64,000 nt of DNA from a virus. Below are positions 1-64,000 of this stretch, piece by piece (the first letter of the stretch is position 1; the number at the start of each line of letters is the position of its first letter). The stretch is from positions 26,029-90,028 of IMG/VR virus record IMGVR_UViG_3300044655_002353, one strand, 5' to 3'. The position numbers were made by a program, and so were the translations under genes. A model generated the notes under the pieces. That model was not told the origin of the DNA. It saw only the letters and a program-made list of their open reading frames with translations, and did no database searches.

Positions 1-1017
1 AACTTGATCAAATTCTATTGCAAATGCGTCACCTGCAGCAAAAGCAGTCGAACCTGCTAAAATAGTAAACGATATTTTACCTGCAACGTCAATGAATGGG
101 GTAGAACCACCAACTGTGCCGAATTGACCAGTTGTTGTAATTGCGTTAGTCACCGGATGATATCCGATAACTTTGAAGTTTGTTGCATCAAGAAACTCAA
201 CAATAAAGTTTTCTTCAACAGCATTAGCTTCAGGAACTAAGTCAATCAACGTACCATTACCTGTCATTGGTCCAACAGTAAAGTCAGTATACGCAAGACC
301 AGTCATTGCTGATGTACCTTTTTTAGCTGCGTAAACAGTATTGAATTCAAAGTAATCACCCGGCTTGAATACGGTAGCGCCATTAGTTATTGTCAACTGT
401 ATATTACTGTGAACAAATGCAGTACCATTGGCTTTAGCTACACCAATCATTCCTGATTTTGAACCGGTGATTGTAAATGATTCGTTACCAATAGTATCGG
501 TTCCTTGTAAGCCAATACATACTAAAGTAAATGATTCTGGTTCTTTCAATGCAGAAGGCACAGATATAGCTGAAAGAGTACCATTACCAACACCTACATA
601 ATTATATGAGCCTGCATCATATACAGGAATACCAGCCGAAATAAATTGACGAGGACTATCAGTCAAGTCAATGTTAGCACGAACTACATATGCAAGATTA
701 CCTATTCCTAAGAATTGGTTCAATGCAAACAATCCATACTCATTTCGGCAATCGCCATGATACTGTGCAGGTTCTCCAGCTCCACTATTATCTTTCCAGA
801 AATATGGAATACCATAAGTTTCTACTGATTGCCCAATAGATGTAATCGTACGAACTACACTATGTTCATTAGTACCTGCTGCAATATGAACACCATCAGG
901 TTGAAGCTTATTTGCACGAGTTGCGATAAAAATTAGCGGAACTGTTGAAGCAGAAGCCGGTATATAAAAAGATTGATCAGTAATAGTAACTGAAACACCT
1001 GGACTAACCATTGACAT
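1..1017 (-). CDS. Tail sheath protein (gp18-like), N-terminal part; runs off the window start
   Basis: Manual translation from ATG at 1017: MSMVSPGVSVTITDQSFYIPASASTVPLIFIATRANK, the typical myovirus sheath N-terminus (SPGV.V...D.S). AGGAG RBS upstream. Not in the ORF track because it is truncated. Confidence 0.85.
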   Translation of the reverse strand, partial: MSMVSPGVSVTITDQSFYIPASASTVPLIFIATRANKLQPDGVHIAAGTNEHSVVRTITSIGQSVETYGIPYFWKDNSGAGEPAQYHGDCRNEYGLFALNQFLGIGNLAYVVRANIDLTDSPRQFISAGIPVYDAGSYNYVGVGNGTLSAISVPSALKEPESFTLVCIGLQGTDTIGNESFTITGSKSGMIGVAKANGTAFVHSNIQLTITNGATVFKPGDYFEFNTVYAAKKGTSAMTGLAYTDFTVGPMTGNGTLIDLVPEANAVEENFIVEFLDATNFKVIGYHPVTNAITTTGQFGTVGGSTPFIDVAGKISFTILAGSTAFAAGDAFAIEFDQV

Positions 1018-1141
1018 AAGAATTCTCCTATTTCATATTTGAAATTGTAATTTGTTTGATATATTATTTATGACTTATCCAACTTTTTTAGCAAAAAATA
1101 TCTTTTTTATAAATCTGATAACCGGTAATCACTTTTAGCTA

Positions 1142-1169
1142 TTTACATTTTTGCTAACTGTTATACAAT
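1142..1169 (+). promoter_or_regulatory. Sigma70-like promoter (TTTACA...TACAAT) for the 1204 gene
   Basis: TTTACA at 1142 and TACAAT at 1164. The same TTTACA...TATAAT pattern recurs at 5201, 5328, 38749, 48437 and 49135. Confidence 0.55.
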
Positions 1170-1203
1170 AGAACCATATTCTAGAACAGGAGGACTTTAT
1201 CAC

Positions 1204-1536
1204 ATGAACACTTCATCAGTCAACAAAGTTATTGCTTTAGCACTTACTTCTTCAATTGCTTTCACCGGATGTATGTCTACTTCTGGAGGTTATGGAAGTA
1301 ATGGCTATGGTCGAATGGAATATAGTAATGTTCAATACATTTATGGTTCTGATGAACCAGCTATGACATACGAAGAATTGTCAAAGTACAATGGCATTCG
1401 AGTTGGAGCTGATGGTTATGTAAAATCATTGGTTCAATTACCGCAAACTGCACGCGAAGACTTACCACATTTTACATATACTCCACCAGAGTATTTTAGA
1501 GATAACTATGAACGGGAACGTGGGTGGAAGAAGTGA
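1204..1536 (+). CDS. Small predicted lipoprotein
   Basis: Strong AGGAGG RBS; hydrophobic signal ending in the lipobox-like AFTGC. Confidence 0.6.
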   Translation: MNTSSVNKVIALALTSSIAFTGCMSTSGGYGSNGYGRMEYSNVQYIYGSDEPAMTYEELSKYNGIRVGADGYVKSLVQLPQTAREDLPHFTYTPPEYFRDNYERERGWKK

Positions 1537-1575
1537 ATAAATAGTAGTATATTTTAACTACTACTATTTTTCGTT

Positions 1576-2418
1576 ATGAAATTGCAAGACCTATTGACTG
1601 AAGTACCAGCTGCTTCTAGTAAATCAGCTTTTCAACCAAATCTTAAACCTTGGATGTATCAAACTAAGGAAGAAATAGAAAAGTGGTTAAAGGATGCTAA
1701 AATTGAAGCTCAGATTTCTAAAGAACTTGAAGTTCATCCAACTCGTAAAGACCTTATATTAGGAAATTTATTTGGTAATGGACCAAAAGAATCTTTAGTT
1801 GAATATAATGGAAAGTGGTTACTTCCTGTTCAATTCAATACTGCTCCAGGAAAATTAGAAGTCAGTCATTTGGAACTCGGTTCAATGATTGGATTACCAC
1901 ATGTTGTATTAGGTCCTATGGTTCTATTGAATGTAGAAATTGAAGATTTTGAAGGATGTCCTAAACATATTTCAGGAACAGATTCTTCAGGGTTTTATGA
2001 TATTCAAATCGACTCAAAGAAACCTATCAAGTCTTTTGTTGGATGTCCGCCAGTACAATCTATGGATGTTAGCGATATCATTGGATTAGATGGGCTTCCT
2101 AATACTTTGACATGGTTACGAATTGGAAAGTTTTCAGACATTACCGCAATTTTGAAAAAATGTCCAAATCTTAAAACCCTTGGCATAGGTAATATTGAAA
2201 TTGGTAAAGACAATATCCAACCATTAAGTGTATTCAAATCGAAAAAGATTACTAGATTTAATATCTATCCGATAGATTTATCTACAGAGATACCACCTGA
2301 ATATAAACTAGCTAATACTATTATCAACAAACATTTGAAGTCAGAAGAAAGAAGTATGATTGCTTGTCAACGAGAATTGATTGAAAATGATTTAGATGAA
2401 AGCGGATGGGCTGAGTAG
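1576..2418 (+). CDS. Orphan member of the CQRELIE paralog family (putative head-packaged, LRR-like protein)
   Basis: N-terminus MKLQDLLTE; FEGCP/FVGCP/LDGLP repeats; C-terminus MIACQRELIENDLDESGWAE; preceded by an AATAAATA late-type promoter. Confidence 0.8.
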   Translation: MKLQDLLTEVPAASSKSAFQPNLKPWMYQTKEEIEKWLKDAKIEAQISKELEVHPTRKDLILGNLFGNGPKESLVEYNGKWLLPVQFNTAPGKLEVSHLELGSMIGLPHVVLGPMVLLNVEIEDFEGCPKHISGTDSSGFYDIQIDSKKPIKSFVGCPPVQSMDVSDIIGLDGLPNTLTWLRIGKFSDITAILKKCPNLKTLGIGNIEIGKDNIQPLSVFKSKKITRFNIYPIDLSTEIPPEYKLANTIINKHLKSEERSMIACQRELIENDLDESGWAE

Positions 2419-2424
2419 GTTATA

Positions 2425-3177
2425 CTATTCTTCATAATGAATGTTAAGAACAGGTCCATAGACTTCTTGGAACGGTTGTAATTCGCCGTCAGCGTCAACT
2501 TCATCTAGTGCCATGCCATTCATATTCCCAATACGTATATTGATTTCACGAATAATTTCATCTCTAATATCCATTGGCGCCGATAAGTAGATTTGAACTA
2601 AAAAGTTGAACGACCAAACTATAATTCTTTTTTCTGTTCCAATCGGATAATTCTCTTCATTATTGATACCTGTCAATTCAACGCTAGTAATCTTAGTCCA
2701 ATCAAAAGGAGCATCGCTAGTTTGAAGTTGTAGAACTGGGTCAAATAGCATTAGAATTTGTTCAATCATCTGATGCATTTGTTCAGTGTTACTAGCATAA
2801 ACAGCAAGTTCCATATTTGCATTATACGGAATAGGCATGATACGTTTGTTCAAGCGTAAGTCATCAGGAAATACGCCACCAGTTGGAAGGTAAACTTTTC
2901 TATCAACTACGCCAACTCCTTTGCGACGTTCAGGAGATAAGTCCAATCCAGACAATGTCGCTGACATCATAGGAATACTGAAAGGTTTGTTTTGAGTATT
3001 ACCTGACATAATTGCAGCTACAACTCTATCTCTACTTCCAACTACTATCGGAACGCGATATGTTGAAGGTTCGCCGGTCTCTCCAATGCCAGTGACAATA
3101 GTAAGTCCTGTAAAGATACCGCAAAATTGACGAATGTAGCTTCTTAGTTGTTTTGCATAAAAGTATTCTGTAATCAT
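2425..3177 (-). CDS. Tail sheath stabilizer/terminator (T4 gp15-like)
   Basis: YFY..QLRSYIRQF..IF, VPIVVG, PIPYN.NMEL.VY....QM.Q..EQIL..F.P motifs; lies downstream of the gp14-like gene. Confidence 0.8.
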   Translation of the reverse strand: MITEYFYAKQLRSYIRQFCGIFTGLTIVTGIGETGEPSTYRVPIVVGSRDRVVAAIMSGNTQNKPFSIPMMSATLSGLDLSPERRKGVGVVDRKVYLPTGGVFPDDLRLNKRIMPIPYNANMELAVYASNTEQMHQMIEQILMLFDPVLQLQTSDAPFDWTKITSVELTGINNEENYPIGTEKRIIVWSFNFLVQIYLSAPMDIRDEIIREINIRIGNMNGMALDEVDADGELQPFQEVYGPVLNIHYEE

Positions 3178-4961
3178 TATATGTCAGTATCCTGTAAAGT
3201 TCTTCTTCCAAGGCTAATAAGAGCATTACGAACCGAGGGTTTATGACTTGAATATTCTCCTCGTCTATCAGTCTCAACATACAACCAACGATTTTTGATT
3301 GCGCTAAACTTATAGAGACGAGCAGGGATGTTTGTAGAACTTTCATAGTTGAGGCGATAGTATTCACCATCAGTTGCAACCGTGATGTCTGGAAGTTTGT
3401 AACCTTCACCATAAGGTTCTCCGTTTGGTGGAAGTCCGTTCTCAACATACATATTCGTTTGCTGAGGAGCTATCTTATCTTTCCATGGTTCAGGGATACG
3501 AGTGTCTAAATCAGTAATGTCTTCACCAACTTCAGGAACTGCTGCTTGGGACTCGACTTTAGTCGTTTCGCTTGCACGTAATGAAGTCGTTTCAATTTGA
3601 GTGATAGACTCGAAGAAAGAACCATCGCTTACGCGTTGAACAGCTTCTTCTGGCATTGGAAGAATGTCTCGTACTTCAATAGAAGGAATAAGCTGAATTG
3701 CTTGGAAGCGATAAAGCATTGGTTTCCATTGAGCAGAATAACCATCAGCACTCCATCCAGTGTCAGTGACTTCAAGATACTTTTTAACAGGCATCAAGTT
3801 ATGGTCATATGCAAGTTCAGGTGTCACTTCAATGACATCGCCTGTTACAACGGGTCTTCCTAACAGTTGGACCATACGAGCGAATGAACACGTAAAGACA
3901 TATTGGTCAAGGATTGAAAAGCCAAACTTGCCAAGGTCGCCAATGCTATCAAACGGTTGGTATTGACATTTGAGTGTGATGGAGTTCTGTGCATAGTCTC
4001 TATCACGATTTTCAAGGAACAAAGTGTCTTGAATGTTGTTGATGTTTGTTGATTGATAGTCTATCAGTTCAAGCTTTATGACTTCCCAATAGTCAGTGAT
4101 TCCTCCATTGAACATCAACGGAACTATTCGCCAAAAAGGTGAAGGCACACTAGGTCTTATTGCAATAGTTTCAACATTTGCACTATTTGGTAGATTGACA
4201 ATGTCTACGCGAAGCCAATTGAGTTCAAGTTTTATCGTAAAGGTATCACCTACACTGAACGGAATGCTGCCTGGTTGAATGGTAAAGCGAACATCTTGAT
4301 TAGCATAATGAACTCCAACAGTTGCATTAGGCTGAGGACCACGAATTGAGCTAAAGACTGAAAATGAAGTAGGCGTTAATGCAGTAACCAAGATGGTACA
4401 TTCAGACGGATTGAAGCCAGGTTGGATATTGACCAAAAGTCCGTTGCCAGAACCAATGAATGTGTTAGACGCTTTTAGCTCGCCTGTCGCTCTATCAACA
4501 CGGACTTGTAATGCTCGGTTTTGAGCAAGTGGTCCTTGTTGGATTTTAAGAGTTGTGATGTGATGCGAAAGCTTAGCAGGTGGAGCACTTGATGCTTGAC
4601 CCGTAATCGCTGATTTGACTGTTCCAAAGTTGTAGCCAAGATACGCTGGAGTCGATACAACTAGTGACCCAACTTGAGCAGAATGCCACGAAGTTGAGCT
4701 AATGTCAAATGCATTAGACGCATCAGACCCTGCCCCAGCACCACTTGAAAGTGGGTAACCCTGACCAGTTAGGTCTATCAATCGGCCTTGTTCGTGAACT
4801 CCAAGTAGCTTGAAAATGTTGATTGGGGCACCTGCTATCTCAAGGCTTTCGGCAATCAGGTTCTCAGTAAACTTTTCATCAAGCTTAGTACAATCATTCT
4901 GCATCGTCCAATCGCCGAAGCAAAAGTCTGCAGGTGGAACATAAGGAGTAATTTCGGCCAT
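3177..4961 (-). CDS. Neck protein (T4 gp14-like) with large inserted beta-domains
   Basis: ENLIAESLEIAG N-terminus, LFLENRDRDY, DLGKFG, LGRPVVTGDVIE motifs; neck gene context. Confidence 0.7.
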   Translation of the reverse strand: MAEITPYVPPADFCFGDWTMQNDCTKLDEKFTENLIAESLEIAGAPINIFKLLGVHEQGRLIDLTGQGYPLSSGAGAGSDASNAFDISSTSWHSAQVGSLVVSTPAYLGYNFGTVKSAITGQASSAPPAKLSHHITTLKIQQGPLAQNRALQVRVDRATGELKASNTFIGSGNGLLVNIQPGFNPSECTILVTALTPTSFSVFSSIRGPQPNATVGVHYANQDVRFTIQPGSIPFSVGDTFTIKLELNWLRVDIVNLPNSANVETIAIRPSVPSPFWRIVPLMFNGGITDYWEVIKLELIDYQSTNINNIQDTLFLENRDRDYAQNSITLKCQYQPFDSIGDLGKFGFSILDQYVFTCSFARMVQLLGRPVVTGDVIEVTPELAYDHNLMPVKKYLEVTDTGWSADGYSAQWKPMLYRFQAIQLIPSIEVRDILPMPEEAVQRVSDGSFFESITQIETTSLRASETTKVESQAAVPEVGEDITDLDTRIPEPWKDKIAPQQTNMYVENGLPPNGEPYGEGYKLPDITVATDGEYYRLNYESSTNIPARLYKFSAIKNRWLYVETDRRGEYSSHKPSVRNALISLGRRTLQDTDI

Positions 4962-5015
4962 GTTATGTGGTTATTCTACAATGTTTTAGATGATAGAGCT
5001 ATTTATCACAACTTC

Positions 5016-5023
5016 TATAAATA
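5016..5023 (+). promoter_or_regulatory. T4-type late promoter TATAAATA, back-to-back with a minus-strand GATAAATA serving the gp14-like gene
   Basis: Exact T4 late consensus. NATAAATA also precedes the sheath, gp13, gp19, 23007, terL, 37661 and 54318 genes. Confidence 0.6.
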
Positions 5024-5024
5024 A

Positions 5025-5200
5025 AATAGCATCGACTCGATACACATTACGGATTTTAGTGTAAAATGGATAGAGTAGGTGTAATCAAACTGAGGAGACG
5101 AGAGCGCGAGTTTAAAGTGCTCACGGAAGTCAAACTTTCTCGTAAGGCAACAATGCTAAACGGACTTTACAACATTGTTGCTTTACTACATCATCTACTA
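5025..5200 (+). ncRNA. Candidate structured non-coding RNA
   Basis: No ORF; several stems (GAGCGC/GTGCTC, ACGAGA/TCTCGT, AAGGCAACAATG/CATTGTTGCTTT) directly after a late promoter. Confidence 0.35.
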
Positions 5201-5435
5201 TTTACATCAGGCGAAAACTTGTTATAATAGACACATATTCTGTTGAAACATTTACAAAATTGCTTCAACGGAAATAATCAAGTTTTTTATTGTAAAACAT
5301 TCTTACAAAGTTCCACAAAAATAAATGTTTACATCGACAAAAAACTAGATTATAATAAATCTAACAAATGTTGTAAAAACTGATTTTAAAGCGATTGAAA
5401 AAATTTATACAGTCTGCAAAAAATTAGTTTATAAT
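5201..5435 (+). promoter_or_regulatory. Cluster of 2-3 tandem sigma70-like promoters upstream of the exported-protein island
   Basis: TTTACA-16-TATAAT (5201-5228), TTTACA-17-TATAAT (5328-5356), and a further TATAAT near 5430. Confidence 0.6.
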
Positions 5436-5486
5436 ATATCTACTAAATGTTTTTATAACCACATAAGTTCGAGGAGTAAAGATGAG

Positions 5487-5861
5487 ATGAGACGAGTGGT
5501 AAGAAATTCGTTGTTAGTAACTGCTGCTTTATCTGCATTAGTATTAACTACTGATGTAATGGCATCAAAGCATGATAAAAATCGTCATGATAAAAATCAT
5601 CATGATAACAATCGTCATGATGAACATAATGAACAAATTTTCAAACAACCATTTGCAGGTAATACTCAAATCCAAACAAACAATGGCAATAACAATGGTG
5701 GCAATTTGCAAACCGGTGGAAATGGTGGTGGTAATAACGGTGTAGGTAATGGAAATGGTGGCCCAATTGTTCCGTCAGTTCCGGTGCCAGGTGCAGTATG
5801 GTTATTTGGTTCTGCATTAGTTGGGTTTGTAACAATTTCAAGGAATCGCAAGTCTAAGTAA
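5487..5861 (+). CDS. Secreted low-complexity protein with VPLPA-CTERM/PEP-CTERM-type exosortase sorting signal
   Basis: Signal peptide (..VMA|S), His/Asp/Asn and Gly/Asn tracts, C-terminal VPVPGAVWLFGSALVGFVTISRNRKSK (motif, TM helix, basic tail). Confidence 0.75.
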   Translation: MRRVVRNSLLVTAALSALVLTTDVMASKHDKNRHDKNHHDNNRHDEHNEQIFKQPFAGNTQIQTNNGNNNGGNLQTGGNGGGNNGVGNGNGGPIVPSVPVPGAVWLFGSALVGFVTISRNRKSK

Positions 5862-6195
5862 GGGATTCAAAAGGAAATGTAGGAAAAATAGTCGCAATGA
5901 TTATTTTAGTGAGGCATATTTTTGATATGCACGATATGGATACAGTTGGATATGTATGTGAATACCTATTCCCAACAATGCACGATGAGTTGAACTGAGG
6001 AGAAAATAGTTTCTATGCGATGAGAATACTAAACTATTTTAGTAATTCTGAGGAGAATAATATAACACTATTTATGTTGTCTTATCTCTTGAAATCGGTT
6101 GAGAAATGAAATCAAATTTCATGGATGTGGAGTAATTGAGAGAAGGATAATATGAATAGTTTTTCTACTTAAAATTATCAAAGGAAAACTTCAAT

Positions 6196-6855
6196 ATGAA
6201 AACTTCAATCAAAATGTTAACTGCTGTAATCGCTACTTTGGCTGCTGGCGCTGTGTTTGCAGAAGGTTATGGTCACTATGGTCACGGTGTGACTTCAACT
6301 GACACTTCTTCATTCTCAGGTGTTTCTGTTTCTTCCGGTAGTGAAATCGCTGTTGTAGGTAACGGTGCAGCTTATTCAAACCAAATCGTAGGTGCAGGCG
6401 CTCAAAACACTGCAACTGCAGTTGCTGAAGCTGGTCACGGTTCTGTTGGAACTTTGGCTGCTACTTCAGGTTCAACCGGTGTATTGGCTGCTAGCCAATC
6501 AGATGCAATTGGACATGCTTATGTAGATGCTGGAACTAGTGCTGTTGCTGTTCAAGGTGGTTCTGCTGAAGCTAATGCTGCTAATCGTTATCATCACCCT
6601 TCTTTGAGTGCTGAAAGCGAAGCTGCTGTAGGTTCTGTAAGCGGTGCTGGTACAAACGAAAATGGTTTTGGTATAGCTGGTCAAGAAACCTCTGCTGGCA
6701 ACATTGCTTGGGGTACTCGTGACGGACGTGGTGACACTGTAAGTACTTCTGCTGCTACTTTAGGTGGTACTTCTAACGAAGCGTTTAGCTTAGGTCAAGC
6801 TGGTTCATTAGGTTTCGCTGTAGAAGAAGGTGAAGTATTCTCAATCGTTCGTTAA
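6196..6855 (+). CDS. Secreted Gly/Ala/Ser-rich protein (adhesin/amyloid-like composition)
   Basis: Signal peptide AVFA|E; AAGGA RBS; small-residue beta-rich sequence. Confidence 0.65.
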   Translation: MKTSIKMLTAVIATLAAGAVFAEGYGHYGHGVTSTDTSSFSGVSVSSGSEIAVVGNGAAYSNQIVGAGAQNTATAVAEAGHGSVGTLAATSGSTGVLAASQSDAIGHAYVDAGTSAVAVQGGSAEANAANRYHHPSLSAESEAAVGSVSGAGTNENGFGIAGQETSAGNIAWGTRDGRGDTVSTSAATLGGTSNEAFSLGQAGSLGFAVEEGEVFSIVR

Positions 6856-6900
6856 TACGAACTTTTGATTATACTAACTGCTTAGCGGTGTAAATTGAAT

Positions 6901-6937
6901 AGTGGGTGAGTATGTTTTTTATACTCACCCACTGTTT
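6901..6937 (+). terminator. Hairpin, probable intrinsic terminator or processing stem
   Basis: Perfect 13-bp stem AGTGGGTGAGTAT / ATACTCACCCACT. Confidence 0.6.
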
Positions 6938-6967
6938 ATTCAAATAATCTTTTTTAAAGGAAATGAC

Positions 6968-7597
6968 ATGAAAAAAATAATCGCAATTATCGCTTTGTTG
7001 TGTATTTCTGCAACTAGCTTTGCGGATGTGAACTCAGGTTCTGAAGCAAGATCGAATCAAACTCAAAGTGCCGGTGTTGCAGTTGGTGGTGAAGGTCGTG
7101 GTGCAGGTTTAGGTAATGATAACAGCGTAAACAATGTTGCTGCTTCTGATATGTCAAAAGCTGTTGGCTTTGCTGCTGCTCCTGCTTTGACAACTACTTT
7201 GACTGAAACCTGTATGGGTTCAACTTCAGTTGGTGGTGGTTTTTCTGGTGGTTCTTTCAGCTTTGGTACAACCTGGAGAGATTCAGCTTGCGTACGTCGT
7301 TTAGATGCTCGTGAGATTAAAACTTTCGGCGATGTTCAAGCTGCTAAAGAAATTATGTGTGACAGCGATTTAGTTCGTGAAGCATTTAAACGTGTTGGCC
7401 GTCCTTGTGCTGAAGACGGTGGTATCTATACTGTAGCGGCTCCTGCTCCTGCTCCAGCACCTGTTGCTGAAGTTGTAAAAGAAGTGCCTGCTCCTGCTAC
7501 TGATGCAGTTGTTCGTGATGACCAAGATGAAGTTGCAAAACGTACTCAAGAAATCTTGAATCAACTTGAACAAGCTCAAGCTTCACGCACTTACTAA
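6968..7597 (+). CDS. Secreted Cys-containing protein with Ala/Pro linker
   Basis: True start MKKIIAII at 6968 (AAGGA RBS); signal peptide; TCMGS...WRDSACVRRLDARE core; APAPAP linker. Confidence 0.7.
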   Translation: MKKIIAIIALLCISATSFADVNSGSEARSNQTQSAGVAVGGEGRGAGLGNDNSVNNVAASDMSKAVGFAAAPALTTTLTETCMGSTSVGGGFSGGSFSFGTTWRDSACVRRLDAREIKTFGDVQAAKEIMCDSDLVREAFKRVGRPCAEDGGIYTVAAPAPAPAPVAEVVKEVPAPATDAVVRDDQDEVAKRTQEILNQLEQAQASRTY

Positions 7598-7640
7598 GAA
7601 TAAGACTTACCGGTAAGTTTTAAATCTTAGACACAATACA

Positions 7641-7682
7641 AACTGCTGGTGTTGGATTTCGGTCTGATAACCGGCAGTTTTT
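7641..7682 (+). terminator. Intrinsic terminator
   Basis: AACTGCTGGT...ACCGGCAGTT stem followed by a T tract. Confidence 0.55.
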
Positions 7683-7701
7683 GTTTATACCTACAGAGGT
7701 T

Positions 7702-8286
7702 ATGAATCAAATGTTTAAACATTCATCGTTGTTGTTAGTAATAGGTATTAGCATATTCTTAAGTACAGGTTGTATGACTATACAAGAATACGATGCTGAA
7801 AAATTAGAATATGATCAAATCAATAAAGTCAAAAACGCTCAGAAGAAAAAAGAAGACCCGTTTGTATCTGAAAAAACTGCAGACTATGTAAAGGTAAAAG
7901 AAGAAGATGATGTAGTTATTGAAGCTGTTCGTTCAGCACCAATTGAACATCGTGGTGTTAAACTCGATGTATGGGTTATCAATGGAAATAATAAATCTTC
8001 TACTCCAAAATGTGTTACTATAGATTGGAGATTACAAGATTTTACATTTGAAACTTCTCTTCCATATGAGTTCTTAATTGACAAAAATGCATTTATCAAA
8101 ATCGGTAAAATGACTCAAACTATTTGGGCTTTTGACGATGTTGCAATTGCAATACCCCCATCGGGTTATATCAATGAAATGAGAGTTCGTGATGCAGATT
8201 ATGAAAAAACTACTAATCGTTTAACCTGTGATACTCTTGAAGAAGATATCCAAACTCCAGAAGAAAAAGATACATTAGAACTATGA
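7702..8286 (+). CDS. Predicted lipoprotein
   Basis: GAGG RBS before ATG 7702; lipobox LSTGC. Confidence 0.6.
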   Translation: MNQMFKHSSLLLVIGISIFLSTGCMTIQEYDAEKLEYDQINKVKNAQKKKEDPFVSEKTADYVKVKEEDDVVIEAVRSAPIEHRGVKLDVWVINGNNKSSTPKCVTIDWRLQDFTFETSLPYEFLIDKNAFIKIGKMTQTIWAFDDVAIAIPPSGYINEMRVRDADYEKTTNRLTCDTLEEDIQTPEEKDTLEL

Positions 8287-8777
8287 AATCAGTATTTGCC
8301 TTTTTGATAACGATTAGCTTTTCGCAGTTAGTAACAGCCTCTACTGACAAAGATCCTGTTATTATCGCGGATAAAAAACAAGCAACGATATCAGTATTTT
8401 ATCCTGAAACTGGTCAAAAAATTACTCAACCAGCTTTATTTGGTAAAGTGAAATCTGATAAGCTAGATATGAATGTATATGATTATCCGTCTAAAACGAA
8501 CTATGTCACTCCATCAGGTTCGTTCAAAACATCTAAAACTTTTTCATGGCGATTAGGTGAAGATATGCTAGTTTTTATCAAAGGTCAGAATGCAGTTGCA
8601 GCTATTCATCCACTTTGGAAGGGGAATCCTGACCAAAAAAGAATTGAAAGATTGAAAAGTCCGCAAATAGATGATAACCGTATTACCGGTGGATGTATCA
8701 ATGTTGATTCTGATTTCTTCTATCAAAAATTGAATACTTTGCCTGAAGGAACACTGCTAATCGTATTACCTGAATAA
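8283..8777 (+). CDS. L,D-transpeptidase (YkuD-like), secreted
   Basis: Signal peptide; ALFGK, TPSGSF, AIH...ITGGCINV catalytic His/Cys motif. Confidence 0.75.
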   Translation: MKSVFAFLITISFSQLVTASTDKDPVIIADKKQATISVFYPETGQKITQPALFGKVKSDKLDMNVYDYPSKTNYVTPSGSFKTSKTFSWRLGEDMLVFIKGQNAVAAIHPLWKGNPDQKRIERLKSPQIDDNRITGGCINVDSDFFYQKLNTLPEGTLLIVLPE

Positions 8778-8814
8778 ACTTATAACCACATTTCTCACAA
8801 AGGAGAACTTAATT

Positions 8815-9111
8815 ATGAAATACTTACTAACCCTTTTACTTATCAGTGCTAACGTTTGTTTTGCACAACCTGTAGTTGTTACCCCTAAAACGGCTGCAGC
8901 CGCAACTGTAGTAAATGAATCAACCATGACAAACAATCCTGACCGTCGTCGTGTTGCCGGAAGTGCTATGATTCTAAAAACTGATGGTGTTATCGACGAT
9001 GCAACTATTCCAAAAATTGAAACACCTGAATCTGATGTACCGTCTAATGTTATCAATCCTCCATTACCTGAATTAGAATTCCCAAAATTAGAGCTTTCAA
9101 TTATCGACTAA
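8815..9111 (+). CDS. Small secreted protein
   Basis: AAGGAG RBS; signal peptide VCFA|Q. Confidence 0.55.
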   Translation: MKYLLTLLLISANVCFAQPVVVTPKTAAAATVVNESTMTNNPDRRRVAGSAMILKTDGVIDDATIPKIETPESDVPSNVINPPLPELEFPKLELSIID

Positions 9112-9112
9112 A

Positions 9113-9811
9113 ATGAGTTCGTTATCGATGGATAAGTTTAGAGAATTGTTTTTAGGTCAATTTGAGCCTGACTATTCTCAATCATACTTTGGAGACAGTG
9201 AACCGAATGTCAGTAAGATGACATTTTCCTCAGGGATGAGGATTTCTGTCAAAACAATGTATGATAATTATGTGGGTACCGCTTTTAATAATTGGCAATA
9301 TAATGTTCCATCAAGAGTTCAACAAAAACAACTTATAACATTTGAAAAAGTTCGTGGTAATATTGATTCCTGTATTCCAGATAGTCAGAAGAACGAGTTT
9401 TATCGATTACTTTCTTCCGTGGATGGCGATGTGATTGTTGAAGGAAATCTAACTTCTTTTGAAGGCATTCCAAAGAAAATCAATGGAAGATTAGATTTAT
9501 CAAGATGTCAATCATTACATTCTTTATCTGGCATTGATAAGTACTTTGGTAAAGATGGCTTTATTGCTGAACGATTACCTTTACCAAGTACTCTTGGATA
9601 TGCAATTCTTGGAGTACTAAAAATACCAAAACTAATAGGAATTAGTTTCAATGATGAATTTGGTGTATCTGAAGTTGGCACTCCTAATGAACGAGTAAAT
9701 GCTTTACGAACTCTGTCAGATATTGTCAATAGTCATATGAAATCAAAAGATGTAATTACGTGTCAACGTGAACTTATTGAAAACGATTTTGACGAGTATG
9801 CTACTTTTTAG
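9113..9811 (+). CDS. Orphan member of the CQRELIE paralog family
   Basis: LTSFEGIPKKINGRLDLS LRR-like repeat, ILGVLKIPKL, C-terminus VITCQRELIENDFDEYATF; no N-terminal tag. Confidence 0.8.
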   Translation: MSSLSMDKFRELFLGQFEPDYSQSYFGDSEPNVSKMTFSSGMRISVKTMYDNYVGTAFNNWQYNVPSRVQQKQLITFEKVRGNIDSCIPDSQKNEFYRLLSSVDGDVIVEGNLTSFEGIPKKINGRLDLSRCQSLHSLSGIDKYFGKDGFIAERLPLPSTLGYAILGVLKIPKLIGISFNDEFGVSEVGTPNERVNALRTLSDIVNSHMKSKDVITCQRELIENDFDEYATF

Positions 9812-11322
9812 CCTAATAAGAAAGCAACATTTCCGCCACCTACGTTGTTGCCAACTTCAAAATCGTTCATCTGTCTCATAAGTTCTGTATACATGGTTTC
9901 TGACTTCTGGAGTAACATGTCACCATTTAATGTCAATCCACCACCTGCTCCAGGTAACGTACCAAACTTAGAACGGTTCATCCCTAACATCTCCCAGCAT
10001 TTCGCTAATGCCCAGTCGCGTATCCAATTCTTAGCCCATCTATCTGTCAATAACTCTTGCTCAGAACGTTCCATAAAGCATTCTAATACTACTTTCTCAT
10101 CTTTATAGATTTTGCGAAGTATATTAAATTCTCGCTTAGCTTCATTCCATTCAAATGGCCAATCTGCTGCAAAGATTTTACCATACTCTTCTGCAAGTTG
10201 TTGAGCTAAGTGAATTGAAAGAATATCAATCTGACTTCCATAGAAAAACTGATTGTAAAAGATTTGCGAATAGATACCATTATCTCCACCCAATACATTC
10301 AAACCGATAGTGCTAACACGATGAGCTTTATAGATGTCAACTATTCTATCAGTTCCAACTGTCGGGTCATTCATGTAATAAGCATTTTGTCCAGCTGTAA
10401 CAGTAAAGAAAATATGTCTTCTTTCATATGCATTATCAGCACGTCTTCTAAACTCAGATAGTGAAATGTCGATAGCAGTCTCAAAATTTTCTTCCTTCAA
10501 TTCGACACATACTGAAGGCCAACCAAGTTGTGCTTTCAATACATTGACCAATCGAACTCGTTCGTCTAACGAACCTGTCGTGCCGATTGGAACCTTATCA
10601 TATGAAGGGGTTCCCACTTGGTCAACGTTAGCTTGTATCCATTGAACCGCATTCCATACATATAAGATATGTGTGTTTAAGTTATAGAAGAACTCACCAG
10701 CAATTGGAGAGGTTGGAAAAGCATGACCTGTTTTGACTGTACCTGCACTTGCAGGTATCCATGCAGCACCGTTCCACATTGATACAGAATTTGACACAGG
10801 GTTATAGAAGACCTGTCCAACTGTTGGATTGAGTGGAGGTGTTGTTGATTGAGGAATTGAACCAGTATATCCATCAACATTATGTTCAGCTCGTGACCCA
10901 TCTAGTGCATATGATTTTGAACCAAATGGATAGTACTGAATGACATTAGTACATATATGAATAGATGCGTAATAGACTTCGTTAGGGTCAGCATTAGTAA
11001 TAGTAACCGATTGAGTAGTAAGAGGGTCTTGAAATATCCAATAATTTGCAGATACTACTTGAGCGCCACCTATTGTATCAGCTGCAACTAATAAGTCAGT
11101 TGAACTCGTGTAACGAACACCATCGACAGGTTGTTGAGCAACTTCTAATGGAGAGGTCGAAAGAAGAACGACTTGACCTTTATAAGCAATGGTTGATGTT
11201 GGAATTGTCCAAGACAATTGAACTGTCGTTGGAGTAGGGCGAGTTAAGGTAAGAGTGACTGCTCGCCCTTCAGCCCAAAGTTCAGCAGTTGAAAATTCGT
11301 TATTGTCATTGATTGTTGTCAT
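9808..11322 (-). CDS. Neck protein (T4 gp13-like) with N-terminal extension
   Basis: LKAQLGWPSVCVEL, WIRDWALAKCWEMLGMNRSKFGTLPGAGGGLTLNGD motifs typical of gp13 homologs. Confidence 0.8.
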   Translation of the reverse strand: MTTINDNNEFSTAELWAEGRAVTLTLTRPTPTTVQLSWTIPTSTIAYKGQVVLLSTSPLEVAQQPVDGVRYTSSTDLLVAADTIGGAQVVSANYWIFQDPLTTQSVTITNADPNEVYYASIHICTNVIQYYPFGSKSYALDGSRAEHNVDGYTGSIPQSTTPPLNPTVGQVFYNPVSNSVSMWNGAAWIPASAGTVKTGHAFPTSPIAGEFFYNLNTHILYVWNAVQWIQANVDQVGTPSYDKVPIGTTGSLDERVRLVNVLKAQLGWPSVCVELKEENFETAIDISLSEFRRRADNAYERRHIFFTVTAGQNAYYMNDPTVGTDRIVDIYKAHRVSTIGLNVLGGDNGIYSQIFYNQFFYGSQIDILSIHLAQQLAEEYGKIFAADWPFEWNEAKREFNILRKIYKDEKVVLECFMERSEQELLTDRWAKNWIRDWALAKCWEMLGMNRSKFGTLPGAGGGLTLNGDMLLQKSETMYTELMRQMNDFEVGNNVGGGNVAFLLG

Positions 11323-11424
11323 ATGAGTAATATGTCCACGATAAAGTTATTGGATGATACGTATAAACTATTTATCAATAAATAACTTATCACTATAATC
11401 TAACTTATATCGGTTTGTACTCTC

Positions 11425-12609
11425 ATGAAAATATTTGAACTCTTTTCTTCTACTAATAAAGTTATTATAGAAGAAGATAATTTCTTTGAACTTCTATTTG
11501 AAGATTTGAAGAATCTTTCTTTCATTGAACCTGATTTACTAAAGGTTCTAAAAACTTCACTTGAATATGAAAGAGGACGATATTATGGCGGAAGCGTTAA
11601 TTATTCTCGTACTACTAAACATAAGTTCCCGTCGTTCTTAGGACAATATGCAAAGATAGATGAAGTTCCAAACGCTAAAAGTGCAGCTGAACTGCATCGT
11701 CTAATTAAAGATGATGAAACTGTCAAGGGCGTAGTAATACTATTTGATGATAGACAAGTGCTATCGCTTTTGAAACTTCCACCTCATCCTGGACATGACA
11801 ACAAAGAACTTTACATTTGGGCATGTTCTTGGCAAAACTTTTTCAAAGATGACCATGATTTGATGAATCAATCTTCTGAAATTATGGCTGCCTTCAAGAA
11901 AGCGGAACTTGAAGACCTCAAAACATCTGAAGGTTCAGAAGGAAAACTATATAAAGCACTTATTGCATTAATGAAAGGTCAAAAAGAAATTTATGGTAAA
12001 ACAGGTTCAATCAAAGTAAAAGTTATCAGAAGCGATGAAGAACGAACTGCCCTAAATGCTCGACGCAAAAAAGCTCGTGAGATTGATGCTAAGTATGCTC
12101 ATTTAATAACTCCGCCTAAAGAAGATTTATCTACTGAAAAAGGTATGAGAAATTGGATAAGCATGATGAAAGCTAAGTTGAACGCTCGTTTAGATACTTA
12201 CAAAGAACATAAAGCTCCAGCAGCAGATACTCCAGAAGAATTTCTTGACTTAATAAAGAATGAAGGGTTCTTGGACAAAATCAAAATTAATGGTCTTCCG
12301 TACATATTGAAGTACAACCGTTTAGACTTTGATTACCTTCGTGCTAAACAAGTTGCTGAACATAATCGTAGTCACATTGAATACCAGTTAGACTCACAGA
12401 GTAATGAGTATCATAACTATTGGAAAGCATTAAGTGAATATCGCAAAAATATTAGAAACGAATACCCTAATGATGAAGAAGCTTTAGAAGTTGCAATGGA
12501 AAAGTTTAGGGTTCCTTCCGCAATTAAAGTTTATATGAAACTTGACAAATCTTCAATCGTGGTCGATTCAATCAACATTGAGAGCTTCAATAAATGGAAT
12601 GCCAAATAA
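11425..12609 (+). CDS. Hypothetical protein, possible internal head protein
   Basis: 394-aa ORF; N-terminus MKIFELF...IIEE resembles the tag of the downstream family. Confidence 0.55.
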   Translation: MKIFELFSSTNKVIIEEDNFFELLFEDLKNLSFIEPDLLKVLKTSLEYERGRYYGGSVNYSRTTKHKFPSFLGQYAKIDEVPNAKSAAELHRLIKDDETVKGVVILFDDRQVLSLLKLPPHPGHDNKELYIWACSWQNFFKDDHDLMNQSSEIMAAFKKAELEDLKTSEGSEGKLYKALIALMKGQKEIYGKTGSIKVKVIRSDEERTALNARRKKAREIDAKYAHLITPPKEDLSTEKGMRNWISMMKAKLNARLDTYKEHKAPAADTPEEFLDLIKNEGFLDKIKINGLPYILKYNRLDFDYLRAKQVAEHNRSHIEYQLDSQSNEYHNYWKALSEYRKNIRNEYPNDEEALEVAMEKFRVPSAIKVYMKLDKSSIVVDSINIESFNKWNAK

Positions 12610-12806
12610 CAATTTCTGGTTACGAACCCTTCCTGTTCATGCCTGGTATGACCATTGAAGCAGCTATTCGTTATAAGAATAAGTACATTCATGGCGAAAT
12701 CTTGAAGCAGCTAATGGACAAGTTCAATGAAGTCAATGGCTTACGAGTTCCTAAAGCAGGTGAAAGCTTTTTGATTCCTGTAATGGAGGAAGGGCCAGGT
12801 GTCTAA
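12594..12806 (+). CDS. Small hypothetical protein (possibly degenerate LysM-like)
   Basis: Overlaps both neighbours; ..FNEVNGLRVPKAGESFLIP ending resembles the LysM C-terminus. Confidence 0.4.
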   Translation: MECQITISGYEPFLFMPGMTIEAAIRYKNKYIHGEILKQLMDKFNEVNGLRVPKAGESFLIPVMEEGPGV

Positions 12807-13437
12807 TACTTTCAAACAATACTTACTAAAAGAAGAACGCGAATCGACTTTCTATACTAAGAAGTCTCAAATCAATGCTTGGATGAAAGCTCATGGCATT
12901 GGTCAGGGGAATTATGAAATTCATAAAGATATGAGTATCACATGTCATTGGAGTTTATCAATTTCTGGAAGTGATTTGGTCTGGTACAAAGGGAAGCAGT
13001 GTGTATTGCCAATCAACTTTAGAGAATGTACTAAAGATGTTCATGTATTAGCAAATGATATGATTGACTTGAAAGGGGTACCAAAATTTGTGGGTGGACA
13101 GTTCAATGTAAAGGGTAAGAACATTACTTCAGTTGAATACTTACCTGAAGAAGCTGAAGATATCTATCTGCATAATACAGGTATTATCAATTTCAAAGGT
13201 ATTGAAAAAGTGGTCAAAAAAGTCTATTCAATTTCAATACCTGAAGAAACTAAAGGGTTACTAAGCTTTGTTAAGATACAAAACCTAATGAAGGTTTCGC
13301 CATTATCAACTGCTTCTGACGAACTAAAGGAAGCATGCAAAATTGTAACTAAATATTGTGAAGCAAATCGACATGATGCTATTGCTTGTCAACGTAAACT
13401 TATTGAAAGCGACTTGGACGAATATGCAGAGTTTTAA
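12799..13437 (+). CDS. CQRELIE family member A1
   Basis: GTG start with GGAGG upstream; TFKQYLLKEE; ends AIACQRKLIESDLDEYAEF. Confidence 0.85.
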   Translation: MSNTFKQYLLKEERESTFYTKKSQINAWMKAHGIGQGNYEIHKDMSITCHWSLSISGSDLVWYKGKQCVLPINFRECTKDVHVLANDMIDLKGVPKFVGGQFNVKGKNITSVEYLPEEAEDIYLHNTGIINFKGIEKVVKKVYSISIPEETKGLLSFVKIQNLMKVSPLSTASDELKEACKIVTKYCEANRHDAIACQRKLIESDLDEYAEF

Positions 13438-14095
13438 AGAATACTTACAAGAAGTAGAAACTGATTCAAATATTCAACTTGGGATGTTTGTTGAAACTAA
13501 AGTCAAAATTGAATATTCTCCATATTCTTTAGAATCTGAGCTTAAAAATTTGATAATAAAAGTAGCAAAAAAGAAAGGTTATGATATTTCAAGTTATCTC
13601 AGTACTACTTATGGAATTGATTTGAAGTTTAAGATAACAAAACAAATCCAGTGTCAAGCAGAAACTATTCAAAAGTTACGTGATACTATTAGTTCAACTG
13701 TGAATGAGTTTTTTACGACTAAGATTTCACCTGAATTACAAGTAAAATTTTCTACAGCTGAGTTATCTTGTTTTGGATTTCCAAATTTTAAGCTAAGTAT
13801 AAATGATGGTAACATTTCATATTGGTGTGAAGAAGGTCAATCGATTTCTAACTTAGATAAAGTTATTCTAAAGTGTGATGAGTTCAGACTTTATAAAGCA
13901 AATATGATAAAAGGGGGAATACTTAGTTTGCTCAAACTAAAAATGCCAGTCAATATTATTGGCGCAGGTCCTTTTGGAAGTAATAGCCCACGATGGTATT
14001 CAATTGTCAATCCTTATTTGCAAGGCAATAGAAATGCTATTGCTTGCCAACGAGAACTCATTGAAAAAGACTTAGACGAATATGCGGAGTTTTAA
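13424..14095 (+). CDS. CQRELIE family member A2
   Basis: Start reassigned to MQSFKEYLQE inside the junction repeat; conserved C-terminus. Confidence 0.85.
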   Translation: MQSFKEYLQEVETDSNIQLGMFVETKVKIEYSPYSLESELKNLIIKVAKKKGYDISSYLSTTYGIDLKFKITKQIQCQAETIQKLRDTISSTVNEFFTTKISPELQVKFSTAELSCFGFPNFKLSINDGNISYWCEEGQSISNLDKVILKCDEFRLYKANMIKGGILSLLKLKMPVNIIGAGPFGSNSPRWYSIVNPYLQGNRNAIACQRELIEKDLDEYAEF

Positions 14096-14768
14096 AGAAT
14101 ACTTAGCAGAAGGCAATGATCATTGGGTAGAACCAATTCGCCCATTGCTTCTTCAAATAAAAGTACGTGGAGATGATTACATTTCTCCAAAGTATAATAG
14201 AGAACAGCTTTTTCAGCGAAACAATATAATTATTCGTGAATTATCTGAACTCTGTGAAAAAGCAAATCTTCCTAAAGTAAAAGAAGTCTATCATTTTGGA
14301 GTTGATAGAGTAACGTTTCATTTAGTTCTTGAACCCCATACTCATTATACTAAACCGCAACTTGATACTATAGCAACAAAGTTTATCAAGTTAGCAGATA
14401 AGTATGAAATTTATAAGAATGACTTTGAACCAGTATCTTCTGAAATGCCAGTAGTTATCTTAGAAGATAACTTTGATAAAACGACTACAGTTGAAGTCAA
14501 TCACGTTATCATTGAAGAAAGTGTCAAATCCTTACAAGATATACATAAAGTCATATTATCTGCTAAACAGATTTCTATGGGTGACTCTTCTAATATAACA
14601 CAAAATGTATTAGGATTACTAAAGATAAAGAATGCTATAACATTATATGCTTCAGCTAAAGTTCAATGGTTTAACATTGTAAAGGAATATTTCGATACAG
14701 GAAAAGACTTTATAGCTTGCCAACGAAAACTAATTGAACTTGACTTGGACGATTATGCAGAGCTTTAA
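14082..14768 (+). CDS. CQRELIE family member A3
   Basis: MRSFKEYLAE ... FIACQRKLIELDLDDYAEL. Confidence 0.85.
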   Translation: MRSFKEYLAEGNDHWVEPIRPLLLQIKVRGDDYISPKYNREQLFQRNNIIIRELSELCEKANLPKVKEVYHFGVDRVTFHLVLEPHTHYTKPQLDTIATKFIKLADKYEIYKNDFEPVSSEMPVVILEDNFDKTTTVEVNHVIIEESVKSLQDIHKVILSAKQISMGDSSNITQNVLGLLKIKNAITLYASAKVQWFNIVKEYFDTGKDFIACQRKLIELDLDDYAEL

Positions 14769-15423
14769 GCAATACTTATCTGAAGCTTCTAATCCGGATG
14801 ATAAACAAATCCGTGAAATGATTGGAAAGTATAAGAGTGGAGAACTTGGCAGATGTAGGTTTCCGAATAAATTTCCACGACATGCAGTTAAGAATGGAAA
14901 AATCTATTTGAAGAAACCTTTAATTATTGAGCATTGCATGTTTGATGACAATGATGAATTACTATTTCCAATTGCAGAAGCTCTTCGATTAGTAATATGG
15001 AATGTTCCTAAGACGTTCAAGAACTTTCCTGAAATAGTTGGCGAAGGTGGTATTGAATTTTCTACAGGTAACCAAATACAATCTCTTGATGGATTTCCAT
15101 CAGATATTAGTAATAGACTTGATACATCAAGAATTAGAAACTTTGATTTTACAAATTTCAATAAGTATGTCAAAAGACTTGATGGATGGTTAATAACTAG
15201 TGCTTTATATGAAGGGCCCTTATTATCATTACTAAAAATTAGAGACTTGAAGCATGTAGGATTTATTGACCACCATTCTGGTAAATCTCAAGATGAAGTA
15301 AAAATTAAAGTGAATTTAAGAAATGCTTGTAATATTATCAACAAATATTTACCACTTGGAAATTTTATTGAATGCCAACGAGAACTTATTGAAAACGACC
15401 TGGACGAATACGCAGAACTATGA
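14755..15423 (+). CDS. CQRELIE family member A4 (LRR-like)
   Basis: Start reassigned to MQSFKQYLSE; TFKNFPE/SLDGFP repeats; conserved C-terminus. Confidence 0.85.
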   Translation: MQSFKQYLSEASNPDDKQIREMIGKYKSGELGRCRFPNKFPRHAVKNGKIYLKKPLIIEHCMFDDNDELLFPIAEALRLVIWNVPKTFKNFPEIVGEGGIEFSTGNQIQSLDGFPSDISNRLDTSRIRNFDFTNFNKYVKRLDGWLITSALYEGPLLSLLKIRDLKHVGFIDHHSGKSQDEVKIKVNLRNACNIINKYLPLGNFIECQRELIENDLDEYAEL

Positions 15424-16097
15424 AAATCTCTGAACTACTAACTGAAGAAACTGCCGAAGATAAAGCTGTACGACTCGAAATAAATGCGATTCGTAAAGGT
15501 AAGTATGCATCACATCCGATGCCAGTCAGCTTTGGGAAATTTAGCGTTGTTAATAGTATGGTATCAATTGATGGACGTTGGAACTTAAAGAATACTCTTA
15601 TTCCTAAAGATGGACCTGATGCCGGTAAGCTAACTTTCAAAATGATAAAGTGTGGTCAGATTGAATTGGGTGCCAATAGATTATCATCATTTGAAGGATT
15701 TCCACCAGATGTATCATTCACCGGCGATAAGATGTATGGAAGAACTGCTATCGTGACTACCTGTGCGCATCCACTTCTAACAAAGTTAGATGGCATTTCA
15801 AAACGAATTGATGGAAACCTTGGATTAGGCTTGTGTCATAATCTTGATTGGTCTAATGCTCACAAACATTTTGAATACATAGATGGCACTTTAACAATTT
15901 CTAATCAATGGAAAGGTGGTGTCTTATGGGCATTAAAGATTCCAAAACTTCAAGCTTTGTTTTTTGGCCAATGTTCAAGCGAACACCGAGATGTTCAAGT
16001 AATTATTAGCAAATACTTAAGGTCAGAGTCAAAAGATATTGTAGCTTGTCAACGTGAACTTATCGAAAAGGATTTAGACGAATATGCAGAGTTTTAA
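15420..16097 (+). CDS. CQRELIE family member A5 (LRR-like)
   Basis: MKISELLTEE ... IVACQRELIEKDLDEYAEF. Confidence 0.85.
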   Translation: MKISELLTEETAEDKAVRLEINAIRKGKYASHPMPVSFGKFSVVNSMVSIDGRWNLKNTLIPKDGPDAGKLTFKMIKCGQIELGANRLSSFEGFPPDVSFTGDKMYGRTAIVTTCAHPLLTKLDGISKRIDGNLGLGLCHNLDWSNAHKHFEYIDGTLTISNQWKGGVLWALKIPKLQALFFGQCSSEHRDVQVIISKYLRSESKDIVACQRELIEKDLDEYAEF

Positions 16098-16788
16098 AGA
16101 ATTCTTATTGAAAGAAGAAATTATTAATCATGAACTTCCCACTAACGCGTACATTGATATTAGCACTGGTATCTTTACGTCTGAGGTTGAGCAATGGATT
16201 ACTGACGGTGATGGTGACGATAATCCACATATTACTTTCGAAAAATGGATAACATCTCATCTTCAAGATTACTTTGGACATAATGAAGTTGAAGCTTTTT
16301 TCGGAGCTGATGAAATGCTTATTACATATGAACTAGATGAGACTAACTTACATGCTAATCATGTTAGAGAAATACGTAAAAAATGCACTGAAATAGTTGA
16401 TGAGCTTTTAGGAACCGATATATTTCACCGTGATGAAGACAATACATACATATCTTTTAGAGAACAACTTGGTCCAAATGTTTATACTGATTGGCCATAT
16501 ATCGAATTTTACTTAGATCATTCTCCTTCAATATCTCTAAAAGATATTCATAAGAAAATGCCTCATTGCAAAAAAATTATTTTCTATAATGCGATTAATA
16601 AAATAAATTCTAATGTATTAGGATTATTAAAGTTAAAAGAATTGAAGCATATTACAATTTGGCCACGTTCTCAAAAGATACCTCCTTGGTATGAAATTGT
16701 AATGAAACATTTCGACGCCGATAAAAACTTCATCGCGTGTCAACGTGAACTAATTGAAAAAGATTTAGACGAGTATGCGGAGTTATAA
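16084..16788 (+). CDS. CQRELIE family member A6
   Basis: MQSFKEFLLKEE ... FIACQRELIEKDLDEYAEL. Confidence 0.85.
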   Translation: MQSFKEFLLKEEIINHELPTNAYIDISTGIFTSEVEQWITDGDGDDNPHITFEKWITSHLQDYFGHNEVEAFFGADEMLITYELDETNLHANHVREIRKKCTEIVDELLGTDIFHRDEDNTYISFREQLGPNVYTDWPYIEFYLDHSPSISLKDIHKKMPHCKKIIFYNAINKINSNVLGLLKLKELKHITIWPRSQKIPPWYEIVMKHFDADKNFIACQRELIEKDLDEYAEL

Positions 16789-17437
16789 CATGTCAAATGG
16801 CGCACAAAGAATTACCTATTATGTTTATTGTAAGGTTCCCGGTAACCTACCAAATTCTTCATTACCCTCGACTTCAGAAACAATAGAAAATGCAATCGGC
16901 AATCTGTTACATAATCAATTTGAGAATAGAATAGTTTCTATAGAATACCGAGATAAAGAATTTGCTTTTAAAGTACCAATCACAAATGCAACTGAAGGTA
17001 GTACAGAAGGTATTAGTGCTTTTGACAAAAAACTGCTTGGTCTGCTAAATAACTATTACAAAGATATTATTACTAAACCCTTGAAGTTAAAAGAACAGTT
17101 TGTAAGTATCTTTAATATCATACCCCCATTTAAAATTGAGCATCCTAAGGTGGCTCTTAACTTTACAGTAAATGGTGGTGCTGAAGTATCTTTACATGAT
17201 ATTCATAAAGCTATAAATCCTAAAGATTTGGCTTTATACGTAAGTGCCGCGGTTAAAGTCACTGGGCAAGTATTAGGATTGTTGAAAATGACAAATCTTC
17301 AAAATCTTGAATGGGCAATGAGTAATGAACCAGAATGGTTTAAGATTGTTCATAGACATTTTGAAAATAATAACGATATTATTGAATGCCAACGCGAACT
17401 TATTATAAAGGATTTAGACGAGTATGCAGAGCTTTAA
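16775..17437 (+). CDS. CQRELIE family member A7 (N-terminal tag degenerate)
   Basis: MRSYNMSNG ... IIECQRELIIKDLDEYAEL. Confidence 0.8.
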   Translation: MRSYNMSNGAQRITYYVYCKVPGNLPNSSLPSTSETIENAIGNLLHNQFENRIVSIEYRDKEFAFKVPITNATEGSTEGISAFDKKLLGLLNNYYKDIITKPLKLKEQFVSIFNIIPPFKIEHPKVALNFTVNGGAEVSLHDIHKAINPKDLALYVSAAVKVTGQVLGLLKMTNLQNLEWAMSNEPEWFKIVHRHFENNNDIIECQRELIIKDLDEYAEL

Positions 17438-18092
17438 ACAATACTTACTAAAAGAAAATGAATCTCCATTTGTTTTCCCATGGCTTGTCTTAGAACTAGA
17501 GAACAAAGAAACTTTTGGCGAAGCTATGGGAAATCATAGAAATCGCGATGCTTTTGATAATGAAGTTGAAAAGTTTGTCAACGATCTTAAAAGTCATTTA
17601 GGTATGAAAGATATTGATTGGGGTTTCAATAGAGATGACAATCTACAAGTTGAAATTAAACTAAGCAATCGACATTATGTACAAGATGAGTTAGAAGAAA
17701 TAGCGACTGAAGCAGCGAATTTTTCTAATCGTGAGCTAAGCGGTGGATTGACACTAGATGAAGTCAATCCAAGTGTATGGTTCTTTGGTCCGGTCAATCC
17801 TAATACTATCATACATTATCCAGTCATAGTATTTGATTTGAAACGTAATAAAAGTATCTCACTTAGCAACTTTGACAAACATTTCCCTGATACTCAAGTG
17901 TTCAGGTTTGAACATATAGTAGGAGAAGTCACTAACGTGTTGAGTATGTTGAAGATAAAATCATTACATTCAGTATTAGGAAAAAATGAACACTGGATTG
18001 AAATACTAAATAAATATGCAAAATCCCATGACACTATTGCTGCCCAACGCGAACTAATTGAAAACGACCTGGACGAATATGCAGAATTTTAA
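17424..18092 (+). CDS. CQRELIE family member A8
   Basis: MQSFKQYLLKE ... TIAAQRELIENDLDEYAEF. Confidence 0.85.
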   Translation: MQSFKQYLLKENESPFVFPWLVLELENKETFGEAMGNHRNRDAFDNEVEKFVNDLKSHLGMKDIDWGFNRDDNLQVEIKLSNRHYVQDELEEIATEAANFSNRELSGGLTLDEVNPSVWFFGPVNPNTIIHYPVIVFDLKRNKSISLSNFDKHFPDTQVFRFEHIVGEVTNVLSMLKIKSLHSVLGKNEHWIEILNKYAKSHDTIAAQRELIENDLDEYAEF

Positions 18093-18873
18093 GAACTTTA
18101 TTGCTGAAGCTAAGCAAACGAACTTGGCACCTTGGCACCCAACAACTCCAGAAGCAACTAAGGAAGTACTTCATGAGTTTTATCTTGAACATTATGGAAA
18201 TAAATATTTGCCAACTACATTCGTATTCCTAAAGAATGGAAGTATTTCTGTTCGAGGAGAGCAATTCTTCGCTATTCGTGAAATCGGACCTGTTGATAAT
18301 GGTGAAGTTGGACTACTTGTAAAGTATAACAATATCAATTGCCCAGGTAGAGTTAGTATAAAAGATTTCAATACTAGGAAATTGACTACATTAGAATATG
18401 GACCTAATAAAGTCGGAATGAGTTTAAACATACAACTTTCACAAATTACTTCATTCAAAGGATTTGCATGTGAAGTTAAAGAGGCATTGATATTGACCGA
18501 TTGTCTAAAGTTGAAAGAATGGGGTCAAGGATGTCAAATTACATGTCATAGATTAGTGCTTGACTACGAATTTGACTATGAATTGTTTAGAACTATCGGA
18601 CAACATTTCAAAATAGTAAATAACATAACATTGTCTAATGCCGCAGCAAAAACTTTAGTTGGAAAAGGATTACTTAGTATATTCAAAATTAAAAAGCCTA
18701 CACGAAATATGTTTGGTATTCAACTTTACTTTTCTGATAAAACTAAAGTAAACGAAGAATTAGTTGAAGCAACTAGAATAGTCAATACATACTTAGCGTC
18801 AAACAACCCTGATATTATTGGATGCCAACGTAAACTAATAGAAAACGACTTGGACGAATATGCAGAGTTTTAA
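18079..18873 (+). CDS. CQRELIE family member A9 (LRR-like)
   Basis: Start reassigned to MQNFKNFIAE; NLAPWH motif; conserved C-terminus. Confidence 0.85.
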   Translation: MQNFKNFIAEAKQTNLAPWHPTTPEATKEVLHEFYLEHYGNKYLPTTFVFLKNGSISVRGEQFFAIREIGPVDNGEVGLLVKYNNINCPGRVSIKDFNTRKLTTLEYGPNKVGMSLNIQLSQITSFKGFACEVKEALILTDCLKLKEWGQGCQITCHRLVLDYEFDYELFRTIGQHFKIVNNITLSNAAAKTLVGKGLLSIFKIKKPTRNMFGIQLYFSDKTKVNEELVEATRIVNTYLASNNPDIIGCQRKLIENDLDEYAEF

Positions 18874-19504
18874 AGAATACTTATTAGAAAGTGCTGGACA
18901 CTTACCAATTGTCAATGTACAAATTGACTTTGCTGGTCCTATTTCTGTCGGCAAACGTAAAACTCTAGTATTCCTAATTACAAAATTTATCAAGGAAGAA
19001 TACAACCTTTCTAATACAATAGAGTTCACTTCTATTTTTGATTCAATAATTGTCAAAATACACGATGTTCCGCAACATCTTTTTGAAACTGTTGATTTCT
19101 TAGGTGATATACATGACATAGTTACTGACCACTTTGAACCTGTTGACGCTTACAGTCATATTGAATGTCATTGGCCACCTGCTTTCAAGATGGTCATTCA
19201 AAATCATTTGACTACTATCTATACTAACCAAGAGTCTGTTAAAGGTATCGAAAAACTAATAGAAGGTTCAAGTGCATTTCAATTGGACATTCGTTTTGAA
19301 GCACCGGCTAAATCAATTGGAATACTATCGCTTCTAAAAGTAAAAGGTTTTGATAGCATCATGATAAATGGTCCAGATGAATTACTTAGCGACCTTAAAA
19401 TTGTTAATGACATTTTACATAAATACTATAATGGGAGTAAAGATACTATTGGCTTTCAACGAGAACTAATTGAACGTGACTTAGACGAATATGCAGAATT
19501 TTAA
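18860..19504 (+). CDS. CQRELIE family member A10
   Basis: MQSFKEYLLE ... TIGFQRELIERDLDEYAEF. Confidence 0.85.
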   Translation: MQSFKEYLLESAGHLPIVNVQIDFAGPISVGKRKTLVFLITKFIKEEYNLSNTIEFTSIFDSIIVKIHDVPQHLFETVDFLGDIHDIVTDHFEPVDAYSHIECHWPPAFKMVIQNHLTTIYTNQESVKGIEKLIEGSSAFQLDIRFEAPAKSIGILSLLKVKGFDSIMINGPDELLSDLKIVNDILHKYYNGSKDTIGFQRELIERDLDEYAEF

Positions 19505-20228
19505 ATCTTATCTTGCTGAAAAGTTAGCAACCAATTTTGCCCCTTGGCATATTACTGACCCTGAGAAAGTTCAGTACTATATGAAAAATTATGCTAATAT
19601 GTCTGGATGGAAAGTGAATAAAGACGGAACTGTATCTGTCACTAAGTCGGACTATTCGCCTAATGGGGTATATGGCGACATTGGCGGATACGGTCATGGT
19701 GAAACTGCACTCATGGTAAAGTACAGAACTGCTAAGAAGTTTGAAATAAATGTTGCAGATGGTTCAAATTTCAAATCACTTTGGGGAATTCCTGATGCAT
19801 GCGACCAATTGAATATAAGTGTTCCGTCATTAGAAACATTAGAACATTGTACTCCAGTTATCAAAGATTCGTTATATCTCTATACTCCTAACTTGAAAAG
19901 TTTTGATTGTGGAAAAGTTTCGATTGCACAAGAACTAAAAATTGGAAGTATTGGGAAAGCACCGCTTAGAGATTTACACAAACATTTTGCAGTTCCACAA
20001 ATTCGTTTCTATAACACCGCTCTACACCTAATCAAACAAAAACCGCTGTTATCATTGTTGAAATGTAATGCTAAATTGACATGGGGTTCAATTATGACAA
20101 TTAATGGAACGTCTCTAACTGAAGTAGTAGAAGTGTTAAAAATACTAAATAAGTATAATAGTTCTAGTATTATACAATGTCAGCGAGAACTTATCGAAAA
20201 AGACCTAGACGAATATGCGGAGTTTTAA
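19491..20228 (+). CDS. CQRELIE family member A11 (LRR-like)
   Basis: MQNFKSYLAE, NFAPWH ... IIQCQRELIEKDLDEYAEF. Confidence 0.85.
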   Translation: MQNFKSYLAEKLATNFAPWHITDPEKVQYYMKNYANMSGWKVNKDGTVSVTKSDYSPNGVYGDIGGYGHGETALMVKYRTAKKFEINVADGSNFKSLWGIPDACDQLNISVPSLETLEHCTPVIKDSLYLYTPNLKSFDCGKVSIAQELKIGSIGKAPLRDLHKHFAVPQIRFYNTALHLIKQKPLLSLLKCNAKLTWGSIMTINGTSLTEVVEVLKILNKYNSSSIIQCQRELIEKDLDEYAEF

Positions 20229-20887
20229 TGAAAATAAAAGAACTATTTGAGAATGAATTACCGATGACGACACAAGGCAGAGTTAGTAGTGGAACATATG
20301 TTGTAGACCTTTCTCTTGAAAATCTTCCATCAGAAAATCTTAGACAAAGGATAGTCAAAAACATCAAGTTTGTCTATCCTCAAGCTGAAGTTCATATTGA
20401 TAAAGAAGCTATTTTGACTAAAATACCAAAGATTGTGGCATCTTATATTCATGAACTACCGGATATACATGATGACATTATTCAAACAGTTGAAGAAACA
20501 GTTAATGATTTTAATAATAAAGATGAAGATCCTATTGCTCATGGTCAATCAGAATTAGTTTTCGATGGTGTTCCATCATTCAAAGTTATTACTGAAAGAG
20601 TAACTATCAATTGTCAAGAAAATTCCATTGGTCTTACCGGGTTAGACAAGCTCATAGGACCAGAAGTTCAAGAACTATTCATTAACGATATTCAAAAGCT
20701 GAAAGGTCATATCTTGTCATTATGCAAAATACCTATGAGCGTTGATATGTATCTCTATTCAAGATCGTCTGGAGATTTACATCATAAGATTGACGAAATG
20801 CTGATAAAGCATCGTCCTACACAGGATGTCATTGGTTTTCAACGTGAACTTATCGAAAAGGATTTAGACGAATATGCAGAGTTTTAA
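20228..20887 (+). CDS. CQRELIE family member A12
   Basis: Start reassigned to MKIKELFE (TAATG overlap); conserved C-terminus. Confidence 0.85.
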   Translation: MKIKELFENELPMTTQGRVSSGTYVVDLSLENLPSENLRQRIVKNIKFVYPQAEVHIDKEAILTKIPKIVASYIHELPDIHDDIIQTVEETVNDFNNKDEDPIAHGQSELVFDGVPSFKVITERVTINCQENSIGLTGLDKLIGPEVQELFINDIQKLKGHILSLCKIPMSVDMYLYSRSSGDLHHKIDEMLIKHRPTQDVIGFQRELIEKDLDEYAEF

Positions 20888-21623
20888 AACATATCTAGCA
20901 GAAGCATCTGCCAAAAACCTTGCTCCATGGCAAGACCCGTCTAATCCAGCATATGTTAATGTCAATGTAAGTGATTACTTTAGAGGAAGTGTAAAGAGGA
21001 ATAAGAATGGTACTTATTCAACTTCTGCGCCTCATGGATATTTTATTTCGTGTCTAAAGTTAGATAATGGTAAGCAATACGTACTACCTGTCAAGTTTTC
21101 AATTATGAGTTACTTTGAAACTATTTCCGGTGTTGAAAATGGTCTTACTACTCTTCAAGGTTGTCCTGATACAATAAGACATGAAATGGTTATTGACTCA
21201 AAGAACTTAACCACCTTAGATTATCTTTATACTCAAGTACATTGGAAGCTCAGCATTCAATGTCCTAATCTCAAAACATTTGGAGATGCAAAAACAAAAT
21301 GTCTTGACTTAGTTCTATATGACATTGGTGATGTTCCTCTCAAAGAGGTTCAATATCACGTTGAAGTAATTCATACTATCTATCTTGGATTTGATGCTGC
21401 CTATAAAAAACCTGTCTTATCAATATTCAAAATCAAAGGACATTGGGTTTCAATAGAACAAAGAACCAGTTTTGACCAATGGAAGTCAGACCCAGATGGT
21501 TCTAAAGCTAAAGAATTTGATTTAGTATGCAAAATACTAAGCAAGTATGCTAAATCTCGAAACGCCATTGCGTGCCAACGCGAACTAATTGAAAATGACT
21601 TGGATGAATACGCAGAGTTCTAA
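20874..21623 (+). CDS. CQRELIE family member A13 (LRR-like)
   Basis: MQSFKTYLAE, NLAPWQ, LTTLQGCP ... AIACQRELIENDLDEYAEF. Confidence 0.85.
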   Translation: MQSFKTYLAEASAKNLAPWQDPSNPAYVNVNVSDYFRGSVKRNKNGTYSTSAPHGYFISCLKLDNGKQYVLPVKFSIMSYFETISGVENGLTTLQGCPDTIRHEMVIDSKNLTTLDYLYTQVHWKLSIQCPNLKTFGDAKTKCLDLVLYDIGDVPLKEVQYHVEVIHTIYLGFDAAYKKPVLSIFKIKGHWVSIEQRTSFDQWKSDPDGSKAKEFDLVCKILSKYAKSRNAIACQRELIENDLDEYAEF

Positions 21624-21829
21624 GAGTTTAACAAGTTAGTCAAAAAGTCTATCTTAACAGCAAGTTCGAGTTTCTCTGCTTCCATTTTTCCTATTGCATT
21701 ATTGATATTGTCGAGACCGTTTACTCTGGCGTAAAAGTTATAGTTTTCTTTAAAAAACCCTAATGATTTTGCGACGAATTCATAATCTTGACTTAGTTTT
21801 TCTAAATATTCTGCTGAAAAGTTATTCAT
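21620..21829 (-). CDS. Small hypothetical protein
   Basis: 69-aa ORF with AGAGGGA RBS, downstream of 21836-22147. Confidence 0.5.
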   Translation of the reverse strand: MNNFSAEYLEKLSQDYEFVAKSLGFFKENYNFYARVNGLDNINNAIGKMEAEKLELAVKIDFLTNLLNS

Positions 21830-21835
21830 GTGTTT

Positions 21836-22147
21836 TTATCCCTCTTTATTTTGATATCTTAAATGTAGTCCACAACTTGCTTTTCCACAAGTTGTTCTAT
21901 AGCCTCTGTATAATACATAAGACCGTTTATTGCCACAGAACTGGCATAATGGCATATCATCAATATTATTCAATATGCAATAAATCCGTTCATGAAGTGT
22001 AGCTTCTTTTGGAAGAAAAAGTGTCTCACGTAGAATACTTTCGAATAAGTCAGGGTCAATAGACTCAAGATATTCAGTCTTTCTTGAGTTCAACTTTTTC
22101 TTATTAGATACTAATAAAGATTGTTCTATTTGAGATTTGATTTCCAT
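21836..22147 (-). CDS. Small zinc-binding protein, possible homing-endonuclease remnant
   Basis: ERIYCILNNI...PLCQFCG...GYRTTCGKASC; preceded by a minus-strand TATAAATA. Confidence 0.5.
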   Translation of the reverse strand: MEIKSQIEQSLLVSNKKKLNSRKTEYLESIDPDLFESILRETLFLPKEATLHERIYCILNNIDDMPLCQFCGNKRSYVLYRGYRTTCGKASCGLHLRYQNKEG

Positions 22148-22271
22148 ATACTCTATTTATATGTAGGGTTACATACATATTTCGAGAATTAGAAGGCTCT
22201 AATGATAAATACTCTCATATAGAAATATAATTCTTTATATATATAATTCAATTTCAAAGGAGAGCTTACTT

Positions 22272-22865
22272 ATGGCAACTTTATCACAAACAGGGATACC
22301 ATTATCTGGTAACGGTATTCTTCATCCTAAACACCGTAATAGATTTCAAGTTCAATTCGTAGGTATGTTGAACGACGGCACAAACCTAACAAGACAGGTT
22401 GTTACATGTAATCGTCCAACATTAACATTTGATGAAGTCCCATTACATCGTTACAATTCAATCTCATTTGTTGCAGGAAAGCATTCTTGGTCAGATTTCC
22501 AAGTAACTTTGGAAGATGACTTGACAGGTTTAGCATCTTCTGCTGTTCAAGCTCAATTAGAAAGACAACAGCGTTTGATTGGTGCTGACCATGCTTCAGG
22601 TCAATTTTTGAATACTGCAGCGACTGCATCAGGTTACAAATTTGGTGTAGTTCTTCAAATGCTTGATGGTAATGAAGCTATTGCGGAACAATGGAAAATG
22701 GAAGGTGCTTGGATAAAAGAAGCAACTTATGGAGACCTTGACTATTCGTCAGCTGACCAAGTTCAAATCCAATTATCAATCAAATATGACCATGCATGGC
22801 AAGAATTGAATAATGGCGTAGTTGGAACTGATGGTATAAATGCTACAGCTGGTTTCTTGTTGTAA
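22272..22865 (+). CDS. Tail tube protein (T4 gp19-like)
   Basis: RFQVQF, RPTLTF, AGKHSW, W.MEGAWI....YGDLDYS, IKYDHA motifs; AAGGAG RBS; GATAAATA promoter. Confidence 0.85.
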   Translation: MATLSQTGIPLSGNGILHPKHRNRFQVQFVGMLNDGTNLTRQVVTCNRPTLTFDEVPLHRYNSISFVAGKHSWSDFQVTLEDDLTGLASSAVQAQLERQQRLIGADHASGQFLNTAATASGYKFGVVLQMLDGNEAIAEQWKMEGAWIKEATYGDLDYSSADQVQIQLSIKYDHAWQELNNGVVGTDGINATAGFLL

Positions 22866-22880
22866 GTTTCATACTCATAG

Positions 22881-22919
22881 AAGGGGGGAGAATACCAATA
22901 AAGTATTCTCCCCTTTTTT
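22881..22919 (+). terminator. Intrinsic terminator after the tail tube gene
   Basis: GGGGAGAATAC/GTATTCTCCCC stem plus T tract. Confidence 0.8.
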
Positions 22920-23006
22920 GTTTATATTATTAGTAAATATTAGTTTTCCAAATAAAGATAAATACATTTAGTACATGTATTACCAGAAAACAAGGAACTT
23001 ATATAA

Positions 23007-24275
23007 ATGTCAGCAATTGATTTTAGCAAAATAGTCAGTGGAGCAGGGATACAGCTCGAACAAGCAGCTTATAACAAATTTGGAGCAGCGGTCGACCAGT
23101 TTACTCGTGCTCCATTTTCTGACATGATTACCGCAAGGACTTCGAGTTTTGGAGGTTTAGACCCGCATTTTAGACCAGACCAAAAAGGAATATGGCGACC
23201 TGCTAACTATGCGCAGGATTTAATTACGTATCAACCGAAACATAGGTTTATGTTTCGTGTATTGTTCGAAATGAATCCTAACTTTACTGAACTGATAGGC
23301 GGAAGAAAAGACGTATTTCAATATGTTATCAAAAATATTGATAGACCTAAATTGAACTTTGATTATGAAGCTGTCAATATGTATAACTATAAGACAAAGG
23401 TTTTGAAGACAATCAACCATGAACCTTTGTCAATGACGTTGATTGACGATATCGCAGATACTTTTCATGCGTTCTTTGCTGCTTATCTTCGTGCTCATTC
23501 ACCAGCGGCTCGTTCATGGACACCAGAAAAGTCATTAGCTATGATGGAAAGCAGTGGTATGGCTTTTTCCAAATCACGTGACGGAACGCAGATTGACTCT
23601 GCTGCGCGAGGTGCTTTACCTGATGATGCTATCAATCCATTTCGTTCTATTCGTCTTATTCAGTACTTTGGACATGCTACACAATTGAATACTTTTTGGT
23701 TTGTCAATCCACGTATCCTTGACATTTCTTATGACTCTGCTGATAATGAAGGTGGAGATGTTGGTAACCATGCCACTATAAGATTTGATTATGATGCTTT
23801 GTCAATTGGACAACCGACACAAGTCACAGGTCGTTCAGAATATGCTGCTCCAGGGTCTGATATGTTTAGTCCAGAAATCCCAGTTCAAAACATTGGTTTT
23901 CCTTCTCCTCATTGGTACGGTGATAGTGCCGGTCCTGGAGGATTTGGTGGAGGTGGAGGATGGTTAGGTAATGTGTTATCAGGTGTTGTAGGAGGAGCAG
24001 TCAATCAAGTAGCAAGTGGAATAGTAGGTAACATCAAAATTCCAATTCTTGGACAAGCAGCACGAAATGTTGTCTTTGGAGCTTCACGTCAGATTACCAA
24101 TACTACTCGTAATACTTTATTTGGTGTAACTGGCGGTTTAAGTTCAGCTATCTCTAACTCAGCATCAAGTGCTGGACGATGGATAAGTGACTCGGTGTCT
24201 AACATGGGGAAAACTTCACCGCCAGTAGGAACTCAAACATCTGATGAAATGTTTAGGAAAATAAGAGAAGAATAA
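23007..24275 (+). CDS. Tail tube-like baseplate protein (gp48/gp54-type tube initiator)
   Basis: Tube-fold motifs (PKHRFMFRV, IDRPK.NF, YNYK, TIRFDYD) with a Gly-rich C-terminal extension; adjacent to the tube gene. Confidence 0.6.
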   Translation: MSAIDFSKIVSGAGIQLEQAAYNKFGAAVDQFTRAPFSDMITARTSSFGGLDPHFRPDQKGIWRPANYAQDLITYQPKHRFMFRVLFEMNPNFTELIGGRKDVFQYVIKNIDRPKLNFDYEAVNMYNYKTKVLKTINHEPLSMTLIDDIADTFHAFFAAYLRAHSPAARSWTPEKSLAMMESSGMAFSKSRDGTQIDSAARGALPDDAINPFRSIRLIQYFGHATQLNTFWFVNPRILDISYDSADNEGGDVGNHATIRFDYDALSIGQPTQVTGRSEYAAPGSDMFSPEIPVQNIGFPSPHWYGDSAGPGGFGGGGGWLGNVLSGVVGGAVNQVASGIVGNIKIPILGQAARNVVFGASRQITNTTRNTLFGVTGGLSSAISNSASSAGRWISDSVSNMGKTSPPVGTQTSDEMFRKIREE

Positions 24276-24279
24276 GATT

Positions 24280-24855
24280 ATGGCTCAAGGTCGTTTTATT
24301 CCGCGCAATCCTCAAAAGTATTTTGGAAATGCTGCTCAAATCTTCTTTCGTTCTTCATGGGAACTAACTGTCATGAAGTTCTTTGATAGTTCTATAAGTG
24401 TTACTAGATGGAATAGTGAAGAAGTTGCAATACCTTACATTTCTCCAAAAGATGGACGAGTCCATCGGTATTATCCTGACTTTATGTTTGAGATGATAAA
24501 TACAAATCAAGAAGTTGAAAGATGGATAGTTGAAGTAAAACCGTTGAAAGAAGCAAGTGCTGAACATGCTAAGTCAGCTTATGATAGAGTTGCACTTATG
24601 GTCAATGAAGCGAAGTGGATTGCCGCTGAAAGGTTTTGCCAGGTCAATGGAATGAAATTCAAGGTCATCACTGAAGTTGATATCTATCGAATGATGCCAC
24701 GAACTGCAAAGAAGAAAGCACCAAAAGTCAAAAAGCTAGCTGCCAATGGAACTAAGAAACCTGTAGCACCAAGAAAACCGAAAACTGCAAGTAAGACATC
24801 TATAACAAGAGCGCCAACAAATGATAAAAGAAAATCTAAAAAAACATCCGCTTGA
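24280..24855 (+). CDS. Head completion nuclease (T4 gp4-like, TnsA N-terminal fold)
   Basis: GRFIPRNPQKY, RSSWE, WNSEE..IPY.SP.DGRVHRYYPDF, EVKP, NEAKW.AA motifs. Confidence 0.85.
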   Translation: MAQGRFIPRNPQKYFGNAAQIFFRSSWELTVMKFFDSSISVTRWNSEEVAIPYISPKDGRVHRYYPDFMFEMINTNQEVERWIVEVKPLKEASAEHAKSAYDRVALMVNEAKWIAAERFCQVNGMKFKVITEVDIYRMMPRTAKKKAPKVKKLAANGTKKPVAPRKPKTASKTSITRAPTNDKRKSKKTSA

Positions 24856-25294
24856 AGATATCTTCAACATTGAACCAGGTTCAACTTATGATATGACTAC
24901 AAGTTCATCATCTTCATATGAAGATGATATGATTGCTGTTCCTCAACAAACGGTTGCCCAATCATATCAAGATGATGCAGAAGATATTGATATCAACAAT
25001 AAGATTGAGAGTATTTTTGAAGCTGCTATGGATGCTTATGAAAACCAAACAGCACTTACTGAAATAGTAGAACCTCGATATGCTGCAAGGAATGCAGAAG
25101 TGGCGGCACAGTACCTCAATACTGCGTTGAATGCAACGGCTCTTAAAGCAAGAACTAAAAATGACAAAAGAAAGACTGCTCCATTTATTCCATTTGGAAA
25201 TAATACAAATATTTCTGGGAACAACATCGTTGTCGCGGATAGAAATCAGATATTAGAAATGTTACGTAACAAAAACAAGGATTCGTTAGACTAA
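24821..25294 (+). CDS. Terminase small subunit (gp16-like), putative
   Basis: EPRYAARNAEVAAQYLNTAL and NNIVVADRNQILEML resemble the gp16 helical core and C-terminal strand; size fits. Confidence 0.6.
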   Translation: MIKENLKKHPLEDIFNIEPGSTYDMTTSSSSSYEDDMIAVPQQTVAQSYQDDAEDIDINNKIESIFEAAMDAYENQTALTEIVEPRYAARNAEVAAQYLNTALNATALKARTKNDKRKTAPFIPFGNNTNISGNNIVVADRNQILEMLRNKNKDSLD

Positions 25295-25971
25295 TGAAAA
25301 TAAAAGAATTATTTGAAACATCAAGTACTCAACAAATGACTAATCCAGAAGTCCGTGAGTTAATTCAATACTGGGTTGATAAGGGTTGGCTAAAGGAAGG
25401 TTTTAACAATGGTGATTCTATACATGGTTTCCAAGTAGCTTCTGATGGTTCTGCTGAACGTAAACTTGATAAGCTAGAAATAGTGAATGAAATGCTAACT
25501 CCTGAAGGAACCTTTCCGTTCAAGTTATCTCGTGCTAAGTATGTCGCAGTTAGAGCAAATAATCTTTCTTCGTTCAAAAACTTTCCTGAACAAATTGAAC
25601 ATCGAATTTCTGGCAATCTTTTGTGTCTTGACATGTTAGCACCTAGCTTCCCTCATCTTACATCTTTAGAAGGATGTCCAAAATACTGTAGAGGTCACGC
25701 GAGATTATCACGAGCAAAAAATCTATCATATGCTAACGTTCATAAACATATCTTAGCTGCAGATGTGATTTCTATAAATGAAGAATATGTTGGCCCAATG
25801 TTAGGATTTCTAAAGATAGTCAATCTTAAAGAAATTAGACACTTATATTCAGAAAATGGAAAATTAGCTGAAGCAGCAGAGATTATCAATGAGTATCTAC
25901 CAAAAGGAGATTCTGTTGCATGCCAACGAAAACTAATTGAAAATGATTTAGACGAGTACGCGGAGTTTTAA
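25294..25971 (+). CDS. CQRELIE family member B1 (LRR-like)
   Basis: MKIKELFE; SFKNFPE, TSLEGCP; conserved C-terminus. Confidence 0.85.
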   Translation: MKIKELFETSSTQQMTNPEVRELIQYWVDKGWLKEGFNNGDSIHGFQVASDGSAERKLDKLEIVNEMLTPEGTFPFKLSRAKYVAVRANNLSSFKNFPEQIEHRISGNLLCLDMLAPSFPHLTSLEGCPKYCRGHARLSRAKNLSYANVHKHILAADVISINEEYVGPMLGFLKIVNLKEIRHLYSENGKLAEAAEIINEYLPKGDSVACQRKLIENDLDEYAEF

Positions 25972-26642
25972 TGAAAATTAAAGAACTATTATCAGAAGAT
26001 ACTGTCAAAGAATGCACATTAGAATGCGTTTATTATTTTCCATTTACAGTTAACGGTTATGATAAACTTTCTAAAACATTGATTAGAAAAGCTGTATATA
26101 ATCTTTTAAAAGGATTTAAATACTCAATAGAGAATGTTAGCGAACACTCATTCAATATCAAAATAAAAAGTCCTGATAGTAATTTGCTAAAATCAAAAGC
26201 AAATCAATTCAAGTTTCATGATAAAGTAATGGAAGCTGTTTGTGATGCTATTGGTGAAAATTATATTGACGTTATCAATAATCAGTTATTTCAAGTATTT
26301 TGTAATATCTATAGTAACTATATCCCAACTTTTCCGGTTGAATGTGAGTTCTTTAAATTGACAATAACTCCAGATATCAAATTTACTGGAATACATAAAG
26401 TATTAGATTGTTTCCAATTACAATTAAATGACTTTCATAATTTCAAAGGTGGGGGCTTATTAAGTTTATTGAAACTTAACCCGTCAACTACAGTAAGACT
26501 TAGTATAAACGGAAAAATGTACCCGGAATTAGCTAGTGCTTGGAACATTATTCAAACATATTTATCATCAAAAAATCGTGATCTCGTTGCATGTCAACGA
26601 AAACTAATTGAAAAGGATTTAGACGAGTACGCAGAACTATGA
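25971..26642 (+). CDS. CQRELIE family member B2
   Basis: MKIKELLSE; close paralog of 33866. Confidence 0.85.
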   Translation: MKIKELLSEDTVKECTLECVYYFPFTVNGYDKLSKTLIRKAVYNLLKGFKYSIENVSEHSFNIKIKSPDSNLLKSKANQFKFHDKVMEAVCDAIGENYIDVINNQLFQVFCNIYSNYIPTFPVECEFFKLTITPDIKFTGIHKVLDCFQLQLNDFHNFKGGGLLSLLKLNPSTTVRLSINGKMYPELASAWNIIQTYLSSKNRDLVACQRKLIEKDLDEYAEL

Positions 26643-27355
26643 AAATACGAGAACTACTTCAAGAAGCACCTAAAGTTTCAGAAGAAACAAAACGAGTTAG
26701 AGCCATTATTAAACAATGGCGAGAAGAAATAAAAGCTAATCCGCAATTTTCAGAATCTGCTTTTGGTCACTTCGAGCTAACCCCAGATAATCATCTTATT
26801 CATAAAGGACGAGCATTAGTAATTCGAAACTACATGTTAGATGAAAATGGAGAATTACCAATCAAAATCCATAGTTGTTATAAGTTATCAGTTGGAACTC
26901 CAAAAATTAAGTCATTCAAAAACTTTCCTAATGAAATACTTAGAGATTATAGAAATAAAGTAGGATTTGGAAGATTTGATTGGTCACTTAACTTTGGAGG
27001 GGTTTATTCAAATGATGAACGATATGATCATATCACTTCGTTAGAAGGAATTACTCCAGAAGTTCAGGGTGGTATTGATATGAGCATGCTAGAAAAAGTG
27101 AATTTTTCTAATGTTGATAAGTATATCAAAAGTTGTTCTGTTGTTGCTATTGACCGTGATTATGTTGGCCCATTACTAAGTTTTCTGAAAATACCAAACT
27201 TGCAAAAAATTAATGGTCCAACATTACAAAATGCTACAACTAATAAAGAAAAAGCTTGTGCTATTGTTACTGAACATTTAAAAGGTAAAAGAAACATCAT
27301 TGAGTGCCAACGAGAACTAATTGAAAAGGATTTAGACGAGTACGCAGAACTATGA
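26639..27355 (+). CDS. CQRELIE family member B3 (LRR-like)
   Basis: MKIRELLQE; SFKNFP, TSLEGITP. Confidence 0.85.
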   Translation: MKIRELLQEAPKVSEETKRVRAIIKQWREEIKANPQFSESAFGHFELTPDNHLIHKGRALVIRNYMLDENGELPIKIHSCYKLSVGTPKIKSFKNFPNEILRDYRNKVGFGRFDWSLNFGGVYSNDERYDHITSLEGITPEVQGGIDMSMLEKVNFSNVDKYIKSCSVVAIDRDYVGPLLSFLKIPNLQKINGPTLQNATTNKEKACAIVTEHLKGKRNIIECQRELIEKDLDEYAEL

Positions 27356-28044
27356 AAATTGGAGAGTTGTTAAATGAAGCAGTAAAGAAGCATCCGGAAG
27401 AATTTGCTATCATGGCTAAGATACATAAATGGCGAACCAAAATTGCTTCTGAAAAAGCTGCAACATATTCTTCATGGTATCCACCATTCGGAAAATATAA
27501 AATAGTTCCATATAAAGGTGGAGGTTATGGTGTAGAGCATTTGAGCGAAAATCTAAAACTTTATGAATGGATGTTTGAGAACGGAGAGCTTCCATTCAAG
27601 TTTATATCATGTATTTCACTTGATGTTTATGGTGTTAATGCAATGACAACGTTTAAAAACTTTCCAGATAAAGTTCTTAATAATAGTAATGGCACAATGC
27701 TGAACATATTCGGAGTTAATAGCACAATGAAAGGGCCTAATATTCATTCATTAGAAGGTGTGCCTCGACATATTAATGGTTCCGCAGATTTTTCTCATTT
27801 TCCGAAACTATCTTTTGCAAATGTTCATAAACATATCGATTATGTTGAAGGTGTTAAATTTCCATATCCGTATAAAGGTCCTATTCTTGGATTTCTAAAG
27901 ATAAATGGATTGAGTTCAGTTACAGACCATGGTGATAAGTGGCAACAGATACTAAATAAACATTTAGCAAGTTCTAAACGAGATGCCATTGCATGTCAAC
28001 GCGAATTGATTGAAAAAGATTTAGACGAGTACGCGGAGTTTTAA
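27352..28044 (+). CDS. CQRELIE family member B4 (LRR-like)
   Basis: MKIGELLNE; TFKNFP, SLEGVP. Confidence 0.85.
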   Translation: MKIGELLNEAVKKHPEEFAIMAKIHKWRTKIASEKAATYSSWYPPFGKYKIVPYKGGGYGVEHLSENLKLYEWMFENGELPFKFISCISLDVYGVNAMTTFKNFPDKVLNNSNGTMLNIFGVNSTMKGPNIHSLEGVPRHINGSADFSHFPKLSFANVHKHIDYVEGVKFPYPYKGPILGFLKINGLSSVTDHGDKWQQILNKHLASSKRDAIACQRELIEKDLDEYAEF

Positions 28045-28709
28045 TGAAAATACAAGAACTATTTGAACAAACATCTAGTAATCAACAAATGTCTAAGGAT
28101 GAAGTACTTGCTATTATTGATGAATGGCGAAGTTGGCAAACTTTTCCGCATGATTACTATGACAAATTTGTAGTCGCTAAAGATGGAACAGTTTCATGCA
28201 ATATGCCAAAATTTCAAATTACGGAAAGAATGCTAACGCCAGAAGGAACTCTTCCATTCAAGATTACCCGAGCTAAATGTATTCACGTTTATACGTCTGC
28301 ACTTTCTTCATTCAAAAACTTTCCAGAGTATATTGAAACTCCTAAAAGCTCAAAGATTGATGCTCTAAAATTAGAGGGAGTAAATTTCCCTAAGCTTACT
28401 TCTTTAGAAAGTATTCCAAAGTATTCCAAAGGAGTATTGAATTTATGGGAAGCTCAAAATTTATCATTCGCTAATGTTCATAACCATATCTTAGAAGCTG
28501 ATAAGATTTATATTTCTGGGAATAAGCCAAGTCCGATATTAGGATTTTTGAAAATCAAAAACCTTAAAACTGTTTGGATATCAAGTGAAAGTATTGACGA
28601 TTTCGAAAGAGCAATTGATATTCTCAATGAATTCTTACCTAATGGCAACACCATTGCGTGCCAACGAAAACTAATTGAAAATGACTTAGACGAGTATGCG
28701 GAGTTTTAA
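28044..28709 (+). CDS. CQRELIE family member B5 (LRR-like)
   Basis: MKIQELFE; close paralog of 25294. Confidence 0.85.
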   Translation: MKIQELFEQTSSNQQMSKDEVLAIIDEWRSWQTFPHDYYDKFVVAKDGTVSCNMPKFQITERMLTPEGTLPFKITRAKCIHVYTSALSSFKNFPEYIETPKSSKIDALKLEGVNFPKLTSLESIPKYSKGVLNLWEAQNLSFANVHNHILEADKIYISGNKPSPILGFLKIKNLKTVWISSESIDDFERAIDILNEFLPNGNTIACQRKLIENDLDEYAEF

Positions 28710-29350
28710 TGAAAATAAAAGAATTGTTTGAACAGGAAGAAGAACAAATACCATATAAAGTAGCAGAGCAATTGAGAATGCTTACTCAAGGTACTATCAA
28801 TCTAAATAAAATGGGCATATTATATGCTAATTCTAAATTAGACTTATCGCAATCTGATACGGCATTTGGAGCTTTCGCTGATAAAGTTGAAAATGGATAT
28901 GAACTAAAATATAAACTTGACGTAGTATTAGGTGATTTTGATATTGAAGATAGACAAATAGTTTCATTCAAAAACTTTCCAAACTCGGTTCATGGTGCTG
29001 TAAATTGTTATAAAAATAATATTACTTCACTTGAAGGTGCTCCTTATAATATAAGTGGTTCTTTAGATTTGATTGATAATCCTATCACTTCATTCAAAGA
29101 TATTCATAAACATATTCAGAGTTGCAGTAAGATTTATGTTCCTGTATCAGTTCAATCAAACTTATTAGGTGTATTGAAGATGAAAAATATTCCTTTACTT
29201 TCTACTGCTTCAACTGATAGATGGAAAGAAGGTTATAATACTTTATTAAAAGCTATATCTATCATAAATAGTTATCAAACAGCCAATGATTGGATTGCAT
29301 GTCAACGAAAACTAATTGAAAACGACCTGGACGAGTACGCAGAATTATGA
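28709..29350 (+). CDS. CQRELIE family member B6 (LRR-like)
   Basis: MKIKELFE; NNITSLEGAP, NPITSFK. Confidence 0.85.
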   Translation: MKIKELFEQEEEQIPYKVAEQLRMLTQGTINLNKMGILYANSKLDLSQSDTAFGAFADKVENGYELKYKLDVVLGDFDIEDRQIVSFKNFPNSVHGAVNCYKNNITSLEGAPYNISGSLDLIDNPITSFKDIHKHIQSCSKIYVPVSVQSNLLGVLKMKNIPLLSTASTDRWKEGYNTLLKAISIINSYQTANDWIACQRKLIENDLDEYAEL

Positions 29351-30003
29351 AAATATCAGAATTATTAAATGAAGCAACAAGTAATAGAACCGATACTTTT
29401 GAAATAAAGTTATCGTTTGAAACACATTTTGCACCAAAAGTAATTGCTATTCGAGATGCTTTGATTAAAGCTAATCTTACTGGCGTAAAAGTTAAACTTG
29501 TCGATAAACCATCATCAAGTAACCAAGTACGAATAACTTTGAACGGAAAACTTCCATTCAACAAAACTAATATTGAACATCAATTAGAAAGAGTTCGCGA
29601 AGTAGTCGAAAGCTTTAACAAAATCGATAAAAGCCCTTATAACGAAGGTTCATCATTTCCTATTGTCTTTATTGACAATATGCCAAATAGCCCAATTGAA
29701 TGGCCGGTTATCTATTTGAACTCAAATAGTAATACAGCTCTTTCATTAGCAGGTGTTGATAAACTTATTAAAGCAGATGAATTATTTAGAATTGAATATG
29801 CTAATATGATTAGCGATAGTGTTGTAGGGTTATTGAAAATCAAAGGCAAACTCATTCTAAATAATGCAGATTGGGGTAATAAGTTTAAAACTGTTGAATG
29901 GGTTAAAATTATTACTAGTTATAGAAAATCAGAAAATCAAGATATAGTTGCATGTCAACGTGAAATGATTGAACAAGACTTAGACGAATACGCGGAATTT
30001 TAA
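29347..30003 (+). CDS. CQRELIE family member B7
   Basis: MKISELLNE ... IVACQREMIEQDLDEYAEF. Confidence 0.85.
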   Translation: MKISELLNEATSNRTDTFEIKLSFETHFAPKVIAIRDALIKANLTGVKVKLVDKPSSSNQVRITLNGKLPFNKTNIEHQLERVREVVESFNKIDKSPYNEGSSFPIVFIDNMPNSPIEWPVIYLNSNSNTALSLAGVDKLIKADELFRIEYANMISDSVVGLLKIKGKLILNNADWGNKFKTVEWVKIITSYRKSENQDIVACQREMIEQDLDEYAEF

Positions 30004-30638
30004 TGAAAATAAAAGAACTATTTGAAACCTCAGTTAGAAAAGATTATTTTATAGACTTATGGCTGTCGTATAATGCTCTAACTACTACTTTAACAAAACT
30101 CAATGAAAATCCTAAAAAGATAACTGATGCTATTGACAAAAAAACCGGATTGAGTTCAATTATTCAAGTTGGTAAAGGTACATTTGATATTAGCCTTGAA
30201 GTTCCAGAACATCAGGTGAATGATTTTGCGAATTACATAGATGATGTCAATGCTGTTCTTAAAGCGTTTTTTGATATCACTGAAATTCGTGAAGATTCAG
30301 GGTCGCATATAGTTCATTTAACATTTGACAAACAGGTTCCTTCATTACCAATACCAATTGAGTTTCCGAATATCTTTATTCAGAACCTTAATAAAACTTC
30401 ATTATCTGGTATTCATAAAATAATAAAAGATTTTAGTTATTTAGAAATCAATAATTCTGAGAATATTACAGGTGGTGTTTTGGGTTTGATAAAGTTAGCA
30501 AAACATGGAGTAATAAAAATCAATACTCCAAATCCTGAATGGGCTAACATTGTTTTAAAATATTTAAACTCGGGTGATGTCATTGCATGTCAACGAAAAC
30601 TAATTGAAAAGGATTTAGACGAGTACGCAGAACTATGA
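30003..30638 (+). CDS. CQRELIE family member B8
   Basis: MKIKELFE; close paralog of 33211. Confidence 0.85.
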   Translation: MKIKELFETSVRKDYFIDLWLSYNALTTTLTKLNENPKKITDAIDKKTGLSSIIQVGKGTFDISLEVPEHQVNDFANYIDDVNAVLKAFFDITEIREDSGSHIVHLTFDKQVPSLPIPIEFPNIFIQNLNKTSLSGIHKIIKDFSYLEINNSENITGGVLGLIKLAKHGVIKINTPNPEWANIVLKYLNSGDVIACQRKLIEKDLDEYAEL

Positions 30639-31561
30639 AAATATCAGAATTGTTAAATGAAGCATCTAAAGGTGCAGACTATTCAGCGGTCATTGACCAA
30701 TTAGAACAAACTCCAGAGTTTAAGGACTTCTCGAAGTACTTTGACTTGAACTCCACGAAAATACAAAGAAAGAATGGTTCTTTGCAAATAGTGACTAAAG
30801 ATACCTATCTAAAAGAACCACGAGAATACTTTGTCAATTATGCAGGTGATATCAAAGTCAAAAATTCTTACGCCTCTATTTGGGGTAAAGCGGGTTATGG
30901 TGCGGGTCCAGACGGTTCATTACAAATGTATCTGAACTGTTTAGATACAATACATACCCATTTTGTGAATTGGTTTGCAAAACGTCTAAAGAATGCTAAA
31001 GATGATGTGCGTAATCTTAGTCTTACTACGCTAAAAGGCAGAATTTATCCAAATAAGATTTCAAACTTCAATTGTTCTTACAATAATCTTACAACCTTAG
31101 AAGGAGCACCTGAACTTAATGCGGCGGGGGATTTCTCAGTAGGTGGGGATTTCTATTGTAACAACAATGAACTGACTTCGCCTTTAGTTGGTGGTCCTGA
31201 ACAATGTAGATTGTTTAATGCTGCTAATAATAAGCTAACATCTTTTGAAGGATTTCCAAAGCATGCTCAGTTTATTCAAGCGTATGGTAATCCAATCACT
31301 TCATTCTCTGACGTTCATAAGCATATTCCGAGGTGTCAAGGATTTACTTTACCGCCAGTCAAAACTGGGGTCTTAGCATTTTTCAAAGTAAAAGATTGTA
31401 CTTCAATTGCATTTACTATAAATGGTAGAAAAACAGAAGATGGAGAATTTGGTTTAGTTGCTCAAATTGTTTCTAAGCATTTATTCTCTAGTGAACGAAG
31501 TGCTATCAAATGTCAACGTGAACTAATTGAAAACGACTTGGATGATTATGCAGAGTTTTAG
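30635..31561 (+). CDS. CQRELIE family member B9 (long, LRR-like)
   Basis: MKISELLNE; FNCSYNNLTTLEGAP, CNNNELTS, ANNKLTSFEGFP, YGNPITSF. Confidence 0.85.
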   Translation: MKISELLNEASKGADYSAVIDQLEQTPEFKDFSKYFDLNSTKIQRKNGSLQIVTKDTYLKEPREYFVNYAGDIKVKNSYASIWGKAGYGAGPDGSLQMYLNCLDTIHTHFVNWFAKRLKNAKDDVRNLSLTTLKGRIYPNKISNFNCSYNNLTTLEGAPELNAAGDFSVGGDFYCNNNELTSPLVGGPEQCRLFNAANNKLTSFEGFPKHAQFIQAYGNPITSFSDVHKHIPRCQGFTLPPVKTGVLAFFKVKDCTSIAFTINGRKTEDGEFGLVAQIVSKHLFSSERSAIKCQRELIENDLDDYAEF

Positions 31562-32273
31562 ACAATACTTATTAAAAGAACAGGCTAACAACGATTTCGA
31601 CTTTTGGCCGGAAGAAGATATTATCGACTGGATTACTAGAAATGGTCATCGAGTTCTAAAGAAGTATAACATTGAAGATTTAGACCCTGGCAACTTTGAA
31701 AATGCAAAGTATGATTATGGTATTGTAAATGCTACGGCTGTGTTATTATCTGGTGATGAAGAATGTTTGCCACGTATTAATGGTTCAACTCATCTTCGTT
31801 ATTTGCCATGTCAGTTTGGACAAATAGAAAGGAACTTCTTTATAGCAAATTGTAGTTTAGGTTCTTTGAAAGGATGTCCTAAAATCGTGGGTGGTCGTTT
31901 TAGCATTAGCAACAATCCAGAAATCACATCACTTGATTATTTTCCTGAAAGAGCTTCTTCATATATACTTCGTGGAACTGGTATTACTTCTTTGAGTGGC
32001 ATTCACAAAGTCATCAAAGAAATAAGACCTAATAGACAAGGTGATGGTGAAATTGTCGTTCCGCATACTTTGACTAATTCTATATTAGGCTTGCTAAAGA
32101 TACCAGGATTGAGAACTATTTCATATCCAGCAACTGAAAGAGCTAAATACTCTAATGAACTTCGCCAAGCAATTGGAATAGTCTATAACCATTTACAAAC
32201 AGACGAAAAAAATGCTATTGCCTGCCAACGAGAACTAATTGAAAATAATCTAGACGATTACGCGGAGTTTTAA
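31548..32273 (+). CDS. CQRELIE family member B10 (LRR-like)
   Basis: Start reassigned to MQSFRQYLLKE; LGSLKGCP, ITSLDYFP. Confidence 0.85.
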   Translation: MQSFRQYLLKEQANNDFDFWPEEDIIDWITRNGHRVLKKYNIEDLDPGNFENAKYDYGIVNATAVLLSGDEECLPRINGSTHLRYLPCQFGQIERNFFIANCSLGSLKGCPKIVGGRFSISNNPEITSLDYFPERASSYILRGTGITSLSGIHKVIKEIRPNRQGDGEIVVPHTLTNSILGLLKIPGLRTISYPATERAKYSNELRQAIGIVYNHLQTDEKNAIACQRELIENNLDDYAEF

Positions 32274-33211
32274 TGAAACTAAATGAACTATTTCCATTAC
32301 TAAAAGAAGCCGGTGTTTCGATACCTGCTGTTAAAGATTTGCCGCCTATTGACCCGGTTGATTTAGCTGATACTCTAAATAAAGTCAAACAATCAAACGA
32401 ATATAAAGAAATACTTTCAAAAACATTTGATATCAGTTCTGCTATAAAACTAAAAAACGGAACTTTAACATTCAAGTTGAAAAATGGAACTATGGATTAT
32501 TCGATTTATTCTAATGGACAGATAAGAGCTCAGGCAGCACATGCTGATAGAGCCACTAAGATGAATTCGCCTATTCCCGTTCCTAATCTATATGTTCGTT
32601 ATATCAACTGTTTAAAAAAGCTGAAAGACATAGCTGAAAAAAAATTAGCTAAGAAAGAAGAAAATAAAACAATTATATTATCTGGAGAAATGGGCCCTGA
32701 CTTAACTCAAATTGAATTCCCAAAAGATACAATTTATCTCAATGTTCTTAAATCTTCAATTCGTTCCCTAAAAGGTTGTCCGCCAACAATTGAACATTTG
32801 ATGATAAGTGACAATGAAAATCTAATATCTTTAGAAGGTTGTCCATCTAAATTAACAAATTTAGCTATATGGGATAATAAAAACTTATCATCATTAGAAC
32901 ATATTGCTTCTGATATTGATGGTAATCTACAAATTTATCGTAATGCAAAAATTACTTCTTTTGACAATTTAGATAAGTTAGTAAAAAGAATAGGCATCAT
33001 GTTACAATTTGACCCAACTATTAAAAGTGGTGTTCTTTCTATTTTGAAAATTAAAGGATTAGAACAAGGTGTTCGACAAACAAAACCACCACAAGAAGTT
33101 GATCTTATCTTAGGTAAAATTCTAACTAAACATATATTTGCAGGGCGCAACAGGATTGCGTGCCAACGTGATCTAATTGAAAACGACCTAGACGAGTACG
33201 CGGAGTTTTAA
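32273..33211 (+). CDS. CQRELIE family member B11 (long, LRR-like)
   Basis: MKLNELFPLLKE; IRSLKGCP, LISLEGCP, LSSLEHI; N-domain related to 30635. Confidence 0.85.
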   Translation: MKLNELFPLLKEAGVSIPAVKDLPPIDPVDLADTLNKVKQSNEYKEILSKTFDISSAIKLKNGTLTFKLKNGTMDYSIYSNGQIRAQAAHADRATKMNSPIPVPNLYVRYINCLKKLKDIAEKKLAKKEENKTIILSGEMGPDLTQIEFPKDTIYLNVLKSSIRSLKGCPPTIEHLMISDNENLISLEGCPSKLTNLAIWDNKNLSSLEHIASDIDGNLQIYRNAKITSFDNLDKLVKRIGIMLQFDPTIKSGVLSILKIKGLEQGVRQTKPPQEVDLILGKILTKHIFAGRNRIACQRDLIENDLDEYAEF

Positions 33212-33879
33212 TGAAAGTAAAAGAACTATTTGAACACGAAGCTATTCCAAAGTTAAAACAAAATCATATGATAGAGCTTACATTAGAATTTAGCGGATTG
33301 ACTGACTTATGTAAGAAGATGAAAGCAAATTTGCAACAGTTCAAAAAACTTATCAATGAAAAGACTGGAACTGATAGTATTATATTAGTTAGTACTATTT
33401 CATTTTCTATTAAATTATTGATTGAAGATAAAAATGTTGATGCTTTTGATAATTATCGTGAAAATGTTTTAGACGTATTGAATGAATTTGCAGGTGATTC
33501 TTCTAACTATCGAGAAAATCATGAAGACCACCATGTTAATCTATTCTTTTCACATGAGGTTCCTAAACTTTCAATTCCAATTTCATATGATACTGTTTAT
33601 GTAAATGTAGAAAATAAATCTTCATTATCCGGAATTGATAAAATTATATCTTCTTTTAGAAACTTATATATTCGTAATTGTGAAAACGTTACCGGAAAGG
33701 CATTAGGCATTATTAGGTTAGCTAAGAAAGGTAAAGCAATCAACTTATCAACATCAGATTATCATGAATTGCATTGGATGTATGTTATCAATAAGCATTT
33801 GAATCCTGAACGTCAAAATGTTGTAGCTTGTCAACGAGAACTAATTGAACGTGATTTAGACGAATATGCAGAATTTTAA
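33211..33879 (+). CDS. CQRELIE family member B12
   Basis: MKVKELFE ... VVACQRELIERDLDEYAEF. Confidence 0.85.
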   Translation: MKVKELFEHEAIPKLKQNHMIELTLEFSGLTDLCKKMKANLQQFKKLINEKTGTDSIILVSTISFSIKLLIEDKNVDAFDNYRENVLDVLNEFAGDSSNYRENHEDHHVNLFFSHEVPKLSIPISYDTVYVNVENKSSLSGIDKIISSFRNLYIRNCENVTGKALGIIRLAKKGKAINLSTSDYHELHWMYVINKHLNPERQNVVACQRELIERDLDEYAEF

Positions 33880-34540
33880 ACAATACTTGCAAGAAGGTGA
33901 AACTCAGAATTCAGTTTATCTTGAATGTTGTTATTACTTTCCAGGAAATCCTATAACAGACATAACTTCAGCAAAAGTTCGTGGTATAGTCTCACCAGTG
34001 TTGAAAGGCTTTAAGTTTTCACTTCAAGATGTAAGCACTGAAGGTTTTGTTGTAGTTATTATAGACCCTGATAGTAATTGGTTGAAATCTGAAAAAGCTC
34101 AGTTTGATTTGCATGGTAAGATTATGGAAGCAGTTTGCTCTGAGTATAAAATGAACTTTGCGCATGTCATTAATCATCATAAGTTTTCGGCTAATTGTAA
34201 TATAGGATTGAATAGATTACTTCCATTTCAAGTAGTTTGTCATTTATTGTCTATCAATGTTCAAGTTGATACAGTTTTTACAAATATCAAAAAGCTAGTA
34301 AAATGTGATGCGATTCACATTTATCAAATGGAGTATTTTAATGGAGGGTTATTAGGATTATTACAAATACCTCATCCAACTCAAGTTTGGTTTTCTTCTA
34401 ATAGTATTAGATTAGCAAAATACGATAAATTAAATGAGGCCATTCGAATTGTCAGAACACATTTAGATGGTGATAGAAATGTTGTAGCTTGTCAACGAGA
34501 ACTAATTGAAAAGGATTTAGATGAATATGCAGAGCTTTAA
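33866..34540 (+). CDS. CQRELIE family member B13
   Basis: MQNFKQYLQE ... VVACQRELIEKDLDEYAEL. Confidence 0.85.
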   Translation: MQNFKQYLQEGETQNSVYLECCYYFPGNPITDITSAKVRGIVSPVLKGFKFSLQDVSTEGFVVVIIDPDSNWLKSEKAQFDLHGKIMEAVCSEYKMNFAHVINHHKFSANCNIGLNRLLPFQVVCHLLSINVQVDTVFTNIKKLVKCDAIHIYQMEYFNGGLLGLLQIPHPTQVWFSSNSIRLAKYDKLNEAIRIVRTHLDGDRNVVACQRELIEKDLDEYAEL

Positions 34541-35228
34541 ACAATACTTACAAGAAGACACGGCTTCAAATAGCGAATACGTTCAACGTATTCGAGACCT
34601 ATTAAATGATTGGGCAAGTCAAGAACTTATACCGAATGACCCAAAGAAAAACTCTTTGCACGGTTTCAAAATATCTGCATCTGGGATAGTTGATTGTCAG
34701 TTAGGAACTCTTATAATTTATGATGAAATGTTAGATGCTAATGGTGAATTCCCATTCAAAATCCGAAATGCAAAATATATGATTTTGGAGCGTTTAGAAA
34801 AATTAAAATCATTCAAAAACTTTCCTGAAAAATTAGTATGTAAATCAGATTATAGGGATGTTTTTATAACATATCATCTTTTTAAGTATCGTAAAATTAC
34901 ATCTTTTGAGAATTTTCCAAAATATTGTCCTAATGGAGAAATACAACTAGAGGCATTTGTAAATGCTTCTTTTTCAAATATTCATAAACATATTTTGGAT
35001 GCAGAAACAATAAGAATAAATCCTAATTATGTTGGACCTATTTTATCATTTTTAAAGATTCCAACTTTAACAGATGTATATGCATTTACGGGGGATGTAA
35101 ATGACGAAAGTGAATCATGTAAAGAAGCTCTTAGTATTCTAAATAAACATTTAAATGGTAATAGAGACTTTATTGCATGTCAACGAGAACTAATTGAAAA
35201 GGATTTAGATGAATATGCTGAATTATAA
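34527..35228 (+). CDS. CQRELIE family member B14 (LRR-like)
   Basis: Start reassigned to MQSFKQYLQE; SFKNFPE, TSFENFP. Confidence 0.85.
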   Translation: MQSFKQYLQEDTASNSEYVQRIRDLLNDWASQELIPNDPKKNSLHGFKISASGIVDCQLGTLIIYDEMLDANGEFPFKIRNAKYMILERLEKLKSFKNFPEKLVCKSDYRDVFITYHLFKYRKITSFENFPKYCPNGEIQLEAFVNASFSNIHKHILDAETIRINPNYVGPILSFLKIPTLTDVYAFTGDVNDESESCKEALSILNKHLNGNRDFIACQRELIEKDLDEYAEL

Positions 35229-35231
35229 GAA

Positions 35232-35270
35232 TATAAATATAGATATTAATTACTATTCTAATATCTATAT
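35232..35270 (+). promoter_or_regulatory. Late promoter TATAAATA overlapping a 12-bp hairpin upstream of terL
   Basis: TATAAATA 35232-35239; ATATAGATATTA (35237-35248) / TAATATCTATAT (35259-35270). Confidence 0.65.
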
Positions 35271-35273
35271 TAT

Positions 35274-36833
35274 ATGGCAAATCCTTATCTAAAGCGAGCG
35301 AATACAGAAACTGAATACGAAGCTTGGCAAATCCAAGAACTTGAGAAGTGTATGAATGACCCGATATACTTCATCAAAAACTATGTCAAAATTCAGCATG
35401 CTATTAAAGGTACGGTTCTATTTGAGCTGTTTGACTATCAAGAAGAATTCATTCTAGCAATTCACAATAACAAAGATACGTTAGCACTAATGTCTCGCCA
35501 GCTTGGTAAGACAACTACTGCGGCAATCTACATCTTTTGGCTTTCTGCTTTTACTGATGACCAAGCATGTGTGATAGCATCTAAGAACATGGACCATGCT
35601 ACAGACATCATGGCCAAAATCAAATTTGCATATGAAGAGCTTCCAAATTGGTTGAAGCCTGGAGTCAAGTTCTACAATCGTACATCAATCGAATTTGACA
35701 ATGGTTCAATCATCAAATCACAAGCAACTACAGAAAAAACTGGTCGTGGTAATTCACCATCAATTCTAATGCTTGACGAGATTAGCTTTATTTCAACTCG
35801 TATCCAAGAAAAGATTTGGGCTTCAATTGCTCCGGCTCTTTCAACTGGTGGTAAGTTGATTATGACAACTACTCCTAATGGTGATACTGACTTGTTTGCT
35901 AGATTGTGGAGAGAATGTCTTGCAGGTCTAAACAGCTTTAGTCATACTTTTGCTCATTATACTCAACATCCTGAACGTGGTCCTGAATCTGGTTATCGAG
36001 AAGAAATGCTTGCAAAACTAGGGGAACTTGTTGTACGAGTAGAACTTGATTGCGAATTCCTTTCTTCTGATGCTCTTCTTATCCAATCACAACGTCTTAT
36101 CGAACTTAGACATCAACAACCAATCTTTATTGACAAGGGCTTTTCTTTCTGGGAAAACATTCGTGCTGATGCTGCTTATCTTGTAGGTGTTGATATTGCA
36201 ACGGGTTCGGGTCGAGATTACAGTGTTGTTGAAGTGTTTGAGTTTCCATCACTTATTCAAGTTGCTGAGCTTCGAACTAATAGTCTAAACATACCTGACT
36301 TATATGATAGAATAAAGTGGTTACTAAACAAAATGTCAAGTCATACTATGAATAACAAACGACCTGAAGTATTCTGGACATTTGAACGAAATGGAGTTGG
36401 TGAAGCTATTGGTGCTCTTTATAATACCGATGAACATCCACCTGAGTATGCCGAACTTATCAATGATGTGCCTGGCAAGTTAGGAATGCAAACAACAAAT
36501 CGTAACAAAATCCTCGCTTGTCTTCAACTAAAGTCTATGGTTGAAAAGATAAAGAACGGATTGGAGATAAGGTCTGAAATCAATATCTTTGAACTTAAGA
36601 ACTTTATTGCTTCAGGTGGTTCTTATGCCGCTAAGATTGGAGCTACTGATGACAGTGTGTCTGCATTATTACTTATTATTAGATTGCTAAAGCATGTAAG
36701 TGAGTTTGATGACAAAGCTAGAAAGTTGTTATATGAATATAATGCCGAAGATTATAACCCAGCGGTAAATAGCTTTGGACCTGACACTCCATTAGATGAA
36801 AGTGATGAAGCAATACCTTTTATGGTGCTTTGA
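35274..36833 (+). CDS. terL: Terminase large subunit (gp17-like)
   Basis: DPIYFIKNY, LFDYQ, SRQLGKTT (Walker A), LMLDE (Walker B), TTPNG, GVDIATG.G.DYS, TDDSV nuclease motifs. Confidence 0.95.
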   Translation: MANPYLKRANTETEYEAWQIQELEKCMNDPIYFIKNYVKIQHAIKGTVLFELFDYQEEFILAIHNNKDTLALMSRQLGKTTTAAIYIFWLSAFTDDQACVIASKNMDHATDIMAKIKFAYEELPNWLKPGVKFYNRTSIEFDNGSIIKSQATTEKTGRGNSPSILMLDEISFISTRIQEKIWASIAPALSTGGKLIMTTTPNGDTDLFARLWRECLAGLNSFSHTFAHYTQHPERGPESGYREEMLAKLGELVVRVELDCEFLSSDALLIQSQRLIELRHQQPIFIDKGFSFWENIRADAAYLVGVDIATGSGRDYSVVEVFEFPSLIQVAELRTNSLNIPDLYDRIKWLLNKMSSHTMNNKRPEVFWTFERNGVGEAIGALYNTDEHPPEYAELINDVPGKLGMQTTNRNKILACLQLKSMVEKIKNGLEIRSEINIFELKNFIASGGSYAAKIGATDDSVSALLLIIRLLKHVSEFDDKARKLLYEYNAEDYNPAVNSFGPDTPLDESDEAIPFMVL

Positions 36834-36900
36834 GGAAAAACCTCGTTTTTCTTAAAAAATTGCCGAGTGATTAGTCATGGAAAATGATGTGTTTGAAAAC

Positions 36901-37117
36901 TAGTAATAAAATCAATAAGTTACGAAGATAATGATAAATATTTTTAGTAATAAAATCAACTACTTAGAAAAACGTCAACTTCTAGTAATAACGAAATTGA
37001 AGAGGAGAGGAGAGAGACAACTGAATATAATATATACCCTTAGTCTGTCAGTTTTTCGAGTAATAAAATCAACTGCTTAGACACGAGCGAAATCAATTAT
37101 ATAGTCTGTCAGTTTTT
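36901..37117. repeat. Non-coding region with iteron-like direct repeats
   Basis: AGTAATAAAATCAA x3 (36902, 36946, 37059) and TAGTCTGTCAGTTTTT x2 (37041, 37102). Confidence 0.75.
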
Positions 37118-37191
37118 TAGCTTGCATAGATTATGGCTTAGGTGTAAATAGTAAATCAAACATTTATATAAAGAGAGAGAGAACATCTATC

Positions 37192-37608
37192 ATGAAACTT
37201 ATCGACATCAAACCACATGTTATCAGTGAGTCAAGCACTCCTATACATATGACTATGCTTCTTGACGAAGTAAGAAACGCAGGCAAAATCACTAACACTG
37301 CACAAACTGTTCTGATTGCACAACTTGTTCAATTGTTCAAGTTTTCACCAGTCAATCCGCAGAATGATATTCTTCAGTTCCAACAATCTCATAGTGCAAT
37401 GAAACCTCGTTATGTCTATGAGAATCCAACTCCTAAGGAATTACTTGATGATATCAAAGGTCTGAAAGATGATGAACAAGTCAAGTTAGCAGAATGGCTA
37501 TTACGTCAACTTGCAATCGTTGAGGCAAATGAAGATTTGGAACTTTATCATAATCCTGAAATGGCATTGAATAAATGGATAAGCCTTGTAACGAAGGCTC
37601 AACATTAA
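37192..37608 (+). CDS. Hypothetical protein (possible head protein, MKLIDI...ISE N-terminus)
   Basis: 138-aa ORF after a TGTAAATA late-like promoter. Confidence 0.55.
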   Translation: MKLIDIKPHVISESSTPIHMTMLLDEVRNAGKITNTAQTVLIAQLVQLFKFSPVNPQNDILQFQQSHSAMKPRYVYENPTPKELLDDIKGLKDDEQVKLAEWLLRQLAIVEANEDLELYHNPEMALNKWISLVTKAQH

Positions 37609-37660
37609 TAAATATTATTATATTCAAATACTCGCTTTCTATAGATGGAGCTAAATTAAC

Positions 37661-38098
37661 ATGACTTATCAAATAAAACATGCTGATACTTCGGTCGCAG
37701 ATATACCTCTTGCGCCGCTTACTACAGATGATACTTCAACTTCATTGACCTTTGTTGGTCGTGGAGTTCCAAATCATGGGCAAATACATCAAACAAATTT
37801 TTTGAAAATACTTGAAAACTTTGCTTCTGATACTGCGCCTCTTCATCCTGTTTACGGACAACAATGGTACAGTAAGACGCTAAAACAACTGAAAGTCTGG
37901 GATGGGACAGCTTGGATACTTTCACAGTCTTGCGCATGTCAGGTTGGTCCAACTGCTCCAACTTTTATCGCAAAAGGTCAAATGTGGTATAATACTACTA
38001 CAAGCATGTTGATGGTGCAGATAGGAAATACTGCAGGAACTTCTAAATGGGTTACCGCAATTGATGAGAGCTTGTTATACTTAGCACTTCTCATGTAA
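37661..38098 (+). CDS. Virion structural protein (tail/baseplate-associated repeat domain)
   Basis: TSLTFVGRG...NFLKILENFAS.TAP.HP..GQ.WY pattern common in jumbo phage structural proteins; AATAAATA promoter. Confidence 0.6.
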   Translation: MTYQIKHADTSVADIPLAPLTTDDTSTSLTFVGRGVPNHGQIHQTNFLKILENFASDTAPLHPVYGQQWYSKTLKQLKVWDGTAWILSQSCACQVGPTAPTFIAKGQMWYNTTTSMLMVQIGNTAGTSKWVTAIDESLLYLALLM

Positions 38099-38131
38099 TT
38101 CGCAACACTTATTTCTGGAGTATCTTTTCAT

Positions 38132-38761
38132 ATGTCAATTTTAGTCGCAGTTAGCGGAACTCACGGTTCTGGAAAATCCGCAATTCTTGAGGGATTATCA
38201 GCAAATTCTCAATTTACAGTAGATACATTCAAAGTATCTCGTGCTGTTCAAGAAGAACTCGGTGTAGAAAATCTTCAAGAAGTATTGACATCTTTCTACA
38301 AAATGAAAGATTATCAAGAAAAAGTTTTTGAATACAAATGGAGTCATGATAGTGCTTTAGCTAAAGCAGAAGATTCCAAACTCGTTTTGACTGAAAGGTC
38401 ATTCTTCGATATTGCAGCTTATACTGAGATTTGGGTATCTCGTCTAAATAGAACTTCTGAAGCACAACGTACCTGGTTTGCAGATTTCAAAGCAAGATGT
38501 ATTGAAGCTCAACGTATCTACAACGGGTTAGTCATCGTACATGCTCATCCAAACATTCCATTTGAACTTGACCCGAATCGTGCTGATGAACAAAGTAGAG
38601 CTCAATTTGAAAACTTGCTGATTTCATATTCTACTTTATATGGTGATGCTATACGTCGTCCAGCAACTAAGAACTTTTATGCTAAGTTGGATGTCTTCTG
38701 CGAAGGAAGAACAGAACGTGTTGAACTTGTTACTGACTTTTTGAACCATTTACATTCGTAG
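38132..38761 (+). CDS. P-loop nucleotide kinase-like protein
   Basis: VSGTHGSGKS Walker A; ERSFFD motif. Confidence 0.7.
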   Translation: MSILVAVSGTHGSGKSAILEGLSANSQFTVDTFKVSRAVQEELGVENLQEVLTSFYKMKDYQEKVFEYKWSHDSALAKAEDSKLVLTERSFFDIAAYTEIWVSRLNRTSEAQRTWFADFKARCIEAQRIYNGLVIVHAHPNIPFELDPNRADEQSRAQFENLLISYSTLYGDAIRRPATKNFYAKLDVFCEGRTERVELVTDFLNHLHS

Positions 38762-38812
38762 CAACACCTGATATAATTGAACCTATACTACTTTTATTAG
38801 GTTTAACTTTAT

Positions 38813-39418
38813 ATGACTTTGCAACTTTATACATCTCGTGCCCCTAAGTTAGGTCTTTGCCTTGACTTTGAGACTTCAGGTTCAACGTGGGGCGGTGATA
38901 GTTCTATTGACCATCAAGCACTAAGTTTGGGTATGGCAGTGTTCAACACTCGAACGTTAGATGTTGTGGATTCTCTCTATCTTGAGATGAAGTTTGATGC
39001 AAGCCGATACAAATGGTCTGCTGAAGCTGAAGCAATACACGGACTTTCACAAGCATATCTGGAAGAACACGGGCTGTCTAACGAAGATGCGGTTGTGCAA
39101 ATTGTCGAATTTTTGTTGAAGTATTTTGGACCTAATCCGGAAATCATGGTCATGGGTCACAATGTCGATTATGACTTATTGTTTATGCGTCAGATGTTAG
39201 TTCCACATAACATGATGTTTCATGTTCATAATGTGAAGATTGATACTGCAGGTGTTAGCTTTGTCAATTTTGTGACATATAAATCAGACCACTTGTTCGA
39301 AATAACAGGAGTTGGCGACCGTGATACACATAATGCATTGGCTGATGTGTTCATGACAATTGCTGCTGTAAAGTTTATGCGAGACTTAGTTGAGATGGCT
39401 TTAACTGATGGTAATTGA
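38813..39418 (+). CDS. DEDDh 3'-5' exonuclease
   Basis: LDFETSG, GHNVDYD, HNALAD motifs; own TTTACA-17-TATAAT promoter at 38749-38777. Confidence 0.85.
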   Translation: MTLQLYTSRAPKLGLCLDFETSGSTWGGDSSIDHQALSLGMAVFNTRTLDVVDSLYLEMKFDASRYKWSAEAEAIHGLSQAYLEEHGLSNEDAVVQIVEFLLKYFGPNPEIMVMGHNVDYDLLFMRQMLVPHNMMFHVHNVKIDTAGVSFVNFVTYKSDHLFEITGVGDRDTHNALADVFMTIAAVKFMRDLVEMALTDGN

Positions 39419-39608
39419 TAAAGATTTATGTTATGTCTATGACGGTTTAGAAGTCCGTCAAACTGGTCGAACGGCAGTTAAAACTATTGGCAAAAATCTG
39501 CGAGCTAAAGAGCAGACTATAGTTGAAATAACTCCTGCTCTTGATGCAGGTTTATGGTTCAAATGGGTAAGACCTGAAGACCTTTATGTAATACATCCAT
39601 CAGAATAA
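39408..39608 (+). CDS. Small hypothetical protein
   Basis: 66-aa ORF coupled to its neighbours. Confidence 0.55.
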   Translation: MVIDKDLCYVYDGLEVRQTGRTAVKTIGKNLRAKEQTIVEITPALDAGLWFKWVRPEDLYVIHPSE

Positions 39609-39610
39609 TA

Positions 39611-40768
39611 ATGGCTGCAAATAAAAAATTCGTTACTTATAAATGCAATACATGTAATAGAACAAAAGATGTTGAGGCTTCGTCTTTACACAGCTTCATA
39701 AACCTATGTTCAATTACTTTGAACTGTAGTGGGAAGTTATTACCTATAGCTACTAAAAGTTTGCGTAATGTTTTGGCTTCTGCCCCTGTCGACGGCGTTC
39801 CTGATTGGATTTCTCGTTTTGAAATTAGTAGAAATCAAACATCTTCAACTATAAATAGTTCTGAACAAAATCTTTATGTTACTTTAGCATCTTCTAGTTC
39901 TTTGGCTTTATCTTTAGCAGTCAAACGTCAAAATCCGTCAATAAACAACAATCCGTCTTCTTTATCAATTTCGTTTGCTACTCAACAATCTGAAGTAAAT
40001 ACTTTTGATGAATTTACATACTTTATTTCTTCTACTTTCAATTCTGTTTCTGGCCCTGACTCTACATCAAGTAAAAAGGTTTTGCGATTTACATCTTCAG
40101 ATATTGTAAAAGTTTTTTTGAATGGAGTTGAATTAATTGAAGGAACGCTAATCAATGATTATAGATTAAACTATAATGGTCAAAATGGTTATCAAGTAGT
40201 TTTCAATACTTCTTATTCAATTAGTTCAGTAGTAAAAGTAATAGTTTATCAAAATCAAAATATTGTTTTATCTAATCCAATAACTTTTACTCGTAATACT
40301 TTATTAGTTTCTAATTTAGAAAATCAAACTTCATGGACAAATGTTTCTACTATTGAATATGGAAATGATACTTATGATGTTTATACATGTTTAGATACTT
40401 TATCTTTACCTGCTAATCAAATTTTGAATTTGTATCCAAATGGAAATCATTTTTCAAGCAATGTTATTTACACTGATTTGAATAACTTTAGATTTTTATT
40501 AGCGTATCCTCCATTTTCTGTTATTGATAGAATTTATTCAGCTTTTGTTGATTTTAATAATCTTTCAGATGTAGATTATCATTTACGACTTTATTCAAAT
40601 AATGGCTCTATTACTTTAGAAGTTTCTAAAAATTCTATTTCTTACGTTAGCTTTGCCCCTTTAATACATGTCGCTGATGATAACTTAGAATGGTTATCAT
40701 CAGCAGATGTCATCACGGATGATACTTCGTTAATTCCTAACAATCCAAAAATCATCGGCCCAATATAA
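39611..40768 (+). CDS. Hypothetical protein, Ser/Asn-rich, with N-terminal Cys motif
   Basis: 385-aa ORF; CNTC...C...C at the N-terminus. Confidence 0.6.
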   Translation: MAANKKFVTYKCNTCNRTKDVEASSLHSFINLCSITLNCSGKLLPIATKSLRNVLASAPVDGVPDWISRFEISRNQTSSTINSSEQNLYVTLASSSSLALSLAVKRQNPSINNNPSSLSISFATQQSEVNTFDEFTYFISSTFNSVSGPDSTSSKKVLRFTSSDIVKVFLNGVELIEGTLINDYRLNYNGQNGYQVVFNTSYSISSVVKVIVYQNQNIVLSNPITFTRNTLLVSNLENQTSWTNVSTIEYGNDTYDVYTCLDTLSLPANQILNLYPNGNHFSSNVIYTDLNNFRFLLAYPPFSVIDRIYSAFVDFNNLSDVDYHLRLYSNNGSITLEVSKNSISYVSFAPLIHVADDNLEWLSSADVITDDTSLIPNNPKIIGPI

Positions 40769-41260
40769 ATGTTCTTTTATACTATAGAAGCGTTTCAACC
40801 GTTTCTTGAACGGTTATTGCCTGGAATTTCATGCGATGACTTGTTTAAGGTTACCGTTATCTCAAATGAGTATCAATATGATATGTTTGCTATAGAAGCA
40901 GCAGAAGAAGCTATAAATGAATTGCTTCTAACTGAAGAACAGGAATTTTTATCTATTGAGTTTAATCCTGATTTCTATCCTGCAGCAGTTGCATATGGCG
41001 AAGATACCGATGAAGAGGAAGAAGAACTAATCAAAGAACTAGAACTCCAAGAATTAGGTGAAGAAGATGATAACCTATTTCAAATTGCATTAGATGGATT
41101 ACCTCGAACAGAAAGAGATTTAACTATCAATGACTATATTCAATTAACTTACGTATTAGCTGATGAAGAAATGCATGCACTACAATTACGGCTTAATATA
41201 GTAACTACACCTGAAGCAGCTGAATTGATTGATTTCGATACTAATAGAACGGTGCATTAA
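40769..41260 (+). CDS. Acidic hypothetical protein
   Basis: 163-aa Glu/Asp-rich ORF. Confidence 0.6.
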   Translation: MFFYTIEAFQPFLERLLPGISCDDLFKVTVISNEYQYDMFAIEAAEEAINELLLTEEQEFLSIEFNPDFYPAAVAYGEDTDEEEEELIKELELQELGEEDDNLFQIALDGLPRTERDLTINDYIQLTYVLADEEMHALQLRLNIVTTPEAAELIDFDTNRTVH

Positions 41261-41261
41261 A

Positions 41262-41684
41262 ATGATACAAGATATAGATAATAGATTCTTTTCATTTGTA
41301 GTTAGTTTAGAATTGAAGAAACCTTCATTTGAACATCATGAGTTTATCAAACTATTCAATGGTGTTAATGCAACTATAGAAAGTAATGGATTCAATGATT
41401 ATAAAGAATGTGTTACTTCTTGCAATAAGTTTTTTAACGAATTGGCTGCAGACCTTAACGAGTTGAATCATTCATTGAAACATTTACTTGCGTGGGAATC
41501 AAATCCTAAAACTAACTCTGGTGAATTACCTCATATTACACCTGCTAACGAATGGCTTGAAGGCGAGCTCGTAAGACTTTACCTTGTAGTCAATCAACAA
41601 GGCCCAATCAACAACAGCAATCTTGACCCGGTTGTACGGGGTTCAATCTTTACTGGCAAACGAGACACTTCTACATCTTGTTAG
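41262..41684 (+). CDS. Hypothetical protein
   Basis: ORF; start reassigned to the ATG just after the upstream stop. Confidence 0.55.
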   Translation: MIQDIDNRFFSFVVSLELKKPSFEHHEFIKLFNGVNATIESNGFNDYKECVTSCNKFFNELAADLNELNHSLKHLLAWESNPKTNSGELPHITPANEWLEGELVRLYLVVNQQGPINNSNLDPVVRGSIFTGKRDTSTSC

Positions 41685-41752
41685 CATCACTTCTACATAA
41701 AAGTGTGGTATAATAATTTTTTGTTCAACATCACATAAAAGGCATAAAGCAT

Positions 41753-42055
41753 ATGGCAGCTAAAGAGAAAAAACAAATCGTATCAATTGAATCTATCTTG
41801 GCTAACCCAAGTGACAAGTCTAAGTTAATGACGTTCTTGGATGAAGCAGTTCGTTGTAAGCTTCGTATTGCGGACGAAATGGAAGCAATCAAAGGCTTAC
41901 GTGAAGAAGCAACTGAAAAACTTGGACTTGAATCAAAGCTATTCAATCAATTGGTCAAAGTGTCTTTCAACAACTCTTACATCGAAACCAGAGCTGAAAT
42001 TTCAGCACTTGAAAGTGCAATCGAAATCTTATTCCCTGAATCTGATTCTCAATAA
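41753..42055 (+). CDS. dsDNA-binding protein (T4 DsbA-like)
   Basis: EAVRCKLRI...IKGLREEATEKLGLESKLFNQLV resembles T4 DsbA; TGTGGTATAAT extended -10 upstream. Confidence 0.65.
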   Translation: MAAKEKKQIVSIESILANPSDKSKLMTFLDEAVRCKLRIADEMEAIKGLREEATEKLGLESKLFNQLVKVSFNNSYIETRAEISALESAIEILFPESDSQ

Positions 42056-42063
42056 GGACATTA

Positions 42064-44925
42064 ATGTCTAATCCTCAAGAAAATAATTCATCTTATATTG
42101 GAGTCTGTAACGACTACCGAAGTGATAAGATTATTGCTTGGGAACGGACCTCACTGGGAGGTCCTAGGACCTCCCAGACATATACTCCTCCTCGCTATTT
42201 CTTTGTTGAAGACGAAGATGGACCATACAATTCAATGTATGGTACTCCTCTAAAAAAGATAGTTTTTGACACCAAAGAAGAATACGAAGCAGCTAAGAAC
42301 ATCTTCAAACTAAAGTTTGAAAGTGATATCAATCCTGTTCAACGTATTATGATGGATGAGTATTATGGCCGTCCTGTTCCTAAAATTCACTTTGCGTTTT
42401 TTGACATTGAATCAGAAGTAATGAAGGGAAGAGGGTTCTCGAAACCTTCTGACCCATTTGCTCCAATCAATGCAATAACCATTTACAAACAATGGCTTAA
42501 TAAGTTTGTATGTATTGCGGTTCCACCATCATTTATTCCAAATCTTGAAACTACTTGGACTAATGGTTTAAACAAGTTTCCAATCAAAGTCGAAGATTAT
42601 GATTACGACCCAATTGATTGCGACTTAATTCTCGTTGAATCTGAAGTAGAATTGTTGAGCATCTTTCTCGATGAATTGGAAGATATTGATTTTATTTCAG
42701 GATGGCATTCTGAGTTTTATGACTTGCCATATATCTACAAACGAATCGAACAGCTATTAGGTGATAAGGCTACTTTACGATTATGTTTTCCTGGTGCGGG
42801 AAGACCTCGTGAAAAATTGGTTGAACGATATGGCAAAGAAGAACTAACTGTCCAGTTACAAGGTAGGACTCACCTTGACTATATGGACATGTTCAAGAAG
42901 TTTACATTTGAAGGACGAGAAAGTTATACTTTGGAAGCAATTGCATCTGAAGAAGTAGGTGCTTCTAAACTAAAGCATGAAGGTTTAGAAAAGCTATATC
43001 GATTAGACTTTGTTAAGTTCATCCATTACAACATTATCGACGTTGTTCTTATTAAGTTGCTCAATGAAAAGTTTAGATTCGTTGAACTTGTCAATCAAAT
43101 GGCACATGAGAATACTGTTCCATTTGAAGCTATACTTGGTACAACTAAGTATGTTGATATGGGTATCTCCAACTTTGCGATTAACAACATTGGGGTTAGG
43201 GTAAAAGATAAAGATTCCTATGTAGTAACAGGTAAAGTCGAAGGTGCTATCGTTATGACACCTCGAATAGGATTACATGAATGGGTTGGTTCAGTTGATA
43301 TCAACTCGCTATATCCTTCAACTATTCGTAGTCTTAATATGTCACCTGAAAAGGTTATAGGTCAATTTGATACTGACGAAACGATTGAAAGATTGTTTAT
43401 TGAGAATCCTGAATTTGCTGAAGCTGTAGAAAAAGCAGAACGAGCAGGTATTGATACTATTTCTTTTATCAAATCAACTGCTAAAGAAGCGGATTGGAAA
43501 GGTATTCGTGATGAAGATAATCATCCGCATACTTTACATTTTGTAAATGGTGAAGAATCTCTAACTCTAACTGGTAAAGAATGGAAAGAAGTTCTGCTTG
43601 AACAAAAATGGGCTATCTCTGCTTATGGAACGGTATTCGACCAATCTTCAGGTAAGGGTATTGTGCCTATGCTTTTGGAATCTTGGTATTCTGAACGTAA
43701 AAAGATGCAAGCAGAGAAAAAGAAATGGACTAAGATTCTCAAAGAACTTGAAGGAAAAGATTCTTCTGACCTAAACGAAGCAAAGATTCAAGAAGCTCAA
43801 TATGAACTGCTTCAGCTAACTAAGAAAATCTCACTCAATTCACTTTATGGAGCATTATTAGCGAAAGGTTTCCGCTGGGCATTCAGAGAATGGTTAGGAG
43901 CTTCAACTACATATTGTGGTCGAGCTATTACTTCGCATATGATTTGTTTTGCAGGTCATGCATTGACTAATAACAATGTCATTCTAACTAAATCATATGA
44001 AGTTGAAGGTGGAGATAAGGCTAGAATATCAAATGTCTATACAACTGATAATGAAGCTATTATCTATGGAGATACTGATAGTGCGTATTTCAAAACCTTT
44101 GCATCAACTAAAGATGAAGCAGTAGAAATAGCTGATGCTATCGCTGATGAAATCAATGATAGCTTTCCTCAGTTTATGAGAGATTCTTTCTGTTGTCAGC
44201 CAGGATTCGATACTTTGATTGCAGCAGGTCGAGAAGTAGTTGCAGAACGTGGATTATTTCAAGCTCGTAAAAAGTATATGTTGAAAGTTGTCGATTTAGA
44301 TGGCTTTGCTACTAATAAGATGAAAGCTATGGGTTCGGAGATTAAGAAATCTGATACTCCAAAAATCATTCAAAAGTTTCTAAAGAAAACTGTTGATATG
44401 ATTCTAAATGGTGATTCTTATGATGCTCTTGTAGAATTTGTGAATAACGAAAGAAGCAGATTGTTCAAAGGTGATATTGATTCCGAAGATAAACTTCTTT
44501 TTGGTATTTCTAAAGCAGCAAACAATCTTGAACTAATGACTCGTGCATATGACGCTGAACTTGCAGGAAAACCGATGTTGAATGCGAAGGGTAAAGGTAA
44601 GCTGACAATCCCTGGTCATTGTCGTGCGGCAATCAACTTCAATAAACTATCAACATTGTTTGAGGGTGCTGACGGGTTCCAGATAAGCTCTGGTGATAAA
44701 GTCAAAATCTTTGAATTGAGACCTAATGACCATAACTTTACAAGTATTGCCATTCCTGCTGAAGCTGAAGAGTTTCCATTTTGGCTTGAAGAAGAATTTG
44801 AAATCGATTTCAAAAAGACTGAAGAAAAATTGATTACTGCTAAACTTGAAGGTATCTTTTCAGCTTTAGGAAAAGAAGTTCCAACACCATTTAGTGCTCG
44901 TGTCAATAAACTTATGGTCTTTTAA
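42064..44925 (+). CDS. Family B DNA polymerase (gp43-like)
   Basis: FDIES (ExoI), YNIID (ExoIII), DINSLYPS, KISLNSLYG, YGDTDS, KKY motifs. Confidence 0.95.
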   Translation: MSNPQENNSSYIGVCNDYRSDKIIAWERTSLGGPRTSQTYTPPRYFFVEDEDGPYNSMYGTPLKKIVFDTKEEYEAAKNIFKLKFESDINPVQRIMMDEYYGRPVPKIHFAFFDIESEVMKGRGFSKPSDPFAPINAITIYKQWLNKFVCIAVPPSFIPNLETTWTNGLNKFPIKVEDYDYDPIDCDLILVESEVELLSIFLDELEDIDFISGWHSEFYDLPYIYKRIEQLLGDKATLRLCFPGAGRPREKLVERYGKEELTVQLQGRTHLDYMDMFKKFTFEGRESYTLEAIASEEVGASKLKHEGLEKLYRLDFVKFIHYNIIDVVLIKLLNEKFRFVELVNQMAHENTVPFEAILGTTKYVDMGISNFAINNIGVRVKDKDSYVVTGKVEGAIVMTPRIGLHEWVGSVDINSLYPSTIRSLNMSPEKVIGQFDTDETIERLFIENPEFAEAVEKAERAGIDTISFIKSTAKEADWKGIRDEDNHPHTLHFVNGEESLTLTGKEWKEVLLEQKWAISAYGTVFDQSSGKGIVPMLLESWYSERKKMQAEKKKWTKILKELEGKDSSDLNEAKIQEAQYELLQLTKKISLNSLYGALLAKGFRWAFREWLGASTTYCGRAITSHMICFAGHALTNNNVILTKSYEVEGGDKARISNVYTTDNEAIIYGDTDSAYFKTFASTKDEAVEIADAIADEINDSFPQFMRDSFCCQPGFDTLIAAGREVVAERGLFQARKKYMLKVVDLDGFATNKMKAMGSEIKKSDTPKIIQKFLKKTVDMILNGDSYDALVEFVNNERSRLFKGDIDSEDKLLFGISKAANNLELMTRAYDAELAGKPMLNAKGKGKLTIPGHCRAAINFNKLSTLFEGADGFQISSGDKVKIFELRPNDHNFTSIAIPAEAEEFPFWLEEEFEIDFKKTEEKLITAKLEGIFSALGKEVPTPFSARVNKLMVF

Positions 44926-45016
44926 TAATCATATTTTTCAAACAATATATAACACATATGATAAAAATAGTGTTATAATACATACACATAATACATAAAC
45001 ATAGGACTATAAACAT

Positions 45017-45751
45017 ATGAAATTGACCGCAACTGATATTACTAACTTAAATAACGTTATCAATGTCTGCTCTTTAGTTGGCATTGATATGCTTTTACTT
45101 GATGCATCTGGGGATACTCCTCGTTTATCAGGAATCAATTCCGATAGAACTTGTGTTGTTATCACTGAAGATAATATCCCTGTTCTTGAATCAGGAACTA
45201 AGTTAGCACTTAAAAAACTCAAGGTATTGAAACAACGTTTAGATTTGTTCAAAACTGACCCTCAACTTTCAATTGAACTAAAAAAGAAAGCTAATGGTGA
45301 TGTCAATGATTTGGTATTGAAAGGTTCAAAAGCTTCTTCTCAGTATCGTGCTGCTAATATCAATAGTGTGCAATGCCCAAAAAGCATTGACGATACTCCG
45401 TTAAAAACGATTAAGATGACTCGCGATGAAGTAGCACTGTTCTTAAATGCTGAAAAAGCAATGGGTTCTAAAAAGATTACTATTGCTATCAAAAAAGGCG
45501 TGAACGTTAGTATTGAACTATCAGATGGCGGCAATGATTTATTCTCAATTCCATTAACAACTTTGGCCGAAGATATTAGCGATGACCCACAAGATACTGT
45601 CATTTCATATTTCCATACTGATGGATTTTCTCCATTAGTTCGTGCTGCATCAGTAGAAAACGAATTAGTTGCAATCGATATATATGAAGCTTCTGCTAAA
45701 ATTGTTGTAAATGGATATGTTCTTACAATGATTTCTCCAATTGATAACTAA
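45017..45751 (+). CDS. DNA sliding clamp (gp45/PCNA-like), putative
   Basis: 244 aa, two-domain alternating pattern, immediately after the polymerase. Confidence 0.55.
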   Translation: MKLTATDITNLNNVINVCSLVGIDMLLLDASGDTPRLSGINSDRTCVVITEDNIPVLESGTKLALKKLKVLKQRLDLFKTDPQLSIELKKKANGDVNDLVLKGSKASSQYRAANINSVQCPKSIDDTPLKTIKMTRDEVALFLNAEKAMGSKKITIAIKKGVNVSIELSDGGNDLFSIPLTTLAEDISDDPQDTVISYFHTDGFSPLVRAASVENELVAIDIYEASAKIVVNGYVLTMISPIDN

Positions 45752-45754
45752 AAT

Positions 45755-46117
45755 ATGAATAGCTCAATAAGCACCGCAAGCTTAAACGATTATGCAGTAT
45801 TGAATGAAATACTGCATACGACCCAACAAGAAAATGCTCGACTTCGTGAAGAACTGGAAAAGTATAAACCAGGCCTTTTTATGTCTATCAACACTGATGA
45901 CAAAAGCATTACTGGAAAAATTACACATCTCGGCAAAGTGTTGGCCGTAACGATGCCACAAATTGATGTTGATTACAATGATGCAAACAATAAAGCTTTA
46001 TTGTTTGCAGATGAAATGTGTAAGATACTTCATCAGTATATTGTCGATGAAATTAAACCCATCTTAGTAAAAGCTGATGCAAACATTGAACAGCTTAGGA
46101 AGAAAGGCATATGGTAA
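45755..46117 (+). CDS. Hypothetical protein
   Basis: ORF in operon. Confidence 0.55.
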   Translation: MNSSISTASLNDYAVLNEILHTTQQENARLREELEKYKPGLFMSINTDDKSITGKITHLGKVLAVTMPQIDVDYNDANNKALLFADEMCKILHQYIVDEIKPILVKADANIEQLRKKGIW

Positions 46118-46503
46118 AGTTCCTAAACTGGTTAGTTGAAAAACTAATGTCAAGACGTAAGAAACCTTGGGCACGATTGGTTTTGAATGGTATAAGCAAG
46201 ACTAATGAAGTTAAGTTTGAAGTTGCTTATAATAAAGCTTTTATTCGAAACTTAGATGCTCAAGGTTTGACTGGTGCTAATGATGAAGAGACTGTTCAAA
46301 ACTTTTTGTTTGGTACATTCATGGCTCCTAAATCGATATTTGATGAACTTGATGGTTTGTACGAAGAATCCTCAGTTGAATCGAACTCGCATCCTAACTT
46401 ATCAAGTGAAGCTTCTGACGCAATGAAAGGTTTTAGATTTAGAGATGGTAATGCAAAATCCCCATTAGCGGCTGGTATAGCTTCTACATCTAAAGGAAAA
46501 TAA
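46111..46503 (+). CDS. Hypothetical protein
   Basis: ORF in operon; KPW..., FEVAYNKAFI.NL...G..G.NDEE.V pattern. Confidence 0.55.
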   Translation: MVKFLNWLVEKLMSRRKKPWARLVLNGISKTNEVKFEVAYNKAFIRNLDAQGLTGANDEETVQNFLFGTFMAPKSIFDELDGLYEESSVESNSHPNLSSEASDAMKGFRFRDGNAKSPLAAGIASTSKGK

Positions 46504-46506
46504 CGA

Positions 46507-46833
46507 ATGTTGCGTACGGTGAATGACGTTCAATATAAAGACTTTCTTAAAGAGCTTTTTGAAATGATTTCGGTGATTCATAATCCGGATTCCGATGAAG
46601 CTCTTGTAGAAGCAACCATTCAAAAGCTAGACATTACATTGAAAATTGCAAAGTTCTTTGTACATGCTCAGCCAGTCTTAGTGACCATTGGGTACTTGCG
46701 AACTACATTTGTACTCCGAAATAGATTACAATATTGGCAACCCCTTTTAGATGAAGCACATTATCGTTTTAGCATAAAGTTCAAAGAATATAAAGTCAAA
46801 TCTCTTCTACGTGGATTATCTGATAACATATGA
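46507..46833 (+). CDS. Hypothetical protein
   Basis: ORF in operon, ATGA overlap with the RNase H gene. Confidence 0.55.
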   Translation: MLRTVNDVQYKDFLKELFEMISVIHNPDSDEALVEATIQKLDITLKIAKFFVHAQPVLVTIGYLRTTFVLRNRLQYWQPLLDEAHYRFSIKFKEYKVKSLLRGLSDNI

Positions 46834-47801
46834 AATTACTAATCATTGACGTTCCAAACTTATTCTATCGTACAGTGTCAGCTCATTCCAACAAGTATGG
46901 TGGAACAGCTGAAGATAAAGCTGGATTGGCATTACATTCTTGTTTGATTGGTATGAACAAGTGGTATAACACTATAAAGCCAGACCAATTAGCTGTAGTG
47001 TTTGAAGGCAATAAAAACTGGCGAAAAAGCTATACTGCTAGCAATGATTGCAAATCTAAAGTTCTATATAAGGGGAATCGTGTTAAAGACCCAAGTATGG
47101 AACACTTGTATGAAGTCATCAACGACTTTGAAAAATTAGCACGAGAACATACTTCTATCGTTTGCCTTTCTGCACCTGAATTAGAAGGCGATGATTTGAT
47201 TGCTGGAGTGGTTCAAAAGTATTCTACTAACGGTGATGAAGTGGTTATTTTGTCAGGTGATAAGGACTTCAAACAACTCCTAAAACATTCAAAAGTATCA
47301 CTTATCAATCCTGATGACGGAAAACCTCGTCAGTGTGATGACCCGGAATTCTTTATGTTTGAAAAAGCAATTCGTGGTGATACTGGTGATAATGTAAGGT
47401 CTGCTTTCCCACGAGTAAGAGTGACAAGATTGGAAAAAGCATTCAAAGACCCGTATGAAATGACACTTCTAATGAATGAAACTTTTCAAGGTATTGACCC
47501 AGTAACACAAGAACCTAAAGAGTTTATCGTACGTGAGTTATTTGAAGAAAACAACTTGCTAATGAACTTGGAAAAACAACCATCTGAAATTCGTCAAATT
47601 ATTGATGAAACAATTGAACATGGTTTTAATACTCATGGTAAGTTTTCGCTATTTGCATTTACAAAGTTTTTAGGTCAGCATGGTCTAAAACAAATAGGCG
47701 ATAACTCTCAAAAGTTTGTCAATCTGTTAAGCTGCAGACCAACTTCTTCAACTCAATCTACAATATCAACATCTGGTAAACGTGGTATTCTAACATTCTA
47801 A
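46830..47801 (+). CDS. rnh: T4-type RNase H / 5'-3' flap exonuclease
   Basis: IIDVPN, WRK, YKGNR, LEGDDLI, SGDKDFKQL, GDTGDNV motifs. Confidence 0.9.
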   Translation: MKLLIIDVPNLFYRTVSAHSNKYGGTAEDKAGLALHSCLIGMNKWYNTIKPDQLAVVFEGNKNWRKSYTASNDCKSKVLYKGNRVKDPSMEHLYEVINDFEKLAREHTSIVCLSAPELEGDDLIAGVVQKYSTNGDEVVILSGDKDFKQLLKHSKVSLINPDDGKPRQCDDPEFFMFEKAIRGDTGDNVRSAFPRVRVTRLEKAFKDPYEMTLLMNETFQGIDPVTQEPKEFIVRELFEENNLLMNLEKQPSEIRQIIDETIEHGFNTHGKFSLFAFTKFLGQHGLKQIGDNSQKFVNLLSCRPTSSTQSTISTSGKRGILTF

Positions 47802-47947
47802 ATATGATGATTTTTCCTACTAATAAATAAGATTAGAACATAAACTGACATTTATGTTTGTTTTAGTAAAAATACTTATAATCTTATAAAAGAATAATGA
47901 TAGGTTTATAGTCGTTATTCTATTTCCATATAATAGGAGAAATCTAA

Positions 47948-48424
47948 ATGGCAACTGCACCAAAATCAGTCAATACCGCATCAACTGGACCAGTCTCTTC
48001 CGGCAAAATTGAGATGAAAGCTACAAACATTCCTCATATCTTCATGATTGACATCGATGATTCTGGTATGTATCGCGAGTGTGCCGTCGTAAAACTTTTT
48101 GAAGATGGTTCAATTGCTTATGTTCAAATTGATACACTTCATCCAATTGATAAAGCAAGATTGAAAAAAGTTGTAACTAGCATTCATGCTGACAAATATC
48201 CATTGTTTGAACTTTTGTCACAAGCTAAGTTCAGTAACGGTCTTAACGCACTTGATTACATTCACACTAACTTTGTGAAAATCAAAAGACCAAAAGGTGC
48301 GTCTATGACATCTAACAGCATCCTTTCAACTAGTATTTTCAAAGATGCTGACCACATGATTGGCGCAGACTTTGTCAATCCTGCAGAAGCAATGTTAGAC
48401 CAGAACACAAAAACGTTCGCATAA
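47948..48424 (+). CDS. Hypothetical protein
   Basis: AGGAG RBS; 158 aa. Confidence 0.65.
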   Translation: MATAPKSVNTASTGPVSSGKIEMKATNIPHIFMIDIDDSGMYRECAVVKLFEDGSIAYVQIDTLHPIDKARLKKVVTSIHADKYPLFELLSQAKFSNGLNALDYIHTNFVKIKRPKGASMTSNSILSTSIFKDADHMIGADFVNPAEAMLDQNTKTFA

Positions 48425-48436
48425 AAAAGAAAACCG

Positions 48437-48503
48437 TTTACATTTAGATGGACCCTGTGGTATAATAAACTAACATTTATACTACTACACAGGGTCCATT
48501 TTT
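48437..48503 (+). promoter_or_regulatory. Terminator-like hairpin with an embedded sigma70 promoter
   Basis: ATGGACCCTGTG (48448-48459) / CACAGGGTCCAT (48488-48499) plus T tract; TTTACA 48437 and TGG-TATAAT 48461. Confidence 0.65.
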
Positions 48504-48890
48504 ATGTCTGATGAAAAAAACGTTCGGTTGTATTTTGGTCGCAAACCTGAAAATTCAATGAAAATTGATGATTTTTTCATAGGCTTTATGGAAAAACATG
48601 ACTATTTGATTGACAAAGCAGTTGATGAATTGATACATGCAATGAAAACATTGAATATTTCTATAAATGTTTTTCATACAATGAACCCACTCATTCCTAA
48701 CTATATGTTAGATAAAGTCGCAATTGAATTGATGTGGATGATTGACGAAGAAGGCAATCATATTAGTATGAAAGACGATATGCACTTACGTTCCAAGCTG
48801 GATTGGATGGCACCAGGTGAAGCTCTTTGCGATGATGCTCGGTCTTTCAAATCTTTACCTGTAGAACCACAAGAGAGTGTCAATAAATGA
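48504..48890 (+). CDS. Hypothetical protein
   Basis: ORF after the promoter. Confidence 0.6.
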   Translation: MSDEKNVRLYFGRKPENSMKIDDFFIGFMEKHDYLIDKAVDELIHAMKTLNISINVFHTMNPLIPNYMLDKVAIELMWMIDEEGNHISMKDDMHLRSKLDWMAPGEALCDDARSFKSLPVEPQESVNK

Positions 48891-49111
48891 ACAACACGTT
48901 ACCAACCTTTAGAGTTATCAAGACATCAATCAATTCGCTTTATGTCACTGATAATCTGAATGAACTTATCTGTTATCTTTTGCAAAGTGATGAAGAGGAT
49001 ACCATTCTTGTTATAAAATCGGACCATCGTGGACATCGTATCATCAAGCTTGATGGTTGTACTATGTCATATGATGCTCTTGAAATGTGCTTATTAGAAA
49101 GCATAATGTGA
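48887..49111 (+). CDS. Small hypothetical protein, distant paralog of 49197/49411
   Basis: VIKSDHRGHRIIKL resembles VKVDEKGERIVDV. Confidence 0.5.
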   Translation: MNNTLPTFRVIKTSINSLYVTDNLNELICYLLQSDEEDTILVIKSDHRGHRIIKLDGCTMSYDALEMCLLESIM

Positions 49112-49196
49112 TAACCAGTTATCAAAAATAACCATTTACAAATCTAGAAAACCGTTTATAATAGACTCATATTATAAAGAAGAGTGGAGAACTACG

Positions 49197-49406
49197 ATGG
49201 CTGATACGACCTATTATGTAATACATAGAAGAACTGGACATACTGAGATTTTTCATAATGCTTCTTTAGTTTCATCTTTTATGTTGGTGCGAAGATTATC
49301 ATCAGGATTATTTGTAAAAGTTGATGAAAAAGGCGAACGAATAGTTGATGTATCAAAATGTTCTGATAAAACGTCAGAACTTGAACAAATTTTAGAAGAG
49401 GCATAA
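49197..49406 (+). CDS. Small hypothetical protein, tandem duplicate 1
   Basis: MADTTYYVIHRRTG...LEQILEEA; GGAG RBS; own promoter at 49135-49162. Confidence 0.7.
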   Translation: MADTTYYVIHRRTGHTEIFHNASLVSSFMLVRRLSSGLFVKVDEKGERIVDVSKCSDKTSELEQILEEA

Positions 49407-49410
49407 GAAA

Positions 49411-49620
49411 ATGGCTGACACGACCTATTATGTAATACACAAAAGAACTGGTAACACTCAGCTTTTTTATGATGCTTCGTCTGTTGTAACATTTATGTGG
49501 GGCCAAAAAATTGCTTCTTATTATTTTCTAAAGGCTGATGATAAAGGACCAAGAGTGGTTGATATATCACAATGGTCTGGAGATTTATCAGAACTTGCAC
49601 AAATTTTGAAAGAGGCATAA
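49411..49620 (+). CDS. Small hypothetical protein, tandem duplicate 2
   Basis: MADTTYYVIHKRTG...LAQILKEA; same length as its neighbour. Confidence 0.7.
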   Translation: MADTTYYVIHKRTGNTQLFYDASSVVTFMWGQKIASYYFLKADDKGPRVVDISQWSGDLSELAQILKEA

Positions 49621-49624
49621 GACG

Positions 49625-50434
49625 ATGGCAAGTATAGATTTCCAATCATTGGGTGACGAACAGAAGAAGTTAGAGTTGATTTCAGCTGGAGCTCGATTAG
49701 TTTCTGGAGTGCCAGTGATTGCTCGTCTTGACGGGCGAGCTTTTCATACTCTGACTAAAGATGCGAATAAGCCGTTTGACTGTCGTATTGTTGGTTCAAT
49801 GGAGCATACTGCTAAAACATTGGTTGAAGCTTTTCAACCAGATGTTGGTTATACTCAAAGCGATGAGATAACTTTGGTCTGGGAAAGTTTGGATATGTTT
49901 GATGGTCGAATCCAAAAGATATGTTCAACTCTTGCGTCATATGCATCGGTAATTTTTGCAAAAGAAATGGACCAATATCGGTTTCCAATTCCACGTGGCA
50001 TTGTTCCAACATTTGATTGTCGTGTATGGCATGTTCCATCATTAAGTTCTGCGGTTGATAATTTGACATGGCGGGAATGGGATGCTTCTAAGAACAGTGT
50101 AAGCATGTGTGCTCATACAAAGTTTACGAATGTCCAACTTAAAGGGGTTCCAACTAAACGTCGGGTTCAAATGCTATACGAAGTAGGGTTCGATTGGAAC
50201 GGATTGGCTGATAACTTCAAACGCGGTTCTTACTGGCAACGTAAGACGTTCATGGAGTTCTTGACTGAAGAAGAATGCGAAAGAATTCCGGCACAACACA
50301 GACCTGCTGGAGCAATATCTCGGAGTAGAGTGGTAAGAATGAACTTTCCACGGTTAGTTCAAGTATCAAATGCAGTTGGGATGATATTTAGAGCCGAAGA
50401 ACCACAATTTAGAGATGTAATAGGAATTGAATGA
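49625..50434 (+). CDS. tRNA(His) guanylyltransferase Thg1-like protein
   Basis: ARLDGRAFH, YTQSDEITL, FDGRIQK, FDCR, WREWDA.KNS motifs. Confidence 0.9.
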   Translation: MASIDFQSLGDEQKKLELISAGARLVSGVPVIARLDGRAFHTLTKDANKPFDCRIVGSMEHTAKTLVEAFQPDVGYTQSDEITLVWESLDMFDGRIQKICSTLASYASVIFAKEMDQYRFPIPRGIVPTFDCRVWHVPSLSSAVDNLTWREWDASKNSVSMCAHTKFTNVQLKGVPTKRRVQMLYEVGFDWNGLADNFKRGSYWQRKTFMEFLTEEECERIPAQHRPAGAISRSRVVRMNFPRLVQVSNAVGMIFRAEEPQFRDVIGIE

Positions 50435-50461
50435 AAGCTATAAATTAAGAAGCGATAAATA

Positions 50462-50740
50462 ATAGACCAGCTCCATAAAAGCTGGTGTGACCACCAAAGG
50501 CGGCTACCTGATTAGCCATCTACTCTAATGTATTATGCATAGAGTGGTCTTTCAATGGCCTTGAAGCACGGGAACATTCTACAGTTCCATATTCATGTGA
50601 TTCAAGGTAACGGTGCGGAAAAGCCAAAAAACCGAAGGCTTGCACCCCGTTGGGCAACATAGAGAATGAGATTCACGTTGATTTATCTGATGAGAATCTT
50701 TATGGAGTGCTTGATGCGAACTAAACAAATAGAGAGGGAG
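50462..50740 (+). ncRNA. Candidate structured RNA / cis-regulatory leader of the lytic transglycosylase
   Basis: GC-richer, ORF-free 280 nt after GATAAATA with many stems (GACCAC/GTGGTC, GGCTA/TAGCC, ACTCTA/TAGAGT, CCTTGAA/TTCAAGG, GGTGC/GCACC). Confidence 0.5.
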
Positions 50741-50743
50741 TAA

Positions 50744-51418
50744 ATGAAACTCAACACACTAACCTTAGTGGCAACACTGGGGATGGCATTGCTATCTCCG
50801 TCTGTTTCTGCGAAAGTGCACCATGTTTACGACCGTCACCAGAAAGGTCATCATCACAATAACTTTTCTAATGACACTGATAATGTATCAGAAAAAGTTG
50901 TAAGAGTAAGGCATGGAAGGGGTGAAAGTGGAAAGTCATCGCATAAGAATGAACCGCTTTCTGTAAATCAAAAGAACATCATTACTTTAGCTTATAATAC
51001 GGCAAAGGAAGATGGACTTAGACAACCAGAAGTTCTAGCTGGAATCATTTTCCAGGAAAGCAAAGCCGGTGAGGCGGCTAAGTTTAGAACCTCAAAACAT
51101 AAGAAGGCTTGTGACCAAACTGTTGGCTTAGGGCAAATCAAAACAGGAACAGCGAAAGCAGTTCTAAAAAGATTTCCTGAATTGAAGAAAAAGTTTGGAA
51201 TCCCAGATAGCCAGATAACAAATGCTCTTGCACATAACGACAAGTTCAATGTGGCAGTGGCAAGTAAGTATCTTGTTTATCTGAGTACAATGTATCGAGG
51301 AGATGCATTGATTGCAAGTTATAACATGGGTGAAGGTGGCGTTAAAAAGCTACGTAATCCATCAAAACTTCATTATGTTAGAATGGTCAATAAACATATT
51401 GACACATTAAATCTATAA
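50744..51418 (+). CDS. Secreted lytic transglycosylase (SLT-like)
   Basis: Signal peptide; IIFQES catalytic Glu, GLGQI, YL..L, SYNMG motifs. Confidence 0.85.
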   Translation: MKLNTLTLVATLGMALLSPSVSAKVHHVYDRHQKGHHHNNFSNDTDNVSEKVVRVRHGRGESGKSSHKNEPLSVNQKNIITLAYNTAKEDGLRQPEVLAGIIFQESKAGEAAKFRTSKHKKACDQTVGLGQIKTGTAKAVLKRFPELKKKFGIPDSQITNALAHNDKFNVAVASKYLVYLSTMYRGDALIASYNMGEGGVKKLRNPSKLHYVRMVNKHIDTLNL

Positions 51419-51425
51419 CGACAGA

Positions 51426-51471
51426 ACATGTGAATGGGTGTTATAATGTACCTATTCACATGTCACTTTTT
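51426..51471 (+). terminator. Hairpin terminator with TG-TATAAT in its loop
   Basis: ACATGTGAATGGGT / ACCTATTCACATGT stem, loop GTTATAATGT, T tract follows. Confidence 0.6.
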
Positions 51472-51481
51472 CTAAGTACCT

Positions 51482-52522
51482 ATGTCATCATCAGCAGTAA
51501 ATGATTTCGCATCAAAACTTACTAACCTCATTCACACCCACATTCCACTAACAGGCAAAACTTCTGCTACAGGTTTTCAACAGATAAGATGTGCTTGCTG
51601 TTCTGACCATTCACCTCGTGGTGGCTGGAAGATTGAACCGTCTGAAATAGTGTATCACTGTTTCAATTGTGGTATTGCAAGTGGTTGGAAGTTAGGTGAT
51701 GAAAAGATACGTAAAGACTTCGAACAAATCCTAAAAGCTTTTGGAGTTCCTGTTCATGAGCTCAACGAAATCAAGAGCCAGCTATTCTTCAATCAACCGC
51801 CTAGGCAAGAAGACAAGACTATCACTCTTGAAACATTACATAAAGTCAATCTTTATACTCCTGAAGTATCATTGCCTGAAGGTTCAGTTCGATTAGACGA
51901 ATCTCATATCAATGAATGTCAGTTCTTGTTGAACAAGTATAGACTAACATGTCATGATTATCCATTTTTTGTTAGCACTACATTACCAAATCGTGTTATA
52001 ATACCTTTTTACAAACAAAGTAAAGTCATCTACTGGCAAGCAAGAACTATTTTGTCAGATGAACGTCTTCGTTATCGAAACTGCGAAGTCAAAAAGGAAG
52101 CAGTCATCTTCAATAATGACGAACTATTTCGTTATTCAGAAAAACCGTTATTCATATGTGAAGGTGTCTTTGATGCTATACACGTGAATGGTATCAGTCT
52201 TTTAGGTAGTAAGCTCACAGAATCCAAAATAGAGCTACTCCGAAAATCACGACGCGAACTCGTGTTTGTGATTGATAAAGATGCTAATGGTCAATCCTTA
52301 GCATTTCATGTGTTGAAAGAGAAGTTAGGTAGTATCACTTTCGTGACAAACCCTTCCACAACGAAATCAAAAGCTGACATATCATCTAGGATTGTCGAAA
52401 CTGGCAAAATCTGGACGATGTATGAACTCCTTCAAAATAGGATTTACGATGAAAAGAAAGCAAAACTCTACATAAACTTTTTACCCAAAAACACAACAAG
52501 AGGATTCAATGAAAGGAAATGA
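51482..52522 (+). CDS. DNA primase (gp61-like)
   Basis: CACC.D...YHCFNCG zinc finger; IIPF, YWQAR, CEGVFDA, D.DANG TOPRIM. Confidence 0.9.
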   Translation: MSSSAVNDFASKLTNLIHTHIPLTGKTSATGFQQIRCACCSDHSPRGGWKIEPSEIVYHCFNCGIASGWKLGDEKIRKDFEQILKAFGVPVHELNEIKSQLFFNQPPRQEDKTITLETLHKVNLYTPEVSLPEGSVRLDESHINECQFLLNKYRLTCHDYPFFVSTTLPNRVIIPFYKQSKVIYWQARTILSDERLRYRNCEVKKEAVIFNNDELFRYSEKPLFICEGVFDAIHVNGISLLGSKLTESKIELLRKSRRELVFVIDKDANGQSLAFHVLKEKLGSITFVTNPSTTKSKADISSRIVETGKIWTMYELLQNRIYDEKKAKLYINFLPKNTTRGFNERK

Positions 52523-53900
52523 ACAAATTGAATATGATGTTGATGTACAGAAATTATTAGTTGAAAACTTACTAAGTAATCCTGAACTATTCGCACGATG
52601 CAACAGAATACTGTCACATGAGTATTTTGACCAATCGCTTATAAAACCGGTCAAGTTTATTCGTGAATACTTCGAAGAATATCGAACTGTTCCAAATTCA
52701 AAAACTATCAAAGCTACTACTGGAGTATCATTTGATACTGCTGAAGTTCTAACTAAAGCTGACCAAGATTTTACTGCAACGTTAATAGAAACATTCTGTA
52801 GAAACTCTGCAGTTTGGAATGCAGTTATGAAAGCACCTGAGCTCCATGATAAAGGGGATTATGGTGCAATATGGCAACTCATCAAAGAAGCTGATGCTAT
52901 TTCTCTAAATCGAGATTTAGGTATCAATTACTTTGAAAATGTTGGAGATAGATTACGAGACCTATTGAATAACTCTCCAACTATTCCAACAGGTTGGGAT
53001 GATGTCGATGAAGCAATAGGTGGTGGTATCAATAGACAAGAACTATTGCTACTAACTGCTGCATCAGGTATTGGTAAGAGTATCTGTATGTCTAATCTTG
53101 GTATCAATCTTGTCAAGCAAGGGTATAATGGAATCTACTTTTCATTAGAACTTGCAGATAGAATCGTATGTAAACGATTTGATAGTATGGTGACAGGTAT
53201 TGGTCAAGCAGATATTCTCAAAAGTATTGAAGCAGTTGAATCGAAAGTAGATGCATTTCATCGAGGTGCAAATGCTCAATTGTATGTCAAGCGATATCCA
53301 GAAAGTGTCACGACTGCAAATGATTTAAGAGCATATCTAAAGGAGTTTCAGCAAACTCACGGATTTACTCCTGACTTCATTATAGTTGACTATCTTGATT
53401 TGATGGCGACTAATAGAGGTATTAGCAATGAGAACATCTGGTTAGCTGACAAATACAAAGCTGAAGAATTGCGAGCAATTGGATTAGATTTTGATTGTGC
53501 AGTTATTACTGCTTCTCAGTTAGGAAGAGGTTCTTTAGAAGCTGAGAAAGTCGGACAGCAACATATTCAAGGTGGATATTCAAAAGTTCAAACTTGTGAT
53601 ATAATGATTGCTATTATTCAATCAGATTTGATGAGAGCTAATGGTGAATATGCATTTGAATATACTAAAACCCGTAACGCTAGTGGGGTAGGTACTACTT
53701 CTTATTTGAAATGGGACCCTATCGCTCTACGAGTTACTAATATGGAGGAAGGAAATCAAAGCTTACGTTTGAAGCCCAAAACTGAAACTATAAATACTAT
53801 TTTGAATACCAATGGAACTATGTTTGGGAATCAGGGAAAAATCAATGATTCCGTTATTGGAAAAAAACCTAATCTTTTAGAATTATCTGGAAGAAAATAA
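52509..53900 (+). CDS. Replicative DNA helicase (gp41/DnaB-like)
   Basis: PTGW..VD..IGGG, AASGIGKS, SLEL, VDYLDLM, TASQL, KTRN motifs. Confidence 0.92.
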   Translation: MKGNEQIEYDVDVQKLLVENLLSNPELFARCNRILSHEYFDQSLIKPVKFIREYFEEYRTVPNSKTIKATTGVSFDTAEVLTKADQDFTATLIETFCRNSAVWNAVMKAPELHDKGDYGAIWQLIKEADAISLNRDLGINYFENVGDRLRDLLNNSPTIPTGWDDVDEAIGGGINRQELLLLTAASGIGKSICMSNLGINLVKQGYNGIYFSLELADRIVCKRFDSMVTGIGQADILKSIEAVESKVDAFHRGANAQLYVKRYPESVTTANDLRAYLKEFQQTHGFTPDFIIVDYLDLMATNRGISNENIWLADKYKAEELRAIGLDFDCAVITASQLGRGSLEAEKVGQQHIQGGYSKVQTCDIMIAIIQSDLMRANGEYAFEYTKTRNASGVGTTSYLKWDPIALRVTNMEEGNQSLRLKPKTETINTILNTNGTMFGNQGKINDSVIGKKPNLLELSGRK

Positions 53901-53935
53901 TTTATTATCAACAACATAAAAAAGAGGAAATACAA

Positions 53936-54199
53936 ATGGCAGAAGCTAACGAACAAGTTCAAACTATCACTATCGACGGTGTACAACACGAACTTGCAAA
54001 ATTTTCAACCGAAGTACAACGTTTAGTTCAAATTCACCAAATCTGGGAACAAAAAGTTATCGAAGCTGAGCTTGAATATGCTCGTGCTCGTGCTGCCGTT
54101 CGCGATTTGAATAATGAATTGCTTGCTAAATTGAAAGCAGAACTTGAGCCTGCTGCTCCTGAACAAGAAGTTGCTCCAGCAGCTGACGTAGCAGTATAA
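53936..54199 (+). CDS. Small coiled-coil hypothetical protein
   Basis: GAGGA RBS; ITIDG..H.L N-terminus. Confidence 0.65.
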   Translation: MAEANEQVQTITIDGVQHELAKFSTEVQRLVQIHQIWEQKVIEAELEYARARAAVRDLNNELLAKLKAELEPAAPEQEVAPAADVAV

Positions 54200-54226
54200 A
54201 TGCTGTAATAGTTAGAAACTAAGAAG

Positions 54227-54258
54227 AAGGGCCGAATATGAAAGTATTCGGCCCTTTT
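54227..54258 (+). terminator. Intrinsic terminator
   Basis: AAGGGCCGAATA / TATTCGGCCCTT stem plus T tract. Confidence 0.8.
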
Positions 54259-54317
54259 GTTTATCAGTAAGTAGATAAATAGTTACATACTATTCTTATT
54301 CAAATAAACTTGTAAAT

Positions 54318-57212
54318 ATGACTGCATCAACATTCGAAGACTTACCAATAAAAAAGTTTATAGCACAACTGAAATCGTTGGGTTCTTATACTATTTCAGC
54401 TCAAGCAGATGGACTTACTTTTTATTTTGGTATTGATTCAGATAATCAGTTTTATACGTCAGCCTATTCTCCAAACAAAAGAACTAAGTTTTCATATAAA
54501 GTTACTGACTATCAATTAAGAGTTGAGAACAATCAATTCAGAGCAGCACATAAAGCAATTTCTCAGTTTCAATCTGATATCAAAGATATCCTTGAAGCTG
54601 GACAAGTTATTGAGTGTCAATTAGAAGCTAAGGCAGAAACTCAATTTGGCAATACATTTAGCAAAATCGTTTTGGTACGACCTGTTATTGGAGAAGCGAC
54701 TATTGCTGATAGTAAAGTAATTGACCAACTCTATACCGCGATTGGAGATAAAAAGGTCCAAGTTAAAGTCAAACAAATGTCATCAATCAATGGCGAAGAT
54801 TTAGAAGAACAAGAAGTCTTGACTACATGGAAAGTGTTCAAAACTAAATCAGTCAAAGGTGGAGGAATGCTTTCGTCTGGAAAACTAAAAAGCATTCTTT
54901 CAAAGTTAGAAGCATTCCTTGCCAAAGATAATGAGGTAGCACATCGTCACAGTCTTGAAATGTCTAACTATGAAGTTGCTGCTGTTAATCTTACACAAGT
55001 TCCAATGAAGTATCGTGATGTGATTGAAACCGAACGTGAGAAGCTAAACAATGTTATTCTTACTCAATTCAAGTTCCCTATCAAGACTGAACTATTGAAG
55101 TCAATTGAAGATAATGTTGGTTCTCAAGCAGCGTTAATTCATAAAGGAAGTGATAGCACTTGGATTGCATCAAGCGAGTTTAAAGCTGATGGTCGATTTG
55201 ATACTATTCCTAAACGCGAACTAAGTGGAATGATTCGTACTACTGACAAGAAAGCATCTCTTGAAGATAGAGGTGGAATTGAAGGTGTATTCCAACAACG
55301 AATTGCTCAATTATTTGGAGTCCCAGAACTTCAACGTCCTCAATCGGTTGGCAATGTATTCAAATCTTTTAGAGGTACTAACCCTCGTGATACTGCCGCA
55401 GCTTTTGCTCAACAGTTCAAAGAGATGAGCTTCAACGGTGTTAAAACTAAAATCTTAGCAGTATTAAAGTATTCAAAAGAACAAGCAGAGAAAAAGTTAC
55501 AAGAGTTCAAAGATACTAGTAATGATTTCAAACAAGTTACAGGTGAGTCAGAGATTACTTATACTCAAGATGAAATCAAAGATAACTTAGGATTCTATGC
55601 ACAAGCAATTAATGGGTATGATGATAGAATGTCTGAAATTAAAAGAAGTAAAAGCTTTACGGACATTATCTTAGCCTTATATGGAAATGCAATATATTCA
55701 TTACATGGACAGCGAATAGCAGAAAGTATCATTATAGAAGGTAGTAAATTACAAAACGTATCATTAGACCAAATCAAGCATATGCATGGACATGATATAT
55801 GCAGTGCTTATACTGCTACGTTACTTGCATCAATGTTATTACTTCGCACTCAAACTAAAGGTGCAGTTCCTCTAATCAAAGATATGAAACATGCAACACT
55901 AAAGCATAAACCTGATGCAACAATGAGTCAACTAAACTTTTGGGGAACAATGGTTTTTAGCCCATACATTGCAGTAATGAAAGGTAGTATGTCAGCCGAA
56001 ACAACAAGTGAACTTAAAAAGTTATCAGGTCGAATAACAAAGCAACGAGTAGAAAAAATCCATAAGACATTATCATCAGGAAGTTTTGTCCAGGATTGGG
56101 ATTTGCAAGAAGATAATGCTAAATTGATTACTATGCGTCTAGAAACCCGTAGTCAATCAATAAATACTGCAATTGCAGGTATAAGACACTGGGATGATAT
56201 TGAACTTAGCGACAAAAATACTGTCATTGCGAAAGTGTTTTATTATTTACAACAGCATGTTCACGGTTCTCCATTGTTAGGACCTTTACGACAGTTAGCA
56301 TCTAACACGTTGACCCATGCTGCTATTGATGCAAACAAAACACAAAATAAAGAGGGTACTGACTTGACGACGACGACAAATAAGAAGAAACAATCTTCAC
56401 TACAAGACATTGATGAGACACTTACATTCATGCAATCATTATCTTCTTTAGTAAATGAAACTGAAATGGGAGCTAATGCATCCCAAACCGCGATTAGTAA
56501 TGGCGCTAACGTTGCTGCTTGGGCAGATTTTGGTGTAGCAACTGACCCATCTTCAGACGGACAGACAAAACAAAATAAAGCTAGTCTTGGAAATAAATCC
56601 TTATCAAATAATCACTTATTAGTCAAATTTATGAATGGAAAACCGATAGTTAGAAGAAAGCGAGACTTTACTAAAAAGCCAAAATTTACTCGCAATGCAG
56701 AAGAACAAATCGTTAGAGAAGAAGGAGAAGAAGGTGGAGCCGAAGCAGGTGATATTAGCTCAGCTGCAATTGCTACATTTCCTTCAAGATTATTTGACAC
56801 GTCTGATAAAAAGAAAGGACAGGTTGCGGTGTCTAAAAGTGTTTCTTCTAAAAAGAAAAAACGAATTTTGAAACGAGTAATTCCAGGATTTAGTCATCTT
56901 ACCGCAGTAAGTGAAGTTAGTAATCCTGCTGCAATGTTCAGCGATTTATTTTATGCTATTGTAGAATGGACTGATGAAGATTTTACCGGCGATCCTTTGA
57001 CAGATGAAGGATTCAAATTCTTGAAAGAAGAAAGATATTTACTTGCATCAATAATTACTACTCCTTCTAATGAAAAAGATGGTAGTAACCAAAAATGGCC
57101 TTCAGTCAAACTAATTGGAACAAAAGAACATTTAACATCATTCTTATCTAAAGACTATCAGGCAGATGCATCATTTATAGCTTCTGCAATCACACCAATG
57201 ATTGGGGAGTAA
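54318..57212 (+). CDS. Large hypothetical protein, probably late/virion-associated
   Basis: 964-aa ORF preceded by GATAAATA. Confidence 0.65.
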   Translation: MTASTFEDLPIKKFIAQLKSLGSYTISAQADGLTFYFGIDSDNQFYTSAYSPNKRTKFSYKVTDYQLRVENNQFRAAHKAISQFQSDIKDILEAGQVIECQLEAKAETQFGNTFSKIVLVRPVIGEATIADSKVIDQLYTAIGDKKVQVKVKQMSSINGEDLEEQEVLTTWKVFKTKSVKGGGMLSSGKLKSILSKLEAFLAKDNEVAHRHSLEMSNYEVAAVNLTQVPMKYRDVIETEREKLNNVILTQFKFPIKTELLKSIEDNVGSQAALIHKGSDSTWIASSEFKADGRFDTIPKRELSGMIRTTDKKASLEDRGGIEGVFQQRIAQLFGVPELQRPQSVGNVFKSFRGTNPRDTAAAFAQQFKEMSFNGVKTKILAVLKYSKEQAEKKLQEFKDTSNDFKQVTGESEITYTQDEIKDNLGFYAQAINGYDDRMSEIKRSKSFTDIILALYGNAIYSLHGQRIAESIIIEGSKLQNVSLDQIKHMHGHDICSAYTATLLASMLLLRTQTKGAVPLIKDMKHATLKHKPDATMSQLNFWGTMVFSPYIAVMKGSMSAETTSELKKLSGRITKQRVEKIHKTLSSGSFVQDWDLQEDNAKLITMRLETRSQSINTAIAGIRHWDDIELSDKNTVIAKVFYYLQQHVHGSPLLGPLRQLASNTLTHAAIDANKTQNKEGTDLTTTTNKKKQSSLQDIDETLTFMQSLSSLVNETEMGANASQTAISNGANVAAWADFGVATDPSSDGQTKQNKASLGNKSLSNNHLLVKFMNGKPIVRRKRDFTKKPKFTRNAEEQIVREEGEEGGAEAGDISSAAIATFPSRLFDTSDKKKGQVAVSKSVSSKKKKRILKRVIPGFSHLTAVSEVSNPAAMFSDLFYAIVEWTDEDFTGDPLTDEGFKFLKEERYLLASIITTPSNEKDGSNQKWPSVKLIGTKEHLTSFLSKDYQADASFIASAITPMIGE

Positions 57213-57219
57213 ACAATCA

Positions 57220-59220
57220 ATGAAGAATAACCTAGATTTTCTAAATGACATATTATCTGAAGTTGAAAAGGGAAGTACTTTTAGCGCTCCTAAAGACCAA
57301 AATACTGAAGCTGCTCCTAAAGACCATTTTACATTACCTAAAGGTATTTCATTTGACTCAAATTCCAAATTAACACAACGTGATGCTGCTAACCTTATCC
57401 AACAAGCACAAGATAAAGCAGAAGAAGTAGATACTATTGCTTTTGGACTTGAATTGAATGATGGAGAAATTGTTAAAGTATATGTCGCAACTCAAGATGC
57501 TGAAGCATTTGAGAAAGCAATGAGTGACTTATTAGGCAAAGAAGATGACATTGAAACTGCTATCAATGACTTAGCTGGTGAGTTTGACATTGTGTCAGTT
57601 GAATGGCCAGAAGATGACATGACTGGCGATGGCGGTTCATCATCTGATGTAGGCGATGCAGCAGATGATGCAATGGCGGGTGAAGATGGTGACGGGAATA
57701 TAGATGACTTAGCAGATAAAAAAGAAAAGAAAACTAAACTTGGTTTTGACCTAAATCAATCGAAAGAAGAAGACGAGAAAGATGATGCTAATGCTGACAA
57801 AGATGAAGATAATCTTGACGCTCCTGATGATGATAAAGATAAAGAAGAGGATGACGCATTTGGTGGATTAGATTTCGGTAATAAAGAAGACGATAATGAA
57901 GAAAAAGACGATGAAGAAGACGCATTGACATCACCTGATGATGAAGAAGAAAAAGATGGCAAAAAGAAACCTACTTCTAAAAAGAAAAAGAAACCTGTTG
58001 CCGCATCTAAAAAGAAAGGTGATGAGAAATTGGTTGATAGTATTCAACAAACTTCAACAAGTTCATGGTTATTCTCGTCATTTCTAAAAGAAGAACCTGA
58101 CTTTGGAATAGTTTCAGAAGAAAGTAAAAAAGAAGACAAAGCAGAAGAAAAGATAGAAGACTTATTCAAAACTGCAATGCAACGTAAGATTATTCGTCTT
58201 ATCATTCTTCTTGGAATGCCAGCATTGCGTTTATCTCAAGGTAAATCATTACTTCGTCATGGCGTACGAGAAGCTGCGTTAGGAATGGTGGATAACCCAA
58301 AAGGTCGTATCTTTCTACATCGTGCATTGAAAGAGTTAGAAGATATCTTAGGAACAGGTGAAGCTGAAAAAGCTGAGAAAGAACTTGCTAAAAAGAAAGA
58401 TAGCGATGAGAAAGAAAAGATTGATGAGTCTGCTGGACAAGGAACTAATGTTATGTTTGAACACATTCTTCAGCTACTTGAAGCATTGGGAGTTCCGCAT
58501 CAATTATTGCATACTCGTAAATCGATGCTAAGACAAGCATTGAAACCTACTATTGTGCATCTTATCAAACATGGTAAACTACGTAACTACATTGCAGGAT
58601 TATCTAAAGCATTGGGTATCAAACCGTTACATCATAGTGATACTGAATCACAAGAAGATGAAGAAGTAGTAAAAGAAGCAATTGACCTTGGTAATGATGC
58701 TTACTTATCATTAGTTTCAACCTTAGCGTCGTCACTTGGAATTCCTGATGAAAACTTAAACTACAAAAGATCAAATCTTATTCAATCATTACGTCAACGT
58801 AAACAACAACTTAACTTACCTGCAGTTAGAGTTCGAGCTGCAGCATTAGCAAAAGCTTTAGCAAGTAATGCAAATGCAAATGTGAATGAGGAGTTTATGT
58901 ACGAAGAAGCATCTCGTCATTTTCGAGACAATGCAGTAGACCTTGGCGCTTGGAGTATCGGTAAAACTGGCGAACGAATTCGTCTTGCAATTGATAGTCT
59001 TGAAATAAAGCTAAGTTCAACTGAAGCTAAGAACTTGCATCATGCTATTGACAATGGATTTGAAACCACTGTTCGTTCAGGTAATGAGCACTTCAATTTC
59101 AAACCAATTACTCACGGTGTTGAATATGTTGTTATACCACTTGACTCAGATAATGAATTCCATAAAGATGGTATCAAGTTAGGTAAAAAGTCGGTTGAAG
59201 CATTCTTGAACCTATGGTAA
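57220..59220 (+). CDS. Large acidic hypothetical protein (possible prohead core/scaffold-like)
   Basis: GGGGAG RBS before MKNNLDFLNDILSE; long D/E tract followed by a K tract. Confidence 0.6.
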   Translation: MKNNLDFLNDILSEVEKGSTFSAPKDQNTEAAPKDHFTLPKGISFDSNSKLTQRDAANLIQQAQDKAEEVDTIAFGLELNDGEIVKVYVATQDAEAFEKAMSDLLGKEDDIETAINDLAGEFDIVSVEWPEDDMTGDGGSSSDVGDAADDAMAGEDGDGNIDDLADKKEKKTKLGFDLNQSKEEDEKDDANADKDEDNLDAPDDDKDKEEDDAFGGLDFGNKEDDNEEKDDEEDALTSPDDEEEKDGKKKPTSKKKKKPVAASKKKGDEKLVDSIQQTSTSSWLFSSFLKEEPDFGIVSEESKKEDKAEEKIEDLFKTAMQRKIIRLIILLGMPALRLSQGKSLLRHGVREAALGMVDNPKGRIFLHRALKELEDILGTGEAEKAEKELAKKKDSDEKEKIDESAGQGTNVMFEHILQLLEALGVPHQLLHTRKSMLRQALKPTIVHLIKHGKLRNYIAGLSKALGIKPLHHSDTESQEDEEVVKEAIDLGNDAYLSLVSTLASSLGIPDENLNYKRSNLIQSLRQRKQQLNLPAVRVRAAALAKALASNANANVNEEFMYEEASRHFRDNAVDLGAWSIGKTGERIRLAIDSLEIKLSSTEAKNLHHAIDNGFETTVRSGNEHFNFKPITHGVEYVVIPLDSDNEFHKDGIKLGKKSVEAFLNLW

Positions 59221-59226
59221 TCATTC

Positions 59227-59883
59227 ATGCATACTTTTCCAAAGTTGAAACGCGTTGAAGAAAGCGGGTATCGATTATATGAAACACCGGAGGGAAACTT
59301 CTATCCCTCCATCACAACCGTCTTAGGTCATACTGTAAGTGAGGAAAAGAAAGCTATTCTAACCAGCTGGCAAAACTCATTAGGGGTTTCTAAAGCTGAT
59401 GCTTATACTAAAGCTGCTGCTTCTAAAGGAACTAACGTTCATACTATGATTGAACGTTATCTCCTGAAACAAGAACTGAATACTTCTGAGTTTTCATATG
59501 AAGATGTCAATGTATTCAATGCACTAAAGCTAAAGCTAAATCGTATTACTGATGTCATTGGATTAGAAGCACCACTTTATTCTGACTTATTAGAATTAGC
59601 TGGAACTACTGATTGTATTGGAACTTATAAAGGTATTCCATCGATTATTGACTTTAAAACTTCTTGTAGAATAAAATCTGAAAAAGATATTGCTGACTAT
59701 AAACTCCAATGTTGCTTTTATGGTGTTGCAATGAATGAAAAGTATGGGACTGATATTGACCAAGGTGTTATTCTAATGAGTTCTCAAACCGGATTTCCAC
59801 AAGAATTTACATTTAGATTATCAGCTTCACTTAATACTCTGATAGAACGAGTCGATCACTTCTATTCTAAATTAGCTAAATAG
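59227..59883 (+). CDS. PD-(D/E)XK exonuclease (Cas4/RecB-like phage exonuclease)
   Basis: YPSITTVL, GTNVH..IE, AGTTDCI, IIDFKTS, Y.LQ...Y motifs. Confidence 0.85.
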   Translation: MHTFPKLKRVEESGYRLYETPEGNFYPSITTVLGHTVSEEKKAILTSWQNSLGVSKADAYTKAAASKGTNVHTMIERYLLKQELNTSEFSYEDVNVFNALKLKLNRITDVIGLEAPLYSDLLELAGTTDCIGTYKGIPSIIDFKTSCRIKSEKDIADYKLQCCFYGVAMNEKYGTDIDQGVILMSSQTGFPQEFTFRLSASLNTLIERVDHFYSKLAK

Positions 59884-59931
59884 AGTATATCTTTTAACGA
59901 ATTGCCTCACACTTGCGGAGTTACATATACT

Positions 59932-60411
59932 ATGTTTCCTTATCTAAATCCAGAACCTACAGAAATAACTTTTTCAAATCCTATTGATAGTGTTCCAACT
60001 TCGCCATTTAGCGATGATACTGGAATTGAACAAGTTCCAACCATTGGCCCTGCACCCGTAGAACCAGAACAAATCGACATTTCCCAATATTACTTCTATG
60101 TTGGTGAAGCCCGTCAAACAAACTATGATGTTCCTACATCGGCTTATGAACCAGGTAATAATGAACCTGCTCCAATCAATAACGACTTCTTTGTTGATAT
60201 TGACATTATAGTCAATGGTCCAGGTAAGAATAGCAGAATAACTAAACGTATCAAGTTGTGCAAACAATCATTAGCTCGTGAAGCCCAATGTAAAGATGCA
60301 ATGCTAAATGCTTTAGCAACAGTTGTTGAAAATAAGACTGAACAAAAATCTCAAACTCAGCGAATGTTAGAGCTTGCGGGTATTAACCATCCAAAAAACT
60401 ACGTTCTATAA
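59932..60411 (+). CDS. Hypothetical protein
   Basis: GGAG RBS before ATG 59932; RMLELAGI C-terminal motif. Confidence 0.55.
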   Translation: MFPYLNPEPTEITFSNPIDSVPTSPFSDDTGIEQVPTIGPAPVEPEQIDISQYYFYVGEARQTNYDVPTSAYEPGNNEPAPINNDFFVDIDIIVNGPGKNSRITKRIKLCKQSLAREAQCKDAMLNALATVVENKTEQKSQTQRMLELAGINHPKNYVL

Positions 60412-60423
60412 AGAGTATTCAAC

Positions 60424-61926
60424 ATGGCAAAAACTCTCATCATATTGACGACCGAACCTGAGAACTGGGTTCCTAAAGAACTTGATAAAGTTGCACAAGA
60501 AAAAGGGTTCACTGTTCAAACTATCAACCCAGACACTTGCTTTATCTCACTAGCTCAAGACCCATTCATTGCTCATGAAGGCAAAAGATTTTCTGGAGCT
60601 GACATCGTTATACCTCGTCTTTCGGAAGATAACCTTGATTATAAGTGTGCGATTATCAATCATTTAGAAAAGATGGACATTAAGGTATTGAACACTGGTA
60701 AGTCAATGCGAATTGCTAGTAACAAAGTTGAAACTCAAATCTTACTGAATGATGCTGGTCTCAAAACTCCAAAGACTGCTGTATTCACTAATGAAGAACA
60801 AGTTGATGCTGCATTAGAAGCAATAGGTAATAAGTTTCCAGTCATTGTCAAAACTTTATTCGGAACACATGGCGTTGGTGTTGTTCGTGCAGATAGTAAA
60901 GCAAGTTTGACTTCAATCATTCAATTGCTATTGAAATCAGGTGAGCAGTTTATGTTACAAGAGTTCATTGAACATTCTGAAAGTGCTCGTGTTCTATTGT
61001 TAGATGGAAAAGTATTAGCTGCAGTTATGAGAAGTATTCCTGACGGTGACTTCCGCAGTAATGCACATCAAGGTGCTGAACTTAAAGAACATAAACCAAC
61101 TGAAGAAGAAATTGAAGCCTGTATCAAAGCGGCAGAAACTTTAGGTATTTCTTTGGCCGCAGTTGATTACATTATTGATGGTGATGATATTGTACTTCTT
61201 GAAGTTAACGGCTCTCCAGGATTTGAAGCAATGCAAAAGGTTATTGACAAACCAATCGCAGATGCTATCATTGATTACTGTAATGAAAAAGTTGGAGATG
61301 GTGGTAGTGATGAAGAGAAAGAAAAGCCTGCTGAAGAAGAAGAACCTCCAGTTGAGGAAAAGCCAGAAGAGAAAGAAGAAGAGGAACCAACTCCTGAAGT
61401 TACAGATGACAAAGTTATTGAGGTTCCAATTCATGACATTGAAGGTGATAAGATTGTTGGCTCACTTACTAAAGTTACTATCAAACATTTCAACAATGAA
61501 GAGCCGATTGAAGCTCGAGTTGATACAGGTGCAAATGTAAGCTCTATTCATGGAACGGATATTGAAGTAACCGACTCGTCTGTCAAATTTACGTTTGGCA
61601 AATCACGTTACAAGTTCCACCTTGTTCGTTCAGCAAGCATTAAGCAATCAAGTATTTCTGACGAAGACGAAAGACCAGTCATTCGTGTTGACATGGTCAT
61701 AGACGGAATTACTTTACGAAATGTTGAACTTTCTGTTACTGACCGTGAACATATGGAGTATAATATACTTTTGGGACGTAAGACATTAAGTGCTGGGGGA
61801 TTTTTAGTCAATCCTGCTGCAGGTATTCTAGACAATGGCGAAGAATCGGCACCGACGCCAGCAAAAGAAAGCAATAACGACGAAGAAGAAGACAAAGATA
61901 GTCAACAAAAGAAAGAAGAAGAATAA
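60424..61926 (+). CDS. rimK: RimK-family ATP-grasp ligase fused to a retropepsin-like (RimB-type) protease
   Basis: NK..T, PVIVK..FGTHG.GV, QEFI, FRSN.HQG, AAVD, EVNGSPG; C-terminal ARVDTGA..SSIH and DR..M.Y..LLGR. Confidence 0.85.
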   Translation: MAKTLIILTTEPENWVPKELDKVAQEKGFTVQTINPDTCFISLAQDPFIAHEGKRFSGADIVIPRLSEDNLDYKCAIINHLEKMDIKVLNTGKSMRIASNKVETQILLNDAGLKTPKTAVFTNEEQVDAALEAIGNKFPVIVKTLFGTHGVGVVRADSKASLTSIIQLLLKSGEQFMLQEFIEHSESARVLLLDGKVLAAVMRSIPDGDFRSNAHQGAELKEHKPTEEEIEACIKAAETLGISLAAVDYIIDGDDIVLLEVNGSPGFEAMQKVIDKPIADAIIDYCNEKVGDGGSDEEKEKPAEEEEPPVEEKPEEKEEEEPTPEVTDDKVIEVPIHDIEGDKIVGSLTKVTIKHFNNEEPIEARVDTGANVSSIHGTDIEVTDSSVKFTFGKSRYKFHLVRSASIKQSSISDEDERPVIRVDMVIDGITLRNVELSVTDREHMEYNILLGRKTLSAGGFLVNPAAGILDNGEESAPTPAKESNNDEEEDKDSQQKKEEE

Positions 61927-61967
61927 ATTTTTTCACATAAACATTATACTTATAAAATAAACTTAAT

Positions 61968-62624
61968 ATGATAAAATCGCCGTTTTATGTAGTCCAAGAC
62001 TTTTTGTCACCAAAGCAGTGTGAAGAATTAGTATCTCAATACCAAGTTAAGACTCCTAATACTAATTTAACCGGTGACCCAGTTAAATTAGAAAAAACAA
62101 TGGAACCTGCTAAAGGTCAAACTGTAATCATGCAAAAGTTACGTGAGCACATTCCGCTAATTGAACAGCATTATGATGCAACGTATCGCGGAACCGAGTC
62201 ATTAGTTCTTACTCATTATCCAGAGTTTGAAAAAGCTCCGGCTGAACAACCGGGATGTGAAAACTCAAAGTATATCAAACGTAAATGGTTAAAGATAAAA
62301 GATGTTGATTTGACAGGGATTATTTGGCTAAAAGAATATCATGATAGCATTCCATTAGACCCTCGTTATGAAGTATATGGTGGAAAGACAGAGTTTCCTA
62401 CTTATAACTTTTCATTAGTGCCACAACGTGGTTCTTTGATTATCTTTCCTGCTTATCCACATTTTGTTCATTGTATAAGTCCAATTTTAGTTGGTGATTT
62501 ATATCAAATAAAAGTGAATATTGCATTAAGCCATAAAAATGGTGGAATGTGGATGTATCAACCTAAAGAGTTTCAAGCCAATGGTTCTGATTTTATCGGT
62601 TCTTGGTTTAAAGATTTTTTATAA
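61968..62624 (+). CDS. 2OG-Fe(II) oxygenase-fold protein (prolyl-hydroxylase-like)
   Basis: DFLSP.QC, LTGIIWL, YGGKTEFP, PQRGSLIIFP...H.ISP...G; metal triad looks incomplete. Confidence 0.65.
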   Translation: MIKSPFYVVQDFLSPKQCEELVSQYQVKTPNTNLTGDPVKLEKTMEPAKGQTVIMQKLREHIPLIEQHYDATYRGTESLVLTHYPEFEKAPAEQPGCENSKYIKRKWLKIKDVDLTGIIWLKEYHDSIPLDPRYEVYGGKTEFPTYNFSLVPQRGSLIIFPAYPHFVHCISPILVGDLYQIKVNIALSHKNGGMWMYQPKEFQANGSDFIGSWFKDFL

Positions 62625-62692
62625 ATGAATATGATGTTAGGGGCTATAAACCCTAAATATAAAGTAAAGAAATAATATTAGGATTTATTCAA

Positions 62693-64000
62693 ATGCAAAC
62701 TAAATATCAACGACTTATTATTGAAGGATTTGAAGTAAGAAAGTGGAAGGAAGGAACGGTTAAGTTTAGCGAGTCTAAACTTACAGACCCGCACATACAA
62801 AAAATTCTAGCAGAAACTGCTAGAATTACAAATCGTTCTGTTAAAGAAATTGAAGATGATTTTAATAAAAAACTTGCAAGTTTTTCTGATATTGCTGCTA
62901 AAGCCCCCATCTTATATGGAACTATTCTAAAAAACATTATTGAAGATGAATCTTTTAAGTTGATGGAAGAACATAGTATATCTTCGCCAACTTGTCCAAA
63001 GTTCAACAGAAATATTTTTCAACAATTAGTAACGCGCGTAAAAGCCGACCATGAGCAGTTTTATCCGCTCCGCTCATTCTTAAATCATAAACGTTTATAT
63101 GATGCAGCAACTATCTTTACTGATAATCCGGATTATCCGGAGTTTGCAGATATACCTACTGCATGTGCTACTCCTAATGGCATATTTGCATTTAATGCTG
63201 TTTTTTGTCAAAGGTTAATGGAATTAGCTCACTTAAAGCAAGTTAAGCCAAAAGGCAAAAAGTATCAATGTAATGGCGGTAATTTTCCAGATGAATATTG
63301 CTATTGTGAATTTGCAATCATTCATGAATTTATGCACTATACTTATGATGATTTTCATTATCAAAAGATTATTCCTAATGCTGATCCAGATATAATCAAT
63401 TGGGTTGGAGATTTTAGAACTAATTATTTGTTAGTCAAATCAGGATATGAACAACTTCCGATGGGACTATTCAACGATAAAATCAATTATGATAGACAAA
63501 GCTCATATAAAGAAATGTATGACCTTGTTGAAAGTGAATTCAAAAAACTAAATAATGAACAGCAACAACGATTGAAAAAAGCTTTAGATGAAATGGGTGA
63601 TGATCACCAACCCGGTCAAGAAAAAGGTAAAGAAATGGATGAAGGAGGAGAGGGAGGTCAAAAAGGCAAAGGAGAAGGAGAGGGCCAGGAAGGAGAGGGG
63701 GAAGGTGAAGGCACTGGAGGTAGTGGAAATCCATGGGATAAAATTGATAAACAGAATGAAAAAACTGAAGGACAGATGAAGGATGCTAAGGATAAAGATA
63801 CTAAAGAAGCGGCTGACGATTTGCGAAAACGTGATGAAGAACGTGCAAAGCAAGCAAATGACGCGAAAAAAGGTGGAAGAGGTTCAAATAAGGGTACTTC
63901 TACCGAAATGGATTATACCAAAGTTGCTCCGAAACATGATTGGCGATCATTGTTAAGATTACTTCTTCCTAGTAATTCTGACAAAGTTGAGGAATCTCGA
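62693..64000 (+). CDS. HExxH metallopeptidase of DUF2201/VWA-associated type; runs off the window end
   Basis: Manual translation from ATG 62693 (MQTKYQRLIIE): IPTACATPNG, IIHEFMHY, INWVGDFRTN, Gly/Glu linker, DWRSLL. Confidence 0.75.
   Translation, partial: MQTKYQRLIIEGFEVRKWKEGTVKFSESKLTDPHIQKILAETARITNRSVKEIEDDFNKKLASFSDIAAKAPILYGTILKNIIEDESFKLMEEHSISSPTCPKFNRNIFQQLVTRVKADHEQFYPLRSFLNHKRLYDAATIFTDNPDYPEFADIPTACATPNGIFAFNAVFCQRLMELAHLKQVKPKGKKYQCNGGNFPDEYCYCEFAIIHEFMHYTYDDFHYQKIIPNADPDIINWVGDFRTNYLLVKSGYEQLPMGLFNDKINYDRQSSYKEMYDLVESEFKKLNNEQQQRLKKALDEMGDDHQPGQEKGKEMDEGGEGGQKGKGEGEGQEGEGEGEGTGGSGNPWDKIDKQNEKTEGQMKDAKDKDTKEAADDLRKRDEERAKQANDAKKGGRGSNKGTSTEMDYTKVAPKHDWRSLLRLLLPSNSDKVEESR

Follow-up and report, generated by a model that had tools for sequence, protein, structure and literature searches.

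Whole-cassette differences between relatives end in conserved, overlapping gene ends in a 27-gene array of a jumbo lake phage

Introduction

Short conserved sequences that flank single variable genes are described in T4-type phages. The internal-protein (Ip) loci of the T-even phages (Repoila et al. 1994, EMBO J, as described in the excerpts of PMC2839356, PMC3012670 and PMC12373910 used here) carry conserved flanking sequences, which have been proposed to mediate shuffling. According to the same excerpts, the N-terminal leader is the sole common part of these proteins and directs their packaging (PMC12373910, PMC3012670), and the packaged Ips are injected, three of them inhibiting GmrSD-type restriction (PMC12373910). 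A second system is formed by the PeSL (promoter-early stem-loop) cassettes of the T4-type phages RB49/phi1, where, in the portion of PMC2839356 drawn on here, repeated conserved linkers of ~100 bp surround single non-essential genes, and it is at these linkers that close relatives differ by insertion, deletion or replacement. Homologous recombination without a dedicated recombinase was proposed for the PeSLs, with an explicit comparison to integrons, and inverse PCR revealed mini-circles (PMC2839356).

Results

The array and its junctions

The window analysed here (64,000 nucleotides) belongs to a 90-kb fragment that represents only ~25% of the genome of a giant (jumbo) phage from a lake. The whole 90-kb contig was scanned in six frames for ORFs ending in Q[RK]x[LM]Ixxxx D[DE]YAE[FL] plus a stop, which retrieved 27 paralogous genes, all of which fall inside the window, head-to-tail on the + strand in two blocks (block 1, 12799-21623, 13 genes; block 2, 25294-35228, 14 genes). 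The array genes (g01-g27) and their neighbours are as follows, where the junction type is that at the start of the gene and r-numbers denote genes of a related array, REL (contig SXGU01063245.1; TerL 87% and tube 99.5% aa identical to the window):

11425..12609, +, 394-aa ORF just upstream of block 1, MKIFELF leader (leader regex scan of the whole contig), without the family tail; 81% aa identity to REL ORF 15278-16471; no confident family match found
12799..13437, +, g01, opens block 1, GTG start after GGAGGA, leader-like SNTFKQYLLKE
13424..14095, +, g02, 14-nt overlap, MQSFKEYLQE
14082..14768, +, g03, 14-nt overlap, MRSFKEYLAE; ortholog r04 (83%)
14755..15423, +, g04, 14-nt overlap; no REL ortholog, a whole-cassette indel
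15420..16097, +, g05, ATGA, MKISELLTEE; tail with 50-nt exact repeat shared with g12
16084..16788, +, g06, 14-nt overlap, MQSFKEFLLKEE
16775..17437, +, g07, 14-nt overlap geometry, without leader motif, as is its ortholog r07
17424..18092, +, g08, 14-nt overlap; ortholog r08 (84%)
18079..18873, +, g09, 14-nt overlap, MQNFKNFIAEA; ortholog r09 (76%)
18860..19504, +, g10, 14-nt overlap
19491..20228, +, g11, 14-nt overlap
20228..20887, +, g12, TAATG, MKIKELFENE
20874..21623, +, g13, 14-nt overlap, closes block 1; ortholog r14 (87%)
22272-22865 and 23007-24275, +, two tail-tube-like genes between the blocks (phrog_4542, E 6e-42 and 2e-10), with a terminator-like hairpin between them at 22877-22921
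24280..24855, +, head-closure (T4 gp4-like) gene (phrog_218, E 4e-45); its Pfam assignment is the TnsA-like endonuclease N fold (PF08722, E 1.6e-18)
24821..25294, +, small-terminase-like ORF (phrog_445, E 5e-5), its TAA overlapping the ATG of g14 (TAATG)
25294..25971, +, g14, opens block 2, MKIKELFE
25971..26642, +, g15, TAATG; tail with 61-nt exact repeat shared with g21; ortholog r16 (72%)
26639..27355, +, g16, ATGA
27352..28044, +, g17, ATGA
28044..28709, +, g18, TAATG; no REL ortholog
28709..29350, +, g19, TAATG
29347..30003, +, g20, ATGA
30003..30638, +, g21, TAATG; no REL ortholog
30635..31561, +, g22, ATGA, 308 aa, LRR-like repeats of ~21-23 aa (weak phrog_21719)
31548..32273, +, g23, 14-nt overlap; upstream stop is TAG
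32273..33211, +, g24, TAATG, 312 aa, LRR-like; 30% match to RsoM2USA ORF88
33211..33879, +, g25, TAATG
33866..34540, +, g26, 14-nt overlap; no REL ortholog
34527..35228, +, g27, 14-nt overlap, closes block 2; no REL ortholog
35274..36833, +, large terminase (PF03237), fixed right-hand anchor of block 2; 44% to the RsoM2USA terminase, 87% to that of REL

A C-terminal module of ~90 aa, ending ...ACQRELIExDLDEYAE[F/L], is alignable across all 27 genes, and there is no intergenic space between the array paralogs. As the initial annotation had stated, the sequence encoding this end also holds the stop of one gene and the start of the next, and our recount of the 25 internal junctions by in-frame starts gave the same numbers for its three types (14-nt overlap, 13; TAATG, 7; ATGA, 5); the passage from the small-terminase-like ORF 24821-25294 into g14 is a 26th junction, of TAATG type. 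The types had been called fixed, which is true of their geometry but not of the sequence of the overlap, since ATGCAGAGTTTTAA occurs in 4/13 cases and the remaining 9/13 14-mers differ from it at 1-2 positions. Leader type tracks junction geometry: leaders of the form MQ[S/N]FK... are the +1 reading of YAE[F/L]-stop in the 14-nt overlap, while MKIKELF... leaders start at TAATG or ATGA, a ~10-nt indel setting the two apart. Rather than forming a DNA element of its own, the junction repeat is a conserved gene end joined to the conserved leader (8-11 aa) of the gene that follows.

Similarity of the joints

The initial annotation had described the repeat as homogenised at DNA level, a reading in which gene conversion or concerted evolution actively maintains the junction as a dedicated, integron-like recombination handle. 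The identical copies that it had reported were reproduced, 26587-26647 with 30583-30643 (61 nt) and 16049-16098 with 20839-20888 (50 nt). That the flanking bodies are unrelated held for g05/g12, where no significant match was found once the last 20 residues were cut (E 0.056), but not for g15/g21, whose bodies, cut in the same way, show 25% identity across 210 aa (E 2e-8); by this alignment g15 and g21 are distant paralogs. Exact tails next to bodies this dissimilar fit active homogenisation, and so does the number of long exact runs, with five pairs sharing at least 36 nt against 0.29 expected and 0/2000 permutations reaching five (2000 shuffles of codons within column and amino acid). The same reading gains from the same-codon fraction of the tail outside the overlap zone (0.628 vs 0.52 expected) and from the REL tails, which vary less among themselves than the window tails do (mean identity 0.826 vs 0.766) and nearly all read IEND.

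However, only ~5/351 tail pairs have excess identity, and these look recently exchanged or converted. Mean identity of the last 60 nt is 78% over the 351 pairs, and the longest exact run has a median of 13 nt and reaches at least 20 nt in 57/351. When synonymous sites of the repeat were compared with those of the gene bodies, tail identity was about as codon bias predicts, which goes against homogenisation as a general property: among amino-acid-identical codons the family-wide same-codon fraction is 0.598 vs 0.553 expected from codon usage, tails differ on average by 5.7 synonymous codons per 17, the variance of pairwise synonymous differences is not above permutations (p 0.185), and orthologous tails and bodies have equal synonymous identity (0.682 vs 0.673). 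Furthermore, tails within the window are less alike than non-orthologous tails between genomes (mean 0.766 vs 0.782), and the site-specific codon preferences of the tails recur in distant relatives (28 distinct tails, 12 other loci).

Active homogenisation is also opposed by the synonymous choice in the last five codons, which follows the start signals of the next gene. Tyr is TAT in 13/13 overlap junctions, where it supplies the next ATG, and TAC in 11/14 non-overlap tails vs 19% in gene bodies (p 2.5e-6). In TAATG tails, Ala is GCG in 7/7 (8% in bodies, p 2.6e-8) and Glu is GAG in 6/7 (13% in bodies, p 3.6e-5), and the GCG-GAG codons create GGAG 5 nt upstream of the ATG. The dual-coding character ascribed to the junction is thus real and measurable in codon choice. 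Similarity of the joints would have three sources, namely strong amino-acid constraint on the tail, codon bias together with site-specific codon preferences common to distant relatives, and synonymous-site selection for the downstream start (ATG, GGAG and avoidance of false ATGs).

As for enzymes and structures, no match to the integrase, resolvase or RecA families was found in the 90-kb fragment (~25% of the genome), in agreement with the earlier remark that no dedicated recombinase is visible, and neither a recurrent hairpin nor an attC-like imperfect hairpin was found at the junctions; both absences weigh against a dedicated handle. We conclude that the joints are alike through protein and start-signal constraints rather than DNA copying. 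As a general property the homogenised handle is largely refuted, and we regard it as very improbable.

Cassette differences between relatives

Comparison of cassette order between the window and REL revealed collinear arrays (20 ortholog pairs) with whole-cassette presence or absence. Five cassettes occur in the window only (g04, g18, g21, g26, g27), two in REL only (r13, r17), and g01-g02 are non-orthologous to r02-r03; at least eight cassettes occur in one genome only, with the alignment ending in tails. At each cassette difference blastn segments end or overlap in tails, as the initial annotation would have it; in 4/6 events the change from left-like to right-like informative sites falls within -42 to +19 of the stop, and all six events examined preserve frame and overlap geometry. 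A second comparison is offered by L015 and L014/L016, whose identity from the last tail into TerL is 96.5%: an additional g22-like cassette of ~804 nt (~0.8 kb), bounded by the repeat, is found in L015, and in L016 positions 469-555 match the L015 tails on either side. Since endpoints in the repeat are expected for any whole-gene gain or loss in a family with similar ends, they show location and not mechanism.

The array could instead be a vertically inherited tandem family, in which independent losses by any deletion and selection for intact neighbours leave the repeat mechanistically idle. This account is favoured by the strict collinearity and by the window-only cassettes, which, at 36-48% to their nearest copies, are old paralogs and not fresh duplicates. 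The array is also stable, being present in 18 DNA runs from 17 studies (2020-2025) at 0.99 of sampled words. Nucleotide identity changes within bodies too, and its steps show no significant excess at junctions (mean step 0.118 over 13 junction points vs 0.081 over 455 points in mid-body, Mann-Whitney p 0.095); moreover, one database protein, P0021, joins g10 to g11 at a breakpoint inside the bodies, although as a singleton on a 1.5-kb contig it may be a misassembly. Logan contigs of three DNA runs and one RNA run agree with the window, free of differences in the pieces listed, and no rearranged molecule was seen. The Logan joints listed had short sides or were explained by repeats.

On the other hand, each of the two genomes holds cassettes absent from the other, and the synonymous same-codon fraction of ortholog cassettes ranges from 0.50 to 0.82 (chi2 152, df 19, p 9e-23), a disparity between neighbours that loss alone cannot produce. 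Two ortholog pairs have changed both leader and junction type (g09, MQNFKNFIAEA with 14-nt overlap, vs r09, MKISELF with TAATG; g15, TAATG, vs r16, MQNFKQYL with 14-nt overlap), and the retained frame and geometry in all six events likewise speak against an idle repeat. We consider vertical inheritance with losses alone unlikely.

Recombination at the joints would explain both why the arrays are collinear yet differ by whole cassettes and why synonymous ages are so unequal. On both sides of every cassette lie ~60-120 nt that are 60-90% similar and share one phase, so recombination of the general homologous or short-homology kind, whether unequal exchange inside one genome or reciprocal exchange between co-infecting relatives, could delete, duplicate or replace whole genes whilst frames and translational coupling survive. 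Because the exact shared runs are short, the repeat would be a weak substrate for homologous recombination. What survives of the proposed recombination handle is that whole-cassette differences are bounded by tails; active homogenisation of the joints at the DNA level does not. The combined reading, in which joints are kept by constraint and occasionally recombine, and in which the proteins are probably packaged as internal or ejected proteins, is the one we favour, with moderate confidence.

Leader and possible packaging

A hydrophobic-x-Glu motif ending at residue 8-12 is present in 26/27 genes, the exception being g07, and the leaders resemble those of T4 Ips (IPIII/IPII start MKTYQEFIAEA and IPI MKTFKEF; compare g09 MQNFKNFIAEA and g06 MQSFKEF). 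In the regex scan of the 90-kb contig, the only ORF with the leader beyond the family was 11425..12609, beside the array. Homologs were found in other phages. An hmmsearch with the A1 profile retrieved RsoM2USA ORFs 88-90, a tandem of three family members (E 6e-17, 3e-7 and 1e-4, Z = 1e6), and 0/12 neighbouring control CDS. In IMG/VR contig 3300042346_000702, three members are flanked on one side by the portal and head-maturation protease and on the other by the major head protein. A protease of gp21 type (PF03420) is found in that contig and in RsoM2USA. According to the excerpt of PMC8504454 used here, RsoM2USA ORF89 (28.57 kDa) "most likely" matches 1/10 abundant bands of purified virions; the computed mass of RsoM2USA_89 is 28.56 kDa.

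The leader, the context in relatives and this one published virion proteome suggest that the array encodes internal or ejected proteins that are targeted to the capsid and have variable, in part LRR-like, bodies, i.e., that they are probably packaged and injected. If so, the array would correspond to the internal-protein loci of T-even phages in expanded form. Counting against packaging, T4 IPs lack a conserved C-terminal module and g07 lacks the leader.

Alternatively, the proteins may stay unpackaged and act inside the cell in host takeover or anti-defence, expressed from long operons, their N-terminal motif being a first helix or a constraint on the initiation region. The latter agrees with the synonymous conservation of the first 10 codons (0.85 between orthologs vs 0.67 in bodies; 0.637 vs 0.499 among paralogs); further in favour, no TATAAATA-type late promoter was found upstream of either block, the 90-kb fragment has no protease match, and pI values are mostly acidic to neutral. 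An intracellular role does not account as well for leaders like those of T4 Ips, for their occurrence on the non-family ORF adjoining the array and nowhere else in the 90-kb contig, for a homolog reported from virions or for members between protease and capsid gene in another phage. It is a tentative alternative, on the doubtful side, and probable packaging remains our preferred interpretation.

Discussion

As far as the T-even Ip loci are described in the excerpts used here, they resemble the array in that diverse small proteins have a short N-terminal leader in common but are otherwise dissimilar, and in that gene number and identity vary between related phages. The array differs in having 27 genes, vs 1-3 per T-even locus, a common ~90-aa C-terminal module, and a coding linker with overlapping stop and start in place of an intergenic promoter or stem-loop. 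The array also sits within the virion gene region, where terS and terL enclose one of its blocks, and the packaging of its proteins is a prediction.

Integron arrays, like the phage array, consist of one-directional, promoterless single-gene cassettes whose content differs between relatives. Unlike them, the phage array has no IntI-type integrase match in the 90-kb fragment and no attC-like junction hairpins, its cassettes are paralogs and its junctions are coding. Among large DNA viruses, unequal recombination drives the growth and shrinkage of tandem multigene families such as the poxvirus 'genomic accordions' (ankyrin/PRANC); these too combine a variable, repeat-containing body with a conserved short C-terminal module, differ in copy number between relatives and lend themselves to an arms-race interpretation. 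The array is set apart from them by its bacteriophage context, its overlapping dual-coding junctions and the lack of homology.

PeSLs, in the portion of the source at hand, are intergenic regulatory units with a promoter and terminator for each cassette, whereas the linker of the array is protein-coding and its cassettes, all of one protein family, are translationally coupled in long operons. Whole-cassette shuffling in the array is best placed as a coding-linker variant of the cassette shuffling known from T4-type phages (IP loci and PeSLs), and its outcome is not new in kind, given that shuffling of single genes by linker recombination is described for such phages (excerpt of PMC2839356).

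Organization of the array within the phage fragment

The window covers 64 kb at the right-hand end of a 90,028-bp IMG/VR virus record, and since CheckV rates the record as ~25% complete, we estimated the whole genome at ~360 kb. The large terminase it encodes is T4-type (44% identity to the terminase of the Ralstonia jumbo phage RsoM2USA), and further virion genes specify two tail-tube-like proteins, a gp4-like head-closure protein and a small-terminase-like protein. A six-frame motif scan of the whole contig retrieved 27 ORFs ending in ...Q[RK]x[LM]IxxxxD[DE]YAE[FL]-stop, all on the + strand and all inside the window, where they form two blocks of head-to-tail paralogous genes (g01-g13 and g14-g27).

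Features of the array and its surroundings (window coordinates)
11425-12609, +, 394-aa ORF directly upstream of block 1, with an MKIFELF leader and without the family C-terminal module
12799-21623, +, block 1, 13 family ORFs
22272-24275, +, two tail-tube-like paralogs side by side (197 aa and 422 aa, both phrog_4542)
24280-24855, +, gp4-like head-completion gene (phrog_218 head closure, E 4e-45; Pfam TnsA-like endonuclease N, E 1.6e-18)
25294-35228, +, block 2, 14 family ORFs, ~10 kb

Block 2 lies between a terS-like ORF (24821-25294; phrog_445, E 5e-5), whose stop overlaps the ATG of the first cassette of the block (TAATG), and terL (35274-36833). The small and large terminase genes adjoin and overlap in the T4 record, whereas here block 2 intervenes (24821-36833). 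A strong terminator-like hairpin (22877-22921) separates the two tail-tube-like paralogs, the longer of which (422 aa) carries a Gly/Ser-rich C-terminal extension.

The family proteins are 211-312 aa long (n = 27) and share a ~90-aa C-terminal module that is alignable in all 27 (S..IHK.I ... LGLLKIK ... I.NKYL...D.IACQRELIE.DLDEYAEF). N-terminal to this module, some bodies are LRR-like and others look alpha/beta, and the groups resemble one another little or not at all. The nucleotide repeat families of the array (D1-D5, 100-136 nt, 60-88% identity) are, every one, centred on the junctions. That the 394-aa ORF has the leader without the module suggests that the leader is a separable module.

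Junctions encode two proteins at once

There is no intergenic space between cassettes. The 25 internal junctions, i.e., the conserved end of one gene (tail) joined to the start of the next (leader), divide as the initial annotation had counted them into 14-nt overlaps (13), TAATG (7) and ATGA (5), with in-frame starts. The overlap had also been described as a fixed 14-mer; its geometry holds, but the sequence itself varies, with ATGCAGAGTTTTAA present in 4 of 13 cases and one or two changes in the other nine. Leader type goes with junction type: overlaps lead into MQ[S/N]FK or MRSF, and TAATG or ATGA into MK[I/L/V]xEL[F/L]. The MQ[S/N]FK and MRSF leaders are the +1 reading of TAT GC[A/G] GA[G/A] [T/C]T[T/A] TAA, the four codons and stop with which the preceding gene ends. 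Deleting 10 nt at a TAATG joint would give MQSFKELFE, so that both leaders have the core KE[L/Y][F/L]..E.

The dual coding proposed for the joint was confirmed, and could be quantified from the junction-specific choice of codons near the stop. In the gene bodies, Tyr is written TAT in 81% of cases, Ala GCG in 8% and Glu GAG in 13%. The tail Tyr is TAT in all 13 overlap junctions, supplying the ATG, and TAC in 11 of the 14 non-overlap tails (p 2.5e-6), which removes the out-of-frame ATG. In the TAATG tails, Ala-Glu is written GCG-GAG (GCG in 7/7, p 2.6e-8; GAG in 6/7, p 3.6e-5), placing GGAG five bases upstream of the ATG, while GCG is found in just 2 of the 20 other tails (Fisher p 4e-5). This codon choice implies that each of the three junction types represents its own selected haplotype of the last five codons. 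Much of the synonymous identity close to the stop is accounted for by dual coding; synonymous changes in a tail become Q/R and S/N changes in the following leader, which are tolerated. No consistent Shine-Dalgarno sequence was found at the ATGA and overlap junctions, where initiation presumably depends on ribosomes terminating at the upstream gene.

Neither recurrent hairpins nor attC-type imperfect inverted repeats mark the junctions (24 inverted repeats were found, none recurring there), and promoter-like (sigma-70) and terminator-like sites occur at the level expected by chance from shuffles (86 vs. 82.6 and 8 vs. 8.0, respectively). The gap between g27 and terL holds a TATAAATA motif (35232-35239) and a perfect 13-nt inverted repeat (35236-35248/35259-35271). 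As a late promoter the motif was dismissed: TATAAATA occurs five times in the window vs. 7.7 expected, once before TerL and before neither block.

Whole cassettes turn over at the joints

The joint had been proposed as a recombination handle for whole cassettes. Whether REARRANGEMENTS map to it was examined by comparing the window with REL, a 63.7-kb related contig found by metagenome scan (SXGU01063245.1; loci L017 and L022), and the related IMG/VR contig L015 with L014 and L016. Both comparisons, which are independent, revealed whole-cassette differences at the joints. REL has the same two-block layout (block 1, 13 genes; block 2, 11 genes) plus a single isolated member, and its flanking genes are close to those of the window at the amino acid level (tube 99.5%, second tube-like 96%, gp4-like 94%, terS-like 79%, TerL 87%, 394-aa ORF 81%). 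Reciprocal BLASTP yielded 20 collinear ortholog pairs with 47-87% identity. Window genes g04, g18, g21, g26 and g27 have no REL ortholog, r13 and r17 of REL have none in the window, and g01-g02 and r02-r03 are non-orthologous; in total, at least eight cassettes are present in one genome only and two were replaced. Leader and junction type differ within two ortholog pairs (g09/r09 and g15/r16).

At every window/REL cassette difference, collinear blastn segments end or overlap in the tails. For example, the r04 tail aligns to the tails of both g03 and g04, window 20822-20905 aligns twice in REL (24425-24508 and 25164-25247), and homology stops exactly at the g25/r25 stop to restart 52 nt before the g27 stop. 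Informative sites, classed as left-like or right-like, switch between -42 and +19 of the stop in four of six events, the other two being too noisy to classify. The second comparison is a closer one. The TerL of L014-L016 is 87% identical to that of the window, L014 and L016 are 99.8% identical, and L016 and L015 are 96.5% identical starting at the last tail. In L015, an additional g22-like cassette of ~804 nt precedes TerL, and L016 469-555 aligns to both L015 tails flanking it. The sequence just past the stop of the last cassette is conserved in the window, REL and L014-L016.

Cassettes therefore turn over at the joints, and we infer that recombination is the mechanism; endpoints in the repeat would also arise whenever whole genes are gained or lost among family members with similar ends. 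Steps in identity were not significantly larger at junctions than inside bodies (0.118 vs. 0.081, p 0.095), and nucleotide identity shifts within bodies as well. We further calculated the same-codon fraction, i.e., identical codon use where two homologs align the same degenerate amino acid. Across the 20 ortholog pairs it was 0.50-0.64 in ten and 0.70-0.82 in the other ten (chi2 152, df 19, p 9e-23), with the flanking non-family genes being heterogeneous too (p 1e-5). This heterogeneity indicates that neighbouring cassettes differ in age, a pattern that replacement of single cassettes from a wider pool would produce.

One database protein, P0021, is a 325-aa in-frame hybrid found as a singleton on a 1,523-bp JGI contig: residues 1-173 match g10 (95%) and residues 161-325 match g11 81-245 (99%), so that the join lies inside the bodies and not at a junction. 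Whether a true deletion variant or a chimera of assembly, it is too weak a case to weigh either way.

The joints are not generally homogenized at the DNA level

The initial annotation also held the joint to be homogenized at the DNA level, quoting two exact repeats (61 and 50 nt), both of which we reproduced. As a general property, homogenization was rejected by five tests, with an excess in only ~5 of 351 pairs. In the last 17 codons, the same-codon fraction was 0.598 vs. 0.553 predicted by family codon usage, and in the bodies 0.487 vs. 0.459 expected; two tails differ synonymously at a mean of 5.7 of 17 codons, and the variance of pairwise synonymous differences was not raised (p 0.185; 2000 permutations, codons shuffled within column and amino acid). 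Over the last 60 nt, tails were on average 0.766 identical within the window and 0.826 within REL, compared with 0.782 for non-orthologous and 0.827 for orthologous tails between the two. Paralogous tails are thus not more alike within the window than between genomes, REL lying modestly above. For the 20 orthologous pairs the same-codon fraction was similar in tails (0.682) and bodies (0.673). Site-specific codons (CAA for Gln, GAC for Asp at -6, ATT, CTA/TTA) are seen again in 28 distinct tails at 12 other loci, some of which have different tail peptides.

Exact identity between joints is typically 13 nt per pair, reaching at least 20 nt in 57 and at least 30 nt in 8 of the 351 pairs. Five pairs have exact runs of at least 36 nt vs. 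0.29 expected by chance, and in the top two the bodies are only 25% identical (g15/g21, which have the 61-nt identical tails) or without detectable similarity (g05/g12). In these few pairs, tails were apparently exchanged or converted recently. The tails of REL vary less, almost all reading QRELIEND, whereas the window mixes IEKD, IEND and RKL forms, which may reflect some concerted evolution in the REL lineage only.

Recombinase search and public sequencing runs

In agreement with the initial annotation, which saw no dedicated recombinase, the 90-kb fragment (~25% of the genome) gave no integrase, resolvase or RecA match. An IntI-type tyrosine recombinase (PF00589) was likewise not matched in this incomplete record, the positive control being recovered in 14 of 14 genomes. 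The TnsA-like match at 24280-24855 was considered as a transposase and rejected; since this gene encodes the gp4-like head-completion protein, it is no candidate recombinase for the array.

All public runs were searched as assembled contigs (Logan). Block 2 was found at 0.99 of sampled words in 18 lake/freshwater DNA runs from 17 studies (2020-2025), making this a persistent freshwater phage population. In two RNA-library (metatranscriptome) runs block 2 was found at 0.94 and 0.79 of sampled words; their contigs cover parts of the array, and show neither transcription level nor absence of DNA carry-over. No rearranged molecule was seen for 15229-35228 in the contigs of four runs (X1, X6, X13 and X19), which were identical to the window. 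Public-run contigs break at repeats of at least 31 nt. Eight contig joints were rejected as rearrangements (sides of 21-39 nt, with one of 66 nt attributed to repeated junction sequence).

A family with T4-like leaders and probable links to the capsid

A hydrophobic-x-Glu motif, with Glu at residue 8-12, is present in 26 of the 27 genes. In T4 (translated from NC_000866), the leaders read MKTYQEFIAEA... for IPIII and IPII and MKTFKEF... for IPI, next to which the window has MQNFKNFIAEA (g09), MQSFKEF (g06) and MRSFKEYLAE (g03). Within the 90-kb contig, the leader is confined to the family and the 394-aa ORF upstream of block 1. Both genomes contain a leaderless cassette (g07, 16775-17437; r07, L022 8956-9594), and the database holds leaderless look-alikes (P0058 and P0149, ...YY.YC[KR]V). 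Proteins of the g07 type may be a subfamily whose members lack capsid targeting or are targeted in another way.

Of 1.84 billion cluster representatives (public data, clusters at 50% identity), 1,591 matched a profile of the C-terminal module at E <= 1e-3, and 240 did so at E <= 1e-10. The module was C-terminal in all 150 matches listed. Regular expressions recognized a leader of either type in 81 of these 150 (51 MKIKELF-like, 30 MQSFKEYL-like); the remainder includes many near leader variants and truncated proteins. As the +1 reading predicts, MQ[S/N]FK leaders occur with ...YAK[L/F] tails too. Neither Pfam nor PHROGs yielded a family assignment for typical members, and a PDB sequence search returned only fibrinogen (E 0.02). 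Matches in the Atlas were unnamed viral clusters, with LRR_4 in 21% of the members of one cluster, and LRR profiles matched below threshold only (LRRNT 20.9 bits vs. a cut-off of 25.8 in an L016 member; LRR_4 E 0.24-0.7). Against phage records, block 2 (megablast) and g14 (tblastn) had no match, and g24 matched RsoM2USA (tblastn, 30%). The nearest database homologs of g14, P0001-P0004, are 88-68% identical to it, and further contigs of interest for this cassette measure 152, 119, 106 and 94 kb. Our literature search on multigene families in jumbo phages retrieved nothing relevant among the papers listed, and what we say of the literature on this family extends to that search and the RsoM2USA paper only.

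RsoM2USA, a cultured phage, has three tandem family members (ORFs 90, 89 and 88). In its published LC-MS/MS data, ORF89 (28.57 kDa) was assigned to one of ten abundant bands of purified virions (PMC8504454), and we computed a mass of 28.56 kDa for the GenBank ORF. On IMG/VR contig 3300042346_000702, a portal (phrog_213, E 1e-94) and a head-maturation protease (phrog_207, E 6e-54) are followed by three members, which precede the major head protein (phrog_138, E 9e-94). At this locus (L007 7960-10987), the three members and three small ORFs lie between the protease and a scaffold-like acidic protein; the small ORFs have a common longer leader (…ELFEIAGIKDIDKA…) and may be a propeptide family of prohead core proteins. 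A gp21-type protease (PF03420) is present in both of these family-bearing relatives, and absent from the 90-kb fragment (~25% of the genome). In T4-type phages, the leader of internal proteins is removed by the gp21-type prohead protease.

The T4-like leader, the RsoM2USA virion band, the location between protease and major head protein and the gp21-type protease in relatives together incline us, by a modest margin, to regard the family as capsid-targeted internal or ejected proteins. The C-terminal module might, at a guess, be a common docking or oligomerization helix, and the array as a whole probably functions as a packaged effector repertoire. If the proteins are injected, the 1,591 clusters without a Pfam model would offer a large and as yet untapped source of candidate anti-defence or host-takeover proteins that act early. 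The recognizable address label (the leader) and the common module make the family easy to mine and test, and the array is in addition a natural experiment in how far overlapping coding constraints shape synonymous sites.

Comparison with known systems

In published accounts of the T-even internal proteins, their common feature is only an N-terminal leader directing capsid packaging; they are delivered along with the injected DNA, and Ip1-3 inhibit three different GmrSD restriction enzymes, one each (PMC12373910, PMC3012670). The window family resembles these proteins in its leader ending hydrophobic-x-Glu and in a locus that is hypervariable between related phages (packaging here being inferred from relatives), whereas T4 Ips have no counterpart of its C-terminal module. 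Its location inside the virion and packaging gene region, and its scale of 27 copies in the window and 25 in REL vs. 2-4 in the other loci seen, also set the array apart.

For RB49 and phi1, Arbiol et al. describe PeSLs, conserved linkers of ~100 bp that flank single non-essential genes, to which insertions, deletions and replacements between close relatives map and from which mini-circles are detectable (PMC2839356). The same account draws the integron comparison, reports that no dedicated recombinase was found, and relates that Repoila et al. (1994) reported analogous elements at T-even Ip loci. As at the PeSL and Ip loci, the window cassettes are flanked by conserved repeats of the 50-100-bp class in which the endpoints of indels and replacements fall. 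Unlike PeSLs, the window linker is not an intergenic promoter plus stem-loop but protein-coding and dual-coding, and the cassettes are without promoters of their own, translationally chained and members of one family with a common C-terminal module. The integron-like outcome envisaged by the initial annotation differs from an integron in that the 90-kb record has no IntI match and the cassette ends no attC-type repeats; its proposed mechanism is close to PeSL shuffling, the coding linker being one difference.

Taken together, a tentative reading, on present evidence the less probable one, is that a freshwater jumbo phage of ~360 kb sets aside ~20 kb for a 27-gene capsid-delivered arsenal built on one chassis (T4-like leader, hypervariable and partly LRR-like body, invariant C-terminal docking helix), whose dual-coding joint doubles as a crossover site for trading single effectors between related phages. 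It would be the protein-coding, promoterless counterpart of integron and PeSL exchange, and the largest internal-protein repertoire known. Cassette-style phage gene exchange can, on the evidence of the array itself, use coding linkers, beyond the intergenic regulatory cassettes of T4-type phages.
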